Positions 1 to 64,000 of a stretch of DNA of 64,000 nt are shown here, piece after piece. The translations under genes were made by a program, and so were the position numbers. The first letter of the stretch is position 1, and each line of letters opens with the position of its first letter. The DNA lies in assembly GCA_965219345.1 (NCBI GenBank), contig OZ244732.1, forward strand, positions 32,001 through 96,000. Reading direction: 5' to 3'. The notes beneath the pieces were generated by a model. The model was not told the origin of the DNA, did not search any database, and saw only the letters and a program-made list of their open reading frames with translations. This stretch comes from Nitrosopumilus sp. (GTDB lineage: Archaea; Thermoproteota; Nitrososphaeria; Nitrososphaerales; Nitrosopumilaceae).

Positions 1-96
1 TATAGCGTTCCACATTATTTGTTTGTAGGAATTTCTTAAATTTCTTTTCTAATTACAATCAAGGTTTATATGAAATATCTAAAGGATTTTGGGTAC

Positions 97-489
97 ATGT
101 CCATTATTGAGACCATCACAGACGTAGATAATACATTTCTAACTAGAAGAGAGATTACATGTAATTTTGCAGGATTAGGAGGCAAACTCAAGAAACTTGA
201 AGCAGTGGATATGATTACTAAGGAATTCAAACTAGATGGTAAAGTTGTCATTCCAGTGGGATTAAAAACGCAGGTAGGAAAACCAACAATTACAGGAACT
301 TTCTATGTATATGATGATGAAGGATTAGCAAAAAAGCACGTCAACCCAACAATTTTCTCAAGATTAGAAAAAACAAAAACAAAATTAGCAGAAGCTGAAG
401 CAGTAACAGAAGAAGCTCCTGCTGAAGAAACTAAAGTGAAAGCAGATGAGAAACCAGCTGAAGAAACTAAAGAGGAGAAATCGGAATAA
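97..489 (+). CDS. rps24e: 30S ribosomal protein S24e
   Basis: N-terminal NTFLTRREI motif, acidic tail, adjacent to rps27ae; ATG at 97 preferred over the ORF-track start at 70. Confidence 0.9.
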
Positions 490-662
490 TGACTGGTAAA
501 AAAGGTTCAAGCCCAAATGTTTACAAATATTTCAAAGTAGATGGAGATAAAATATCAAGAATTAGAAAGATTTGTTCAAGATGTGGAAAAGGCGTATTTA
601 TGTCAGAACACAAAGACAGACACGCATGTGGAAAGTGTGGACTAACAGAATTTAATCAATAA
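489..662 (+). CDS. rps27ae: 30S ribosomal protein S27ae (57 aa; not in ORF track)
   Basis: Manual translation [57 protein letters not shown] with C4 zinc ribbon; start overlaps the rps24e stop (TAATG). Confidence 0.95.
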
Positions 663-676
663 AAAATTATTTAACT

Positions 677-1384
677 TTAGTAAATTCTTTTTTTGTGAAT
701 TTTAGAACTTTTTTCTTCTAATTGTTCAATTTTTGAAATAAATGCAGGAACCAGTTTAATTTTAGAAAGAGATTCTACAGATAATTTTACAGTGTTAGTA
801 TCCAAAGAGATATTAGATTTTGGGAGATTTCTATCAGCCCAAAACTTCATGACCTTATCTTCAAGTTTAAAATCACGAAACCCCGCAGGAAATTTTTTTG
901 TAATATGGTTCAACAAAGTACGATCTTTGAAAACAACTCTAGGTTCAAACAGCCTAGTTTCATCACTGTAAACATTTTCAAATAAATTTCCAGAGATTTC
1001 GTCTGAAAGTAATTCCATCTTTGAAATTTTCCTCATTAATTCCAGAAAATGTAAAAACTCGTGTGCCAAAATTGCATGAATTGTTCCCTTGAGTCCATAA
1101 GCAACCAAAGGCGCAGAAATCTGTATTACAACCTGAAATTTTTCTTCAAACATCACAGGAATTGTTCTTGCAAACAAGATTCCAAACTCGTAAGAATTTG
1201 GGTTGGGAGATGATATTACAAGAGAAGGTTCCACATAAGCAGTGGGAAATTTAATTCTTGAGGCTTTTTCAATTCTATTTATTCCTGCAACAACAATAGG
1301 AAATCGTTCTATTGTAAGATCATACACATCGTCAGGAATTATTCCTTTAGTATGTGCTTCTTTCAAGCGTATTAATGGATCCAA
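677..1384 (-). CDS. Conserved hypothetical protein with zincin-like HEFLH motif
   Basis: 235-aa ORF containing AILAHEFLH (HExxH). Confidence 0.7.
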   Translation of the reverse strand: MDPLIRLKEAHTKGIIPDDVYDLTIERFPIVVAGINRIEKASRIKFPTAYVEPSLVISSPNPNSYEFGILFARTIPVMFEEKFQVVIQISAPLVAYGLKGTIHAILAHEFLHFLELMRKISKMELLSDEISGNLFENVYSDETRLFEPRVVFKDRTLLNHITKKFPAGFRDFKLEDKVMKFWADRNLPKSNISLDTNTVKLSVESLSKIKLVPAFISKIEQLEEKSSKIHKKRIY

Positions 1385-1426
1385 TATTTCTCTTCGACAG
1401 TTTTGAATGTAAAAAGGTTGATTTAG

Positions 1427-1525
1427 CTAAGATCTAGGTTTTCCAGATTTCGCTTTCTTTTTTCTACGTGTGTCAGCCTTTTGATCAGCATGTCTTTTGT
1501 GTTTACCTTTTTTTCTTATTGGCAT
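1427..1525 (-). CDS. Small highly basic protein (32 aa)
   Basis: ATG..TAG frame MPIRKKGKHKRHADQKADTRRKKKAKSGKPRS filling the intergenic gap. Confidence 0.6.
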   Translation of the reverse strand: MPIRKKGKHKRHADQKADTRRKKKAKSGKPRS

Positions 1526-1545
1526 ATTTTTGTACAATTTCAGCG

Positions 1546-4444
1546 TTAATTAATTGTTACATTGACTTGTGCAGTAGTAGGATTATTAGCTAAATCAGTG
1601 GCAGTATACAAGAAACTTGTATCACCTATAAAATTGGTTTCAGGTGTGAATGATATAGCAAATCCATCAAAACCAAATATTGTGGCAGTACCACGGGTTC
1701 CAGTGTTATTAATAGATGTTACATTAAGAATATCTCCAGTGTCTACATCAAAGTCATTTGATAGCACATCAATTATGTTACCTGCAGAATTGAATCCCAC
1801 TATTGCATTATCATCAACTGCGGTTGGAAAATCAAATACAGGATTAATGTTGATTGTTACAGTTGCATGGTTTGATAGGACACCCTCAGAGTCTCGTATA
1901 ACATAGGTAAAAGAAGTAGAACCATCAAAATTTGAATCTGGTGTAAACAGCATAGAGAGATTATTAGGTGATACAGTTAAGGTACCGCCAACTATGTTAG
2001 AACCATCAAAGGATGATATCAAGAGAGAATCATTATTAGTTGCAATATCCACATCAATGTCATTTGATAAGATATTCAGAGTGTTGCTTGTAGAATCCTC
2101 AGTTACAGTTACAACATCATTAATTGCAATTGGTGCAGTATTGATATGAGGATTTACAGTGATTACAGCATCTGCAACACCTGAAGTTTGGGAACCATCA
2201 GTGACACGAAACGACAATGTATCAGTTCCTGTAAAGGAATCATTTGGAGTATATGTTATACGAGCTGTATTGTCATTAATAGTAGTAATACCAGATATAG
2301 TTCCAGATGCAGGAGTTCCAGGAAGTATGAGAAATGTTAACTGATCATCTTCTGGATCAAATCCTGTTAAGATTAATGATACATCTTGATTTTCAATTAT
2401 AGATACAGATTGGGAGTTTGCAGTGGGTCTTGTTAAATCAGGAACTGAAACTTGGATTGTTACAGTTACAGTATCAGAGAATACGCCTGATGCATCTCTG
2501 ACGTTGAATTGTAACGTGTCAGTTCCAGTAAATGATGAAAATGAAGTATATTGTATCATGGCTAATGTGGGAGTTGTGTTTGGTATCTGATTGGTAAAAT
2601 CAATCGAGCCGCCAGTAGGATTAGTTACAATGAAAAAGTCCAGTGTATCTCCTGTAGTAAGGTCAGGATCTGATGCAGTCAGAGTGATTGATGTGGGATT
2701 TCCACGTACTGTAGAGACAGTTGTTGGGTTTGCAGTAGGAGGCAATGCAAATGGATTTACAACTATTGTTCCCTGCATCCATGGATCAAAGATTGAAAAA
2801 TACTCAAAGGTGCCAGGAGTTTGTAGTGTTACAGCAAATGTTTCACCCGGTAAAACAATTCCACTATTCCAAATGTTATCAGGTCCACTAAATGGAGTTC
2901 CACTGGTAAATGTATGTGGGGTACTATCAGTATTTGAAAATGTAACGGTATCACCAGGATCAACCATGGCAGCATTTGGAATGTAACAGTTTGGTTCACA
3001 ACCACGAGATGTATCAGATGCAAGAGTTATAGTTGCATCAGCTAAGATGGTGGGGATATTTTCTACAGTTGTAACAAGAGAGGTTGAATCAAAAATAGAA
3101 AGATCTGTTTGAATTATTCCCTGACTAATTAGATATTCTATTGGAGTTGCATATTCTAGATCAGTGATAAGATCTTGGGACCACCATAATGAAACTTGTT
3201 TCACCCAAGTAGGAATACTTGCACCTTGATTAGATACTTGATTGCTAGTATCCACATTGATAAGTTCGTTATCAATAAGATATGCTAATGCTTCAACATA
3301 TTTCTCATCAGTAATTTTACCAACAACATCTGGGATTCCATCATCATTAAAATCAGCCCAATCTTCAGCTAGATCAGTAATCCAATGTGGAATAACTAAA
3401 AATGAACCATCAATATCTTGTAAATCTAGATCTGCTTGTACTAATTCCCAAGGGGAAAAAATTGCATATCGCATATCAGTAGGACATGTTGTTGCAGGTA
3501 ATGGAGTACCACTAAAACAATTAGATCCAGCATGTATGCCGTACAAATATACATCATTTCCACTACTTATTGCAAAGATTGGTGCACCACTATCACCATC
3601 TAAACTAGCATAAGTTGCTAAGACTTGATTATTTTGGATTCCATAGGTTGGAGAATTTATCATTACACCCGTATATCGGATTATACCAGTAGTTTGTTGT
3701 ATAGTACTACCACCAAAAGGTTTGTCTATAATGCCACCAAGAATTACCGAGTCACCAACATTAGTTTGTGCCAAAGTTCTCGTATCAATTACATCATAAT
3801 TCTCCCCTACAGGATTGAGGATTTTTTGTGCTAGTGCAATATTTGGTAATGATTCTACAAATGCTGCATCACTATTACGCGATGTTAATGGATTTGAAAA
3901 AATATTCCCAATTGGATAATTTGTAGGACTGAATGAATCATAGTTTGGTTGATAGATTATGGTATCATTACTAGTATTAGTAACATGACCTGACATTACA
4001 AACCCATTTTGACCATTAGTTGTAGATACGGGAATTGCTAGTACTCCACCAAAAAGATTAGTACTTGTTTCAATACCCCCCAATGGCTGGTACACAATGA
4101 TCAGATGTTGAATCACATGTTTCTTCAATTATGAAACTATAACCTACATTAAGTGGTATGTTGTTTCCAACAATACCTTGTAGTATATTTGTAAAATCAT
4201 CTATGCTCTGTGTTGAGTTATTATCCATACCTACAACAAGTTCTCCTGATGTTCCATTTACGAATGAAATCACTACAGGTAAATAATTTGGATCAGATAA
4301 TGATAATAGTTCTCGACTATCAGATAACAAGTAATTCTGTAATGATTCTTGTGCATCATGTAAATCTTGATTGGCATATTCTTGAGCATAAGCTGGCATA
4401 ATAAAGATTAAAACTAATGAAACAATCAGAAATAATTTATTCAT
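1546..4444 (-). pseudogene. Secreted multidomain S1 (trypsin/alpha-lytic-like) serine protease with IPxW domains, degenerate cupredoxin and Big_9/cadherin-like repeats; split by a +1 frameshift
   Basis: Signal peptide and pro-region in ORF 4070-4444; triad motifs SGHV / SDAA / GDSGAP in ORF 1546-4128; frames join (PAIGG-IETS) if the G6 tract at 4076-4081 is G5. Confidence 0.8.
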
Positions 4445-5336
4445 TTTTTACTTCAAAACTAATTTGATACACAAAATATGGTGTCTTATGACCTAACATA
4501 CAATTATGTTCTGTGATATCAATTTGCATAAGATCATTCTGAAAAATAAATTCTGTTTTTCCTTGTGAAAGAAATAAATCGTTAAAAGTATAATCCGCAT
4601 TATCTAAATAATTTTTTATTACAACTTGTTCATCATATTGAATAGTTACAATTTCAAATTTGTCGAATATTTTAAAGGATGATTCTTCATATATGGATCC
4701 AGGTTTTCCAATATAATCATTTGAATTACATCTACCCTGTAATAATTTTCCATAATCTTCAATTGTGCCCGGTACATTTTTGATTGATGTTCGAGGATCT
4801 GACCATGCAACAGGATCTAATCCATCATTAGAAACAATACTAAAACCAAAAGTTCTAGAAAATAAATCTTTGGTAGTTTTATATGGGATTTTTTTATGTT
4901 TGTCTATTAGATTGTAAATTAAAAAATCATCAGTAGTTTTTTTAACTTCTTCATGTATGGTATACACTATGTCATTATTTTGTTCATCTATACTATAAAC
5001 AACAGTAACATGTCTATCAAGTAAATTATTTTTTTGAAATAGATACTCTGCATCAAATAATCTCATAAAATGAGGAGAATGGGGATTATTCCATCCAATC
5101 CAGCTATTGTCGAGTTTTTCAATACTTGTTTCATTAATGCAGACAGGCAAATTATTTTTAATTTTAAAAAACAGAACTTTTCCTTCGTTACATTCTACAT
5201 CTTGAGGCAATACACCTGATTCTAATTGAAAATTAGGACTGCCAGGAAATGAAGCAAAAGATACAGGTATCAAACTAGTTAAAACCACAGCTAGAGTAAA
5301 TCCTAAAATAACTGAAATCTTAATTTTTGTTTCCAA
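4437..5336 (-). CDS. Secreted protein with N-terminal thaumarchaeal SPxxQ..C..C surface motif
   Basis: Signal peptide, then SPNFQLESGVLPQDVECNEGKVLFFKIKNNLPVCINETSIEKL; overlaps the protease start by 8 nt. Confidence 0.75.
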   Translation of the reverse strand: METKIKISVILGFTLAVVLTSLIPVSFASFPGSPNFQLESGVLPQDVECNEGKVLFFKIKNNLPVCINETSIEKLDNSWIGWNNPHSPHFMRLFDAEYLFQKNNLLDRHVTVVYSIDEQNNDIVYTIHEEVKKTTDDFLIYNLIDKHKKIPYKTTKDLFSRTFGFSIVSNDGLDPVAWSDPRTSIKNVPGTIEDYGKLLQGRCNSNDYIGKPGSIYEESSFKIFDKFEIVTIQYDEQVVIKNYLDNADYTFNDLFLSQGKTEFIFQNDLMQIDITEHNCMLGHKTPYFVYQISFEVKNE

Positions 5337-5380
5337 TAATATAAAATCTGGTATTTACAGATATAAAATTGACCTTACAC

Positions 5381-5845
5381 TAGAGATTATGCGTAATCGA
5401 TCATAATGTCAGCACAATACGTGGTTTTACGACACAGACACACGTCAGCGACAGGACGGCTTGCAGCCAGACAATCCGCACAACACATGAACAAAAACGC
5501 CAGAATCCAAAATGCGGTGCGCAGCCAGCAGACCCAAAGTAGTTTCTCGATCCTCGTGATAAAACAGAAACGCCAGAACCCAAAATGCGGTGCGCAGCCC
5601 TGCCTGCGTCCACTGGGATGTCGATGCCATGTCTGGTCTTCCACAGGCCGCGCTCAAGATCTAGCTCCTTGCCTTTCTGCTCCAGCTCCTTGCCTTTCTG
5701 CCCCAGAGTCTTCTTTAGTTTTTTGTTCTCCTGTTGCAGCTGGCGTATGGTTTGATCAGATGAATCTGGCATTTGACATGTGGTGGTATCGTGTCTGATC
5801 TAAACTTATCGGCGTGGGGTTTGGAGGGATTACGCATAATCTCTA
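5381..5845 (-). mobile_element. MITE/non-autonomous element, family A copy 1, with short coiled-coil ORF 5401-5772
   Basis: Perfect 18-bp TIR TAGAGATTATGCGTAATC (5381-5398 / 5828-5845), TA at both ends, GC-rich interior. Confidence 0.85.
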
Positions 5846-6988
5846 TTATACTTTGATATCAAGGAAATCAAAATTTTGACACTTACACGATGTATTAAGG
5901 ATTTGAGAAATTCCGGGTGAAACATCATCACTATTTACAAATCTCTTTACCGGAAATCCTCCTTCAGCTATGATAAACAAGGTAAAGATATTTTTAGAAT
6001 TCTTTTTGTATTTTACAGCAAAAATTTTTTTCTCAGAACATTTTCCAGATTTTTCATAAACTACTATAGGGTATTTTTGGAGATCTTTTAATTTTTTCAG
6101 ATTTTTTGAATTAATTGCATCCTCAGTAGAAATTTTCAATTCTATTGATGAATTGAATTTAAGAGGTTTTTTAGGAGATTCTGGGACAATTTTGAGATTA
6201 GTAATTTTGAGAAAATCAAATGTCACAGAAGTTAATTTCGAATTTCTTTTAAGAGGATTTTTAATTTTAACAAAAAACGGTCTACCGGTGCCTAAAACCA
6301 GACTAGATTTGTCTTCACCACCAATCCATGTAAATTTAGCAGTAGAACCACCAAATTTTTTAAAAAGGAGTTGAGAAATTATTCCTTCAATACTATCAAA
6401 TTCAGAGATTCCATGAAAATTGCAAATTCTACATCCTTTTCCAGAACAATTTTCGCAAGACTTTTGCTTTTGTGGAATTCCTCGTAAGGTTTTGATATAT
6501 CTGCCAGAGAGAAACAGTGATTTTGAACGTATTTGACAAGATTCATCTTTCAGGTTTACTGTAAAAGTTACATCTGGATCCAAAAAATCAATAACCTTTT
6601 TTGTTTTTCTGGAAAATAATTTTCTCAATTCATTTGATATATCGGTCTTTACACTATCAATTCCTTTTAATTTGTATTTTGAACGAATGTAATCATCTCT
6701 ATCAATAATAGAAGGTTTGATTATAACTCCCACATTAAATGATAAAAAAGAATAATTTAATGAAACATCAAGCATCAATTTCAAAAAATGATTTAGATTG
6801 TCAAACAGATTTTTACAGATATAGCATTTTTGAGTGGAGTTTAGATTTTTTTGAAGTTTTTTGCCAAGAAGTTTGTTGGATGAAAGATGTAATTGTTTTG
6901 AGAATAATCTACCTAAACAATTCTCACATAATTCATATTTTTTTAGGATTGGATTTGCAATAAGGGTAATTTGTTGATAATCAGACAT
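5846..6988 (-). CDS. pus10: tRNA pseudouridine(54/55) synthase Pus10
   Basis: LCENCLGR N-terminus, GRYIKTLRGIPQ, GGEDKSSLVLGTGRPF. Confidence 0.9.
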   Translation of the reverse strand: MSDYQQITLIANPILKKYELCENCLGRLFSKQLHLSSNKLLGKKLQKNLNSTQKCYICKNLFDNLNHFLKLMLDVSLNYSFLSFNVGVIIKPSIIDRDDYIRSKYKLKGIDSVKTDISNELRKLFSRKTKKVIDFLDPDVTFTVNLKDESCQIRSKSLFLSGRYIKTLRGIPQKQKSCENCSGKGCRICNFHGISEFDSIEGIISQLLFKKFGGSTAKFTWIGGEDKSSLVLGTGRPFFVKIKNPLKRNSKLTSVTFDFLKITNLKIVPESPKKPLKFNSSIELKISTEDAINSKNLKKLKDLQKYPIVVYEKSGKCSEKKIFAVKYKKNSKNIFTLFIIAEGGFPVKRFVNSDDVSPGISQILNTSCKCQNFDFLDIKV

Positions 6989-7014
6989 GTTAGAAGAAAG
7001 TTTGGCGTGTAAGA

Positions 7015-8340
7015 TTATCCTAATCCCATTTTTCTAAGTGTACCTTGCATTTGGCGCCCTTTGGAAGCCTTCATCATATTCTTCGAGTTTTTGTAATTTT
7101 TGATAAGTTCTTTAACCTCACCTTCGGGCCAGCCAGAACCACGAGCAATTCGTTTAATTCTTGATGAATTAAGCAAGTCAGGATCTGCTTTTTCACCTTT
7201 AGTCATACTTTGAATAATGTATCTCCATTTTGATACTCTATCTTCCATCTGATCTACTTGATCTTCTTTTACCATTCCTGAAAGACCAGGCATGCTCTCA
7301 AGAATTCCTTGTAAGGAGCCCATCTTAGTTACTTCTTCTAACTGATAAAGAAAATCTTCCATGTTCATTTTTCCACTAGAGATTCTTTTCATCCTTACAT
7401 CATCGCCCTCATCTTCCAATCGTTTTGCCAAATCCAATACAGCTTGAACATCACCCATGCCAAGTAATCGTCCAACAAATCGTGTAGGAGAGAATTTTTC
7501 TAAATCATCAATTCGTTCACCAGTACCAATGTACATTATTTGTGCACCAGTAGCTGCTGATGCAGCAAGTGCGCCACCGCCTTTTGCAGAACTATCTAAT
7601 TTTGTAATAATTACACCACCAACAGGGATAGTTTTGTGAAATGCTTCTGCTTGATTGTAACATTGTTGTCCGATAGTTCCATCAATTACAAGTAATGCTA
7701 AATCTGGTTCTGCAACTTTGTTAATTCTAGCTATCTCTTCAAGTAAGTCTTTCTCTTCTTTGTGACGTCCTGCTGTATCAATTAGAATTACATCTAACGG
7801 TTGTCCTGCAAAATGTTTTAATCCATTTTTTACAATGTTGGGAGAATCTTTGTTATTTTCTTCGCCATAGACTTCGACATTTGATTTTTCGCACATTGTT
7901 CTGAGTTGAACCAGTGCACCAGGCCTGTAGGTATCAGCACCAACAACTCCAACTTTGTATCCTTGTCTAGTTAAAAACTTGGCAAGTTTGGATGTAACAG
8001 TAGTTTTACCACTACCTTGAATTCCAAGCAAAATTAGTTTATTTTGCTTTCCAGGTTCGAAATCAAAATCAGACTCATTTCCCAGTAATTTTGAAAGTTC
8101 ATCGTAGAGGATCTTTACAATATGATCCTTACGTGAAAGACCAGGAGGAGGAGTCTCATTTAGTGCTCGTTCTTCCAGTTGTTTTGTAATTTCAAGAACT
8201 AATCTGACATTTACATCAGATTGTAATAATGCTCTTTGAACATCTTTAGAAAGATCTTTGATAAGTTCCTCGTCTATGCCTGAAGACTTGACAATCTTCT
8301 TGATTGCGGCACCTAAACTATCCTTAAGTCCATCAAGCAT
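7015..8340 (-). CDS. srp54: Signal recognition particle protein Srp54
   Basis: GIQGSGKTT, DTAGR, TKLD GTPase motifs; M domain with SRIKRIARGSG. Confidence 0.97.
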   Translation of the reverse strand: MLDGLKDSLGAAIKKIVKSSGIDEELIKDLSKDVQRALLQSDVNVRLVLEITKQLEERALNETPPPGLSRKDHIVKILYDELSKLLGNESDFDFEPGKQNKLILLGIQGSGKTTVTSKLAKFLTRQGYKVGVVGADTYRPGALVQLRTMCEKSNVEVYGEENNKDSPNIVKNGLKHFAGQPLDVILIDTAGRHKEEKDLLEEIARINKVAEPDLALLVIDGTIGQQCYNQAEAFHKTIPVGGVIITKLDSSAKGGGALAASAATGAQIMYIGTGERIDDLEKFSPTRFVGRLLGMGDVQAVLDLAKRLEDEGDDVRMKRISSGKMNMEDFLYQLEEVTKMGSLQGILESMPGLSGMVKEDQVDQMEDRVSKWRYIIQSMTKGEKADPDLLNSSRIKRIARGSGWPEGEVKELIKNYKNSKNMMKASKGRQMQGTLRKMGLG

Positions 8341-9022
8341 TGTAATTCAATCCCGCATCCATTATTTCAAACCTTCCTCTATATCCATCCCATATTTTTT
8401 TGGCCTGATTGATTTTAACTGAATTTGAAAAGAGAGGACAATCAACCACAAATGTTTCTGCTTCACCTCCTTCAAAGTTTAAGTTAAATCCAAATTTGTC
8501 AGACAAATGCTTTAAAGTATCAATATCAGATTTCGATATAGTTTTTCCTAACCAAGTGTCATCTAAGCCATCAGAAGACACAGTTATCATAATAAAAACA
8601 AAGTTAGAGTCTAGTAAATCATTCATGTATTGTTCTGGTTTAGTACCCCATAATGGTGAAACTACAATCAAGTCTAATTTTGAGCAAAGAGTTTCAAATT
8701 TTTCCTTTTGAAATTGGCTTTTAATTCCACCATGAACCAATCCTTCAATATGGAATTGTTCTTTAGCATTTTTTAACAAAGTCTCTAGTGCAAATAATTC
8801 ATCATTAGTTTCATCAGACTTGGAATGAATAGTTAATTGAGGAATTTTCATAGATTCAGATTGTAATTTTGTCCATTGTAAATTGGGATGATGTAGTAAA
8901 TGACTTTCTTCAGATTTTGTAAAGACACTTAGAAGACATGTAACCTTATGTCCTTGTTTTTGTGCCAGATAGATAGCATAAGTGCTATCTTTTCCACCTG
9001 AAAAAAAAGAACCTAGATTCAT
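8333..9022 (-). CDS. dph6: Diphthine--ammonia ligase (PP-loop ATPase)
   Basis: SGGKDS PP-loop and EGGEAET motif. Confidence 0.85.
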   Translation of the reverse strand: MNLGSFFSGGKDSTYAIYLAQKQGHKVTCLLSVFTKSEESHLLHHPNLQWTKLQSESMKIPQLTIHSKSDETNDELFALETLLKNAKEQFHIEGLVHGGIKSQFQKEKFETLCSKLDLIVVSPLWGTKPEQYMNDLLDSNFVFIMITVSSDGLDDTWLGKTISKSDIDTLKHLSDKFGFNLNFEGGEAETFVVDCPLFSNSVKINQAKKIWDGYRGRFEIMDAGLNYNA

Positions 9023-9071
9023 GATCTAAAAAATATTCAATTCAACAAACTTTTGAAATTTGTTGAAAGGA

Positions 9072-9134
9072 GATGCTTCATTACTCATAATCCTCATCAA
9101 AAGTCAGACGGCTTTTCCGCTCATCATCAGCATC
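9072..9134 (-). ncRNA. C/D box guide sRNA; D guide predicted to direct Cm34 of a CAU-anticodon tRNA
   Basis: Minus strand gatgct-g-ATGATGA(C)-gcggaaaagccgt-CTGA(D')-ctt-TTGATGA(C')-ggattatgagta-ATGA(D variant)-agcatc, with terminal stem GATGCT/AGCATC. Confidence 0.85.
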
Positions 9135-9138
9135 CACA

Positions 9139-9549
9139 TTAGCTCTTAATGCGCATGATTTTAGTTTTATCCATAACGACCCAGTACTCTACATTTTGTC
9201 CATTCTGTAATTTGCCTTTAACTTCATCATCAATCATAGCTACATCAATTGTTTCAAATGTTTCAGAGTCCATTACTTGTACAGTGTCACCATTAATTGA
9301 GATGATTTGACCTACTTTCTTGTTAATCAATGGAATGTGAATTTGCATACTGACTGGCCCTACATGAGGTCTTTTTTGACCATCAAAAATTCCCTGGGCA
9401 ACAATTCTTGCTTTTGCTGAACCGTGTTTTCCTGGTTTTGATGTATCATACTCAACAATTCTGCATGGCTCCCCACTGGGTTGATCAGAATGTGGTAATA
9501 GAATGTAAGAACCAATTTTCAAAGAACCAAGATCTGAGGGTTTACTCAT
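9139..9549 (-). CDS. eif5a: Translation initiation factor 5A
   Basis: SKPGKHGSAK hypusine motif. Confidence 0.97.
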   Translation of the reverse strand: MSKPSDLGSLKIGSYILLPHSDQPSGEPCRIVEYDTSKPGKHGSAKARIVAQGIFDGQKRPHVGPVSMQIHIPLINKKVGQIISINGDTVQVMDSETFETIDVAMIDDEVKGKLQNGQNVEYWVVMDKTKIMRIKS

Positions 9550-9617
9550 GCAAAAACAGTTTTTCGTCGAATATTTAACTTTTCTAATTGGATACTAGTC
9601 TTAATTGTAATCAGAAT

Positions 9618-9764
9618 CTATTCTTTAAGAGCAGTTTGTATCAATGGTTTTAGTTTCATTGTCATTTTAAAAAAATCTTCGTTAGGTTCAATACTTGCAA
9701 CAAATAAGTTGCTATCGTCTATTGGAACGCTGATCAAAGTAACTTTGTCATATTCTAAAACAGA
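9618..9764 (-). pseudogene. 3' fragment of a thaumarchaeal DUF6659-like gene
   Basis: Reads SVLEYDKVTLISVPIDDSNLFVASIEPNEDFFKMTMKLKPLIQTALKE*; no start, abuts the ureD fragment. Confidence 0.55.
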
Positions 9765-10273
9765 TCCCTGATCAAATAATCCCATACAGGAACTCTAGAT
9801 ATTATCAAAAAGTAAATCTTAATCTACACAATAATTCCACTTTGATTTATTCAGAAATTTTAACTTTAGGGAGAGTCGCTATGGGAGAATCTTTTGAATA
9901 TGATATCTGTTACTTAAGAACACACTGTAAGAATCAGGATAAAAAAATAAGATTTTTAGAAAATACAAAGATTGAACCAAAAAAACAAAGATTGGGAGAT
10001 TTTGGGGTTTTGGGAAAGTATAGTATAGTAGGAACAGTCTACATCCTGACCAAAAAGGAATACGTGGTTGAACTAGAAGATACTATAAACGAAAACATTA
10101 GAAATATAGACGTAGTTTCTGTTGGAACATCCATTCTTCCAGGTGAATCAGGGATAGTCATTAGGGTTTTGGGAAATAGAACAGATAGTCTTTTTGATGT
10201 AATTTTCAAAACACTTGAAATCATCCGAAAGAAAATTCTTGGAGCAACAATTAGTAAAACAAGAAAAAATTGA
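9764..10273 (+). pseudogene. ureD: 5'-truncated urease accessory protein UreD
   Basis: In-frame IPDQIIPYRNSRYYQ...YSEILTLGRVAMGESFEY matches the C-terminal half of UreD; N-terminal half absent. Confidence 0.8.
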
Positions 10274-10301
10274 GTAAAATATAGGGAAAAAATTTAATTT
10301 T

Positions 10302-10916
10302 TTACTTTAGTTGATCAAGAAGTGAAAGGCTCATTAAATTAGTCATTATCAATCCTTTTCTGTTAACATCACGTCGTGTTTGTTCACAGTATCTCTTTAC
10401 ACTTTGATGACTCTTTTCACTTGTAACTTCAAGTACTAGAATATTTTCAGAGTACGGAAATGTAAATTTTGAAGGAGATAAGCAATGTGTATTCATGTTT
10501 CCAAGTCCAGCTTTTTCAACGTTCATTCTCTTTAGTAAGAGATTTGCAATTTCTTGCAAGTCTTCATCAGATTCTCCATACTCAATATAATATATGGAGA
10601 CAAAATTAGTTTGTCCTTGGACTTCTCTTTGAAATAGATCGTCTTTGATATTAAATACAAAAGCAGTTTTTTCTTGGTTGTGTTTAGAAAAATCTTTGGA
10701 TATCTGTGTGCTATCTTTGAATTTGGCTAGAAGATAATGATTAGTTGAATCAGAAAAATATGGTTTGCTTTCAGTAGAAAATGTACCTGTAACAAAAAAT
10801 AATTTTTCTATATTTTTTGAATTAATCCAAGATTCTTTTAGCTCAATAGATTCATGTGTGTGTAAATATGGAGCACAAACATAACCAGAATAAGATAATT
10901 CTAGCTTTGACATCAA
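10302..10916 (-). CDS. Conserved hypothetical protein
   Basis: 204-aa ORF with backbone-like codon usage. Confidence 0.7.
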   Translation of the reverse strand: MMSKLELSYSGYVCAPYLHTHESIELKESWINSKNIEKLFFVTGTFSTESKPYFSDSTNHYLLAKFKDSTQISKDFSKHNQEKTAFVFNIKDDLFQREVQGQTNFVSIYYIEYGESDEDLQEIANLLLKRMNVEKAGLGNMNTHCLSPSKFTFPYSENILVLEVTSEKSHQSVKRYCEQTRRDVNRKGLIMTNLMSLSLLDQLK

Positions 10917-11023
10917 AGCTTCAAAAACTTTTGACAGTATTTATGCGTATAGTACATAATACGATCAAAGGATCTAACCCGCCTACAATAGTTTTTTAAT
11001 AGTATAGATCTTGTTTTCCTTGT

Positions 11024-11150
11024 CCCAAGCTAGCTCAGCCTGGTAGAGCTTCCGGCTGTAGTTGTTGGCTTTAGATGGCTGACCGAATAACAGCATATCA
11101 GGCATACAGAAACCGGGTTGTCGAAGGTTCAATTCCTTCGCTTGGGACCA
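11024..11150 (+). tRNA. tRNA-Tyr(GTA) with ~50-nt intron (11062-11111), CCA encoded
   Basis: Acceptor CCCAAGC/GCTTGGG-A-CCA, D arm AGCTCAGCCTGGTAGAGC, loop CT-GTA-G|A, T arm GGTTCAATTCC. Confidence 0.95.
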
Positions 11151-11249
11151 CAAAGTTTTCTATTAACTAAAAATTAATTTTGAAAATAAGAAAAAGATAG
11201 ACTGGATTTAAGAAAACAAAAAGAAATCTTAAATTAAAAAATTCATTGC

Positions 11250-11441
11250 CTATTCTGATTTTTTGACTTTTTGAGCTGCTGGGCCTTTTTGGCCTTCGCC
11301 TACTTCAAACTCTACTTTATCGCCTTCGTTGATGAATCCGTCAACATCTGATTTGTGAACAAACAGATCGTCTCCATCTTCTCTTTCGATAAAACCAAAG
11401 CCCTTAGTACGGTTAAACCATTTTACGGTGCCTTGTTCCAT
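11250..11441 (-). CDS. cspA: Cold-shock protein
   Basis: GTVKWFN, KGFGFI, LFVH RNP motifs. Confidence 0.95.
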
Positions 11442-11478
11442 TTGGTTTTTGAAATAATTAATCACTATATTAACTAAG

Positions 11479-11587
11479 GTATCAAAAGCAGATCAAGCCA
11501 AAAACAATAGTGGCGCCGTCAAATAATTCTGACTTGCAACAAGGGATGCAAGTATCAAAAGCAGATCAAGACAAAAACAATAGTGGC
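11479..11587. repeat. 36-bp direct repeat pair separated by a 37-bp spacer
   Basis: GTATCAAAAGCAGATCAAG(C/A)CAAAAACAATAGTGGC at 11479-11514 and 11552-11587. Confidence 0.9.
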
Positions 11588-11898
11588 TAGAAATCTTTAG
11601 GGATGTGATTTTGTTCCTTTAACCAAGTCACTTGAGGAAGTGTGAATCTCCAAATAATATCTCCTCGTTCGTTCTCTTTAAAGTCCCAAGGCGCAATAAT
11701 CACAATATCATTATCTCTAATCCAAACTCTTCTCTTTAGTTTACCTCTAATTCTACCACGTCTGGTAACATTATCAGCACATTTTATCATGACATTTTCA
11801 CCTCCAAGCATTTTCAATACTCGTCCAAAAAGTTCACCTTCTTCAGGAAGACGAATCTCTTTCAGAGCACTTTCATTTTTTACTTGGCGCTTACCCAT
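11587..11898 (-). CDS. eif1a: Translation initiation factor 1A
   Basis: RIRGKLKRRVWIRDNDIVIIAPWDF. Confidence 0.95.
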   Translation of the reverse strand: MGKRQVKNESALKEIRLPEEGELFGRVLKMLGGENVMIKCADNVTRRGRIRGKLKRRVWIRDNDIVIIAPWDFKENERGDIIWRFTLPQVTWLKEQNHIPKDF

Positions 11899-12006
11899 GA
11901 ATATCATTTAGATTCTGAGCATATAACTGATAGGGTTTTTGATAACGTAAATTCAGGTGTATTACAATACGCAAGAGATTTTATCTATTATACTAAAAAT
12001 TAATCT

Positions 12007-12570
12007 ATGGAATTTAGATGCATAAAAGAATGCTCTCAATGTTGTATTGAAAGGGAATATTATCCAAACAAAAGATTTGGAAAAATAGGAGTGCTAATTC
12101 TTCCTGAAGAGAAAGAAAGAATAGAAAAATTAGCAAAATCAAATAGATTAAAGATCAAAATTTTGCCAAGAATTGGAATTTCTGAAGACAGGAATTCTAT
12201 TCCAACAAAAATTTTGGCATATCAATTGATGGGAATTGAAAAAAATGGAAACACATGTCCTTTCTTAGACACAGATAGTGGAGACAAATCACCACATGGA
12301 GGGTTTCCGTGTAAAATTTACAAAGACAGACCACTTGCATGTATGGCATATCCGTTGATTGAATCGGAACCAGCTACATTTGATGAGAAATGCAAGTTTT
12401 GTAAAGAGCATGGAACTGCAGATCAGAATATTAATTCTGAAGTAGAGTCACTTCTAAAGATTAAAGAAAAAATGAACACCGATGCTTTATTCATTTGGAG
12501 ATTTGCAACGAAAGTGGGAGAAGAGGAAGATCAGAAAATCTTGGAGTCAGGTTGGATTTTAGAAGATTAG
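12007..12570 (+). CDS. YkgJ family cysteine-cluster protein
   Basis: CxxCC, CPFL, CKIYKDRPLACMAYP. Confidence 0.85.
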   Translation: MEFRCIKECSQCCIEREYYPNKRFGKIGVLILPEEKERIEKLAKSNRLKIKILPRIGISEDRNSIPTKILAYQLMGIEKNGNTCPFLDTDSGDKSPHGGFPCKIYKDRPLACMAYPLIESEPATFDEKCKFCKEHGTADQNINSEVESLLKIKEKMNTDALFIWRFATKVGEEEDQKILESGWILED

Positions 12571-12640
12571 ACAAGCCATAAAACAGATATTGGCACGGTT
12601 TTAGGTAAAAATTCAAAAGGCACTAGAACTTTTGGTCAAT

Positions 12641-13141
12641 ATGAGTGAAGATGCATGGTCAAATTTAGACAAAGTTGATCAAAAAATCATAGAGATTCTT
12701 AATAACAATGCCAGAGCACCATCAAAAGAAATTGCATCAGAACTAGTAAAATCAGATCATGATGTTTCAGACAGAACAATCAGAAAAAGGATATAGCGCC
12801 TTGAGAAGAGTGGGATCATTAAAGGATACAAAGCAGTTCTAACAGATGTATCTGGAATTAACAAGTATGAAGCAATAATGATGAAACTAAAACCATCAAA
12901 ATCCTTCGAGTCAGCAAAGGATTCTATCAAAGAATTCATTACAAAATTAGATAATTATCTCCTAATAGCAAATATGGATAGAGAATGGAATATGTTAGTA
13001 ATAATTCAAGTAGATTCTGAAAAATCAAACGTGTCACAGAAGATTGTAAAAAAGTTTTCAGATGAATTAATTGATTATAGAATAAATGAGATAGACATCA
13101 AAGATACGAATATTCTGAACATGTCTTTACTTTTATTGTGA
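12641..13141 (+). pseudogene. Lrp/AsnC family regulator with in-frame TAG at 12794-12796
   Basis: MSEDAWSNLDKVDQKIIEILNNNARAP...RTIRKRI*RLEKSGIIKGY winged HTH continues in frame into ORF 12878-13141. Confidence 0.85.
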
Positions 13142-13199
13142 GCACAGTCATAGACGTCTTTGTTTGATCTTTTAAATCTGATCTAGGATTTTATTTATT

Positions 13200-13800
13200 A
13201 TGAAACCTGTAATAATTATCGCAATAGCATTTGTTCTGTTACTTCCATTATTTACAATTCCTACATATGCTCAAAATAATGAGATTGAAGAGAACGCAGA
13301 GTTAGATTCTATCGAAGATGACATTATCATTTACAACGCGGGCTAGATTTGATTAGTGTGGGTGTTATTGATAGAGAGAGTGCTTCGTCTGATTTAATTT
13401 TCTGGCGGACTATAGCATCTGATGAGATTGATTTTACAGAATTTCCACCACCTGATGATTGGGATCTTACAAATGGTTACGTTATAGACAAAACAGGTCT
13501 AAACATTGATCCAGATTTTTACAAAGTTAAGACACGAGGTTCTTTTTTCAATGACTTTGATTTTAGAAATTATCCATACGACAAAATAGATCTAGACATA
13601 CACATTGAACCTTATTTTCCTCTTACAACAAGTAGAGTAGTTTTTGAAGTAAATGAAAAATGGTGTCATAAATCCTGATACGGTTAGCGTTCCAGGATGG
13701 ACAATGGGTAAACCTAAATTCTCAGCATATACAGCTGCTTATTCGTGGGGAAGTTTTACACATTTTGAGGCACACTTTCCTGTTGAGACATCTCCAGTTG
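13200..13800 (+). pseudogene. Pentameric ligand-gated ion channel (GLIC/ELIC-like) extracellular-domain remnant
   Basis: Signal peptide, TAG at 13344, Pro-loop FDFRNYPYD, frameshift near 13660, VPGW strand; transmembrane part missing after the MITE. Confidence 0.65.
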
Positions 13801-13979
13801 GGTTCTGTTGCATCTTAGTGACCTAAGCATAACCATCATATAATTTTTAGAAAAAATGATTTTGTCAAGGCTTACGATCAATGACGGAACCAAAAGGAAC
13901 ACAAACCACGCTTTAGATAAATTTTGAATCTAGAGAAGATCCGTATTTTATGCTTAGGTCATGAAGATGCAACAGAACC
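13801..13979. mobile_element. MITE family B (179 bp) with IS6-like ends
   Basis: 31-bp TIR GGTTCTGTTGCATCTTAGTGACCTAAGCATA with 2 mismatches; no ORF; no TSD visible. Confidence 0.85.
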
Positions 13980-16900
13980 AAAACGGATAGTATTAAAGAG
14001 TCATGCATTGTGTATGATCAATATTTCCTAGTTTGGTCTTTTTGATGTTATCTCACAAGACACATTGTTTTTACCATCATTTCCATGACATTTGTCTATT
14101 CCCTTGCCACCAACAATTTTATCATTACCTGCTTCTCCTTGGATATAGTCATCACCTGAGTTCCCATTGAGGATATCGTTACTGTTACCTCCCAAGATAT
14201 AGTCATTTCCTGCACCGCCACTTATGCTATCCTTGCCGTCTCCACCAATGATACAGTCATTGCCTGCTTTACCCTTTATGCTGTCTTTTCCTTCATATCC
14301 TAAAATTAAATCATCATGTATCGTTCCAACTAGCTTGTCATTGTTTTGCGTTCCTTGTATCAGAACATAATGCGTTGCAGGATATCCACAGTATAGTGTT
14401 AAGTTATCTACAGATGCAATCTGTGGTACTAGCTTGTGTATGATATCACTTTGCGTAGTGTAATCATATATTTCGATGGACAGTGCTGTTTTATCTGGCA
14501 TATTATCACCCAAGAGAATATCGTCTGCAACATCAAAGTGTACAGCCGTGTAGGGCTTGTTGTTTTGTAATAATGACTGTGTGTCAGTAATACTGTATAA
14601 CATTGCCTGTTCTGGATTTATCAATCTGATATCCATAGTATATGGATCAAAGATTATTCCAGGTATTGTTACACTAAAGGATTTACCGGCATATTTTTCA
14701 TGGATTTGCTGGTATCTCTTGTATTTCTCTGAGATATCTTTTGATAATGACTTTGCAAGCTGTGATGATGTTACATCAAAGGTACTCCAATTCCCTGAGT
14801 ATACGTATGCAGAACCTGAATTAGTACCTGCATCATCATCTCCTCGGACTCCTGCAACTATAATATTACCTGATACAGATACAGGATCTGCAAATGTATC
14901 CCATGATGAAGTGTTTTGTGGTGATATTGCAGATACTTGTTCCCATGTACCGTCTATCTTCTCAAAGATATATGCTGCCCCACCAAAACTTGCTCGTGTT
15001 GCATCACCCCATGCTCCGACTACTATCGTATCCCCATGTATTGATACAGAATCACCAAAGTATGCAGAACGGTGTCCAAAGCTTGGGAGTAGTTTTTGTG
15101 TTTGTATCCATGAATCATCTATCTTCTCAAAGACATAGGCAGAGCCTGAATTGTACCCAAAGTCATCATTTGCATGTGCGCCAACTACTATGGTGTCTCC
15201 ATGTATGGATATGCCTAATCCAAAGTGATCAGAACTGGCACCATCGCCGGCAACAATCTTTGCAGTCTGTTCCCATGTACCATTCATCTTCTCAAAGATA
15301 TATGCAGAGCCTGAGTTTGAGCCATTATCGTCATCCATCCATGCACCTACAACTATTATATTCTCATAGATATCAGTAGATACTCCAAAAGAGTCATAAT
15401 CACTAGCGTCATCAGGTGTTAGTCTTGTATCTTCTGACCAGCCAGATCCATCTTTTTGGTATACATATACTGCACCAGTTGATATGCCTCCAATGTCTCC
15501 TGATGCCATAGCAGATACGGCAGTATTACCATGTATGGATACTGCATTTCCAAATCTGTCTTGTGGCATGCTGTCTGATGTAGTTAACTTTTGTGTTTGC
15601 ATCCATGTGTTATTTATCTTCTCAAAGATATATGCAGAACCAGAGTTTGAACCGTAATCGTCATCATATTTTGCAGATACTATTGCTGTACCGTCATATA
15701 TTGAGACTGCTGCGCTAAATATATCTCCGCGTTCCAAGTCATCAGATACAATCTTTGCAGTCTGGCTCCATGAGTAATTTTCTTGCTCAAAGATGTAAGC
15801 TGCGCCTGAAAGTACATTATCATTTATCTTGGCTGATGCAATGATTGTATTACCATGTATATCGATATTTTGTGCAAAGTAATTTGCCCATCTGTTACCC
15901 TCAGGGGCTATCTTTTGCAAATAAGTTGCATGAGGGATTGCCACACCGCCAGGGTCTGATATTACACCATTAATGGTATTATCTGCATCTCCAAGGCCAT
16001 CCTGTATTGTTATAGTTTGAGTATCAGAGGCACTATTTCCAGCATCATCAGTGGCAGTCCAGACAACAATAGTTGTTCCAACAGGAAAAGAGGCAGGTGC
16101 ATCATTTGTTATAACAGGATTAGGATCCGTATCATCAGAAGCAGTAGCTATTCCAATTTGAGTAGAACTAAGAGTAGTCAGTAAACCCATGGCCTCAAAC
16201 GTAGCATCAGAAGGCGCAACAATTACAGGAGAGGTAACATCAAGAGTCAAAGTTACTATGACATCAAAAGAAGTCATAGCATTACCATCTGAATGTGTAA
16301 CAGTGCAAAGTACAGTAGTAGTACCAACAGGGAATATAGAACCTGATGTATAATCACAAGTTACAATGCCTTTATCAGCAGTAGGTAAACTAAAAGTTAC
16401 AACTTTACCAGAGACATCATCAGTTGATACAGAAATATCAGAAACAGTTGATGTAAATGATGCAGGAATGGAAGGTGGAGATCCGCCAGAAACACGGGTA
16501 GCAATAAACTGCACATCATCAATTCCAACATCTTCAGCACCTAAGCTCATGTGAGCAGAGAATCTAAAATTAAAGTCAGAGACATTTGTGTAATCAGACA
16601 AAGAATAATTTTCTAAATGCCACGCATCATCATCATCAGAATTTTCTTGATTCCATTTATCAAGCTCAATCCAGCTAGAGCCGTCATAAATCTCTAAAAT
16701 CAAATATTCGTTCAAGTCAAGAGCGCGGTCCACATATCTGTAAAACGATAAAAACTCATCTGAATAATCAGTCATGTCTAAAGAGACAGATTTTGTCAAA
16801 GTACAAACAGTATCACAATCATCAGCTTCAGCTACTTTGTTTGATGCGGTATGATCCGGAGGCAATCTGAACTCATCGAATCTATCAGCTCTCCAATTAG

Positions 16901-17548
16901 GTTCTCCTGATTTAATCCAGCCATCTAAATTACCGTCCTCAAAGTCGTCTGAGAATATTGTATTGCTTGTAGGAATAATCACACCAGATACCACAATATC
17001 AAAAGATACGCTGGCAGAATTTCCTGAATCATCAGTAGCTGTACAGGTAACAGTAGTAGTAGTACCAACAATGAATGTAGAACCAGATGTATGATCACAT
17101 GTTACACCTACAGAAGAGTCTACAGTATCTACAGCGTCAGGTACATCAAATGTTACTGTACTGGATACAGACGAAATATCTAGAGGCTGAAATAGAGAAG
17201 GAGCTATGGTATCTTGTATGGTTATAAGCTGGGTATCTGCAGCAGTATTGCCAGAAGAATCAGTGGCAGTCCATGTAATTATGGTTGTGCCAAGAGGGAA
17301 TGACACAGACGCGTCATTGGTTATTGCTGGGCTGGGATCCACATTGTCAGTGGCAGTTGCAGTTCCTAGCTGGGCTGCAGTTATCGTTGTGCCTGTACCT
17401 GTAGCTTCAAATGTTTGATTAGAAGGGGCAATAATGACAGGTGGTAAAGAATCTTTTTGAGTATAAGTTTCTGTACCGCCTTTAAATGACGCAATGTATG
17501 GTGCAGTCTGTGTTATAACTAATGCATTATTTTCATGAGTTTCTGTGC

Positions 17549-18592
17549 TGTAATATACCGAAATCATTTCGCCTGGTCATTTATGTCCTCCTCCATCCAT
17601 TTCGGGTGGGTTTTCCTGATCGCGTCAGTGGCCTTTTTGTCCGAGAACGCCCTCAGCGGCGTCTGGTGGTTGTGGATGTCAAGGGAGAAGTGCAGCCTTC
17701 TCTCGTTGTAGTATTCCATGTACGCAGACAGGCTCTCGTAGTGAAATATCTCGTCCTCTATGCTGCGGTGGAACCTCTCAAGCTTCCCGTTTGTCTGGGG
17801 ATGGTACGGCCTAGAGTTTATCAGCTCGATGCCGCAGTCGAGCAGCTCTGCCTCAAAGGCAGTGGCCTTCCACGTCTTCTTTGGCGTCTTTCTGCCTCCG
17901 CGTCCCACAAAGCACGAGCCGTTATCGGATAGTATGGCCGCAGGCGTGCCAAATCTCCTGATTGCCTTTCTGAGTACCGTTACTGCGTTCTCGGATGTGG
18001 CCTGCGTGAAGACCTGCGAGGCCACGACGCACCTTGAGGCGTCATCAAGATACGTGACTAGCTGGAGCCCTCTGAATCGGGGATCCTTCATCTCGTGCCA
18101 GTCCACATGCCACATGGCGTTGGAATACCTGCGCTCGTAGCGCACCCACTTTCGCCTCCGTGACCCTGCATCGGAGTGGACCACCATGCCGTTCTCCTTC
18201 ATTATCCGGTATACGCGCCTGTAGCTTATATTGTGACTTGCCTGCAGGTCGAGGGTCGTGCGTACGACCCCTACTTTCTGTCCGGCGTATGCGTCCAGAA
18301 CCGCCCGTGTCTCGCCTGGCGTAGGCAGTACCTGCCTTCTTCCCGGACTGCGCTGTACGTGGTGCACGCCAGTCCTGCGAAACTCCGCCCACAGCTGCTG
18401 GATGCGCCTCTGCGTCACCTTGAGCTCAGCTGCAATGTCTGCAGTGGGCCTCCCCTTCTGGCACCGGGATATGGCGTACCGGATCTGCCTTTCCGTAAGC
18501 TTGATCTTCATCCGTTTTGCTGATCGGTACAGCCTAAGGTAATCCTTTGCAAGCCTCCTAAAAGTGAGGCGAAATGATTTCGGTACAATACA
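17549..18592 (-). mobile_element. IS481-family element, copy A
   Basis: TGT..ACA ends, 26-bp TIR with 2 mismatches, 15-bp TSD CATGAGTTTCTGTGC (17534-17548 / 18593-18607). Confidence 0.92.
17564..18511 (-). CDS. IS481-family transposase (rve DDE)
   Basis: WHVDW, LDDASR, SDNG, HPQTNGKLER. Confidence 0.92.
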   Translation of the reverse strand: MKIKLTERQIRYAISRCQKGRPTADIAAELKVTQRRIQQLWAEFRRTGVHHVQRSPGRRQVLPTPGETRAVLDAYAGQKVGVVRTTLDLQASHNISYRRVYRIMKENGMVVHSDAGSRRRKWVRYERRYSNAMWHVDWHEMKDPRFRGLQLVTYLDDASRCVVASQVFTQATSENAVTVLRKAIRRFGTPAAILSDNGSCFVGRGGRKTPKKTWKATAFEAELLDCGIELINSRPYHPQTNGKLERFHRSIEDEIFHYESLSAYMEYYNERRLHFSLDIHNHQTPLRAFSDKKATDAIRKTHPKWMEEDINDQAK

Positions 18593-19770
18593 CATGAGTT
18601 TCTGTGCCAGAAACTATTAATGTTCTTTCAAAATTATTACTAGGATCAGACCATTGAGTACGCCATTCACAAGTGTTAAACAAACATGGATAACCCATAA
18701 GTGTAGTGTATGTACGACCATCTGAAACGGTTTCATATCCATGGCCGTAAGTAAATGGTACAGTAGAACTATCTTGAATTCTTTCATGCCTCATACCAAA
18801 TAGATGTCCAAGTTCATGTGCAATAACATTACCAATTTGAGGATTAGTACATCTAACATTAACTACTGAAAATGCATTGCTTAAATCTGCTAAGATCTGT
18901 GATGCGCGACCACAATATTCAGCATCAGTGTGATTATTAAGCAATATACCGATATCTGCATTCTCATTATCTCGTACAGCGTTTCCTCTTTCCATGTATC
19001 CGTCATTTTTTGTGATTAATCGATTGAGATCAGTTACCATACTATCAGACTCTACATATCCAAGACCAGCACCAGCTATCTCAACATTGTTTAAACTTAC
19101 AGGGATATCACTAGAGTTAAATGCAATATTTGATTTATCTATACCCAAGTTTGCCATCAAGCGTAAATTAATTGAGCCTTTTTCAGTTCTTGCATTATCT
19201 GTATATAAAAATACTATATCAATTTCCATGTTACGATGGGTGGTGCCAGAGAATTCACCAACAGGTACAGCACTAACAACATTTTGATAATTAGGATTTA
19301 GGTCAAGATCACCACCACCTTCTGATTCACTGCCAAATGCTAAATTACTATATTGCCTGATAACATGTTTATTATCTACTGGTTCTATAACATAGTTTTT
19401 TCCAACACCGCTTAGCTCAAGTCTGGTATAATCATTAAAAACTGCAATAAAGACATTGTTTTTAGAATCAGATGTACTTCCTACATATGTATAATCAGTA
19501 GAATTTCTAATAATGGTCTGTTCATGTGTAATTCCTATGGTCTTACCAAAAACAGCAAGATTCATGGAAGGTTCAGTTAACGCTTGTAAATTTATCTCTA
19601 CATTTGATACATTATGTTGTGTATTTGATGTATCAGATGTTTGGGATTTGGCTGTTCGAAAATTATCAGGTATTGTTACAAATTCTGGCATCGTTTGTTG
19701 GGCAAAAATATCGCTAGTTGTTATAGGCAGAACAACCAGAGACAATAAAACAAAAAGTAATAATTTTATA

Positions 19771-20961
19771 TTAATACACCCATAAATTTCGAGCAAACAG
19801 TGGCTTGCCAGTTAGTGCATCTACATATACCTCATACCAATGATAATGACCATCCATATATGGTGTTTGACATGTTGCTGCATAAGTTTGATAGAGAGGT
19901 CTGCCGTTCATTATCTTAACTGTAGGCATATTATCATCATGATCAGAATTGTATGCAATATTGCAATCAGGCAATAAAAGATCATCATATGAAAAGATAT
20001 GATCTCGGCCAGCCTGTAATGATTCTTTTAGGTCATACAGATTTATTGCAGACAGATTATCATTCCAGTTGCCTATGTAGATAAATGTATAACCTGTATC
20101 AAATACTGTTGTAATTTCATTACCTCGAATATGGATACTATCTATACTCTGAGAAAATTTATACGAGTAATTATTAATAGGAGCAAAACCCTCCTGTATT
20201 GTAACTGTTTCATCAAGTGTAACACCCAACTCATCTAACATGGCAAAGGTAACCTCTTCTGCTTTGTCAAGATGAATTCTATCTTTTCCAAAAAACGTAT
20301 ACTTGAAACCCCAATCATAAATATTTGAATCAAAAAATTGCATCTGACCTTTTTTAGTAACATATCTGTTTCCGCCATTATTAATATCTGTTATATCATC
20401 ATCAAAAAATAAAGCCATTTTCTGTGCAAATGAGCCCTTATCATCTGGAGGCATTTTGAGAACATAATCAAATGTAATGTCTTTTGGAATGATATCCGAA
20501 ATATTAGTTGGGTTGAGAAGTGGTTTTAGTTGTGTCTTTTTATTTATGATATCCGAATCAACAGTAACTTGTTTATCATCAACATCGTTTGAAATAATCT
20601 GTGGTTGTGATACAACATTAGATCCAAAAGAGGGTTCATTATTTGATTGCTCAATGTTATTAGTTGTTTTTTCTGATGTCGCAAATTCAACCTTGATTAT
20701 TTTCCAATTCATCTTTTCAGCAGTTTGCTCTGTAACACAAAGATGATCTACGTTTGCACGAACTGCATGAATACGATTCTCATTACACTGTATGTCCTCT
20801 GGTGCCACACCGTCTCTGATTTGCTGTAAGGGACTAGGATAATCCGAATATGATGAGGGCACTAGAGAAACTGAGACCACAAAAAACACTAAAAGAAAAA
20901 CTGTAATGTTAACATTTTGTGTTTTGGAAATCAAACTAGTTAGTATAAAAACCACATTCAT
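19771..20961 (-). CDS. Secreted protein with SPLQQ..C..C motif and C-terminal FTP/PepSY-like region
   Basis: Signal peptide, SPLQQIRDGVAPEDIQC...LCVTEQTAEKMNW, C-terminal WYEVYVDALTGKPL; the ORF-track extension to 21282 is IS sequence. Confidence 0.75.
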   Translation of the reverse strand: MNVVFILTSLISKTQNVNITVFLLVFFVVSVSLVPSSYSDYPSPLQQIRDGVAPEDIQCNENRIHAVRANVDHLCVTEQTAEKMNWKIIKVEFATSEKTTNNIEQSNNEPSFGSNVVSQPQIISNDVDDKQVTVDSDIINKKTQLKPLLNPTNISDIIPKDITFDYVLKMPPDDKGSFAQKMALFFDDDITDINNGGNRYVTKKGQMQFFDSNIYDWGFKYTFFGKDRIHLDKAEEVTFAMLDELGVTLDETVTIQEGFAPINNYSYKFSQSIDSIHIRGNEITTVFDTGYTFIYIGNWNDNLSAINLYDLKESLQAGRDHIFSYDDLLLPDCNIAYNSDHDDNMPTVKIMNGRPLYQTYAATCQTPYMDGHYHWYEVYVDALTGKPLFARNLWVY

Positions 20962-20989
20962 ATAAGATTTTTTAGAATACATCATTGAT

Positions 20990-22057
20990 TCTATTGTACG
21001 GAAATTATGTCGCGCGCCAAGAGTCCGGCGTACTGCCCAAGAGTATTTTACACTACACAAGTCCAGGCACCCCATGCCAATACGCCTGACCGACAAGGCC
21101 ATCCGATACGCCGTCAGGCAGCTGGAGAAGGGCAAAGACACCAAGACGGTCGCAGAAGAGATCAACGTCACCCAGAGGCATGTGCAGCGGCTGTGGGCCG
21201 AATTCAACAGGACTGGTTCGATCCACGTCCAGCAGCCTGCAGGACGGCCGGCAGATCTCCCACCGCCCGACGAGGAAACCAATATGGTATTAGACGTTCA
21301 CGGACGCAAGCCGGAGGGTGTGCTACGGACAGCCAAGAGGCTTTGGAAGGAGGGACACGATATAAGCTACTCCCGCGTATACCAGATAATGAAGTCCAAC
21401 GGCCTAGTCATCGACTCCCCGGCAAAGTCGAGGAAGCGCAAGTGGGTCAGGTACGAGCGCCTGTACTCGAATGCCATGTGGCATACTGACTGGCATGTGA
21501 TGAAGGATCCGCGCATGAAGGATCTGAACCTGATCACGTATCTTGATGATGCCTCCAGGTGCGTTACGGGCGCGGCATTGTTCAGGGAGGCCACCTCAGA
21601 GAACGCGGTGGCGGTGCTCCGGCAGGCAGTCGGCAGGTTCGACGTGCCGGCGACCATCCTGTCCGACAACGGCTCGTGCTTCGTCGGCAGGGGCGACCGC
21701 AAGAGGCAGACAGGCACCTGGACTCCGACCCTCTTTGAGAACGAGCTGCTGGACCACAACATAGGGCTGATCAATTCAAGACCGTATCACCCGCAGACCA
21801 ACGGAAAACTGGAGAGGTTCCACAGGAGCATCGAGGAGGAAATATGGCACTATGACGGGCTGGACGACTATGTCGAGTACTACAACACGGACAGGCTGCA
21901 CTTTTCACTGGACATCGACAACTACGAGACGCCGCTGATGGCGTTCCGCAACAAGAGGGCTACCGACGAGATAAGACAGCAGAATTCCAGATGGATGGAG
22001 GCAGATATCAATGACTGACGACCCAGACAGGGGGCGACATGATTTTCATATATTACA
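20990..22057 (+). mobile_element. IS481-family element, copy B
   Basis: Imperfect TIRs related to copy A; 16-18-bp direct repeat AGAATACATCATTGAT(TC) at 20974 and 22058. Confidence 0.9.
21074..22018 (+). CDS. IS481-family transposase
   Basis: WHTDW, LDDASR, SDNG, HPQTNGKLER; divergent paralog of copy A. Confidence 0.92.
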   Translation: MPIRLTDKAIRYAVRQLEKGKDTKTVAEEINVTQRHVQRLWAEFNRTGSIHVQQPAGRPADLPPPDEETNMVLDVHGRKPEGVLRTAKRLWKEGHDISYSRVYQIMKSNGLVIDSPAKSRKRKWVRYERLYSNAMWHTDWHVMKDPRMKDLNLITYLDDASRCVTGAALFREATSENAVAVLRQAVGRFDVPATILSDNGSCFVGRGDRKRQTGTWTPTLFENELLDHNIGLINSRPYHPQTNGKLERFHRSIEEEIWHYDGLDDYVEYYNTDRLHFSLDIDNYETPLMAFRNKRATDEIRQQNSRWMEADIND

Positions 22058-22330
22058 AGAATACATCATTGATTCAAAGGAATACAATGCTGAACGTTCC
22101 AAAACTAGTTTTTTCTGATGTACGTCAAGTGATTGAGTAATTCTTTTGTGATCAATTTTTGCATGTTCTGCTCCTGTAAAATAACCATCTCTAAGTAAAT
22201 AATCCATCATATCTGCACCAAGTGTACCTGAAACGATTTCATTCATGTATTGAAATTTGGAATCTCCAAAGGCAATTTTTGTAATTAGCTTTTTGTCAAA
22301 ACCATTTTTTGATAAACTATCACCAATCTC
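22058..22330 (-). pseudogene. Internal fragment of an HD-domain phosphohydrolase (dNTPase-like)
   Basis: IVSGTLGADMMDYLLRDGYFTG...SALYSFESMMYS. Confidence 0.75.
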
Positions 22331-22694
22331 AGACAAAGAATAATTTTCTAAATGCCACGCATCATCATCATCGGAATTTTCTTGATTCCATTTATCAAGC
22401 TCAATCCAGTTAGAGCCATCATAAATCTCTAAAATCAAATATTCATTCAAGTCAAGAGAGCGGTCCACATATCTGTAAAACGATAAAAACTCATCTGAAT
22501 AATCAGTCATGTCTAAAGAGACAGATTTTGTCAAAGTACAAACAGTATCACAATCATCGGCTTCTGCCACTTTGTTTGATGCGGTATGATCCGGAGGCAA
22601 TCTGAACTCATCGAATCTATCAGATCTCCAATCAGGTTCTCCTGATTCAATCCAACCATCTAAATTACCATCTTCAAAGTCGTCTGAGAATATT
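22329..22694 (-). repeat. 366-bp paralogous copy of the domain at 16594-16959 (~96% identical)
   Basis: Direct comparison gives about 14 substitutions, many synonymous. Confidence 0.9.
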
Positions 22695-23003
22695 AGACTT
22701 TATGCGTAATCACACTTGCAAATTTTTTTTTTTTTTTTTTTTGTGGCGCAGGCCGTACCAAGCCTGTCTGCACCCGTTGCCCACAGGCCATCCTCAAGTT
22801 CCAGCCGCTCGCGGAGAGAGCTGGCTGCCTTGATGTGCTTGCTGGCTTCCCTGTCCTTCTGCCTGATCGTCCTGTCCTTCTCTTTGAGCTCCCTTTGCAG
22901 CCTTCGTATGGTCTGTTCGGGGGACTCCATTGCATGTGGCGGCGATCAAGGCGGATCTAAATCTTTCGAAAAATTTGCAAGTGGCGATTATGCATAAAGT
23001 CTA
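22694..23003 (-). mobile_element. MITE family A copy 2, with short coiled-coil ORF 22700-22930
   Basis: TIR TAGACTTTATGCGTAATC extending imperfectly to ~30 bp; T20 tract; ORF similar to 5401-5772. Confidence 0.85.
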
Positions 23004-23020
23004 ATATTAGAATCATAATA

Positions 23021-24106
23021 TCAAATATTGAGAAAACCCCAACCTCGCATGATTAATTTATCAGCAGAAGTTGGCTTTACACAAACTGTTTTACTTTTAT
23101 CATATTTCATAAGAGATACAAAATTAGATTTACAAGATGAATTTTCAACGTTAATTTTAGATATTGTTTTTTGATCTTCAAATTCCAACAGAGGTATAGT
23201 TAGATTATAATCATGATCAAATGCAGTATCACCACTAATCGGAGAAGCAATCTCAAATCTTGAATATTGCGCATTTGCAGATAAATTAAATTCAAAAGTC
23301 TGATAGTTTGAATATTGATGAGTTACTAGATCATCAATATTTTGATAAAGTTCCCAGCCATCTAAAAGTATAAAAAAATTTTGTGTATTTTCTTTGGTTA
23401 CTAATGGTAATACAGTATAGGGAACATCAATAGTGAAAACAGTGTCAGAAGTAACATTTTGTGTTTCTATTAAAAATTCAGAAATATTAAAATTACAAAA
23501 TCTTTTAATTTCACCACTGCCAAGTGTATAATTTAACATTATTTCTCTTCCTAAACATCTTGTATCATAAATCTCATTCAAAGTTGGAAGGTGAATTTCT
23601 GCACTTTTTTGACCTGATTCAACTAAGCCAATACACCAATTAGGTTCTGAATAATCCACATCATCAATAATTGCAAAAGTGCCAAAATATTCTATATACG
23701 TTATTGGTTCTAACCAAGTAAATTCTAAAGTTCTTGATTCATCTGTTTGAGAAATTTGTGTAACTGATGCTAGTGATTTAAACGAATCAATATTTGTAGT
23801 CAAGCTCCTAATATTACTACAAGATTCATAGTCAAAATGCTTTAGATCAATGTTGTTTTTTGGAATAGTTATTGTAAGGCTTCCCGATTCTTGTGCGTCA
23901 AGATAAATTTTGTACCATAGATAGTTAGGTTCTGCACAAAACTGTAAAAATTCTCCATTTGTAATTGAATGTTCTAATGGCGTGATTATTTTATATTGAT
24001 ATTGATTTGATAAGGAATACTCCTCTTCACATCCTAATTCTGCATAAACCTCAGGTATTGTTAGTACAGCTAAAATAATAATTGCACAATATCCTAATTT
24101 TTTCAT
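23021..24106 (-). CDS. Secreted surface protein with two repeated domains and C-terminal C..CVKPxxAxKLxxRGW motif
   Basis: Signal peptide; CKSNFVSLMKYDKSKTVCVKPTSADKLIMRGWG. Confidence 0.75.
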   Translation of the reverse strand: MKKLGYCAIIILAVLTIPEVYAELGCEEEYSLSNQYQYKIITPLEHSITNGEFLQFCAEPNYLWYKIYLDAQESGSLTITIPKNNIDLKHFDYESCSNIRSLTTNIDSFKSLASVTQISQTDESRTLEFTWLEPITYIEYFGTFAIIDDVDYSEPNWCIGLVESGQKSAEIHLPTLNEIYDTRCLGREIMLNYTLGSGEIKRFCNFNISEFLIETQNVTSDTVFTIDVPYTVLPLVTKENTQNFFILLDGWELYQNIDDLVTHQYSNYQTFEFNLSANAQYSRFEIASPISGDTAFDHDYNLTIPLLEFEDQKTISKINVENSSCKSNFVSLMKYDKSKTVCVKPTSADKLIMRGWGFLNI

Positions 24107-24154
24107 TAATAAAATAAATATTTAGTTATTATTACAAATAACTTTCTATATTTT

Positions 24155-25334
24155 TAGTCTGTTGCACAACCTCCACACCCATGGCTTGGTAACACCTTAC
24201 AGTGCAGGTTCACGCCGTGCTACATCAGGCCCATCCTCCCCTTGACGTAATCATGTTGTACGTGGCGACCTTGAGCATGATCTCGTGGATCATATTCTCC
24301 CGCTTTGCTGCCATCACATACTCGCCAAATATCCTCTTAAAGGCAGAAAACACGATCTCCACTATCCAGCGCCTTCCGTATCTCACCCTACTCTTCCACT
24401 TTTTCTGGTTCTCCTCTTTCTGTTTGCTTGTAAGCGTTCCCACGGGGCTGACAGGCGACCCTCCAAGCTGATCCCGCACTGCCAGCCCCCACGCATCGCC
24501 GGATCCCTTGCCGCGTGCAGTGGAGTTGATCCTAAGCCGGATGAGTGGGGCGTGATGCCGCGGTTCTTGCACTATTTGTGGATATTTTGTGATGCATATG
24601 CGCCGTCCTCGTCCCCAAAGGCATCTCGATCACGGCGGCCGCCTCGGCATCTGCACCTTTGGCTGCATTCTGTTGTCCTGATCCTGCCGTATCAGGCTCC
24701 GCCTGGTTCAGCAGGGGGACAAACGTCTTGGAATCCCCCACAGAGCCGTCTGTGATCTTCAGCGAGAGGATCAGTCCCGTGTCGGTGTCTGCCAGCGCAT
24801 GCATCTTGATAAACCCGCGCCTGACCTTCCACTTTTTATTTATCCACTCCCCCCCTGTTGGCCACCTTGATGCCTGTTGCATCGACTGCATAGAACATGC
24901 CTGGTGCCGTCCCTTGCAGTAACGGCAACCATGCTGCCCATGGCCTGGACGCTGAGACCACGAATTCTCCTGAACATGGTGGTGTGATCCGGTATTGGAA
25001 CGCCGGGCATCATCTCTGATACCATGCTCGCAGCTGCCTGTAGGGTATCTGCGCCATGGATCTTATGATGGCAATTGATGCAAACAGGGACTGCATACAG
25101 GAACGGCGCCCCGTTCTTGCGGCAGTTTGCAGATTTCAGCTCCTGCTCCCACCCCGGATTCTGGTGCATGGCAAGCATCCTGCCACGCTCCACGTACTTT
25201 GCGTTGTCTGTAGATGCCACTGTGTATGGTTGGCAGGTTACCTGATCCAAGTGTCTTTTGGCGCACCAATGTCTGTCCAATGGTAAAAATTGTTGGCATC
25301 AGTCAGGTTTTAGGCGTAGTTGTGCAACAGACTA
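24155..25334 (-). mobile_element. Degenerate IS5-family element with frameshifted transposase
   Basis: 16-bp perfect TIR TAGTCTGTTGCACAAC; fragments PDHTT, GEW..RRGFIKMH, YGRRWIVEIVFSAFKRIFGE in different frames. Confidence 0.88.
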
Positions 25335-25349
25335 TAATGAAGAACCAAA

Positions 25350-26426
25350 CTATGGGTTTATCACAGCACGGCCAATGATTTTTCGTGCTTTGAGATCTTC
25401 CAAGGCAGTGTTTGCCTCATCTAGAGCATATCTTTTTGATATGACCGGTTTTATTACGCCTTTTTTTGCTAACTCGATCAATTCAACCATGTCATTATAG
25501 TTACCAGTATAAGCACCCTGAATAGTAATGGATTTGAGTGGAATTGTCACAAGTGATAATTCCAGAGAGCCTCCAAAAAGTCCAACAAGTACTAGGTTTC
25601 CCCTTTTCCGTAAAACTCCCAGCCCCGTTTTTACAGTTTGAGGGGCATTTACAAAGTCGATAACACTATCAGCTCCTTTGCCATTACAAATGGAAATTAT
25701 TTTTTCTGTTGGAGTTCCAATTCCAGAAGCTAAAGACCCAGTTACATTAGTATTTACAACAAAATCTGCGCCCATCTTTTTTGCGGTTTCAAATTTTTTG
25801 TCATCATTATCAATGCAGATGATTTTGGCTTTAGTTATTGCTTTTGCAATTTGAATTGCCATCAATCCTAACCCACCAGCCCCAATTATCAATAAAAATT
25901 CAGGTGAATTTGCATTTGCTTTTTTTACAGCATTATACGCAGTAAGTCCAGAACAAGCAAGCGAAGTTGCAGAGTCTAGATCAACACCATCAAGTTTTGC
26001 TAAATATTTAGAATCTGGAATTAAAGCATAATCAGAATACCCGCCATCTTGAAAAACACCCATTGACTTTGGGATATCACATAGATTTTCATTTCCTACT
26101 TTACATGCAGGACATTCTCCACAACCTATCCAGGGAAAAACTAGAACTTCATCTCCTTTGGATATTCCAGAAACACCATCACCAATTTCTTCAACAGTGC
26201 CAGCAATCTCATGCCCAGGAGTTACGGGATATTTTACACCTCTATCTGTAACTTTCATAAATTGTCCATCTCCAAGATCGTAGCCACCTTCCCACAAGTG
26301 TAAATCACTATGACAGACACCCACAGATTGTACTTTAACTAAAACCTGATTTCCTTGAGGTTTTGGTGTCTCAAACTCTAATACTGCAAGAGGCTCATTA
26401 GGGCCTGTGATTCTGACAGATTTCAT
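25350..26426 (-). CDS. Zinc-dependent alcohol dehydrogenase
   Basis: GVCHSD, GHE, CGECPAC..C, GAGGLG. Confidence 0.93.
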   Translation of the reverse strand: MKSVRITGPNEPLAVLEFETPKPQGNQVLVKVQSVGVCHSDLHLWEGGYDLGDGQFMKVTDRGVKYPVTPGHEIAGTVEEIGDGVSGISKGDEVLVFPWIGCGECPACKVGNENLCDIPKSMGVFQDGGYSDYALIPDSKYLAKLDGVDLDSATSLACSGLTAYNAVKKANANSPEFLLIIGAGGLGLMAIQIAKAITKAKIICIDNDDKKFETAKKMGADFVVNTNVTGSLASGIGTPTEKIISICNGKGADSVIDFVNAPQTVKTGLGVLRKRGNLVLVGLFGGSLELSLVTIPLKSITIQGAYTGNYNDMVELIELAKKGVIKPVISKRYALDEANTALEDLKARKIIGRAVINP

Positions 26427-26520
26427 AGACTGATTTTTTGTCATAACAATATAAGAGTTGACTGGAAGTGAGAAAAAAATAGAGCCTTTAGATATTATGG
26501 AATATGGCAGAAATAATTAT

Positions 26521-27198
26521 GTGAGTGACCCACAAACTCCCAATAGCATTTCTCAAGAACCAGTGAATATTCTATTCAGTCCATCATCTGTTGCTAAAAA
26601 AGACGTTTGGGATATTGACTTGATTCAAATTTTAAACTTGTTGATAAAAATTCTAGAAAAATCAGGTAAAAAGGATCTCAAAGTTGCAGGAATGGCAGCA
26701 TTATCATCATCATTAATCTATAGAATGAAAGTTGAAAGTATTTTTGCATTACAAAGAGCAGCAATGGAGAAAAAACCAATGCATCAAAGAACAGATATAG
26801 ATATTCAATTAATCGACATTCCATTCAGGCATGAATCGACATATCCAGTCTCATTAGATGATTTACTTGGACTGCTTCAAAACCTCATTGGCACAATTGC
26901 TAATCCTCAATCAAGAAGAAACAGGCGTTTAGAGATTGAGCCAATTGAGGCACCGGATTTCCAAGAATATTTCATTTCACTTGAAAGTATTATTGGAAAA
27001 TATGAAGACTTGGTGATGAAGAAAATTTCATTGAAAGGATTTGGATTGCTTCAAGACATAATTACAGAACTAGATGAAATTGATTCAATCAGATGTTTCT
27101 TTGCAATATTATTTTTAGCCAGAGACCAAAAGGTAGATCTTGAGCAGGTTGAAGAGGACATCAAAATTACTGTAATAAAAGAAGAATTAACAAACTGA
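26521..27198 (+). CDS. scpA: Segregation/condensation protein A (kleisin)
   Basis: DVWDIDL, FFAILFLA..VDLEQ; upstream of scpB. Confidence 0.85.
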   Translation: MSDPQTPNSISQEPVNILFSPSSVAKKDVWDIDLIQILNLLIKILEKSGKKDLKVAGMAALSSSLIYRMKVESIFALQRAAMEKKPMHQRTDIDIQLIDIPFRHESTYPVSLDDLLGLLQNLIGTIANPQSRRNRRLEIEPIEAPDFQEYFISLESIIGKYEDLVMKKISLKGFGLLQDIITELDEIDSIRCFFAILFLARDQKVDLEQVEEDIKITVIKEELTN

Positions 27199-27251
27199 TC
27201 AATAATGGAGAAAAGATTTCTTTAACTAGATTTTAGAGGAGAGGTTGATAA

Positions 27252-27830
27252 TTGGCTAAAATTTCGAATTTGGATGAAGCAACGGCAAGAATTGAAGCAG
27301 CACTTTACTCAGCTGGTAGGCCTCTTAGAACAGAAGATCTAATCAGAGCCTCAGGCACAGAATCTAGAACCAAGACACTGGAATTACTCAAGAACATTAT
27401 GAAAAATACAAAGTCAGCATTCAAAGCACTTGAAGTAGTCATACTTCCAGATGGTTCATACGTATTTCAGTTAAAGCCAGAATACAGTTCTACGGTGAAA
27501 AGATATGCTTCGAAGCCTGTTCTTCCAAATGCAACACTAAAGACATTATCATATATTGCATATAGCCAGCCAATCTCATCAAAACAACTTGTCGAAATAA
27601 GGGGAACAGGTGTTTATGCACACCTAAAAGAACTACGACAATTAGATTACATCAGTAATCAAAATGTTGGAAGATTAAGAATTTACACGACAACAGAAAA
27701 GTTCCAAAAGTATTTCGGAATTCAAGGAGATGCAGAAGATCTAAAACAAAGACTTTTCTCCAAAGTTAGGAAAACAGCAAGTATGAGCCAAGCAAATTCC
27801 ACTCCTCAAATCGTTACAGAGCTAAACTAA
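27252..27830 (+). CDS. scpB: SMC-Scp complex subunit ScpB
   Basis: IEAALY, TLSYIAYSQPI, EIRG, YTTTEKFQKYFG. Confidence 0.93.
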   Translation: MAKISNLDEATARIEAALYSAGRPLRTEDLIRASGTESRTKTLELLKNIMKNTKSAFKALEVVILPDGSYVFQLKPEYSSTVKRYASKPVLPNATLKTLSYIAYSQPISSKQLVEIRGTGVYAHLKELRQLDYISNQNVGRLRIYTTTEKFQKYFGIQGDAEDLKQRLFSKVRKTASMSQANSTPQIVTELN

Positions 27831-27898
27831 GTAGATTTTTTGGCCCAGGCCTAATTTTTTGCGTTTTGTATAAATTAGAGTGATTCAGACAAGTTTTT

Positions 27899-28282
27899 GT
27901 GAAAAAGTGCGTGGAGAATTTAGCAACCAGTAAAATTACTGGAGGAAGAAGACACCCACTTAGAATTAGACGAAAGTATGAAACGGATAGATATCCAAAT
28001 GAACCTGTCAATGGAGCTCAAGTAACAATAACAAGACATGTACGTGGGAATAATAGAAAAACAGCTTTGAAAACAATCGACTTTGTTAATCTAGCTACAG
28101 GAGATGCTAAAGTTAAGAAGACAAAAATTCTCAAAGTTTTAGATAATGCTACAAATAATGATTACAAAAGACGCGGTATTATTACAAAAGGTGCAATACT
28201 AGAAATACAAGAAGGTAAATGTAGAGTAGTTTCCAAACCAGGGCAAATTGGAATAGTTAACGCAGTTTTACTAAAGGAGTAA
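27899..28282 (+). CDS. rps8e: 30S ribosomal protein S8e
   Basis: KITGGRR, RGNNRK, IITKGAI, SKPGQIGIVNAV. Confidence 0.95.
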   Translation: MKKCVENLATSKITGGRRHPLRIRRKYETDRYPNEPVNGAQVTITRHVRGNNRKTALKTIDFVNLATGDAKVKKTKILKVLDNATNNDYKRRGIITKGAILEIQEGKCRVVSKPGQIGIVNAVLLKE

Positions 28283-28283
28283 A

Positions 28284-28583
28284 ATGAAAGATTACGAACA
28301 CATCGTAATCTGGTTGGATTATTTTAACAAGAATTTAAAAAAATCAAAAGGAAGAAGACAGGGATTAGAAAAATGTATTTTTGATCCTTCATTAAAAGAA
28401 TTAATTGATGCAACAAAAGCTGCGGGATTTGAAATAACAGAGTCTGATGATAAAGTAAGATTTCCTAAAAGACCATTTGTCAGGTCTGGGTATGTTGTTT
28501 TGCCAAAAGGATCCTCTAAAACAAAAATTCTTAACAAAATTTCTGAAAAACTAGTTTTGAAAAGGTCAAAACAATCAAAATAA
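28284..28583 (+). CDS. srp19: Signal recognition particle 19 kDa protein
   Basis: VIWLDYF..SKGRR..P. Confidence 0.88.
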   Translation: MKDYEHIVIWLDYFNKNLKKSKGRRQGLEKCIFDPSLKELIDATKAAGFEITESDDKVRFPKRPFVRSGYVVLPKGSSKTKILNKISEKLVLKRSKQSK

Positions 28584-28655
28584 AATCAAATCTAGCTCTT
28601 GCTAAAGTAAAGTTGACAGAAGTCTATGATAGGAATATCATGTTAGTTATTTTAA

Positions 28656-28925
28656 TTGCAGGAGGTAGGCGAAATAATGCACCTAGCTGGTAGTGGCAGG
28701 GTTATCGTTCAACTATCTAACAAACTAGTTGAAGGACAAATACTCTGCGACGAAAAGGGAACTAGAGTTGCAAAAGTAATGGAATTGATTGGTCCAGTAA
28801 AAAGACCATTTGCATCAGCAACTCCGTTAACAAATAATATCAAAAAATACATTGGCAAAAGTGTTTTCGCATCCGAACAACCTCCTGCTAGTACACCAAA
28901 AAAATTTAGGAGAAGAAAAAAATGA
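28656..28925 (+). CDS. gar1: H/ACA RNP component Gar1
   Basis: VAKVMELIGPVKRPF; srp19-gar1-tfb synteny. Confidence 0.85.
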   Translation: MQEVGEIMHLAGSGRVIVQLSNKLVEGQILCDEKGTRVAKVMELIGPVKRPFASATPLTNNIKKYIGKSVFASEQPPASTPKKFRRRKK

Positions 28926-29878
28926 ACTTACTAGAAACCAAAAGCTGTCCTGAATGTAAATCAACATTAGTTGATGACATACAGAATGGCGAAATAATCT
29001 GTTCTGGTTGTGGCGTTGTAGTCGCTGACCAGATTGCAGACTTTGGTCCAGAAACAATTAGTTCGAATCTTGAAGACAAAATGAAGCTAGCAAGAGCGAC
29101 AGGACAAACAACGTATTCTCAACATGACTTGGGAATAACGACTGAGATCTCACTTGGTGCAAAGGACTTTAGTGGAAAAACAATCAACCATGAAGTTGCA
29201 AATCAAATGCATAATCTCAGAAAATGGCAACAAAGAATACGAGTTTCCTCACCAAGAGAAAGAAGACTTGCAAATGTTTTAGCAAAAATGGGCGAAACAT
29301 GTGATGGTCTTAATCTTTCAAAGAACGTATTGGAAACTGCTTCTATGATATACAGAAACTTGGATGGACATGTCGATGTAAAAGGAAAATCGGTAGTTAG
29401 TATTACAGCTGCTACAATTTACATGGCATGTAAACAATGTGACGTAATAAGATCACTAGAAGAAATTTGCCGAGGAATATGTCCATCAAAAGATGTCAAA
29501 TCAAAAACAAAACTTGCAGCAAGATACTATAGAATCATGGTAATGGAAATGGGGCAATTTACAGCCCCAGTCGTAACCATGGACAAATACATCTCAAAGA
29601 TAGCAAATATGACACAGACTGAGGTTAGAGTAGAAAGACTAGCCTTGGAAATTGCAGAAAAAACCAAAGATAGTAGCATTTCAGATGGAAAGGCTCCAAA
29701 CGGAATTGCAGCAGCATATCTGTATGTTGCATCAGTCCTGCTTGGACAAAACATACTTCAAAGAGACGTTTCAAGTGTTGCAGGAGTCACAGAAGTTACT
29801 ATCAGAAATAGATGTAAAGAGATTCTAACAAGTCACAAACTCAAAATTACTTTGAGACCATCTCTGACCAAAAATTAA
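28922..29878 (+). CDS. tfb: Transcription initiation factor IIB
   Basis: Zn ribbon CPEC/CSGCG, cyclin repeats, GVTEVTIRNR. Confidence 0.95.
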   Translation: MNLLETKSCPECKSTLVDDIQNGEIICSGCGVVVADQIADFGPETISSNLEDKMKLARATGQTTYSQHDLGITTEISLGAKDFSGKTINHEVANQMHNLRKWQQRIRVSSPRERRLANVLAKMGETCDGLNLSKNVLETASMIYRNLDGHVDVKGKSVVSITAATIYMACKQCDVIRSLEEICRGICPSKDVKSKTKLAARYYRIMVMEMGQFTAPVVTMDKYISKIANMTQTEVRVERLALEIAEKTKDSSISDGKAPNGIAAAYLYVASVLLGQNILQRDVSSVAGVTEVTIRNRCKEILTSHKLKITLRPSLTKN

Positions 29879-29967
29879 TCCCCCCCCTTCATTTTATTAC
29901 AAAGAGTTACCGTTAGGATTAGCTAAATTTCGTCGGCATTATATAGTGAAACAAAATACAGCGCAAC

Positions 29968-30738
29968 ATGGCAGTATTAGAAATAAAAGATCTTCATGTA
30001 TCAAGAGAAGGTAAAGAAATTCTCAAAGGAGTAAATCTAAAAACAGGTCCTGGACAAGTACATGCCATTATGGGACCAAATGGTTCAGGAAAAAGTACAC
30101 TAGCTTATACATTGCTTGGACATCCAAAATATCAAGTTACACAAGGAGATATTTTGATTGATGGTGAAAGCATTTTAGATTTGAAGGCAGATGAAAGAGC
30201 AAAGAAAGGATTATTCTTGGGATTTCAATACCCAACAGAAGTTTCAGGTGTAGGATTTTCTCACTTTCTTAGAACAGCTTACAACTCTTTAAGCAAAGCA
30301 CTAGAAGGAGACGATAGAGAAGTATTCATTACAGTAAGAGAATTTCAAAAATATCTAAAAGAAAACCTGGCTAAAGTGGGGTTAAAAGAAGAATTTCTTT
30401 CAAGATATCTTAACGAAGGATTCTCAGGAGGAGAGAAAAAACGTGCAGAAGTTTTACAAATGGCAGTGTTAAAACCAAAAATTGCAATTTTAGATGAACC
30501 AGATTCAGGTTTAGATATTGATGCTGTTCAAGCAGTGGCAAAAGCAATTAGTCAAGTATCTGGGAAAGAGGCAACTACAATTATAATTACTCACTATGCT
30601 AGAATTCTAAAATTCTTAGACAAACTAGACTTTGTTCATGTATTTGCAGAAGGAAAAGTCTTGAAAACAGGTGATGCAACCCTTGCAGACAAACTAGAAG
30701 CAGAGGGTTATGAATGGGTCATAAAACAAACAGCCTAA
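29968..30738 (+). CDS. sufC: Fe-S cluster assembly ATPase SufC
   Basis: GPNGSGKST, FSGGEKKR, DEPDSGLDID. Confidence 0.95.
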   Translation: MAVLEIKDLHVSREGKEILKGVNLKTGPGQVHAIMGPNGSGKSTLAYTLLGHPKYQVTQGDILIDGESILDLKADERAKKGLFLGFQYPTEVSGVGFSHFLRTAYNSLSKALEGDDREVFITVREFQKYLKENLAKVGLKEEFLSRYLNEGFSGGEKKRAEVLQMAVLKPKIAILDEPDSGLDIDAVQAVAKAISQVSGKEATTIIITHYARILKFLDKLDFVHVFAEGKVLKTGDATLADKLEAEGYEWVIKQTA

Positions 30739-30772
30739 TCAAATTTAAACAGAACATTTTTTTGAAAAACTA

Positions 30773-30985
30773 TTGATTTACAAAGTTAAAGTAGAATTTT
30801 CTAAAGAATTTCTAGAAATAAAAGACAATCAAATTAACATTGGAATAAAATCAAAACCAGTCAAGGGATAGGCCAATAAAGAAATCATCAAAAAACTAGC
30901 AAAACATTTTGGATTATTAACTGTGCTTGTTCAGATAAAATCAGGTCACAAATCTAGCGAGAAGATTATAGAAATTCTACAATAA
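30773..30985 (+). pseudogene. DUF167 (YggU-like) protein with in-frame TAG at 30869-30871
   Basis: KSKPVKG*ANKEIIKKLAKHF...IKSGHKSSEKIIEI. Confidence 0.8.
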
Positions 30986-31030
30986 AGAATCTGGTTTTTT
31001 GTTTAAATAGGGTTTCAAGATTGGAAAAAC

Positions 31031-31705
31031 ATGTCTGAAGATAATGATCAATACTATTTCAATTTCTCGTTTTTCAAAGTGGATCCTAAATGGAGATGGA
31101 TGGCAGACCTGGCAAAAGAAGAATCTGCAAAAGAAGTAGAAATTATAATTCAAAATTCTGGAATAATGTTTAGATCATATTCAAATCTAGGATTGAGAGA
31201 TGATGCTGATTTTTTGTTGTGGTTTGCTGCAAAGACAGTTGAGGAAATTCAAATAGTTATTGAAAAATTATACAAAACAGTATTTGGAAAATACATAATT
31301 CCATCTATGACATATTTGTCATGTACACGACCATCAATTTATGTACAAGAACAAAAAGCACATGGATTCATTACAGGAGATAATCCAAAAAAACACGTAA
31401 TTATTTATCCGTTCACAAAGACAAGAGAATGGTATCTTTTACCAAAAGAAAAACGCCAAGAAATAATGGATGAACATATTGAGGTTAGTAAAAAATATCC
31501 ACAAGTTGTACTTAACACTACATACTCTTTTGGAATTCACGATGAGGACTTTATGTTAGCGTTTGAGGTAGATGATATTCGAGATTTTCAAGATCTCATT
31601 ATGGATTTGAGAGAAACACAAGTCTCAACGTATGTCAAAAATGATATTCCAATGATTGTGTGCGTCAAAAAAGATATTGTTCCTTTAATATCAAGCCTAG
31701 GTTAG
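31031..31705 (+). CDS. Chlorite dismutase/coproheme decarboxylase family protein
   Basis: YPFTKTREWYLLP..R.EIMDEH, YSFGIHD. Confidence 0.9.
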   Translation: MSEDNDQYYFNFSFFKVDPKWRWMADLAKEESAKEVEIIIQNSGIMFRSYSNLGLRDDADFLLWFAAKTVEEIQIVIEKLYKTVFGKYIIPSMTYLSCTRPSIYVQEQKAHGFITGDNPKKHVIIYPFTKTREWYLLPKEKRQEIMDEHIEVSKKYPQVVLNTTYSFGIHDEDFMLAFEVDDIRDFQDLIMDLRETQVSTYVKNDIPMIVCVKKDIVPLISSLG

Positions 31706-31802
31706 ATTAATTTCAAAACATTTTCCTTATAAAATCTAAATATCAACGATACAAATCTTGGATAAACATAAATGATGAAATTTAAAATTGAAAAACAGAA
31801 AA

Positions 31803-32801
31803 ATGAATTACAATAAACTAGGAAAAACAGACATCAAAGTATCAGAATTAGGATTTGGTGCATGGGCTATCGCGCTTGATTGGTGGGGCAAGAAGATTGA
31901 AGAAGATGAGGCAAAAAGAATGCTCAAAAAAGCATACGATTTAGGAATCAATTTCTTTGAGACAGGAGACATGTACGGTAAAGGAAAGAGTGAGAGATTG
32001 ATTGGTGAAGTTTTCAAAGATATGAGAGACGAGATTGTTATTTCTACAAAATATGGTTATGATTTTAGAGGAGTAGAACAAATTGGGCATAGTGAGCTTC
32101 CACAGAAATTTGATGAAGATTTTACAAGAATGGCATTAAGAAACAGTTTGCATAGATTACAAACTGATCATCTTGACATGTATGGTTTGCATAATCCAAA
32201 ACTTAACCACATAAGAGATGATTCAATTTTTAATGTACTTGATAGTTTTGTCGCAGATGAAACCATAAAAACATATCAAGTAGCATTAGGCCCGGCTATT
32301 GGTTGGACACAAGAAGGTCTTGAAGCAATGGACAGACCAAACGTTAGTGCAGTTCAAACAGTGTACAACATCTTAGAACAAACCCCAGGGAACGAGCTGA
32401 TGAGAAAAGCTGAGGAAAAAAATGTTGGGATTTTAGTTAGAGTTCCAGAGGCATCAGGAATACTAACAGGAAAAGTAAATGCAGACACAAAAATTGATGA
32501 AAAGGATCACAGATCAGTAAGAAAGGGAGAATGGATCAAGGCATCATTAGAAAAAGTTGAACGACTCAAACCAATTGCGGAAAGAAATGGATTAACCATA
32601 ACAGAATTGGCAATGAAATTTATCATGACAAAGAAAGGATTTGCATCAGTATTTCCTACAATGATTAGTGAAGAAGAAATTATCAATTATGTAGAAATGA
32701 CAAAAGGGGAATACATTTCAACCTCCGATATGGAAGAGATTAATGAATTGTACAATACATGGCCTTCGTATGAATTAAAGACAACACCTCAAGCGAATTA
32801 A
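31803..32801 (+). CDS. Aldo/keto reductase
   Basis: LGKTDIKVSELGFG, GINFFETGDMYG, SLHRLQTD. Confidence 0.92.
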   Translation: MNYNKLGKTDIKVSELGFGAWAIALDWWGKKIEEDEAKRMLKKAYDLGINFFETGDMYGKGKSERLIGEVFKDMRDEIVISTKYGYDFRGVEQIGHSELPQKFDEDFTRMALRNSLHRLQTDHLDMYGLHNPKLNHIRDDSIFNVLDSFVADETIKTYQVALGPAIGWTQEGLEAMDRPNVSAVQTVYNILEQTPGNELMRKAEEKNVGILVRVPEASGILTGKVNADTKIDEKDHRSVRKGEWIKASLEKVERLKPIAERNGLTITELAMKFIMTKKGFASVFPTMISEEEIINYVEMTKGEYISTSDMEEINELYNTWPSYELKTTPQAN

Positions 32802-32807
32802 TCATAA

Positions 32808-33146
32808 ATGGTCATTCCAATAGATTCACAAAAAACACTAGAAATTATAGAGAGAATGAAGCTTGCTAAAATTGGCAAGCATAAAAGATGGGAAGCAATT
32901 ATTAAAAAAATAAAAAATGAACAGTTGCTAAACCCTGGGGAACTCGAATATTATACAAATCTAACAAGGATTTACAAGGATTTAGCCATCACTAGTAGAA
33001 GCAAGATATATCATACAAAACTATCAATGCAAGATGAAAAGCCGCCATGCAAGATCTGTGGTAAAAATTCTCTATACTACTGTAACATGAATGATCAGTA
33101 TTTTTGTACAATTCATGTAGTTGGACATGATGAAAATGAATTCTAA
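32808..33146 (+). CDS. Hypothetical protein with C-terminal Cys/His zinc finger
   Basis: CKIC...C..D..FC..H. Confidence 0.7.
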   Translation: MVIPIDSQKTLEIIERMKLAKIGKHKRWEAIIKKIKNEQLLNPGELEYYTNLTRIYKDLAITSRSKIYHTKLSMQDEKPPCKICGKNSLYYCNMNDQYFCTIHVVGHDENEF

Positions 33147-34159
33147 GAAACAGGAATTGTTTCTTCTAAAGTAAAGGATTTTTCTACGAAATATTCAACT
33201 CGTGTTTTTTTGAATTCACGAGAACTAAAGAGAATGTCATAATCATCAACGTTGATTTGATCTTGTATTGTCTTTGCCACCTCATGTGCCTCACCATGAG
33301 TTTTACAATGAATCATTGAAAAGACATTGTATGGCCAGTCAGCATATGTAGGTCTCTCATAGCAATGACTAACTTGAGGAAATGCGCCTAGCTTTTCTCC
33401 AACTTCGGATATTCGGTCTTCAGGAACTTTCCAAACTATCATTCCATTTGCAGTAAATCCAATTTGTCTGTGTCTTAAGATTGCTGCAAATCTTCTCATT
33501 ACTCCAATGTCTTCATAATATTTCATCTTGTCAAACAATTCATTTTCAGTAATTCCAAGATTGTTTGCAGCCTTTACAAATGGTTCGTCAATAATTTCCA
33601 TGTCTTTTTGTAATTCACGGATAAAGTCTTTGTCTTGTTCAGTGGGTTCAAATTTTACATTTTTAATCTCTTTTTTTTCCTCAGTGGGTGCAACCTCATG
33701 TTTCTTTTCATCTACCATGTCAAGCTTTACACCAATCTTGAATAGTTGTAAAGTAGGAAGCATTCTTATTTTTTTAATTCCTTTTAGTACGTTAAACTTG
33801 TCAATCTCTGTCTTCAAATCAGAACCAGGTGGAACAGCTAAGGTAAACCAAAGATTGAACTGATGTTCACGTTCATAGTTATGGCTAACACCAGGGTGAC
33901 GATTAATTTGACTTGCTACATATTCTAGTTTGTCATGCTCAATCTCCATTGCAACTAGAGAACTTGTGTAACCAAGCTTTCGGGTATCAAAAATGGCACT
34001 TAGTTGTCTTAGAACGCCAATTTCTTTTAGGTTGTTTAGTCGTTCTTTGATAATTTTTGGGGTAGTATCAAATTTTTTAGCAATAGCATCAAAAGGTCTT
34101 GTTACAAGTGGAAATGTCCATTGAATTTCATTGAGTAATTCCTTATCCAATTCATCCAT
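33143..34159 (-). CDS. ahbAB: Siroheme decarboxylase AhbA/AhbB fusion (Lrp/AsnC fold)
   Basis: VSHNYER and VSHCYERP halves; divergent from the hem genes. Confidence 0.88.
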   Translation of the reverse strand: MDELDKELLNEIQWTFPLVTRPFDAIAKKFDTTPKIIKERLNNLKEIGVLRQLSAIFDTRKLGYTSSLVAMEIEHDKLEYVASQINRHPGVSHNYEREHQFNLWFTLAVPPGSDLKTEIDKFNVLKGIKKIRMLPTLQLFKIGVKLDMVDEKKHEVAPTEEKKEIKNVKFEPTEQDKDFIRELQKDMEIIDEPFVKAANNLGITENELFDKMKYYEDIGVMRRFAAILRHRQIGFTANGMIVWKVPEDRISEVGEKLGAFPQVSHCYERPTYADWPYNVFSMIHCKTHGEAHEVAKTIQDQINVDDYDILFSSREFKKTRVEYFVEKSFTLEETIPVS

Positions 34160-34262
34160 GGAAGTCAATATGTCAGTAACTCGTTCATTCAATTAAAAAT
34201 GTAGCTAGGATTTTACGCGTTGATTTTTAATACATAAATAGAAACTCAAATCCTTTTGATCG

Positions 34263-34916
34263 ATGATAGTTGATCTAAATCTTCATGATAAAACAATAAT
34301 TGTTATTGGTGGTGGAAATGAGGCACAAAAAAGAATCAATTCCTTGTTAAACCAAGATTGCAAGATTCTAGTAATCAGCGATTCTGTTAACTCACAAATT
34401 AACAAGCTAGTAAAAGCAAAAAAAATCAAATTGAAAAAACAAAAAATTCACGATACAAAATTTATTTCAAAGCTAAAACCAAATATGATAATTACAACTA
34501 CCAATAACAAAAGTCTTAATCAAAAAATCATCAATAGTGCAAAAAAAAGTAAGATTATTGCATATAGTTCTGATAATCCTGAAGACAGTGACTTTTCAAA
34601 TCCCGCTATAATTGATTTTGAAAATATGATTCAGATTGCAATTTTTACAGGTGGTCGTAGTCCAGCAATGTCAAAGAAGATTAGAATTCAATCAGAGAAA
34701 ATATTCAAGAAGATTATTACAAAAGAAGACATTATCCAAATCAAGATTCAAAAGATCGCAAGAAAACTAGCAAAAGAAAGCATCCCAACTCAAACTCAAA
34801 GAAGAGAATACATACGTAGTATCATGAATGACAATGAGATTGATCAATTAATAAAAGACGGTCAGTTGAAAAAAGCTGAAAAGAAAGCAATTACAAAAAT
34901 GAGGAATTGGAAATGA
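34263..34916 (+). CDS. sirC: Precorrin-2 dehydrogenase/sirohydrochlorin ferrochelatase
   Basis: IGGGNEA, DFSNPA, TGGRSPA. Confidence 0.9.
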   Translation: MIVDLNLHDKTIIVIGGGNEAQKRINSLLNQDCKILVISDSVNSQINKLVKAKKIKLKKQKIHDTKFISKLKPNMIITTTNNKSLNQKIINSAKKSKIIAYSSDNPEDSDFSNPAIIDFENMIQIAIFTGGRSPAMSKKIRIQSEKIFKKIITKEDIIQIKIQKIARKLAKESIPTQTQRREYIRSIMNDNEIDQLIKDGQLKKAEKKAITKMRNWK

Positions 34917-36178
34917 ATCAAAATATTATCAATGCACGTGTAACTTTTCGGAACTCACCAATCCACATTCTCGAGCAGTTTACAATAAAAAATGTGGAAA
35001 ATGCATATGAGCAATTTAAGAAGCATTCAGGATTAGATGAATGTGTAATTATTCAAACATGCAACAGGATTGAGTTGTTTGGTAAATCAAAAACATATGA
35101 TCTAGACAAAATCAAGAAGACATGGGCATTACTTACTGGACTTGAAGAAGACATATTTAATGAAAACCTGGAATTTGTTGAAAACCAAGAGGCACTACAT
35201 CATCTGTTAAAATTAACATCAGGATTAGATTCCGTGGTATTAGGAGAAGAGCAGATTCTGGGTCAGATAAAAAATTCCATTACTTCTGCTAGAAAGATAA
35301 AAGCATCTGGGCAACATCTTAACACTTTATTTGACAAGGCAATTAGAATTGGTACTAGAATTAGAAACTCTAGTGGAATTGGTCGTGGTGGAATTTCAGT
35401 TGGCTCCGTAGCAGTAAAGCTTGCAGAAGAAAACATTGATGAACTAAAGACAAAGAAAATTTTACTAATTGGATCTGGAGAAGTATCCACTCTTGTTGCA
35501 AAATCATTACAAAAAAGAGGATATGCCTTTGATGTAACAAGCAGAACAATTCAAAGATCACAAGGATTTTGTGAGACAATGGGAGGAAAACCAATCAAAT
35601 TTGAAGAAGTTCTTTCAGGATTTGAAAATTATGATGTGTTATTTGTTGCAACAACAGCACCATATTTTCTTGTAACATATGAAAAAATCATTGAGGCCAT
35701 GAAAGACAAGAAAAAGGGAATAATGATTTTAGATTTATCAAATCCAAGAACAGTAGATGAGAAAGTTGCAACTATTGGTGGCGTAAAATTGATGAATCTT
35801 GACCAAATTGCAGAGATGGTTGAAAAGAACATGAAGGCACGATTAAACAAAGTGAAAACCATTGAAAATATAATTAACGAGGAAGTATCTGTATTAGAGG
35901 CCTCAATGAAAAGACTAGATGCAGAACCACTTGTAAAAGACGTATTCAAGAATATAGATTATCTTAGGGAAAAAGAATTACAAAAAGCACTTCAAATGCT
36001 TGATGAAAAAGATGAGAAAAAGATCAAGATTATTGATGAATTAACAAAAGCAGTTGTTGAAAGCATTGTTTCAACTCCAATGAACAATATCAGAAAAGCA
36101 TCGGAGCAAGGCAAGCCTGATGTAGTGGAGCTAGCAAGCAAACTGTTTGACTATAAAAAACAGAATCAGGCAGACTAG
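34907..36178 (+). CDS. hemA: Glutamyl-tRNA reductase
   Basis: QTCNRIE, SGLDSVVLGEEQILGQ. Confidence 0.97.
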   Translation: MEMNQNIINARVTFRNSPIHILEQFTIKNVENAYEQFKKHSGLDECVIIQTCNRIELFGKSKTYDLDKIKKTWALLTGLEEDIFNENLEFVENQEALHHLLKLTSGLDSVVLGEEQILGQIKNSITSARKIKASGQHLNTLFDKAIRIGTRIRNSSGIGRGGISVGSVAVKLAEENIDELKTKKILLIGSGEVSTLVAKSLQKRGYAFDVTSRTIQRSQGFCETMGGKPIKFEEVLSGFENYDVLFVATTAPYFLVTYEKIIEAMKDKKKGIMILDLSNPRTVDEKVATIGGVKLMNLDQIAEMVEKNMKARLNKVKTIENIINEEVSVLEASMKRLDAEPLVKDVFKNIDYLREKELQKALQMLDEKDEKKIKIIDELTKAVVESIVSTPMNNIRKASEQGKPDVVELASKLFDYKKQNQAD

Positions 36179-36209
36179 GATTATATTTTACCCAAGGAGA
36201 ATTTCTAAT

Positions 36210-37190
36210 ATGTCATTTCCTTCTAGACGTCTTCGTAGACTGAGAACATCGGAAAAAATGAGAGAATTGGTTCAACAGACCACACTTTCTCCAAAAGATT
36301 TCATTTGTCCAGTATTTGTTCAAGAAGATCTTAAGACTAGAGTTAAGATAGAATCAATGTCAGAAATTGAGAGACTTTCTTTAGATGACATTAATGATGA
36401 AGTTGGAACCATTAGTGATTTAGGAATTCCTGCAATCATGCTTTTTGGAATTCCAACCAAAAAAGATGACGCGGGATCTTCTGCATTTGATGATAATGGA
36501 ATTGTTCAAAAAGCAATTACTCAGATTAGACAAAATTTTGGAGATAAAATAGTGATAATGGCAGACGTTTGTCTCTGCCAGTTTACATCTACTGGACATT
36601 GTGGAATTATTAAGGAAGACAAGATTGAAAATGATACTAGTCTTGACACACTTTCCAAGATTGCTGTCAGTCAAGCAAAGGCAGGAGTTGATACTGTATC
36701 ACCATCTGCAATGATGGACGGTCAAGTTGCTGCAATAAGAAAGTCGCTTGATGAAGAAGGGTTCACAGATGTTTCAATAATGTCACATTCAGCAAAACAT
36801 CGTTCAAACTTTTATGCACCATTTAGAGATGCAGCGGAATGTGCACCAAAGTTTGGAGATAGAAAGACATACCAAGTTCCATATACAAACTCTAGAGAAG
36901 CAATGTTGGAAGTAGAAACAGACATTGGTGAAGGAGTAGATATTGTAATGATTAAACCTGCATTATCTTACTTGGATTTAATAGCAGAGACAAGAAGGAG
37001 ATTCAATATTCCTGTTGCAGCATACAGTGTTTCCGGGGAATATGCATTAGTAAAAGCTGCTTCGCAACTAGGTTATGTAAATGAAAAAGACATTACAGAA
37101 GAGATTCTATATTCAATTAAAAGAGCAGGGGCCGACATGATAGTAACATATTTTGCAAAATCAGCCTCAAGGTTTCTTCAAGAATCATGA
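36210..37190 (+). CDS. hemB: Porphobilinogen synthase
   Basis: DVCLCQFTSTGHCG, SAMMDG, MIKPA. Confidence 0.97.
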   Translation: MSFPSRRLRRLRTSEKMRELVQQTTLSPKDFICPVFVQEDLKTRVKIESMSEIERLSLDDINDEVGTISDLGIPAIMLFGIPTKKDDAGSSAFDDNGIVQKAITQIRQNFGDKIVIMADVCLCQFTSTGHCGIIKEDKIENDTSLDTLSKIAVSQAKAGVDTVSPSAMMDGQVAAIRKSLDEEGFTDVSIMSHSAKHRSNFYAPFRDAAECAPKFGDRKTYQVPYTNSREAMLEVETDIGEGVDIVMIKPALSYLDLIAETRRRFNIPVAAYSVSGEYALVKAASQLGYVNEKDITEEILYSIKRAGADMIVTYFAKSASRFLQES

Positions 37191-37498
37191 GAGATGACGA
37201 ACGTTATGAGATTCTAAGAGCATTTGACCAATTACCACATATTGTAGGCTCAGGTTGGGCAGTAGTTTGGTTCAGAATGAAAGGGATCAAAACACCCACA
37301 AGAGAAGAATATCGACAGAAAACTCTGGAATATCTAAAGATGATTGAGCCTGTCTTTGACTCTTATCCAAAAGATGAAGAATTTGCAGCTATTTGCAAGT
37401 ACATTGAATTTAGAAAAAATGATGCATATGAGAAGATAAAATCAGGAGAAAATGAAGAGGTTGAAAAGCGATATGACAGATATGTGGATTATGGCTAA
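37187..37498 (+). CDS. Conserved hypothetical protein
   Basis: 103-aa ORF coupled to the hemB stop (ATGA). Confidence 0.7.
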   Translation: MRDDERYEILRAFDQLPHIVGSGWAVVWFRMKGIKTPTREEYRQKTLEYLKMIEPVFDSYPKDEEFAAICKYIEFRKNDAYEKIKSGENEEVEKRYDRYVDYG

Positions 37499-38115
37499 AT
37501 TTCCTGTCTTAGTTGATTCAAAAATTCTCTTAGTATTCTAGTTCTCTTCTTTGCTTCTGCTTTTCCAGATTTTGTGTTCATTAATGGTTCTAGTTTGAGT
37601 AACTTTTGAAAGAAATGATCAACTGTCCAAGTTTTATCATCCAGAATTCTTTGTTTACAGAAAGGATCCTCAATGTTATAAAACGGTCTCTTCAGTGAAC
37701 CTCCTGTAGCAAAAACTCTTGCAATTCCTATTGCCCCTAATGCATCTAATCTATCTGCATCCTGGAGTATTTGTCCCTCAAGAGTTTTAGGAATTTTGTT
37801 TTGTGAAAAACTATGATCACGAATTGCATCTGAAATTATTGTAATTTCTTCTTTTGAAAAATCAAATTTTTTAAGTATCTTTTTTGATTTTTTTGCACTT
37901 TTAATTGAAGACATTTTTGAACGTTTGTCAGATTTTGGATATGATACTATATCATGTAACAAAGCAGCGCTTAGAACCAACTTTTCATTTGATTTTTCTT
38001 TTTTACAGATTTTTTTGGCATTTTTGTATACTCTCATAGTATGCTCAAAGTCGTGCGCAGAATCATTTTCCATTCTTTTTTTTACTTCATTTTTAAGAGA
38101 ATCAAGAACTTTCAT
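37495..38115 (-). CDS. HD-domain phosphohydrolase
   Basis: AHDFEH, ALLHDI, QDADRLDALGAIG. Confidence 0.9.
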   Translation of the reverse strand: MKVLDSLKNEVKKRMENDSAHDFEHTMRVYKNAKKICKKEKSNEKLVLSAALLHDIVSYPKSDKRSKMSSIKSAKKSKKILKKFDFSKEEITIISDAIRDHSFSQNKIPKTLEGQILQDADRLDALGAIGIARVFATGGSLKRPFYNIEDPFCKQRILDDKTWTVDHFFQKLLKLEPLMNTKSGKAEAKKRTRILREFLNQLRQEI

Positions 38116-38736
38116 TTAGAATCTCCACAGTTTTGGTTTGATAAATTTTATTTTTCTCTGAGTGATTAAAATTGTCCAGTTTATTGATGCAAAAAGAACA
38201 ACTACCCCAATTCCAATACCATCAATTAATAAAATTCCAGTAAGACGGTCTTCGAAGATTTCCAGAAAAGGTGTCAAAACTGCATTTCCAAAATATATCA
38301 TAATAACATAAGATACGGTTCTGCCAAACCAAAATCCAATATAGATTCCAATACTTTTGGCACGCATTAACCCATATGTAATAAACAACATATTGCTTGG
38401 AAGTGGGGTAGCACCAAACAGAAAAGATGCTATGACATAACCATACTTTTTATGATTCAGATAATCTCCAATCATGTCAAGATTAGATTTTTGCTCTTCT
38501 GCAACAAATTTTCTAAAATATCCGCTAATCTTTTTTAGAAAAAATCGACCTATAGTTGCTCCAGTTGCACCTACCACTGCAAGAATGATGATATTGAGGC
38601 TAGGATCAAGAAGATAAAATGATGTCAAGACTATCCAGCTGGGCGGCATTAAGATTGGTGCAGCGTTTACTCCAATCAGAATTAGAAAAATTCCAAAATA
38701 CGAATATTCCCCAAAAATTTCAAAAATATCCATCAT
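38116..38736 (-). CDS. DedA/VTT-like membrane protein
   Basis: Multiple hydrophobic helices, ATPLPS. Confidence 0.75.
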   Translation of the reverse strand: MMDIFEIFGEYSYFGIFLILIGVNAAPILMPPSWIVLTSFYLLDPSLNIIILAVVGATGATIGRFFLKKISGYFRKFVAEEQKSNLDMIGDYLNHKKYGYVIASFLFGATPLPSNMLFITYGLMRAKSIGIYIGFWFGRTVSYVIMIYFGNAVLTPFLEIFEDRLTGILLIDGIGIGVVVLFASINWTILITQRKIKFIKPKLWRF

Positions 38737-38884
38737 CTTTCTAAGATTATACCACTTTTTTTATTTCTAAATCCTTGGATTTGGAGTCAGTCATAAAAAA
38801 ATTTCATTATGATCTATAAAATTAAAAGAATTACATGCTTTTCAAAACAATGATCATGTATTGTAATAAATTGGATCAATTGTT

Positions 38885-40230
38885 GGTTCTCCCATACGAA
38901 ATCGTCTCTTATCCTACTGCGGGCCATTCTCAGTGTGCTTTGCTGAATCAGGACATTTCTGATTTGTCTTGCATCTTCTTATACTTTCTTTGCGTCAGCT
39001 CATGATTCTGTGTGCGGTATTCTTCCATGTTTGTTAGCATGTACCAATTATCTCAGGCATCTGCCTTGCAGCAGCTGCAGCTGCTGCAGCTGCTATCCTT
39101 GCCTTTTGTTTTCCTCTCCTTTTTGCAATTCTCAAGTAAAATGATTCCATCCTTGGATCAAATCGTATCGTAGTATTTGCAGCCTCCTCTACCTTGCATT
39201 GCGCAACCATGCAGAACCCCGTTTTGTTATTCCGCCTCCTTTTTGTGTTTTCCAGTCCCTGTGCGATGGTGCAAGTCCCGCATGAGACGAGTTTCTCTGC
39301 TGTTGCAAATCCGTTAATGTCAACTATCTCTGAGATTATTGTCAGTGCCGTGACATAACTTATTCCAGGGATTGTCATGACTAACCTTGTTCTTTCATCC
39401 TCGTTGCTAATTGTAGCAATTTTTGTCTCAAATGTGCCAATCTGTTTTTGATTCATATTGATATTTTCAAGATATGCATCCATTGCCATCCTGTCAACTT
39501 CGGTCAGATTGATTTCATGCAGCCATCCGTTCCTTTCTGTGAGAAGGTCTTTATTGTCGGTTGGGTGTAATCGTATTTTGCAAGTATTGCATAAATCATG
39601 TTTTTGTGTTTTGAGACACTTTGTACACGATTCAGTCTTGTTCTTGCCAGACTGCGCAGGTCCCGGTAGTATTTTTCTGGCACAAATGACTCATACACCA
39701 TCATGTCCGATCTTAGCAGGTCCGCCAATACGTCTGAATCAAGCTTGTCGTTTTTGAGTTTTGCCTGTGCTATTATTTGGTCTTTGCAGGGTGTGCAAGA
39801 ACGGTGTCAATGCCGTTATCCTCTAATGTGTCATGCAGTCTAATCCAATAGTTGGCAGTTGATTCACACACTGCCTGTATGTCTTTACCATATGTCTTTT
39901 TGATGTGTTTGATAAAACCCATTATTCCATGTGTGGTGTTCTCAAAGCTTGACTGTTCTAGCTTTTTTCTAGTATCTTTTTTTATTGTTGCAACGCAGTT
40001 TTTCTTATGAACGTCAATTCCCATGCTGATCATGTTATCACCTCCTTTCTGATCAAATTGCCTGATAAAGCGGAATGCTCCCATTTACCATCATCATCTG
40101 TGTGTGGTATTTTGTTTTCCGCTCGCTTTGAGTCAGTCTGTCAAACGCCCTTGTACATGGCAGTAACCCTTCGACTCTCAGGCCCAATAGTAACAATACA
40201 TCACAGGATATAGAAAAGATTTCGTATAAC
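38885..40230 (-). mobile_element. IS110-family element with frameshifted DEDD recombinase (start 40033) and 5' non-coding end
   Basis: GIDVHKK, CESTANYW, TIPGISYVTA, RRGKQKARIA; inverted ATACGAAATC at 38894 and 40218. Confidence 0.88.
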
Positions 40231-40287
40231 GTCTGTCAACTTATCGTATCTTCTTCCAAGTGTTAACATACGTCGCTTTCTGAAAAA

Positions 40288-40362
40288 TGCGGGCAGCTGG
40301 ATTTGACCCCACGTCTTTCCATTCGCAGAAGAACATCTTAAACCAAGCTAGGCCATACCGGC
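40288..40362 (-). pseudogene. Degenerate tRNA-like sequence (possibly Arg-GCG)
   Basis: GCCGGTA-TG-GCCTAGCTTGGTTTAAGA...CT-GCG-AA...GTGGGGTCAAATCCAGC-TGCCCGC-A; cloverleaf with several mismatches. Confidence 0.6.
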
Positions 40363-40497
40363 AAAAATGAAAATTGCCCACATTCTGCGAATAGGCACTG
40401 CCATGCCCAATGAGAGGCGTTTGTCCTTACCGTGATTTATAATTACACGGGACGCAGGACAAAATGTGTCGGGACACGCTTGTTTTGTAAAAGTAAA

Positions 40498-40890
40498 TTA
40501 TAAAAAGTTATTACTCGAAATTTTTACTGATACTTGCATTTTGGATGATTGTTTTCCACTTGTTATCACCCCTGTCCTCAATTCCCGCCCTATCTGCCGG
40601 AGTATCGCCATCCAATCCGCGTGAGGTCCAATATAATTATGATATAACTTGATTCCCGTAATGGCTGGTGAATCATCTTTTTTTAATCCTCCAAAGATCT
40701 TCTCACGATCCCCGAACTCTCCGTTTAATCTTTCTTGGATATTGTTGTTTGCCACTTGATTTCTAAAATGAACTTCCTTGACATGTTTGCTTGGCTTGTG
40801 CAGAAAATTCTTTGGAGCATATTTTTTTTTTTTTTGAATGCATCGTTGTAAGCTGGCAATCCATCTGTGACAATAACTCCGGGAATACAT
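40498..40890 (-). pseudogene. C-terminal fragment of an IS6-like DDE transposase
   Basis: NNNIQERLNGEFGDREK..GLKK.DSP...YHNYIGPH; frameshifted. Confidence 0.7.
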
Positions 40891-41116
40891 GTTCCAAACA
40901 TAATGAATATGGCAGAGTCTACAAATGAATCAGTGATATTCCTTGGAGTATCAACTATGGGGCTGCCGGTAGGGGTGTATGTTTATCTCCGGCATTTAGC
41001 CTACAGGATACAAAAAAACAATCCTCCGTAACGATAAGATTCCAGACCAAAGACAGTGTCATGCGTGACGTAACCATACAGGCAAACGCGATTGCGGCTT
41101 TCTCAGTACCGTACAT

Positions 41117-41276
41117 ACACACGCACACACGCACACACGCACACACGCACACACGCACACACGCACACACGCACACACGCACACACGCACACACGCACAC
41201 ACGCACACACGCACACACGCACACACGCACACACGCACACACGCACACACGCACACACGCACACACGCACACACGC
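41117..41276. repeat. Perfect microsatellite (ACACACGC)x20
   Basis: Counted directly; lies 7 bp beyond the giant gene stop codon. Confidence 0.97.
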
Positions 41277-41283
41277 ACGCGCA

Positions 41284-44200
41284 CTATCCGACTATTGATT
41301 CCGCCCAGCCGCGCTCCATCAATGGCTGTACCGAGCGGTCAAGGAGGCAGGCAAGATCATCTCTCAGGTTCTTGACCATCGTAAAGCCCGGCTTGCATTC
41401 CATGTCGCCTTCAGATGCGCTGCGACTACTACTGGACTGGGACTGGGACTTTTTTGACGTATCGGATGCGTCGTCATCGTCATCATCATATGTCTTCTCG
41501 CCAACGCACTGTTTTATGCTGATGCTTTCGTTTCTAATGTTGCTGTCCCGTCCCGCTATGTCCGCCAGCAGTATGCCAAGGTATGTCTCGGAAGGCCCCA
41601 TGTGGGATGTGAATACCTTGCTGCCGGGTATTCTTTCATCGGATAGGCTGGCCTCGGCCAGGCCGCCAATGGAGGTTCTGACGGATACCGACAGCGTAGA
41701 CGAGTCATCACCGGTTATTATTCTGACTAGGCCCGTCTCACAGTTCCATGAAACGCCGTAAAGCTCAATGTCGGACAGGGGCTCTCCGCTAGGACTGACG
41801 CCAGTACGGCCGCTGCTACCGCCACCACCGCCACCACCGCCGCCGCCACCGCCGCCGCTTCTGCCGCTCTTTTCGGGCTTTCTTTCCGGTTCAGGTCTTG
41901 GATCCTCCGTATCATCCACAACGGGCGGTGCAATGTTGTTTGTAACCAGATCTGCCGCAAAGCTGGCAAGCGAGTTTGGCTGTGGGAATAGCGTAAATGG
42001 TTCGGGCAGCGCGTATTGGTATATGGCAGTGTTGTTACTGCCTACGACAAACATCTGCATTCCGTCAGCAGAGAAGGCTATGCCTAACGGGAAGATGTCT
42101 TGTGGAACTACTGAAAAAGAGCCGGCAAAGGTGGCAGTGGATACGGTAAAGGGGGCGGTTAGCGCGTACTCGTATACGGCATTATCATTGGAATCTACGA
42201 CAAACATCCTTGTTCCGTTGGCAGAGAAGGCCAGGCCTGCCGGGGATGATACCTGCGATGCCACTGAGAAGGAGCTGTCAAAGGTGACAGCTGCAGACAG
42301 GTCAAACGGCACGGTTAGCGCGTACTCGTATACGGCATTATCATTGGAATCTACGACAAACATCCTTGTTCCGTTGGCAGAGAAGGCCAGGCCTGCCGGG
42401 GATGATACCTGCGATGCCACTGAGAAGGAGCTGTCAAAGGTGACAGCTGCAGACAGGTCAAACGGCACGGTTAGCGCGTACTCGTATACGTTTTGATTAC
42501 TATCACCCAGAACAAACATCCTGGTACCGTTGGCAGAGAAGGCCAGGTCTACTGGAATCGTGTCCCGTGGCACTGAGGAAGAGTTGGTAAAGGTGGCGGA
42601 AGATACGTCAAAGGGGGGGGTTAGCGCGTACTCGTATACGTTTTGATCATCACCATCCAGAACAAACATCTTGGTACCGTTAGCAGAGAAGGCCAGGCCT
42701 GATAGGAGTGTGTCTTGTAAGGACACGGAGAAGGAGCCAACAAGGAAGGCAGAAGCGGCAGGAATGTCATCTATGCTGCCCGTGGTTTTGGCGTATGCCA
42801 GATGGATGACATCGTCATGATCAAGCGTATCGTTAAGGGTAAGGGTGACCGTGTCTGCGGCGGCCGTGATTGCAGTTACGGTTGGGTCTGCGGATATGGT
42901 GCCGGATAGCGCAAAGTCTCCGGGTGCCGCACCGTTTATTGTGACGTCTTCGGACAGTACGACGTCAATTGTCGATGTGCTGGTAGTTGCAATGGAGGAC
43001 ACGATTGGCGGCGCGTCATCGGTTGTGCCGGTAAAGGTCTGGCTCGCTGCCGGGTTTGATGCGGTGTCTATCACGGTGCCAAGTGAATCGGTGTAGGTTA
43101 TATCCGGAGTATCGGATGTGTCGGTGATGCCGGAGACGGCAAGGGTTATGGCGTTACCCGAGCCTGCGGGATTGGTGTTTGCTGTCACCGTTCCGGTGGA
43201 AAGGGTGAATCCTTCGCCGTTTGTGGTTGTGACGTCTATGTTCTCGCTGTACGTCAGGGTTATGCTGGTAGCCGAGGTCACGGCAGCTGCGGTGATTGTT
43301 GGCGGAATAGTATCTGGCAGCGCCGTGGTGCCGGCAAAGGTCTGGCTCGCTGCCGGGTTTGATGCGGTGTCAACCACGGTGCCAAGCGAATCGTCATAGG
43401 TTATAGATGGAGCATCGGATGCCGTGATGCCGGAGACGGTAAGCGTTATGGTGTTGCCCGAACTTGCGGGATCGGTGTTTGCCGTCACCGTTCCTCCGGT
43501 GGTGGAAAGGGTGAATCCTTGGCCGTCTGTGGTTGTGACGTCTATGTTCTCGCTGTACGTCAGGGTTATGCTGGTAGCCGAGGTCACGGCAGCTGCGGTG
43601 ATTTCCGGTGGAATAGTATCTGGCAGCGCCGTGGTGCCGGCAAAGGTCTGGTCTTCTGCCTGGTTTGATGCGGTGTCAACCACGGTGCCAAGCGAATCGT
43701 CATAGGTTATAGATGGAGCATCGGATGCCGTGATGCCGGAGACGGTAAGCGTTATGGTGTCGTCCGAACCGGCGGGATCGGTGTTTGCCGTCACTTCCCC
43801 GTCAGAGAGAGCAAATCCTGCGCCGTTTGTGGTTGTGACGTCTATGTTCTCGCTGTACGTCAGGACTATGCTGATAGCCGAGGTCACGGCAGCTGCGGTG
43901 ATTTCCGGTGGAATAGTATCTGGCGGCGCCGTGGTGCCGGTAAAGGTCTGGCTCGCTGCCGGGTTTGATGCGCTGTCTGTCACGGTGCCATCAGACTCGG
44001 TGTAAATCACGTTTGGAGCATCGGATGCTGTGATGCCGGAGACGGTAAGCGTTATGGTGTCGTCCGAACCGGCGGGATCGGTGTTTGCCGTCACTTCCCC
44101 GTCAGAGAGAGCAAATCCTGCGCCGTTTGTGGTTGTGACGTCTATGTTCTCGCTGTACGTCAGGACTATGCTGATAGCCGAGGTCACGGCAGCTGCGGTG

Positions 44201-47200
44201 ATTTCCGGTGGAATAGTATCTGGCAGCGCCGTGGTGCCGGCAAAGGTCTGGCTCGCTGCCGGGTTTGATGCGGTGTCAACCACGGTGCCAAGCGAATCGT
44301 CATAGGTTATAGATGGAGCATCGGATGCCGTGATGCCGGAGACGGTAAGCGTTATGGTGTTGCCCGAACTTGCGGGATCGGTGTTTGCCGTCACCGTTCC
44401 TCCGGTGGTGGAAAGGGTGAATCCTTGGCCGTCTGTGGTTGTGACGTCTATGTTCTCGCTGTACGTCAGGGTTATGCTGGTAGCCGAGGTCACGGCAGCT
44501 GCGGTGATTTCCGGTGGAATAGTATCTGGCAGCGAACGTGGTGCCGGCAAAGGTCTGGTCTTCTGCCTGGTTTGATGCGGTGTCAACCACGGTGCCAAGC
44601 GAATCGTCATAGGTTATAGATGGAGCATCGGATGCCGTGATGCCGGAGACGGTAAGCGTTATGGTGTCGTCCGAACCGGCGGGATCGGTGTTTGCCGTCA
44701 CTTCCCCGTCAGAGAGAGCAAATCCTGCGCCGTTTGTGGTTGTGACGTCTATGTTCTCGCTGTACGTCAGGACTATGCTGATAGCCGAGGTCACGGCAGC
44801 TGCGGTGATTTCCGGTGGAATAGTATCTGGCGGCGCCGTGGTGCCGGTAAAGGTCTGGCTCGCTGCCGGGTTTGATGCGCTGTCTGTCACGGTGCCATCA
44901 GACTCGGTGTAAATCACGTTTGGAGCATCGGATGCTGTGATGCCGGAGACGGTAAGCGTTATGGTGTCGTCCGAACCGGCGGGATCGGTGTTTGCCGTCA
45001 CTTCCCCGTCAGAGAGAGCAAATCCTGCGCCGTTTGTGGTTGTGACGTCTATGTTCTCGCTGTACGTCAGGACTATGCTGATAGCCGAGGTCACGGCAGC
45101 TGCGGTGATTTCCGGTGGAATAGTATCTGGCAGCGCCGTGGTGCCGGCAAAGGTCTGGCTCGCTGCCGGGTTTGATGCGGTGTCAACCACGGTGCCAAGC
45201 GAATCGTCATAGGTTATAGATGGAGCATCGGATGCCGTGATGCCGGAGACGGTAAGCGTTATGGTGTTGCCCGAACTTGCGGGATCGGTGTTTGCCGTCA
45301 CCGTTCCTCCGGTGGTGGAAAGGGTGAATCCTTGGCCGTCTGTGGTTGTGACGTCTATGTTCTCGCTGTACGTCAGGGTTATGCTGGTAGCCGAGGTCAC
45401 GGCAGCTGCGGTGATTTCCGGTGGAATAGTATCTGGCAGCGCCGTGGTGCCGGCAAAGGTCTGGTCTTCTGCCTGGTTTGATGCGGTGTCAACCACGGTG
45501 CCAAGCGAATCGTCATAGGTTATAGATGGAGCATCGGATGCCGTGAGATGCCGGATGCCGTGATGCCGGAGACGGTAAGCGTTATGGTGTCGTCCGAACC
45601 GGCGGGATCGGTGTTTGCCGTCACTTCCCCGTCAGAGAGAGCAAATCCTGCGCCGTTTGTGGTTGTGACGTCTATGTTCTCGCTGTACGTCAGGACTATG
45701 CTGATAGCCGAGGTCACGGCAGCTGCGGTGATTTCCGGTGGAATAGTATCTGGCGGCGCCGTGGTGCCGGTAAAGGTCTGGCTCGCTGCCGGGTTTGATG
45801 CGCTGTCTGTCACGGTGCCATCAGACTCGGTGTAAATCACGTTTGGAGCATCGGATGCTGTGATGCCGGAGACGGTAAGCGTTATGGTGTCGTCCGAACC
45901 GGCGGGATCGGTGTTTGCCGTCACTTCCCCGTCAGAGAGAGCAAATCCTGCGCCGTTTGTGGTTGTGACGTCTATGTTCTCGCTGTACGTCAGGACTATG
46001 CTGATAGCCGAGGTCACGGCAGCTGCGGTGATTTCCGGTGGAATAGTATCTGGCAGCGCCGTGGTGCCAGCAAAGGTCTGGCTCGCTGCCGGGTTTGATG
46101 CGGTGTCAACCACGGTGCCAAGCGAATCGTCATAGGTTATAGATGGAGTATCGGATGCCGTGATGCCGGAGACGGTAAGCGTTATGGTGTTGCCCGAACT
46201 TGCGGGATCGGTGTTTGCCGTCACCGTTCCTCCGGTGGTGGAAAGGGTGAATCCTTGGCCGTCTGTGGTTGTGACGTCTATGTTCTCGCTGTACGTCAGG
46301 GTTATGCTGGTAGCCGAGGTCACGGCAGCTGCGGTGATTTCCGGTGGGGTGGTATCTATTGGGGGATCAATTTCATCGGATGATGGTGCAATGTTGTTTG
46401 TGACCAACCTTGCATCAAAGCTGGCCAGTGAGTTTGGCTGCGTGGATAACGTAAATGGTTTGGGCAGTGTGTACTCGTTTACGTCACCATCAGCACCACC
46501 TACAACGAACATCTTTATTCCGTCACCAGAGAAGGCCAGGCCTGATGGGAATGTGTCTTGTGACACAGAGAAAGAGCCGGCATAGGTGACATTGGATACG
46601 TCAAAGGGGGCGGTTAGCGCGTACTCGTATACGGCATCGTTATAATTGCCTGTGACAAACATCCTTGTTCCGTCATTAGAGAAGGCCAAACCCTGTGGGA
46701 ATGTGTCTTGTGAGGATACTGGGAAGGAGTTGGTAAAGGAGACATTGGATATGTCAAAGGAGATGGCTAGTGTGTACTCGTATACGGCATCACTCTTAAG
46801 ATCTAGAACAAACATCCTTGTTCCGTCATCAGAGAAGGCCAGGCCTGATGGGAATGTGACTTGTGAGGATACTGAGATGAAGCGCCTTATGTCGGCAGTA
46901 GACAAGTCAAATGGGGTGGTTAGCGCGTACTCGTATACGGCATCGTCACCATCACCTACAGCGAACATCTTTGTTCCGTCATCAGAGAAGGCCAGGCCTG
47001 ATGGGAGCATGTCGTCAAAATACAGTAAGAAAGAGTTGGCAAAGGAGGAAGTCGATACGTCAAAGGGAGCGGATAATTCGTACTCGTATGCTGTAGCAGT
47101 AATACTGTCGGTGACAAACATCCTTGTTCCGTCATTGGAGAAGGCCAGGTCTGATGGATACGTTCCTTGTGAAGCCACCGAGAAAGAGTTGGTAAAGGAT

Positions 47201-50200
47201 GGAAGAAGAATGTCATCTATGCTGCCCGTGGTTTTGGCGTATGCCAGATGGATGACATCATTATTATCAAGTGTATCACTGAGGGCAAGGGTGACCGTGT
47301 CGGCAAGGATGGGGGTGATTCCAGTCACGGTCGGGTTTGTGGATATGGTGCCGGACAGCGCAAAGTCTCCGGGTGCTACAGAGCTGACTGTAACGTTTTC
47401 GGACAGTACGACGTCAATTGTTGATGCACTGGAAGTTTCGATAGAAGATACGGTTGGCGGCGCGTCATCGACTGTACGGTCAAAGGTCTGGTCCTCTGCC
47501 TGGTTTGATGCGCCGTCTGCCACGGTGCCATCAGATGCGATGTAAGTCACATCCGGTCTATCGGATGTGTTGGTAATGCCGGAGACCGTAAGGGTTATGG
47601 TGTCGTCCGAACCTTCGGGATCGGTGTTTGCCGTCACCGCTCCCCCGTCAGAGAGGCCAAATCCTGTGCCGTTCGTGGCGCTGACGTCAACGTTCTCGCT
47701 GTACGTCAGGGTTATGCTGGTAGCCGAGGTCATGGCAGCCGCGGTAATTGTTGGGGCATCGGTGTCTGGTGGAATGTTGTTTGTGACCAGAACTGCCACA
47801 AAGCTGGCAAGCGAGTTTGGCTGTGGTAACAAGTTAAATGGTTTGGGCAGTACGTACTCGTTTATGTCATCGTTAAAATCACCCAGGACAAACATCCTAG
47901 TTCCGTCGCCAGAGAAGGCCAGGCCTGATGGGGATCTGTCTTGTGAATCCACTGGGAAAGAGCCGACAAAAGCGGCATTGGATATGTCAAATGGGGCGGT
48001 TAGCGCGTACTCGTTTACGTCATTGCCAAGATCACCTATAACGAACATCCTAGTTCCGTCGCCAGAGAAGGCCAGGCCTGATGGGAATGTGTCTTGTGAG
48101 GATACTGAGAAAGAGTTAGCAAAGGAGGAAGTAGATACGTCAAATGGGGCGGTTAGCGCGTACTCGTTTACGTCATCGCCAAAATCACCTAGGACAAACA
48201 TCCTTGTTCCGTCACCAGAGAAGGCCAAGCCTGATGGGAATATGTCTTGTGAAGCCACTGAGAAAGAGTCGACAAAGGTGGCATTGGATATGTCAAATGG
48301 GGAGGCCAGTATGTACTCGTTTACGTCATCACCTAGAACAAACATCCTTGTTCCATCACCAGAGAAGGCCAAACCCTGTGGGAATGTGTCTTGTGAGGAT
48401 ACTGGGAAAGAGTCGACAAAGGAGGCATCGGATATGTCAAATGGGGCGGTTAGCGCGTACTCGTGTACGTTTTGACCACGGGAATCCAGAACAAACATCC
48501 TTGTTCCGTCATTGGAGAAGGCCAGGTCTGATGGATACGTTCCTTGTGAAGCCACCGAGAAAGAGTTGGCAAAGGATGGAAGAAGAATGTCATCTATGCT
48601 GCCCGTGGTTTTGGCGTATGCCAGATGGATGACATCATTATTATCAAGTGTATCACTGAGGGCAAGGGTGACCGTGTCGGCAAGGATGGGGGTGATTCCA
48701 GTCACGGTCGGGTTTGTGGATATGGTGCCGGACAGCGCAAAGTCTCCGGGTGCCGCATCGTTTACTATAACGTTTTCGGACAGCACGACGTCAATTGTTG
48801 ATGCACTGGAAATTTCGATAGAAGATACGGTTGGCGGGGCATCATCGACTGTACGGTCAAAGGTCTGGTCCTCTGCCAGGTTTAATGCGCTGTCTGTCAC
48901 GGAGCCATCAGATTTGGTGTAAGTCACATCCGGTCTATCGGATGTGTTGGTAATGCCGGAGACCGTAAGGGTTATGGTGTCGTCCGAACCTTCGGGATCG
49001 GTGTTTGCCGTCACCGCTCCCCCGTCAGAGAGGCCAAATCCTGTGCCGTTCGTGGCGCTGACGTCAACGTTCTCGCTGTACGTCAGGGTTATGCTGGTAG
49101 CCGAGGTCATGGCAGCCGCGGTAATTGTTGGGGCATCGGTGTCTGGTGGAATGTTGTTTGTGACCGACCTTGCATCAAAGCTGGCAAGCGAGTTTGGCTG
49201 CGTGGATAACGTAAATGGTTCGGGCAGTGTGTACTCGTTTATGTCAACACCATCATCACCTGAAACAAACATCTTTGTTCCGTCATCAGAGAAGGCTAGG
49301 CCTGTCGGGAATGTGTCTTGTGAGGATACTGAGAAGGAGTTGGCAAAGGTGGCATCGGATACGTCAAATGGGGAGGCCAGTATGTACTCGCTTACGTTTT
49401 GACCAAGGGAATCCAGAACAAACATCCTTGTTCCGTCATTGGAGAAGGTCAGATATTGTGGAGATGTGTCTTGCGATGCCACTGAGAAAGAGCCGACAAA
49501 GGATAAAGTGGATACGGTAAAGGGGACAGTTAATGTGTACTCGCTTACAGCATAGTCACTAGCATCTACGACAAACATCCTTGTTCCGTTATCAGAGAAG
49601 GCCAGGCCTGACGGGGCTGTTACTTGCGATGCTACTGAGAAAGAGCCGACAGAGATGGCAGCAGACAAGTCAAAGGGGGCGGCCAGTGCGTACTCGCTTA
49701 CGTTTTGACTATAATCACCTAGAACAAACATCTTTGTTCCGTCACCAGAGAAGGCCAAGTCTACTGGAATTGTGTCCTGTGGCACTGAGAAAGGGCCGGC
49801 ATAGGTGGCGGAAGATACGTCAAATGGGGCGGTTAGCGCGTACTCGTATACGGCATCGTCACCATCACTTAGAACAAACATCTTTGTTCCGTTATTGGAG
49901 AAGGCCAGACCTCGTGGGAATATGTTTTCTGAATCCACTGAGAAGGAGTCGACAAAGGATGCAGAAGCAGCAGAGATGTCATCTATGCTGCCCGTGGTTT
50001 TGGTGTATGCCAGATTGATGTCATCATCATCATCAAGCGTATCACTGAGGGCAAGGATAACCGTGTCGGCAAGGATGGGGGTGACTCCAGTCACGATCGG
50101 GTCTGTGGATATGGTGCCGGACAGCGCAAAGTCTCCGGGTGCCGCACCGTTTACCGTGACGTCTTCGGACAGCACGACGTGAATTGTCGATGTGCCGACA

Positions 50201-53200
50201 GTACCAATGAAGGACACGGTTGGGGGCGCGTCATCGACTGTGCGGTCAAAGGTCTGGTCTTCTGCCTGGTTTGATTCCGCGTCTGTCACGGTGCCAAGCG
50301 AATCGTCATAGGTTATAGATGGAGTATCGGATGTGTCGGTGATGCCGGAGACCGTAAGGGTTATGGTGTCGTCTGAACCTGCGGGATCGGTGTTTGCCGT
50401 CACCGTTCCTCCGGTGGAAAGGGCGAATCCTTGGCCGTTTGTGGCGCTGACGTCTATGTTCTCGCTGTACGTCAGGACTATCTCGGTAAGGGAGATCACG
50501 GCAGCTGCGATGATTGTTGGCGGAATGGTGTCCGGCGGCGCCGTGGTGCCGGTAAAGGTCTGGTCTTCTGCCGGGTTTGATGCGCTGTCTTCCACGTTGC
50601 CATCAGACTCGGTGTAAATCACGTTTGGAGCATCGGATGCTGTGATGCCGGAGACGGTAAGCGTTATGGTGTCGTCCGAACCGGCGGGATCGGTGTTTGC
50701 CGTCACTTCCCCGTCAGAGAGAGCAAATCCTGCGCCGTTTGTGGTGCTGACGTCTATGTTCTCGCTGTACGTCAGGACTATGCTGATAGCCGAGGTCACG
50801 GCAGCTGCGGTGATTTCCGGTGGAACGGTGTCCGGCAGCGGGGTGGTGCCGGTAAAGGTCTGGTCTTCTGCAGGGTTTGACGCGCTGTCTGTCACGGAGC
50901 CATCAGACTCGGTGTAAATCACGTTTGGAGCATCGGATGCTGCGGTAATGCCGGAGACGGTAAGGGTTATGGTGTTGCCCGAACCTGCGGGATCGGTGTT
51001 TGCCGTCACCGTTCCGGTGGAAAGGGTGAATCCTTCGCCGTTTGTGGTTATGACGTCTATGTTCTCGCTGTACGTCAGGACTATCTCGGTAAGGGAGATC
51101 ACGGCAGCTGCGATGATTGTTGGCGGGGTGGTATCATCTATTGGGGGATCAATGTCATCTGGTGGCGGTGTCGATGCAATGTTGTTTTTGACCGACATTG
51201 CCGCAAAGCTGGCAAGGGAGTTTGGCTGCGGAAGCAAAGTAAATGGCTTTGACAGCGTGTACTCGTTTACGTCACTGTCATCATTGCCTACGACAAACAT
51301 CTTTTTTCCGTCAGCAGAGAAGGCCAAACCTCGCGGTTTTGTATCTTGTGAGGTCACTGGGAAGGAGCTGGTAAAGGAGGAAGTGGATACGTCAAAGGGG
51401 GCGGATAGTGCGTACTCGTTTACGTCCTTGCCAGAGAGACCTATGACAAACATCTTTTTTCCGTCGTTGGAAAAGTCCAGACCCCATGGACGTGTATCTT
51501 GTGAGTTTACCGGGAAGGAGCTGTCAAAGGTGGCAGTGGATACGTCAAAGGGGGCGGTTAGCGTGTACCCGTATACGGCAATGTCATTATTACCTGTGAC
51601 GAACATCCTTGTTCCGTCAGCAGAGAAGGCCAAACCTCGCGGTTTTATATCTTGTGAGGTCACTGGGAAGGAGCTGTCAAAGGTGGCAGTGGATACGTCA
51701 AAGGGGGTGGATAGCGTGTACTCGTATACGGCACCGCCAAGATCACCTACGACAAACATCTTGGTTCCGTCGTTGGAGAAAGCTAGGCCTTGTGGACGTG
51801 TATCTTGTGAGGCCACTGGGAAAAAGTTGGCAAAGGTGGCAGTGGATACGTCAAATGGGGCGGTTAGCGTGTACTCGTGTATCATATTTTGATCCTTACC
51901 TACGACAAACATCTTTGTTCCGTTAGCAGAGAAGGCCAGGCCTAATGGAGACTGGTCCCTTAACACCACTGAGAAAGAGTCGACAAAGGACGGAGGAGCA
52001 GAAATGTTATCTATGCTGCCCGTGGTTCTGTTGTATGCCAGGTTGATGACATCATTGCTATCAAGCGTATCATTGAGGGTAAGGGTGACCGTGTCTGCAA
52101 CTGCCGTGATTCCAATCACGGCCGGGTCTGTGGATATGGTGCCGGACAGCGCAAAGTCTCCTGGTGCCGCATCGTTTATTGTGACGTCTTCGGACAGTAC
52201 GATATCAATTGCCAGTGTGCTGGCAGTACCGATGGAGGACACGATCAGCATTGTACTGGCAGTTGTACCGGCAAAGGTCTGGTTTGCTGCAGGGTTTGAC
52301 GCGCGGTCTGTCACGGTACCATCAGACTCGGTGTAAATCACGTTTGGAGCATCGGATATGGTGATGTTGGAGACGGTAAGCGTTATGGTGTTGTCTGAAC
52401 CTGCGGGATCGGTGTTTGCCGTCACTTGCCCGACGGAGAGGGTGAATCCTTGGCCGTTTGTGGTTGTGACGTCTATGTTCTCGCTGTACGTCAGGAGTAT
52501 CTCGGTAAGGAAGGTCACGGCAGCTGCGGTGATTGTTGGCGGGGTGGTGTCTGGTGGAATGTTGTTTATGACCGAATCTGCCGCAAAGCTTGCAAGCGAG
52601 TTTGGCTGTGGGAATAGCGTAAATGGCTTTGATAGCGTGTACTCGTTTATGTCATCACCATCATTGCCTACGACAAACATCCTAGTTCCGTCGCCAGAGA
52701 AGGCCAGGCCTTGCGGATTTTCGTCTTCTGATGCCACTGAGAAAGAGCTGACAGGGGCGGCAGTGGATACGTCAAAGGGGGAGGCCAGCGCGTACTCGTT
52801 TACGTCATCGCCAATAAGACCTACGACAAACATCCTAGTTCCGTCGCCAGAGAAGGCCAGGCCTAATGGGAATGCGTCTTGTGAGGCCACTGAGAAAGAG
52901 CTGTCAAAGGTGGCAGTAGATATGTCAAAGGGGACAATCAGTACGTACTCGTTTACTTTACCGCTACCAGTACCTACAACAAACATCTTTTTTCCGTCAT
53001 CAGAGAAGGCCAGGCCTGATGGGAATGCGTCTTGTGAGGCCACTGAGATGGAGTTGGCAAGGGTGGCATTGGATATGTCAAATGGGGTGGATAGCGCGTA
53101 CTCGTTTACCTTACTGTTAGAATCACCTACGACAAACATCCTAGTTCCGTCACCAGAGAAGGCCAGGCCTGATGGGAACCTGTCTTGTGAGGCCACTGAG

Positions 53201-56200
53201 ATGGAGTTGGCAAGGGTGGCATCGGATATGTCAAATGGGGCGGTTAGCGTGTACTCGTTTACGGCATTTCCACTAAGATCTAGAACAAACATCTTTGTTC
53301 CGTTATTGGAGAAGGCCAGGCCTGATGGATACGTTCCTTGTGAAGCCACTGAGAGGGAGTTGGTAAAGGACGTGAGAGCAAGAATGTCATCTATGCTGCC
53401 CGTGTCTTTGGCGTATGTCAGATTGATGTCATCATTACTATCAAGCATATCACTGAGGGCAAGGGTGACCGTGTCGGCAGCGGCCGTGATTCCAGTTACG
53501 ACCAAGTTTGTGGATATGGTGCCGGACAGCGCAAAGTCTTCGGGTGCCGCACCGTTTATTTCGACGTCTTCGGACAGCACGACGTCAATTGTTGATGCAC
53601 TGGAAGTTTCGATAGAAGATACGGTTGGCGGCGCGTCATCTACTGTACGGTCAAAGGTCTGGTCCTCTGCCTGGTTTGATGCGCCGTCTGCCACGGTGCC
53701 ATCAGATTCGATATAAGTCACATCCGGAGTATCGGATGTGTTGGTAATGCCGGAGACCGTAAGGGTTATGGTGTCGTCCGAACCTTCGGGATCGGTGTTT
53801 GCCGTCACCGCTCCCCCGTCAGAGAGGTCAAATCCTGCGCCGTCCGTGGCGCTGACGTCAACGTTCTCGCTGTACGTCAGGACTATGCTGGTAGTCGAGG
53901 TCACGGCAGCTGCGGTAATTGTTGGGGCAACGGTATCTGGTGGAATGTTGTTTTTGACCGGATCTGCCGCAAAGCTGGCAAGCGAGTTTGGCTGTGGTAA
54001 CAAGTTAAATGGTTTGGGCAGCACGTACTCGTTTATGTCATCGTTAAAATCACCCAAGACAAACATCCTTGTTCCGTTGCCAGAGAAGGCCAAGCCTGAT
54101 GGGGATCTGTCTTGTGAGGCCACTGGGAAAGAGTTGGCAAGGGTGACATTGGATACGTCAAATGGGGCGGCCAGCGTGTACTCGTTTACGGCATCGTTAA
54201 AATTACCTACAACGAACATCCTTGTTCCGTCGCCAGAGAAGGCCAGGTCTAGTGGGAGTGTGTCTTCTGATGCCACTGAGAAAGAGCCGACAAAGGAGGA
54301 AGTCGATACGTCAAAGGGGGCGGTTAGCGCGTACTCGTTTACGGCATCGCCAAGATCACCTACAACAAACATCTTTGTTCCGTTGTTGGAGAAGGCCAGG
54401 CCTGATGGGAATACGTCTTGTGAATCCACTGAGAAAGAGTCCACAAAGATGACATTGGATATGTCAAATGGGGCGGCCAGTATGTACTCGTTTACGTCAT
54501 TGCCTTCATCGCCTAGGACAAACATCCTAGTTCCGTCGCCAGAGAAGGCCAGACCTTGTGGGAGTGTGTCTTGTGAACCTACTGAGAAAGTGTTGACAAG
54601 GGTGACATTGGATACGTCAAATGGGGTGGATAGCGCGTACTCGTTTACGGCATCTCTATCAAGATCTAGAACAAACATCTTTTTTCCGTCAGCGGAGAAG
54701 GCCAGGCCTGATAGATCCGTTCCTTGTGGAGCCACTGAGAAGGAGCTGGCAAAGAATGAAAGAAGAATGTCATCTATGCTGCCCGTGGTTTTGGCGTATG
54801 CCAGATTGATGTCATCATTATTATCAAGTGTATCACTGAGGGCAAGGGTGACCGTGTCGGCAAGGATGGGGGTGATTCCAGTCACGGTCGGGTTTGTGGA
54901 TATGGTGCCGGACAGCGCAAAGTCTCCGGGTGCTACAGAGCTGACTGTAACGTTTTCGGACAGTACGACGTTAATTGTCGATGTGCTGGAAGTTTCGATA
55001 GAAGATACGGTTGGCGGCGCGTCATCTACTGTACGGTCAAAGGTCTGGTCTGCCGCCTGGTTTGATGCACTGTCTTCCACGGTGCCATCAGATTCGATAT
55101 AAGTCACATTCGGAGTATCGGATGTGTTGGTAATGCCGGAGACCGTAAGGGTTATGGTGTCGTCCGAACCTTCGGGATCGGTGTTTGCCGTCACTGCTCC
55201 CCCGTCAGAGAGGCCAAATCCTGCGCCGTCCGTGGTGTTGACGTCAACGTTCTCGCTGTACGTCAGGACTATGCTGGTAGCCGAGGTCACGGCAGCTGCG
55301 GTAATTGCTGGGGCATCGGTATCCGGCGGAATGTTGTTTGCAACCGGGGTTGCCACAAAGCTGGCAAGCGAGTTTGGCTGTGTGGATAACGTAAATGGTT
55401 CGGGCAGTGTGTACTCGTTTATGTCAACGCCATCATCACCTGAAACAAACATCTTTGTTCCGTCGCCAGAGAAGGCCAGGCCTGATGGGAATGCGTCTTG
55501 TGAGGATACTGAGAAGGAGTTGGCAGAGGTGACATTGGATATGTCAAAGGGGGCGGTTAGCGCGTACTCGTTTAATTTACTGTTAAAATTATCTAGAACA
55601 AACATCCTTGTTCCGTCATTGGAGAAGGCCAGACCTCGTGGGAATATGTCTTCTGAAGATACTGGGAAGGAGCCGGCAGAGGTGGCAGTAGACAAGTCAA
55701 AGGGGGCTGTCAGCGCGTACTCGCTTACAGCATAGTCACTAGCATCTACGACAAACATCTTTGTTCCGTTAGCAGAGAAGGCCAGGCCTGACGGGGCTGT
55801 TACTTGCGATGTTACTGAGAAAAAGCCGGCAGAGGTGGCAGCAGACAAGTCAAATGGGGCGGTTAGCGCGTACTCGTATACGTTTTGACTATCATCATCT
55901 AGAACAAACATCTTTTTTCCGTCACCAGAGAAGGCCAGGTCTACTGGAAGCGTGTCCTGTGGCACTGAGAAAGGGGCGGCATAGGTGGCGGAAGATACGT
56001 CAAATGGGGCGGCCAGCGTGTACTCGTATACGGCATCGTCACCATCACTTAGAACAAACATCTTTGTTCCGTCGTTGGAGAAGGCCAGGCCTGATGGAGC
56101 TAGGCCTTCTGAATCCACTGAGAAAGAGTCGACAAAGGATGCAGAAGCAGTAGAGATGTCATCTATGCTGCCCGTGTTTCTGGTGTATGCCAGGTTGATG

Positions 56201-59200
56201 TCATCATCATCATCAAGTGTGCCGCTAAGGGTGAGGATAAGCGTGTTTGTAGGTGTGGCAACTGGATTAATGATATTATCACATTCTGGCGTAGCAAAAC
56301 AAAGGGTGGGGATAAGCGTGTTTGTAGGTGTGGCAACAGCAGCAGCATTGATAATTCCAGTTACGACCGGGTTTGCAAATATGGTGCCAGACAGCACAAA
56401 GTCTCCTGGTGCCGCAGAGCTGACTGTAACGTTTTCGGACAGTATGACGTGAATTGTCGATGTGCCGACAGTACCAACGGAGGACACGGTTGGCGGCGCG
56501 TTATCGACTGTGCGGTCAAAGGTCTGGTCTGCCGCCTGGTTTGATGCACTGTCTTCCACGGTGCCAAGCGAATCGTCATAGGTTATAGATGGAGTATAGG
56601 ATGTGTCGGTAATGCCGGAGACGGTAAGGGTTATGGTGTCGTCTGAACCGGCGGGATCGGTGTTTGCCGTCACCGCTCCCCCGTCAGAGAGGCCAAATCC
56701 TGCGCCGTCCGTGGTGTTGACGTCAACGTTCTCGCTGTACGTCAGGACTATCTCGGTAAGGGAGGTCACGGCAGCCGCGGTGATCTCTGGCGGAACGGTA
56801 TCCGGCAGCGGGGTGGTGCCGGTAAAGGTCTGGCTCGCTGCAGGGTTTGATGCGCCGTCTGTCACGGAGCCATCAGACTCGGTGTAAATCACGTTTGGAG
56901 CATCGGATGCGGTGATGCCGGAGACGGTAAGTGTTATGGTGTTGCCCGAATTGTCGGGATCAGTATTTGCCGACACCGTTCCTCCGACAGATAGGGTGAA
57001 TCCTTCGCCGTTTGTGGTTGTGACGTCTATGTTCTCGCTGTACGTCAGGACTATCTCGGTAAGGGAGGTCACGGCAGCTGCGGTGATTGTTGGCGGGGCG
57101 GTGTCTGATGGAATGTTGTTTGTGACCAACATTGCCGCAAAGCTGGCAAGGGAGTTTGGCTGTTGGAATAGCGTAAATGGTTCAGATAGCGCGTACTGGT
57201 GTACGTTCTTGCTGTTATCACCCAAGACAAATATCCTCGTTCCGTCAGCAGAGAAGGCCAGGCCTGTCGGGGATTGGTCTTGTGAGGATACTGAGAAGGA
57301 GTTGGCAGAGGTGGCAGTGGACACGTCAAAGGGGGCGGTTAGTGCGTACTCGTATACGGCACCGTTATAACCACCCACAACAAACATCTTTGTTCCGTCA
57401 CCAGAGAAGGCCAGGCCTCGCGGGAGTATGTCTTCTGATGCCACGGAGAAAGAGTCGACAAAGGTGACATCCGATGTGCCGGCGACATTCGATACGTCAA
57501 AGGGGGCGGTTAGCGTGTACTCGTATACGGCACCGCTAAGATCACCTATAACGAACATCCTAGTTCCGTCGCCAGAGAAGGCCAGGTCTGCCGGTAATGT
57601 GTCTTGTGAGGATACTGAGAAAGAGTTAGCAGAGGTGGCAGTGGACACGTCAAAGGGGGTGGTTAGTGCGTACTCGTTTATGTTATTGTCGAAACTACCC
57701 ACAACAAACATCTTTGTTCCGTCAGCAGAGAAGGCCAGGCCTCGCGGGACTGTGTCTTGTGATGCCACTGAGAAAGAGTCGACAAAGGTAGCAGTGGACA
57801 CGTCAAAGGCGGCGGATAGTGTGTACTGGTGTACGGCATCGTTATCGCTACTAATACCAGTACTCACTACAAACATCCTTGTTCCGTCATTAGAGAAGGC
57901 CATGCCGGTTGATTCCGAGTCTTGTAGATCTACTGGGAAGGAGCTGAGAAGGGGCGGAAGAGGGATGTCATCTATGCTGCCCGTGTTTCTGGTGTATGCC
58001 AGGCTGATGGCATCATTGCTGTCAAGCGTATCGTCAAGGGCAAGGGCTACCGTGTTGTTTGTAACAGCGGTGATTCCGGTCACGGCCGGGTCTGTGGATA
58101 TGGTGCCGGACAGCGCAAAGTCTTCCGGTGCAGCACCGTTTATTGTGACGTTTTCGGACAGCACGATGTTAATTGTTGATGTGCTGGCAGTTGCAATGGA
58201 GGACACGGTTGGAGGCGCGTCATCGGTTGTGCCGGTAAAGGTCTGGCTTGCTGCCGAGGTTGATGCGGTGTCTGTCACGGTGCCGGATTCCGCAGAGTAG
58301 GTTATATCCGGCCTGTCGGATGTGTTGGTGATGCCGGAGACCGTAAGTGTTATGGTGTCTGCCGCACCGGCGGGATCAGAGTTTCCCGTCACTTCCCCGA
58401 CGGAGAGGGTGAATCCCGTGCCGTCTGTGGTTGTGACGTCTATGTTCTCGCTGTACGTCAGGACTATGCTGATAGCCGAGGTCACGGCAGCTGCGGTGAT
58501 TTCCGGTGGAACGGTATCCGGCAGCGGGGTGGTGCCGGTAAAGGTCTGGTCTTCTGCAGGGTTTGATGCGCCGTCTGTCACGGAGCCATCAGACTCGGTG
58601 TAAATCACGTTTGGAGCATCAGATTCGGTGATGCCGGAGACGGTAAGGGTTATGGTGTTGCCCGAACCGGCGGGATCGGTGTTTGCCGACACTGTTCCGG
58701 TGGAAAGGGTGAATCCTGCGCCGTTTATGGTTGTGACGTCTATGTTCTCGCTGTACGTCAGGACTATCTCGGTAAGGGAGGTCACGGTAGCTGCGGTGAT
58801 TGTTGGCGGGGTGGTGTCTGATGGAATGTTGTTTGTGACTGACATTGCCGCAAAGCTGGCAAGGGAGTTTGGCTGCTGGAATAGCGTAAATGGTTCAGAT
58901 AGCGCGTACTGGTGTACGTTCTCGCCGGAATTACCCAAGACAAATATCCTCGTTCCGTCAGCAGAGAAGGCCAGATCTGCCGGGGCTGTGTCTTGTGATC
59001 TCACTGGGAAAGAGTCGACAAAGGAGGCAGTGGACACGTCAAAGGGGGTGGTTAGTGTGTACTCGTTTATGTCATCGTCGAAACCACCTACGACAAACAT
59101 CTTTGTTCCGTCAGCAGAGAGGGCCAGGCCTCGCGGGAATATGTCTTGTGATGCCACTGGGAAAGAGTCGACAAAGGAGGCAGTGGACACGTCAAAGGGG

Positions 59201-60297
59201 GTGGTTAGTGTGTACTCGTTTATGTCATTGCCGGCATCGCCTACGACAAACATCTTTGTTCCGTCAGTAGAGAAGGCCAGGCCTCGCGGGGCTGTGTCTT
59301 GTGATGCCACTGGGAAAGAGTCGACAAAGGAGGCAGTGGACACGTCAAAGGCGGCGGATAGTGTGTACTCGTTTATGTCATTGCCGGCATCGCCTACGAC
59401 AAACATCTTTGTTCCGTCAGCAGAGAAGGCCAGGCCTCGCGGTATTCCGTCTTGTGATGCCACTGGGAAAGAGTCGACAAAGGAGGCAGTAGATACGTCA
59501 AAGGCGGTAGTTAGCGCGTACTGGTTTACGGCATCGTTATCGCCACTACCAGTACCCACTACAAACATCCTTGTTCCGTCATTAGAGAAGGCCAGGCCGG
59601 TTGGTTCCGAGTCTTGTAGACCTACTGGGAAGGAGCCGTCAAGGGGCGGAAGAGGGATGTCATCTATGCTGCCCGTGGTCTTGGTGTATGCCAGGAGGAT
59701 GGCATCATTGCTGTCAAGCGTATCGTCAAGGGCAAGGGCTACCGTGTTGTTTGTAACAGCGGTGATTCCGGTCACGGCCGGGTCTGTGGATATGGTGCTG
59801 GACAGCACAAAGTCTTCCGGTGCAGCATCGTTTATTGTGACGTTCTCGGACAGTACGATGTCAATTGCCGACATGTTGGAAGTTGCAATGGAGAACACGA
59901 TTGGCGGCGCGTCATCGGTTGTACCGGTAAAGGTCTGGTCTGCTGCCAGGTTGAACGCCGTACCTAACAAAGAGTCAGGTAAAGAGGTGTAGATTATATC
60001 CGGCCTGTCGGATGTTGTGATGCCGGAGACGGTAAGCGTTATGGTGTCTGCCGAACCTCCGGGATCGGTGTTTGCCGACACTTGCCCGACGGAGAGGGCG
60101 AATCCTGCGCCGTCCATGCTGTTGGCGTCTATGTTCTCGCTGTACGTCAGGACTATCTCGGTAGCCGAGGTTACAGAAGCTGCGATGATTGTCGGGTGCT
60201 CCGCCGCATGTGCCGGAACAATGGACAAAGAGGCCAACATCAGCGTGGAAATTAAAATAACAAAGGAAATTCTCTCCATCTCTTTATTTTCACACAC
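41284..60297 (-). CDS. Giant (~6,300 aa) secreted surface protein/adhesin: SwmB-like Ig repeats + ten 5-repeat beta-propeller modules + Gly linker + C-terminal Cys motif; two frameshifts in the repeat array
   Basis: ORFs 45520-60297, 44300-45496 and 41284-44610 are continuous apart from +17 nt (45547-45563) and +1 nt (~44535); signal peptide; PxGLAFSxDGTxMFV repeats; GC clearly above backbone. Confidence 0.85.
43300..46345. repeat. Near-identical ~300-bp tandem units (about 10) arranged as a ~906-bp A-B-C superunit
   Basis: Antisense ORFs and DNA recur at 300/306-bp spacing with near-100% identity. Confidence 0.9.
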
Positions 60298-60342
60298 ACC
60301 CCCCCCCCCCCCGTTATTCTGTTGATGCTCACAAAAAATGGT

Positions 60343-60454
60343 AGTTAATGCTCATATATATAAAATTCCAGCTGACAGGGTTGCCCCAAAGCATGCAACC
60401 TTCACATGACTATGCCAAGTTAATGCTCATATATATAAAATTCCAGCTGACAGG
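60343..60454 (-). promoter_or_regulatory. Duplicated 37-bp TATA-containing element upstream of the giant gene
   Basis: AGTTAATGCTCATATATATAAAATTCCAGCTGACAGG at 60343-60379 and 60418-60454; minus strand contains TTTTATATATAT. Confidence 0.6.
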
Positions 60455-60455
60455 A

Positions 60456-61088
60456 CTGCATGGAAATCAATCTGACCGAAGTTGACAGGATGGCAATGGA
60501 TGCATATCTTGAAAATATCAATATGAATCAAAAACAGACTGGCACATTTGAGACAAAAATTGCTACAATTAGCAACGAGGATGAAAGAACAAGGTTAGTC
60601 ATGACAATCCCTGGAATAAGTTATGTCACGGCACTGACAATAATCTCAGAGATAGTTGACATTAACGGATTTGCAACAGCAGAGAAACTCGTCTCATATG
60701 CGGGACTTGCACCATCGCACAGGGACAGTGGGGAAAACACAAAAAGGAGGCGGAATAACAAAACGGGGTTCTGCATGGTTGCGCAATGCAAGGTAGAGGA
60801 GGCTGCAAATACTACGATACGATTTGATCCAAAGATGGAATCATTTTACTTGAGAATTGCAAAAAGGAGAGGAAAACAAAAGGCAAGGATAGCAACAGCT
60901 GCTGCAAGGCAGATGCCTGAGATAATTGGTACATGCTAACAAACATGGAAGAATACCGCACACAGAATCATGAGCTGACGCAAAGAAAGTATAAGAAGAT
61001 GCAAGACAAATCAGAGATGTCCTGATTCAGCAAAGCACACTGAGAATGGCCCGCAGTAGGATAAGAGACGATTTCGTATGGGAGAACC
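60456..61088 (+). mobile_element. IS110-family 3' half, inverted copy of 38885-39522
   Basis: ORF 60460-60939 nearly identical to 39034-39489; includes YAGLAPS..DSG. Confidence 0.88.
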
Positions 61089-61133
61089 CAATTGTTCAAT
61101 ATCTTTATAAGCAAATTATGCCTATATTTAACC

Positions 61134-61256
61134 ATGTCTGAGATGGTTTGGAAATGTTTTAGATGTAATCTATCATTTAAGGACAAAAATTTGGCCGAAA
61201 TGCATAGAGAAATTTCAAGTCATTCAGTTACAAAAGTCAAGACACTAGTTGCATAA
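61134..61256 (+). CDS. Small C2H2-type zinc-finger protein (40 aa; not in ORF track)
   Basis: MSEMVWKCFRCNLSFKDKNLAEMHREISSHSVTKVKTLVA. Confidence 0.75.
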   Translation: MSEMVWKCFRCNLSFKDKNLAEMHREISSHSVTKVKTLVA

Positions 61257-61300
61257 TTATTAAAAAATTTTTGAACACTTTAGTTTTGATAAAAAGCTAA

Positions 61301-61401
61301 TGCAGAGGGTGGGATTCGAACCCACGAACTCCTAAGAGAAGGGATTTCCTATTTTGAGGATCTTGAGTCCCTCTCGGTTGACCGGGCTTCGATACCTCTG
61401 C
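61301..61401 (-). tRNA. tRNA-Leu(CAA) with 16-nt intron (61346-61361)
   Basis: GCAGAGG/CCTCTGC-A acceptor, AGGGA-CT-CAA-G|A-TCCCT, long variable arm, GGTTCGAATCC. Confidence 0.95.
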
Positions 61402-61522
61402 AATGTCATTGGATAATGACCGATATTTCTCGATTACTAATATGAAAAATTAGAAAAATGATCCATTGTTTTGTAGGTTTTTTAACAAAGCTTATAATTA
61501 TGCGAATTTGATTCAAAAATAC

Positions 61523-61837
61523 ATGTCAGAATTCATACCAATTTCAGAAGCAAAAAAAATGCGAAGTGGAGTTAATGTTAAAGCCGAAGTTAAAAGTAAA
61601 GGAGACCCAAGAACTGTAAATCTCAAAAGTGGTGGAACAATTGATGTCTGCGATGCAGTTATAGCTAATGGTGAAACTGAAGATGACCAAATGAAACTCA
61701 CATTATGGGGTGACGACATCAAAGCAGTAAATATTGGAGATGAAGTTGTCATTACAAATGGATATACCAATGAGTTCAAAGGAGAAGTTTCTTTAACAAA
61801 AGGTAAATTTGGTAAGATGGATGTAAATCCTCAATAA
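61523..61837 (+). CDS. ssb: Single-OB-fold single-stranded DNA-binding protein
   Basis: KLTLWGD, NGYTNEFKGEVSL..GKFG. Confidence 0.88.
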   Translation: MSEFIPISEAKKMRSGVNVKAEVKSKGDPRTVNLKSGGTIDVCDAVIANGETEDDQMKLTLWGDDIKAVNIGDEVVITNGYTNEFKGEVSLTKGKFGKMDVNPQ

Positions 61838-61918
61838 ATCTAAATATTCACAGAATAAATTTTATTTTTCTATATTCTCTAATCATACTAAATCTCTTTA
61901 GAAAATTTATCAAAAAAA

Positions 61919-62956
61919 TTATCGTCTAGATTTCTTTTTAGCTGCTTTCTTCTTTGCTGGTCTCTTTTTAGCTGCTTTCTTCTTTGCTGGTCTCTTTTTA
62001 GCTGCTTTCTTCTTTGCTGGTCTCTTTTTAGCTGCTTTCTTCTTTGCTGGTCTCTTTTTAGCTGCTTTCTTCTTTGCTGGTCTCTTTTTAGCTGCTTTCT
62101 TCTTTGCTGGTCTCTTTTTAGCTGCTTTCTTCTTTGCTGGTCTCTTTTTAGCTGCTTTCTTCTTTGCTGGTCTCTTTTTAGCTGCTTTCTTCTTTGCTGG
62201 TCTCTTTTTAGCTGCTTTCTTCTTTGCTGGTCTCTTTTTAGCTGCTTTCTTCTTTGCTGCAGCACGTTTCTTTGCAGCTGCAACTCTTTTAGCTGCTGCT
62301 CTTTTAGCTGCTTTACGTCTCTTCGCTAAAAGTTCTTGAAATTTTCCAGATACTTTTTCTAATGCTCTTTTAGTAGAATCTTCTGCTTTAGTTCGTCTTT
62401 CTAATTCTTTTACAAACTTTTCAGCAGACTTATGACTAGTTGCCATAGTTTCACGTAAAGATGGTTTTGATTGAGATTGTTTTTGAATTTTTGAAGTGAT
62501 TTTTGATTTAAAATTAGAATATTGAGCAACATCATCTGAAATCTTTTTTGCAGTTTTTTGCCTGCTTTTAATCTCAGAAACTAATTCTTGAACACGGTCA
62601 TTTAAAGATCGTAATCTAGTCTCTGCGTTCTGTTTTTCTTCGGGACCTTCTGAGAACTCTATCTCTTGTTCAGCCTGTTCGATTGCTTCTTTTTCTCGTG
62701 TCAGTCGTTCCTCAGCTGCCGCCACTAGTCTTCCAATGCTTTCTAATTGAGAGGTTTTTCGGGTAAGGATTTCAGATGTATCAGAGACATCTTCACGTTC
62801 AGATTCTATTTTTCTATCTATAGAATTGAGGCCTGAAGAAGAACGCCTTTCAATAGAACGGGTTTCTTTGAGTTCTTTTTCAGCTCTTTTCCTAAGCTTT
62901 GTTGCGTCCTGTTTCTTTTGACGTAGTTGAACTACTAATCTTTCTAATGATGCCAC
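61919..62956 (-). CDS. Coiled-coil protein with histone-H1-like Lys/Ala tail
   Basis: Heptad-rich N-terminus; (KKKAAKKRPA)x10 tail. Confidence 0.85.
   Translation of the reverse strand: MASLERLVVQLRQKKQDATKLRKRAEKELKETRSIERRSSSGLNSIDRKIESEREDVSDTSEILTRKTSQLESIGRLVAAAEERLTREKEAIEQAEQEIEFSEGPEEKQNAETRLRSLNDRVQELVSEIKSRQKTAKKISDDVAQYSNFKSKITSKIQKQSQSKPSLRETMATSHKSAEKFVKELERRTKAEDSTKRALEKVSGKFQELLAKRRKAAKRAAAKRVAAAKKRAAAKKKAAKKRPAKKKAAKKRPAKKKAAKKRPAKKKAAKKRPAKKKAAKKRPAKKKAAKKRPAKKKAAKKRPAKKKAAKKRPAKKKAAKKRPAKKKAAKKRPAKKKAAKKKSRR
61934..62259. repeat. Perfect 30-bp coding tandem repeat (~10.7 copies)
   Basis: TCTTTGCTGGTCTCTTTTTAGCTGCTTTCT repeated identically. Confidence 0.97.
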
Positions 62957-63091
62957 GATTGAATCAAAACAAAAGAGTCGGTTAAATTGTTAATATGATC
63001 AGGATTTGACTTACCAGTTAAGAAAATTAACTAATCATGATCGCTAAAATCATTTTTTAAAAAATATTAGTTAAAAGATTCCATAAAAATT

Positions 63092-63403
63092 ATGGATTTT
63101 CATCCGAAAGATTTGCCAATTTTAAAGACATATGTCCTAAAAGATGAAAAAGACGCATCAGATGCAGTTGAAGATATGGTTAAACTTGGATTCCAAAATA
63201 GAAAAGAGGGATTCAAAGCCTTGATGCCGAAAGAGTCAAAGATTGCAAAAAAAATTGGATATACAGTTACAACAGGGGTAACACAAGGACTAAGACAAAA
63301 AAATGAAATTAGAGATATCAAATATTGGACTTATCACCATGATGAAGATCATTTTGCAATAGTTTTGATAAGTAATACTACTTTAACAGAATTAGGTTTT
63401 TGA
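63092..63403 (+). CDS. Conserved hypothetical protein
   Basis: 103-aa ORF with backbone-like codon usage. Confidence 0.7.
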   Translation: MDFHPKDLPILKTYVLKDEKDASDAVEDMVKLGFQNRKEGFKALMPKESKIAKKIGYTVTTGVTQGLRQKNEIRDIKYWTYHHDEDHFAIVLISNTTLTELGF

Positions 63404-64000
63404 TTTATCGAAAATTTTGTAGAGTTTTGTTCGCTTTGCCATTACTCCAGCAAGCATTATTCCAATAACGGCCCCCCCAATGACATCCATAGGGAAATGT
63501 TGTAAAACATAGATTCTACTAATTGAAATCATTACAGGATAGAGAAGTAACAAATATGCACCTCGAGGGAATCGTTCTGAAAGCGCATAGCCCAAGATTA
63601 TTCCAATTATCATAGCTCTAGCTGCATGGCCAGAAGGGTATGATGCATTATACCCACCCTCACAAAATAATGCATATGTATCACGGCTAATTTCGACGGG
63701 GAACGGTGAACCCTCATAATCGAAATCGGGTCTATCCCTATCAACTCCACATTTGATGTATCCTGTTAGTAGTGTCGAAATTACAATCAGAATCATCAGA
63801 GTGATTCCTATTCTACGGGTTTTTGGAATAATTAACATCAGAATTCCAAATGCCATCATCCACAAAACCTCACCACTTTCTGTGATATACTGCATTATGG
63901 TGTCTAATGTTGCATTTCCAACATTCTGTGAAAAAAATGAAACAGTACTTTGATCAAAACTTTCAGTCACTCCATAGTATACAAGAGCAGTAAGAATGAG
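63392..64000 (-). CDS. PAP2-family membrane phosphatase (5' end beyond window)
   Basis: K..VDRDRP, SYPSGH, SRIYVLQHFPMDV. Confidence 0.9.
   Translation of the reverse strand, partial: LILTALVYYGVTESFDQSTVSFFSQNVGNATLDTIMQYITESGEVLWMMAFGILMLIIPKTRRIGITLMILIVISTLLTGYIKCGVDRDRPDFDYEGSPFPVEISRDTYALFCEGGYNASYPSGHAARAMIIGIILGYALSERFPRGAYLLLLYPVMISISRIYVLQHFPMDVIGGAVIGIMLAGVMAKRTKLYKIFDKSKT

Follow-up and report, generated by a model that had tools for sequence, protein, structure and literature searches.

We use 'the window' for the whole stretch of 64,000 nucleotides of Nitrosopumilus sp. DNA that was analysed. Within it, a block of 22.2 kb (38885-61088) is bounded by the outward-facing right ends of two IS110 copies. 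GGTTCTCCCATACG is read at both ends of this block, and an exact copy of the octamer CAATTGTT adjoins each of them (38877-38884 and 61089-61096). As an initial annotation of the locus had remarked, the interior is GC-rich (0.50-0.58, compared with 0.30-0.37 in the flanks). The features of the locus, with terminal inverted repeat abbreviated as TIR and target-site duplication as TSD, are as follows:

38877-38884: 8-bp TSD CAATTGTT, left copy (a single octamer at the empty site in relatives)
38885-38890, plus strand: left TIR, outer 6 bp (GGTTCT) of the IS6-like host (paralogous empty site, variable hexamers)
38891-40234, minus strand: full-length, frameshifted IS1111-type IS110 of 1344 nt (alignment, PF01548 and PF02371, ends)
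40235-40287, plus strand: inner part of the left TIR and subterminal region (GTCAACTTATCGTATC...), inner limit undefined (resembles the E1007 and t1035 TIRs)
40288-40362, minus strand: tRNA-like sequence below threshold (Rfam RF00005, 27.9 bits, cut-off 29)
40529-40886, minus strand: relic of an IS6-like DDE transposase, C-terminal third (amino acids 252-369 of a 377-aa paralogue; tblastn)
40870-41122: 3' flank module common to other giant genes of the genome (89-90% matches)
41117-41278: perfect (ACACACGC)x20 array, just past the stop of the giant gene (sequence)
41284-60279, minus strand: giant surface-protein gene of ~19 kb in three frame pieces (SWM_repeat, SGL/propeller and Ig-like matches)
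60280-60455, minus strand: promoter/5' module of the giant gene (three further giant-gene loci carry it at 97-99% identity)
60456-61082, plus strand: second IS1111-type IS110, 3' fragment of ~627 nt (PF02371, alignment, junction)
61083-61088, minus strand: right TIR, outer 6 bp (AGAACC on the plus strand), inner part missing (paralogous empty site)
61089-61096: 8-bp TSD CAATTGTT, right copy (a single octamer at the empty site in relatives)
61301-61401, minus strand: tRNA gene, context outside the element, ~205 bp away (Rfam, 43.9 bits)

A single insertion flanked by an 8-bp TSD

The octamer had been described as lying directly outside both ends, which is exact, and its reading as a TSD is borne out by the empty sites of relatives. 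In all 12 relatives in which the junction sequence was compared, the flanks are contiguous as ttggat-CAATnATn-caatatc with one octamer between them, which makes all 22.2 kb a genuine insertion that duplicated 8 bp of its target; the adjacency of the flanks, on which the original proposal hinged, holds. In terms of coordinates, the matches to the two flanks share exactly 8 nt in 16 of 24 same-genus genomes, and likewise in G343. The eight same-genus genomes outside this count (G001, G002, G006, G013, G018, G020, G023 and G024) have split contigs, diverged flanks or, in the case of G018, flanks ~3.6 kb apart, though the junction sequence of G013 is a single octamer too. The octamer repeat also exceeds chance: among 8844 GGTTCT...AGAACC pairs within 40 kb in the whole genome, five have identical flanking 8-mers, against ~0.3 expected by arithmetic from base composition. 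The nearby tRNA gene is found by the Rfam model and missed by ARAGORN; we read its anticodon loop as CAA (Leu).

Extent and ends of the IS110 copies

The inverted repeats at the two ends (38885-39516 and 60463-61088) are made up of three arms of 235, 198 and 174 nt at 97-100% identity. They had been taken for two IS110 halves of ~635 bp with outward 3' ends; the orientation stands, but the left copy is no half. Two standalone copies can be aligned with it over 1362-1366 nt, which makes it full length, so that the PF01548 match (DEDD, N-terminal; 39773-40084(-), 9.2e-12) belongs to it. PF02371 (Transposase_20, C-terminal) is matched at 2.7e-8 on 39034-39489(-) and at 7.3e-19 on 60460-60939(+). 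The reading frame of the left copy is split into three pieces, and all three full IS110 copies of the genome are frameshifted. The right copy, a fragment, meets the promoter module of the giant gene within a 12-14-nt stretch resembling the sequence upstream of that module at paralogous loci, and this junction appears in Logan contigs as a loose end.

The left copy begins AGACGTT-ATACGAAATC... and finishes ...GATTTCGTAT-GGG, giving a 10-bp subterminal inverted repeat with a 7-nt left and a 3-nt right extension. The extensions match those described for IS1111-family elements (7 or 6 nt on the left, 3 nt on the right), in which the repeats are usually 11-13 bp as against 10 bp here (PMC11187229). 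At C1:1582594, a paralogous site that IS110 has not entered reads ...ACTTCAC-AT-AACC|CTTGATCG, and its occupied counterpart ...ACTTCAC-AG-[IS]-AG-AACC|CTTGACCG; by this comparison a single IS110 insertion repeats at most a 2-nt core. The CT core dinucleotide of the left tip likewise recurs on the other side of the left IS110, and no flanking repeats were found at the two standalone copies. The hexamer that follows ...CGTATGGG is variable in related copies (AGAACG, ATAACC, AGAATC and AGAATA, with further variants in other copies); at five loci of G343 it is AGAATC, AGTACC, GGAGCC or AGAACC. Because of the paralogous empty site, the variable hexamers and the 7-nt and 3-nt extensions, we place the IS110 boundary at ...CGTATGGG; at the level of sequence, these data show that the IS1111-type element ends there and that GGTTCT is the tip of its target, outside the IS110. 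The earlier assignment of GGTTCT to the IS110 terminus is accordingly given up: the hexamer varies beside related copies, and the paralogous empty site already carries the tip-side sequence. In all six IS110 copies of the genome the right end faces the tip. None of the standalone copies has CAATTG-like neighbours, and the sequence beside the other four right ends bears no relation to CAATTG.

The target and the IS6-like transposon family

Joining the window's GGTTCT to the sequence beyond the left IS110 rebuilds GGTTCTGTCAACTTATCGTATC, to be compared with the TIRs GGTTCTGTAACGTTATCGTTAC (E1007) and GGTTCTGTGAAGTTATCGTGTG (t1035). The standalone IS110 copy c484 rebuilds GGTTCTGTGAAGTTAT, of which 16 nt are identical to the t1035 TIR. 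In other genomes, similar TIRs are rebuilt at five of six occupied sites with a recognisable left end and at both occupied sites in G124, and L084 is an occupied TIR of the same type as that at the window's left end. The target reads GGTT-CT-GT[C/G]AA[C/G]TT, with insertion between TIR positions 6 and 7. Comparison of these rebuilt sites shows the target of the IS110 to be the TIR of an IS6-like DDE transposon family. In the window the host TIRs are not intact: the left one is split by IS110 and the right one keeps its outer 6 bp only, such that an IS6-like TIR is demonstrable for the left end alone. We looked for hosts in which one tip is occupied, the other is free and the TSD matches, and found none at the four other tips in this genome or at six testable loci elsewhere; C1:210833-213036 combines a capped with a free tip, but the 8-mers on its two sides are not the same.

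GG-starting TIRs and 8-bp TSDs are typical of the IS6 family, and an IS6-like family with 8-bp TSDs is present in this genome. Its transposase gene occurs in more than 20 copies or fragments, of which the paralogue at C1:211451-212593 matches PF13610 (DDE_Tnp_IS240) at 2.3e-14. The transposase relic previously seen inside the element is indeed there at 40529-40886(-); it shares 77%, 70% and 66% identity with that paralogue in three pieces (tblastn), and a Pfam search of the relic itself gave no match. The relic points at the left tip, just as the transposase gene does at one tip in E401, E1007 and C1:210833. When genomic tips were checked for TSDs, exact 8-bp TSDs turned up around four other elements of 2.8-3.2 kb with GGTTCTG TIRs, and one further element has a 7-nt repeat. 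All other TSD-flanked IS6-like elements of the genome are 2.8-3.2 kb, and the tip hexamer GGTTCT is common to all of its IS6-like TIR subfamilies. The elements of this family carry passengers, such as a 470-496-aa protein whose N-terminus resembles the giant proteins at c484 and p1582. The initial annotation had named an IS6-like DDE enzyme making 8-bp TSDs as the agent; the four further elements and the PF13610 transposase speak for this, and the GG-tipped family is the likely agent of insertion.

A putative guide segment in the IS110

A segment in the 201-nt 5' non-coding region of the IS110 matches the left flank and varies together with it. The identity averages 4.07 of 5 nt in 14 IS-flank pairs, several of which are related copies and not independent, compared with 1.2 of 5 in 170 mismatched pairings. 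The 106-nt 3' region contains no match of at least 5 nt to either target strand. Insertion may have been RNA-guided, to judge by these matches. In IS1111-type elements the target-matching non-coding region is described as usually lying downstream of the recombinase gene (PMC11187229), and in our element a long non-coding region lies upstream; given the word 'usually', this makes the element an exception and does not exclude it from the IS1111 group.

The giant gene and other interior parts

The giant gene has internal repeats and lies in reading-frame pieces at 41284-44610, 44300-45496 and 45520-60297, with a likely start at ATG 60279 that would give a hydrophobic, signal-like N-terminus. Its promoter module holds a 13-14-nt poly-G and a (TG)n tract before the start, and the last 37 nt of the module are duplicated (60343-60379 and 60418-60454). 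The 3' flank module is matched at C1:1027905, 914239 and 1502060. The pseudo-tRNA of the earlier description corresponds to the sub-threshold tRNA-like stretch at 40288-40362, in which ARAGORN finds no tRNA; a real tRNA occupies the corresponding position next to a related IS6-like transposase gene. At C1:1485228 the order is tip, IS110, inner TIR, 1.28 kb, promoter module and giant gene, a layout that would be expected of the window's right end before deletion.

Discussion

We think it probable that an IS6-like transposon landed first, that both of its TIR tips were then entered by a TIR-seeking IS1111-type element, and that decay followed. On this account, an IS6-family-like DDE transposon, from a family with GGTTCTG TIRs, 8-bp TSDs and passenger genes, would have inserted at an intergenic CAATTGTT upstream of the tRNA gene, duplicating 8 bp. 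Later, an IS1111-type IS110 with a DEDD recombinase, 10-bp repeats and a 5' guide segment would have entered each TIR between positions 6 and 7, its right end always tipwards; the two copies would be inverted because the two TIRs are inverted, each 6 bp from the TSD. Decay would have included a deletion that took away the inner right TIR and left the promoter module joined to the mid-section of the right IS110, loss of the first two thirds of the transposase gene, and frameshifts in the IS110 reading frames. The order of events, and the suggestion that the IS110 caps immobilise the host transposon, are drawn by analogy from other families. The inverted pair is most simply read as two independent target-specific insertions. 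Such insertions had been raised as an alternative from the outset; for the IS110 pair the idea survives, with the TIR tip in place of CAATTG as the presumed target. A composite transposon, in which two IS copies feed their own transposase, was rejected: IS110 makes no 8-bp TSD, and a single IS6-like relic lies inside.

The giant gene was, by a slight preference, already aboard at landing. A less likely variant, which we nevertheless take seriously, is that an IS6-like element of ~3 kb was capped at both tips and that a 19.5-kb block (~40870-60455) replaced its interior later, in which case the gene came by recombination and was delivered by no transposase. The block is flanked on both sides by truncated mobile-element sequence (the transposase is cut at amino acid 252 and the IS110 mid-element) and may for that reason have entered a small resident element. 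Promoter and 3' flank modules that are 89-99% identical among giant genes whose bodies reach at most 90% imply frequent exchange among these loci, and the uniform 2.8-3.2 kb of the other TSD-flanked elements fits as well. Two crossovers at non-homologous borders would be needed, however, to spare both tips and the TSD; the giant gene at C1:1485228 sits 1.28 kb inside an IS6-like TIR, and the genome's IS6-like elements do carry passengers related to its other giant proteins.

It is improbable, in our estimate, that the element was delivered in one step with its caps in place, an IS6-like transposase having used GGTTCT plus the IS110 right ends as long TIRs. In its favour are three TSD-flanked units with symmetric GGTTCTCCCATACGAAATC tips: the window element and two units from one other genome, in which only IS110 sequence lies between the tips. 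The first of these (L082) is 197 bp; the second (L108 with L130) is a whole IS110 that has a tip of the right-end type in place of its left extension. Since both lack host DNA, the sequence of landing, capping and decay that we favour would require an extra deletion of all host DNA for each. Recombination at the 10-bp subterminal repeats would yield the L108/L130 product; for that of L082, a less obvious deletion has to be assumed. In addition, the junction of truncated IS110 and promoter has a 98% identical counterpart in G406 on contig C7, which ends inside the IS110, and G406's own tRNA site is empty. C7 is possibly mis-binned; if the junction does lie at another site in G406, movement of the element postdates the truncation of the IS110. 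GGTTCT is moreover the part common to all IS6-like TIR subfamilies here, and at a 2-nt offset the IS110 end and the E1007 TIR both have, by our reading, ACG-NN-ATCGT. Against this, the capped end in register shows from position 7 no clear likeness to any IS6-like TIR of the genome, and the presumed transposase binding site is displaced 1.3 kb by the IS110. Tip-bearing units are not amplified: among 34 tips with the exact 17-mer in archaeal loci, two fall within one 8-kb locus in L082 only, and just one is of the left-end type. The inner left TIR persists, correctly placed beyond the left IS110, as plain IS110 insertion predicts, and the window's two IS110 copies resemble each other (96.1% identity) no more than they resemble standalone copies (97.2-97.4%). 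IS110-derived terminal repeats, as first proposed, are not needed once IS110 ends at ...CGTATGGG and GGTTCT is an IS6-like TIR tip. We likewise doubt that the capped ends, GGTTCT tip plus IS110 right end, can still be cut by the IS6-like transposase. Were they functional, RNA-guided entry of IS110 into both TIRs would create a new class of long-TIR hybrid transposon that moves anything between, candidate cargos being the 19-kb adhesin gene in the window, the whole IS110 of L108/L130 and the 197-bp miniature of L082, and the junction in G406 would be a trace of such movement.

A history without any host transposon, with two independent IS110 insertions beside pre-existing DNA and an octamer due to chance or to IS110 target preference, has next to no likelihood: CAATTG is palindromic, the genome is AT-rich and IS110 elements are target-specific, but the empty sites with adjacent flanks and one octamer refute it, the flanks of the other four right ends have nothing in common with CAATTG and a single IS110 insertion duplicates at most the 2-nt core.

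Our data point to the tips of another transposon family as the natural target of a putatively RNA-guided IS1111-type element in ammonia-oxidising archaea, which would provide a sequence-defined target, with a predicted upstream guide, for an archaeal recombinase of the bridge-RNA or seekRNA type. One mobile element has here probably disabled another. The giant surface-protein genes, which vary more than any other loci in these genomes, are located within or next to IS6-like transposons, and one unit of 22 kb was inserted where congeners have an empty site. A literature search, within reach of which supplements and subscription journals did not fall, found no paper on TIR-targeting archaeal IS110 elements or on IS6-like transposons with such cargo.

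Comparison with known systems

The closest parallel is bacterial. IS5075 and IS4321 enter Tn21-type transposons at their TIRs and also transpose into look-alike sequence such as ureC in Klebsiella (PMC8269217), to which a TIR-like relic upstream of another giant gene would correspond here. The 38-bp TIRs of the Tn21 family are entered by the same kind of DEDD IS with subterminal repeats, at a fixed position and orientation, and the TSD of the host transposon stays outside, as in the window. The differences are the archaeal host, the IS6-like in place of a Tn3-family target and an insertion point only 6 bp from the tip. With the bridge-RNA and seekRNA systems of IS110 and IS1111, the putative guide of our element shares an arrangement in which the complement of the top strand comes first, as reported for IS1111 seekRNAs; every full copy in this genome is frameshifted.

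The host family resembles IS6 (IS26, IS240 and archaeal relatives) in its DDE_Tnp_IS240 transposase, GG-starting TIRs and 8-bp TSDs. It differs in element size (2.8-4.2 kb), in passenger genes, in TIRs of ~25-47 bp and in an N-terminal SWIM-like finger that falls below the Pfam cut-off; the window element, ~20.2 kb without its IS110 caps, is also unlike the classic directly repeated IS26 pair. Expanded cargo-carrying IS110 loci (bioRxiv 10.64898/2026.08.14.744561) likewise have large cargo bracketed by IS110 sequences. Those loci are described as growing by the flexible recombination of IS110 itself, and the abstract mentions no 8-bp TSD; in the window the copies are inverted and tail-out, and the TSD points to a DDE enzyme. 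The apparent hybrid system is thus best read as the interplay of two known kinds of element, in a pattern known from bacteria.

A target-site duplication flanks the 22.2-kb insertion

The source genome is 1.91 Mb in two contigs, with the window at C1:32001-96000; coordinates are those of the window unless prefixed C1. The 22-kb block at 38885-61088 is a real insertion with a real target-site duplication (TSD). A repeat search of the window returned three inverted arms of 97-100% identity, which jointly cover 38885-39516 and 60463-61088, and GGTTCTCCCATACG is the outer end sequence on both sides. As the initial annotation had reported, the octamer CAATTGTT lies directly outside both ends (38877-38884 and 61089-61096). 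Separate searches of 40 relatives with the left flank (37400-38884) and with the right (61089-63000) found matches to both in all 24 same-genus genomes. Adjacency of the flanks in relatives, on which the proposed insertion depended, was borne out: in 16 of these 24 the two matches sit on one contig and share exactly 8 nt where the left one ends and the right one starts, and all 12 junctions printed read ...aaattggat-CAATnATn-caatatctttataag... with a single octamer. The flank matches also overlap by 8 nt in genome G343. The other eight same-genus genomes have split contigs, greater divergence or, in G018, flanks about 3.6 kb apart; in the more distant G406, about 230 bp separate the left gene from the tRNA gene. 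The octamer varies among relatives (CAATCATG, CAATTATC, CAATGATG) and on either side of the element the source genome shows a variant of its own, as expected from duplication of local sequence. Genome-wide, identical flanking 8-mers occur in 5 of 8844 GGTTCT...AGAACC pairs lying up to 40 kb apart, against about 0.3 expected by chance on a composition-based estimate.

Logan contigs of the runs that hold the source genome, which may be its source sample, are consistent with both assembly junctions. In three runs of one study (X19-X21) they start in the left flank and cover 30 letters of the element with 0-3 differences, one letter below the bridging rule, and the right junction is a loose end. 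No joints were found in the Logan contigs of X19-X21 or in the small coverage of X23, a result uninformative on rare excised or empty forms.

The 3.6 kb in the same intergenic region of G018 (G018:C1:1458700-1463000, locus L166) carry two IS66-family transposase genes (PF03050, 6e-41 and 2e-22), and GGTTCTG tips are absent from this insert. The neighbouring tRNA gene lies at 61301-61401 on the minus strand (101 nt, Rfam 43.9 bits); ARAGORN misses it, perhaps through an intron or a long variable arm. The region beside this tRNA is a repeated landing place.

The IS110 copies have IS1111-type ends

Four more matches to the right IS110 fragment (633 nt) bring the copies in the genome to six.

IS110 copies in the source genome
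38891-40234: full copy
60456-61082: fragment
C1:1485228-1485852: long match, 97%
C1:484490-485111: long match, 97%
ending at C1:1278680: remnant, 99 nt
C1:210833: remnant, 36 nt

All six end in ...GGGAGAACC, and their outside flanks are mutually unrelated. The left copy had been taken for a half copy but is complete, aligning with the two long copies over 1362-1366 nt; the right copy aligns with them over only about 635 nt. Pfam places PF01548 (DEDD domain) at 39773-40084 and PF02371 (Transposase_20) in both window copies. None of the three full copies has an intact reading frame, and all have a common frameshift before WLHEI by comparison with a relative's 309-aa frame. We also considered the 36-bp fragment at C1:210833 as a TIR of the adjoining IS6-like element and rejected this, the element's free tip being GGTTCTGTTAACTTAC at C1:213036 with differing flanking 8-mers; the fragment is better read as an IS110 remnant in the other tip of that element.

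No empty site for the two standalone copies came from the 40 relatives searched, in which the flanks of these copies are not conserved. A paralogue at C1:1582594, 90% identical to the right flank of the C1:485111 copy, lacks the IS: the unoccupied site reads ...cataACTTCAC-AT-AACC/CTTGATCG and the occupied site ...cataACTTCAC-AG-(IS)-AG-AACC/CTTGACCG. Relatives of this IS110 in other genera and species retain ...TTTCGTATGGG followed by differing hexamers (AGAACG, ATAACC, AGAATC, AGAATA, AGAACC, and further variants in another locus set; AGAATC, AGTACC, GGAGCC and AGAACC at five loci of G343), and their left ends all begin ACGTTATACGAAATC after AG or, rarely, AT. With the boundary so placed, the element is 1326-1344 nt long with ends AGACGTT-ATACGAAATC ... 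GATTTCGTAT-GGG. Its subterminal inverted repeat measures 10 bp and has extensions of 7 nt on the left and 3 nt on the right, the same layout as has been described for the IS1111 family (PMC11187229). These three lines of evidence, namely the paralogous empty site, the variable hexamers and the IS1111-type end geometry, together show that the terminal GGTTCT is target and not IS. What had appeared to be a GG-ended IS110 terminus is the junction of an IS6-like transposon and an IS1111-type element.

The target is the inverted repeat of IS6-like transposons

The genome scan that recovered the window pair also returned four other elements of 2842-3244 bp (C1:401802, 1007879, 1448345 and 1729074), all having TIRs that start with GGTTCTG and exact TSDs of 8 bp. 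Further members match at 24-25 of 25 TIR bases; a flanking repeat, of 7 nt, is present in one of them and absent from three. Their transposase of about 380 aa matches PF13610 (DDE_Tnp_IS240, 2.3e-14), with a sub-threshold SWIM finger, and tblastn finds more than 20 copies or fragments of it in the genome. IS6-like elements of the source genome carry passenger genes. When the 6-bp tip (the outer GGTTCT) is joined to the sequence beyond the IS110 left end, the following targets are rebuilt.

Rebuilt targets and IS6-like TIRs of the source genome
Window, rebuilt: GGTTCTGTCAACTTATCGTATC
C1:1485228, rebuilt: GGTTCTGTCAACTTGATGAGG
C1:485111, rebuilt: GGTTCTGTGAAGTTATGTGG
E1007, IS6-like TIR: GGTTCTGTAACGTTATCGTTAC
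t1035, IS6-like TIR: GGTTCTGTGAAGTTATCGTGTG

The C1:485111 target is identical to the t1035 TIR over 16 nt. Similar TIRs are rebuilt at five of six occupied sites with a recognisable left end in other genomes, one of them (L084) nearly of the window's own type, and both IS110 copies of G124 rebuild IS6-like TIRs. The IS1111-type element therefore enters IS6-like TIRs after position 6 and before position 7, its right end facing the tip. The source genome has 18 unoccupied tips of the target motif. For its four other capped tips, no partner with matching 8-mers was found within 40 kb with two mismatches allowed, or genome-wide.

Several further observations concern these elements. A 179-bp miniature element (13801-13979) has inverted ends of the IS6-like tip type (GGTTCTGTTGCATC...) and differing flanking 8-mers. 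Two TSD-flanked elements (C1:401802-404769 and 1448345-1451300) have aboard a protein of 470-496 aa with an N-terminus (poly-proline followed by a hydrophobic stretch) like the N-termini of two other giant proteins; the latter element also has a 285-nt stretch in common, at 93%, with the gene adjoining the IS110 at C1:485111. Three loci of the source genome have C/D-box sRNA-like matches (27-37 bits, under the cut-offs of 38-45) a short way upstream of where the IS6-like transposase starts: L131 512-568(+), L028 3834-3890(-) and L132 2448-2503(+). At L051 (G218:C7), the right end of a related IS110 is followed by AGAATCCTAAAAGATCCG, whose complement resembles the conserved subterminal motif GGATCTTCTAAGGATTC of IS6-like ends. 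A second position of these IS6-like ends may be the target of another IS110 subfamily.

A putative guide lies upstream of the IS110 gene

The non-coding regions of the IS110 are 201 nt (5') and 106 nt (3'), and only the former has target matches. There, the top strand across the insertion point recurs exactly as TTGACAGA, and GGTTA-CTGTCA, about 14 nt upstream of this match, equals the bottom strand except for one extra base. A homologous segment was located in 14 of 17 distinct IS-flank pairs from the source and other genomes, in which targets vary (TTGAC, TCTGT, GTATG, CGCGT and others). In these 14 pairs, agreement with the left flank over the 5 nt preceding the core dinucleotide averages 4.07 of 5 positions, compared with 1.2 of 5 in 170 mismatched pairings; because several pairs come from related copies, this covariation is supportive and not statistical proof. 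An Rfam search of 38700-41400 returned no bridge-RNA-like family.

The interior carries a giant gene and a transposase relic

Features between the two IS110 copies
from 40235: inner left TIR
40288-40362, minus strand: tRNA-like stretch, 27.9 bits, sub-threshold
40529-40886: C-terminal third of an IS6-like transposase gene, directed at the tip
between transposase relic and array: 3'-flank module, common to other giant genes
41117-41278: perfect (ACACACGC)x20 microsatellite, immediately past the stop codon of the giant gene
41284-60279: giant gene in three frame pieces, with SWM_repeat, propeller-like and Ig-like matches
60280-60379: promoter/5' module, 97-99% identical at the giant-gene loci C1:908741, 1487735 and 201567
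between module and IS110 fragment: partial duplication of the promoter module, 75 bp

The promoter modules of the four giant genes are 97-99% identical, whereas the gene bodies reach at most 90%. Immediately before the start codon the module has a poly-G run of 13-14 nt and a (TG)n tract, in appearance a slippage-prone switch. The undeleted layout is seen at C1:1485228, where the tip is followed by a full IS110, then by 51 nt belonging to the inner TIR, and after another 1.28 kb by the promoter module and the giant gene. In the window, the junction of IS110 fragment and module falls within a 12-14-nt stretch resembling the sequence upstream of the module at paralogous loci, which fits a short-homology deletion.

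No other locus carries a near copy of the giant gene, whose best outside match is one 1.7-kb stretch at 90%, and thus no sibling transposon was found. Repeats of 300 nt, 100% identical and at spacings of 907 and 923 nt, neither divisible by three, lie within 43722-46151 and coincide with the gene's break into three ORFs; they stem from a very recent tandem duplication or from a problem in the assembly. At L131, a real tRNA (1876-1956, plus strand, 62 bits) follows a related IS6-like transposase gene about 110 bp downstream, the same place relative to that gene as the tRNA-like stretch at 40288-40362(-) has to the transposase relic, and a tRNA may therefore be a passenger of this IS6-like subfamily.

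Two insertions or one mobile unit

The initial annotation proposed that the capped unit moved in one step with its IS110 ends in place. We consider this improbable beside an IS6-like transposon whose two TIR tips were later hit by the IS1111-type element, although some loci speak for it. A scan for TTTCGTATGGGAGAACC in one genome per species gave 54 loci, 33 of them (34 tips) in ammonia-oxidising archaea by record titles. Two further pairs with matching flanking 8-mers, inspected by eye, both come from one archaeal MAG. The first (L082, 2620-2832) is a 197-bp unit, GCATTCAG / GGTTCT-CCCATACGAAATC...175 nt IS110 right end...GATTTCGTATGGG-AGAACC / GCATTCAG. The second consists of two contig ends (L108, 7663-8000; L130, 2679-2896) that jointly make a whole IS110, with CCC after GGTTCT in place of the left extension and TTCTCGTT on both sides. 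Both have symmetric GGTTCTCCCATACGAAATC tips and hold IS110 sequence only, without host DNA. Under one-step movement they are simply mobilised units. Under successive insertion they would be hosts that took two hits and then collapsed: the exact L108/L130 product is predicted by recombination of two head-to-head IS110 copies at their 10-bp subterminal repeats; L082 needs a further deletion.

One-step movement also draws on G406, an assembly of another species, where C7:14255-14463 has the same junction of duplicated promoter and truncated IS110 (98% over 211 nt). This junction occurs in two of 151 genus genomes, the source genome and G406, whose core flanks are 67-79% identical and whose own tRNA-adjacent site is empty; two patterns for it matched no stretch in a metagenome collection, the first being able to match the source genome's form only. 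The G406 contig (14.5 kb; loci L137, L142 and L164) terminates within the IS110, the rest being on no other G406 contig; the unit there may lie at another site, and mis-binning is possible. Against one-step movement, capped units are not amplified: two close tips occur at one locus only, and there is one left-end-type tip only. Weighing these loci against the lack of amplification, we retain one-step movement as an unlikely alternative.

Comparison with known systems

The finding stands, with more to it than an ordinary pair of IS copies, and its parts are of known kinds: one is an IS6-like passenger-carrying transposon, unusually large here, and the other a TIR-seeking IS1111-type element. 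What is new is the archaeal host domain, the tips of IS6-like TIRs, 6 bp from the end, as target, and an upstream putative guide in an element with IS1111-type ends. In the main-text literature that was searched, including an archaeal IS survey (PMC13343696) and a preprint on expanded IS110 loci, we found no description of TIR-seeking IS110 elements in archaea. The candidate guide, known here from its sequence, has the match order of IS1111 seekRNAs, with the complement of the top strand first, and its upstream position is that reported for IS110-type elements. The insertion into TIRs is the behaviour of IS4321 and IS5075, the same targeting being reportedly the subject of Partridge and Hall's 2003 paper, to judge by its title as cited. 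Both elements are described as entering Tn21-type TIRs and look-alike sequence (PMC8269217).
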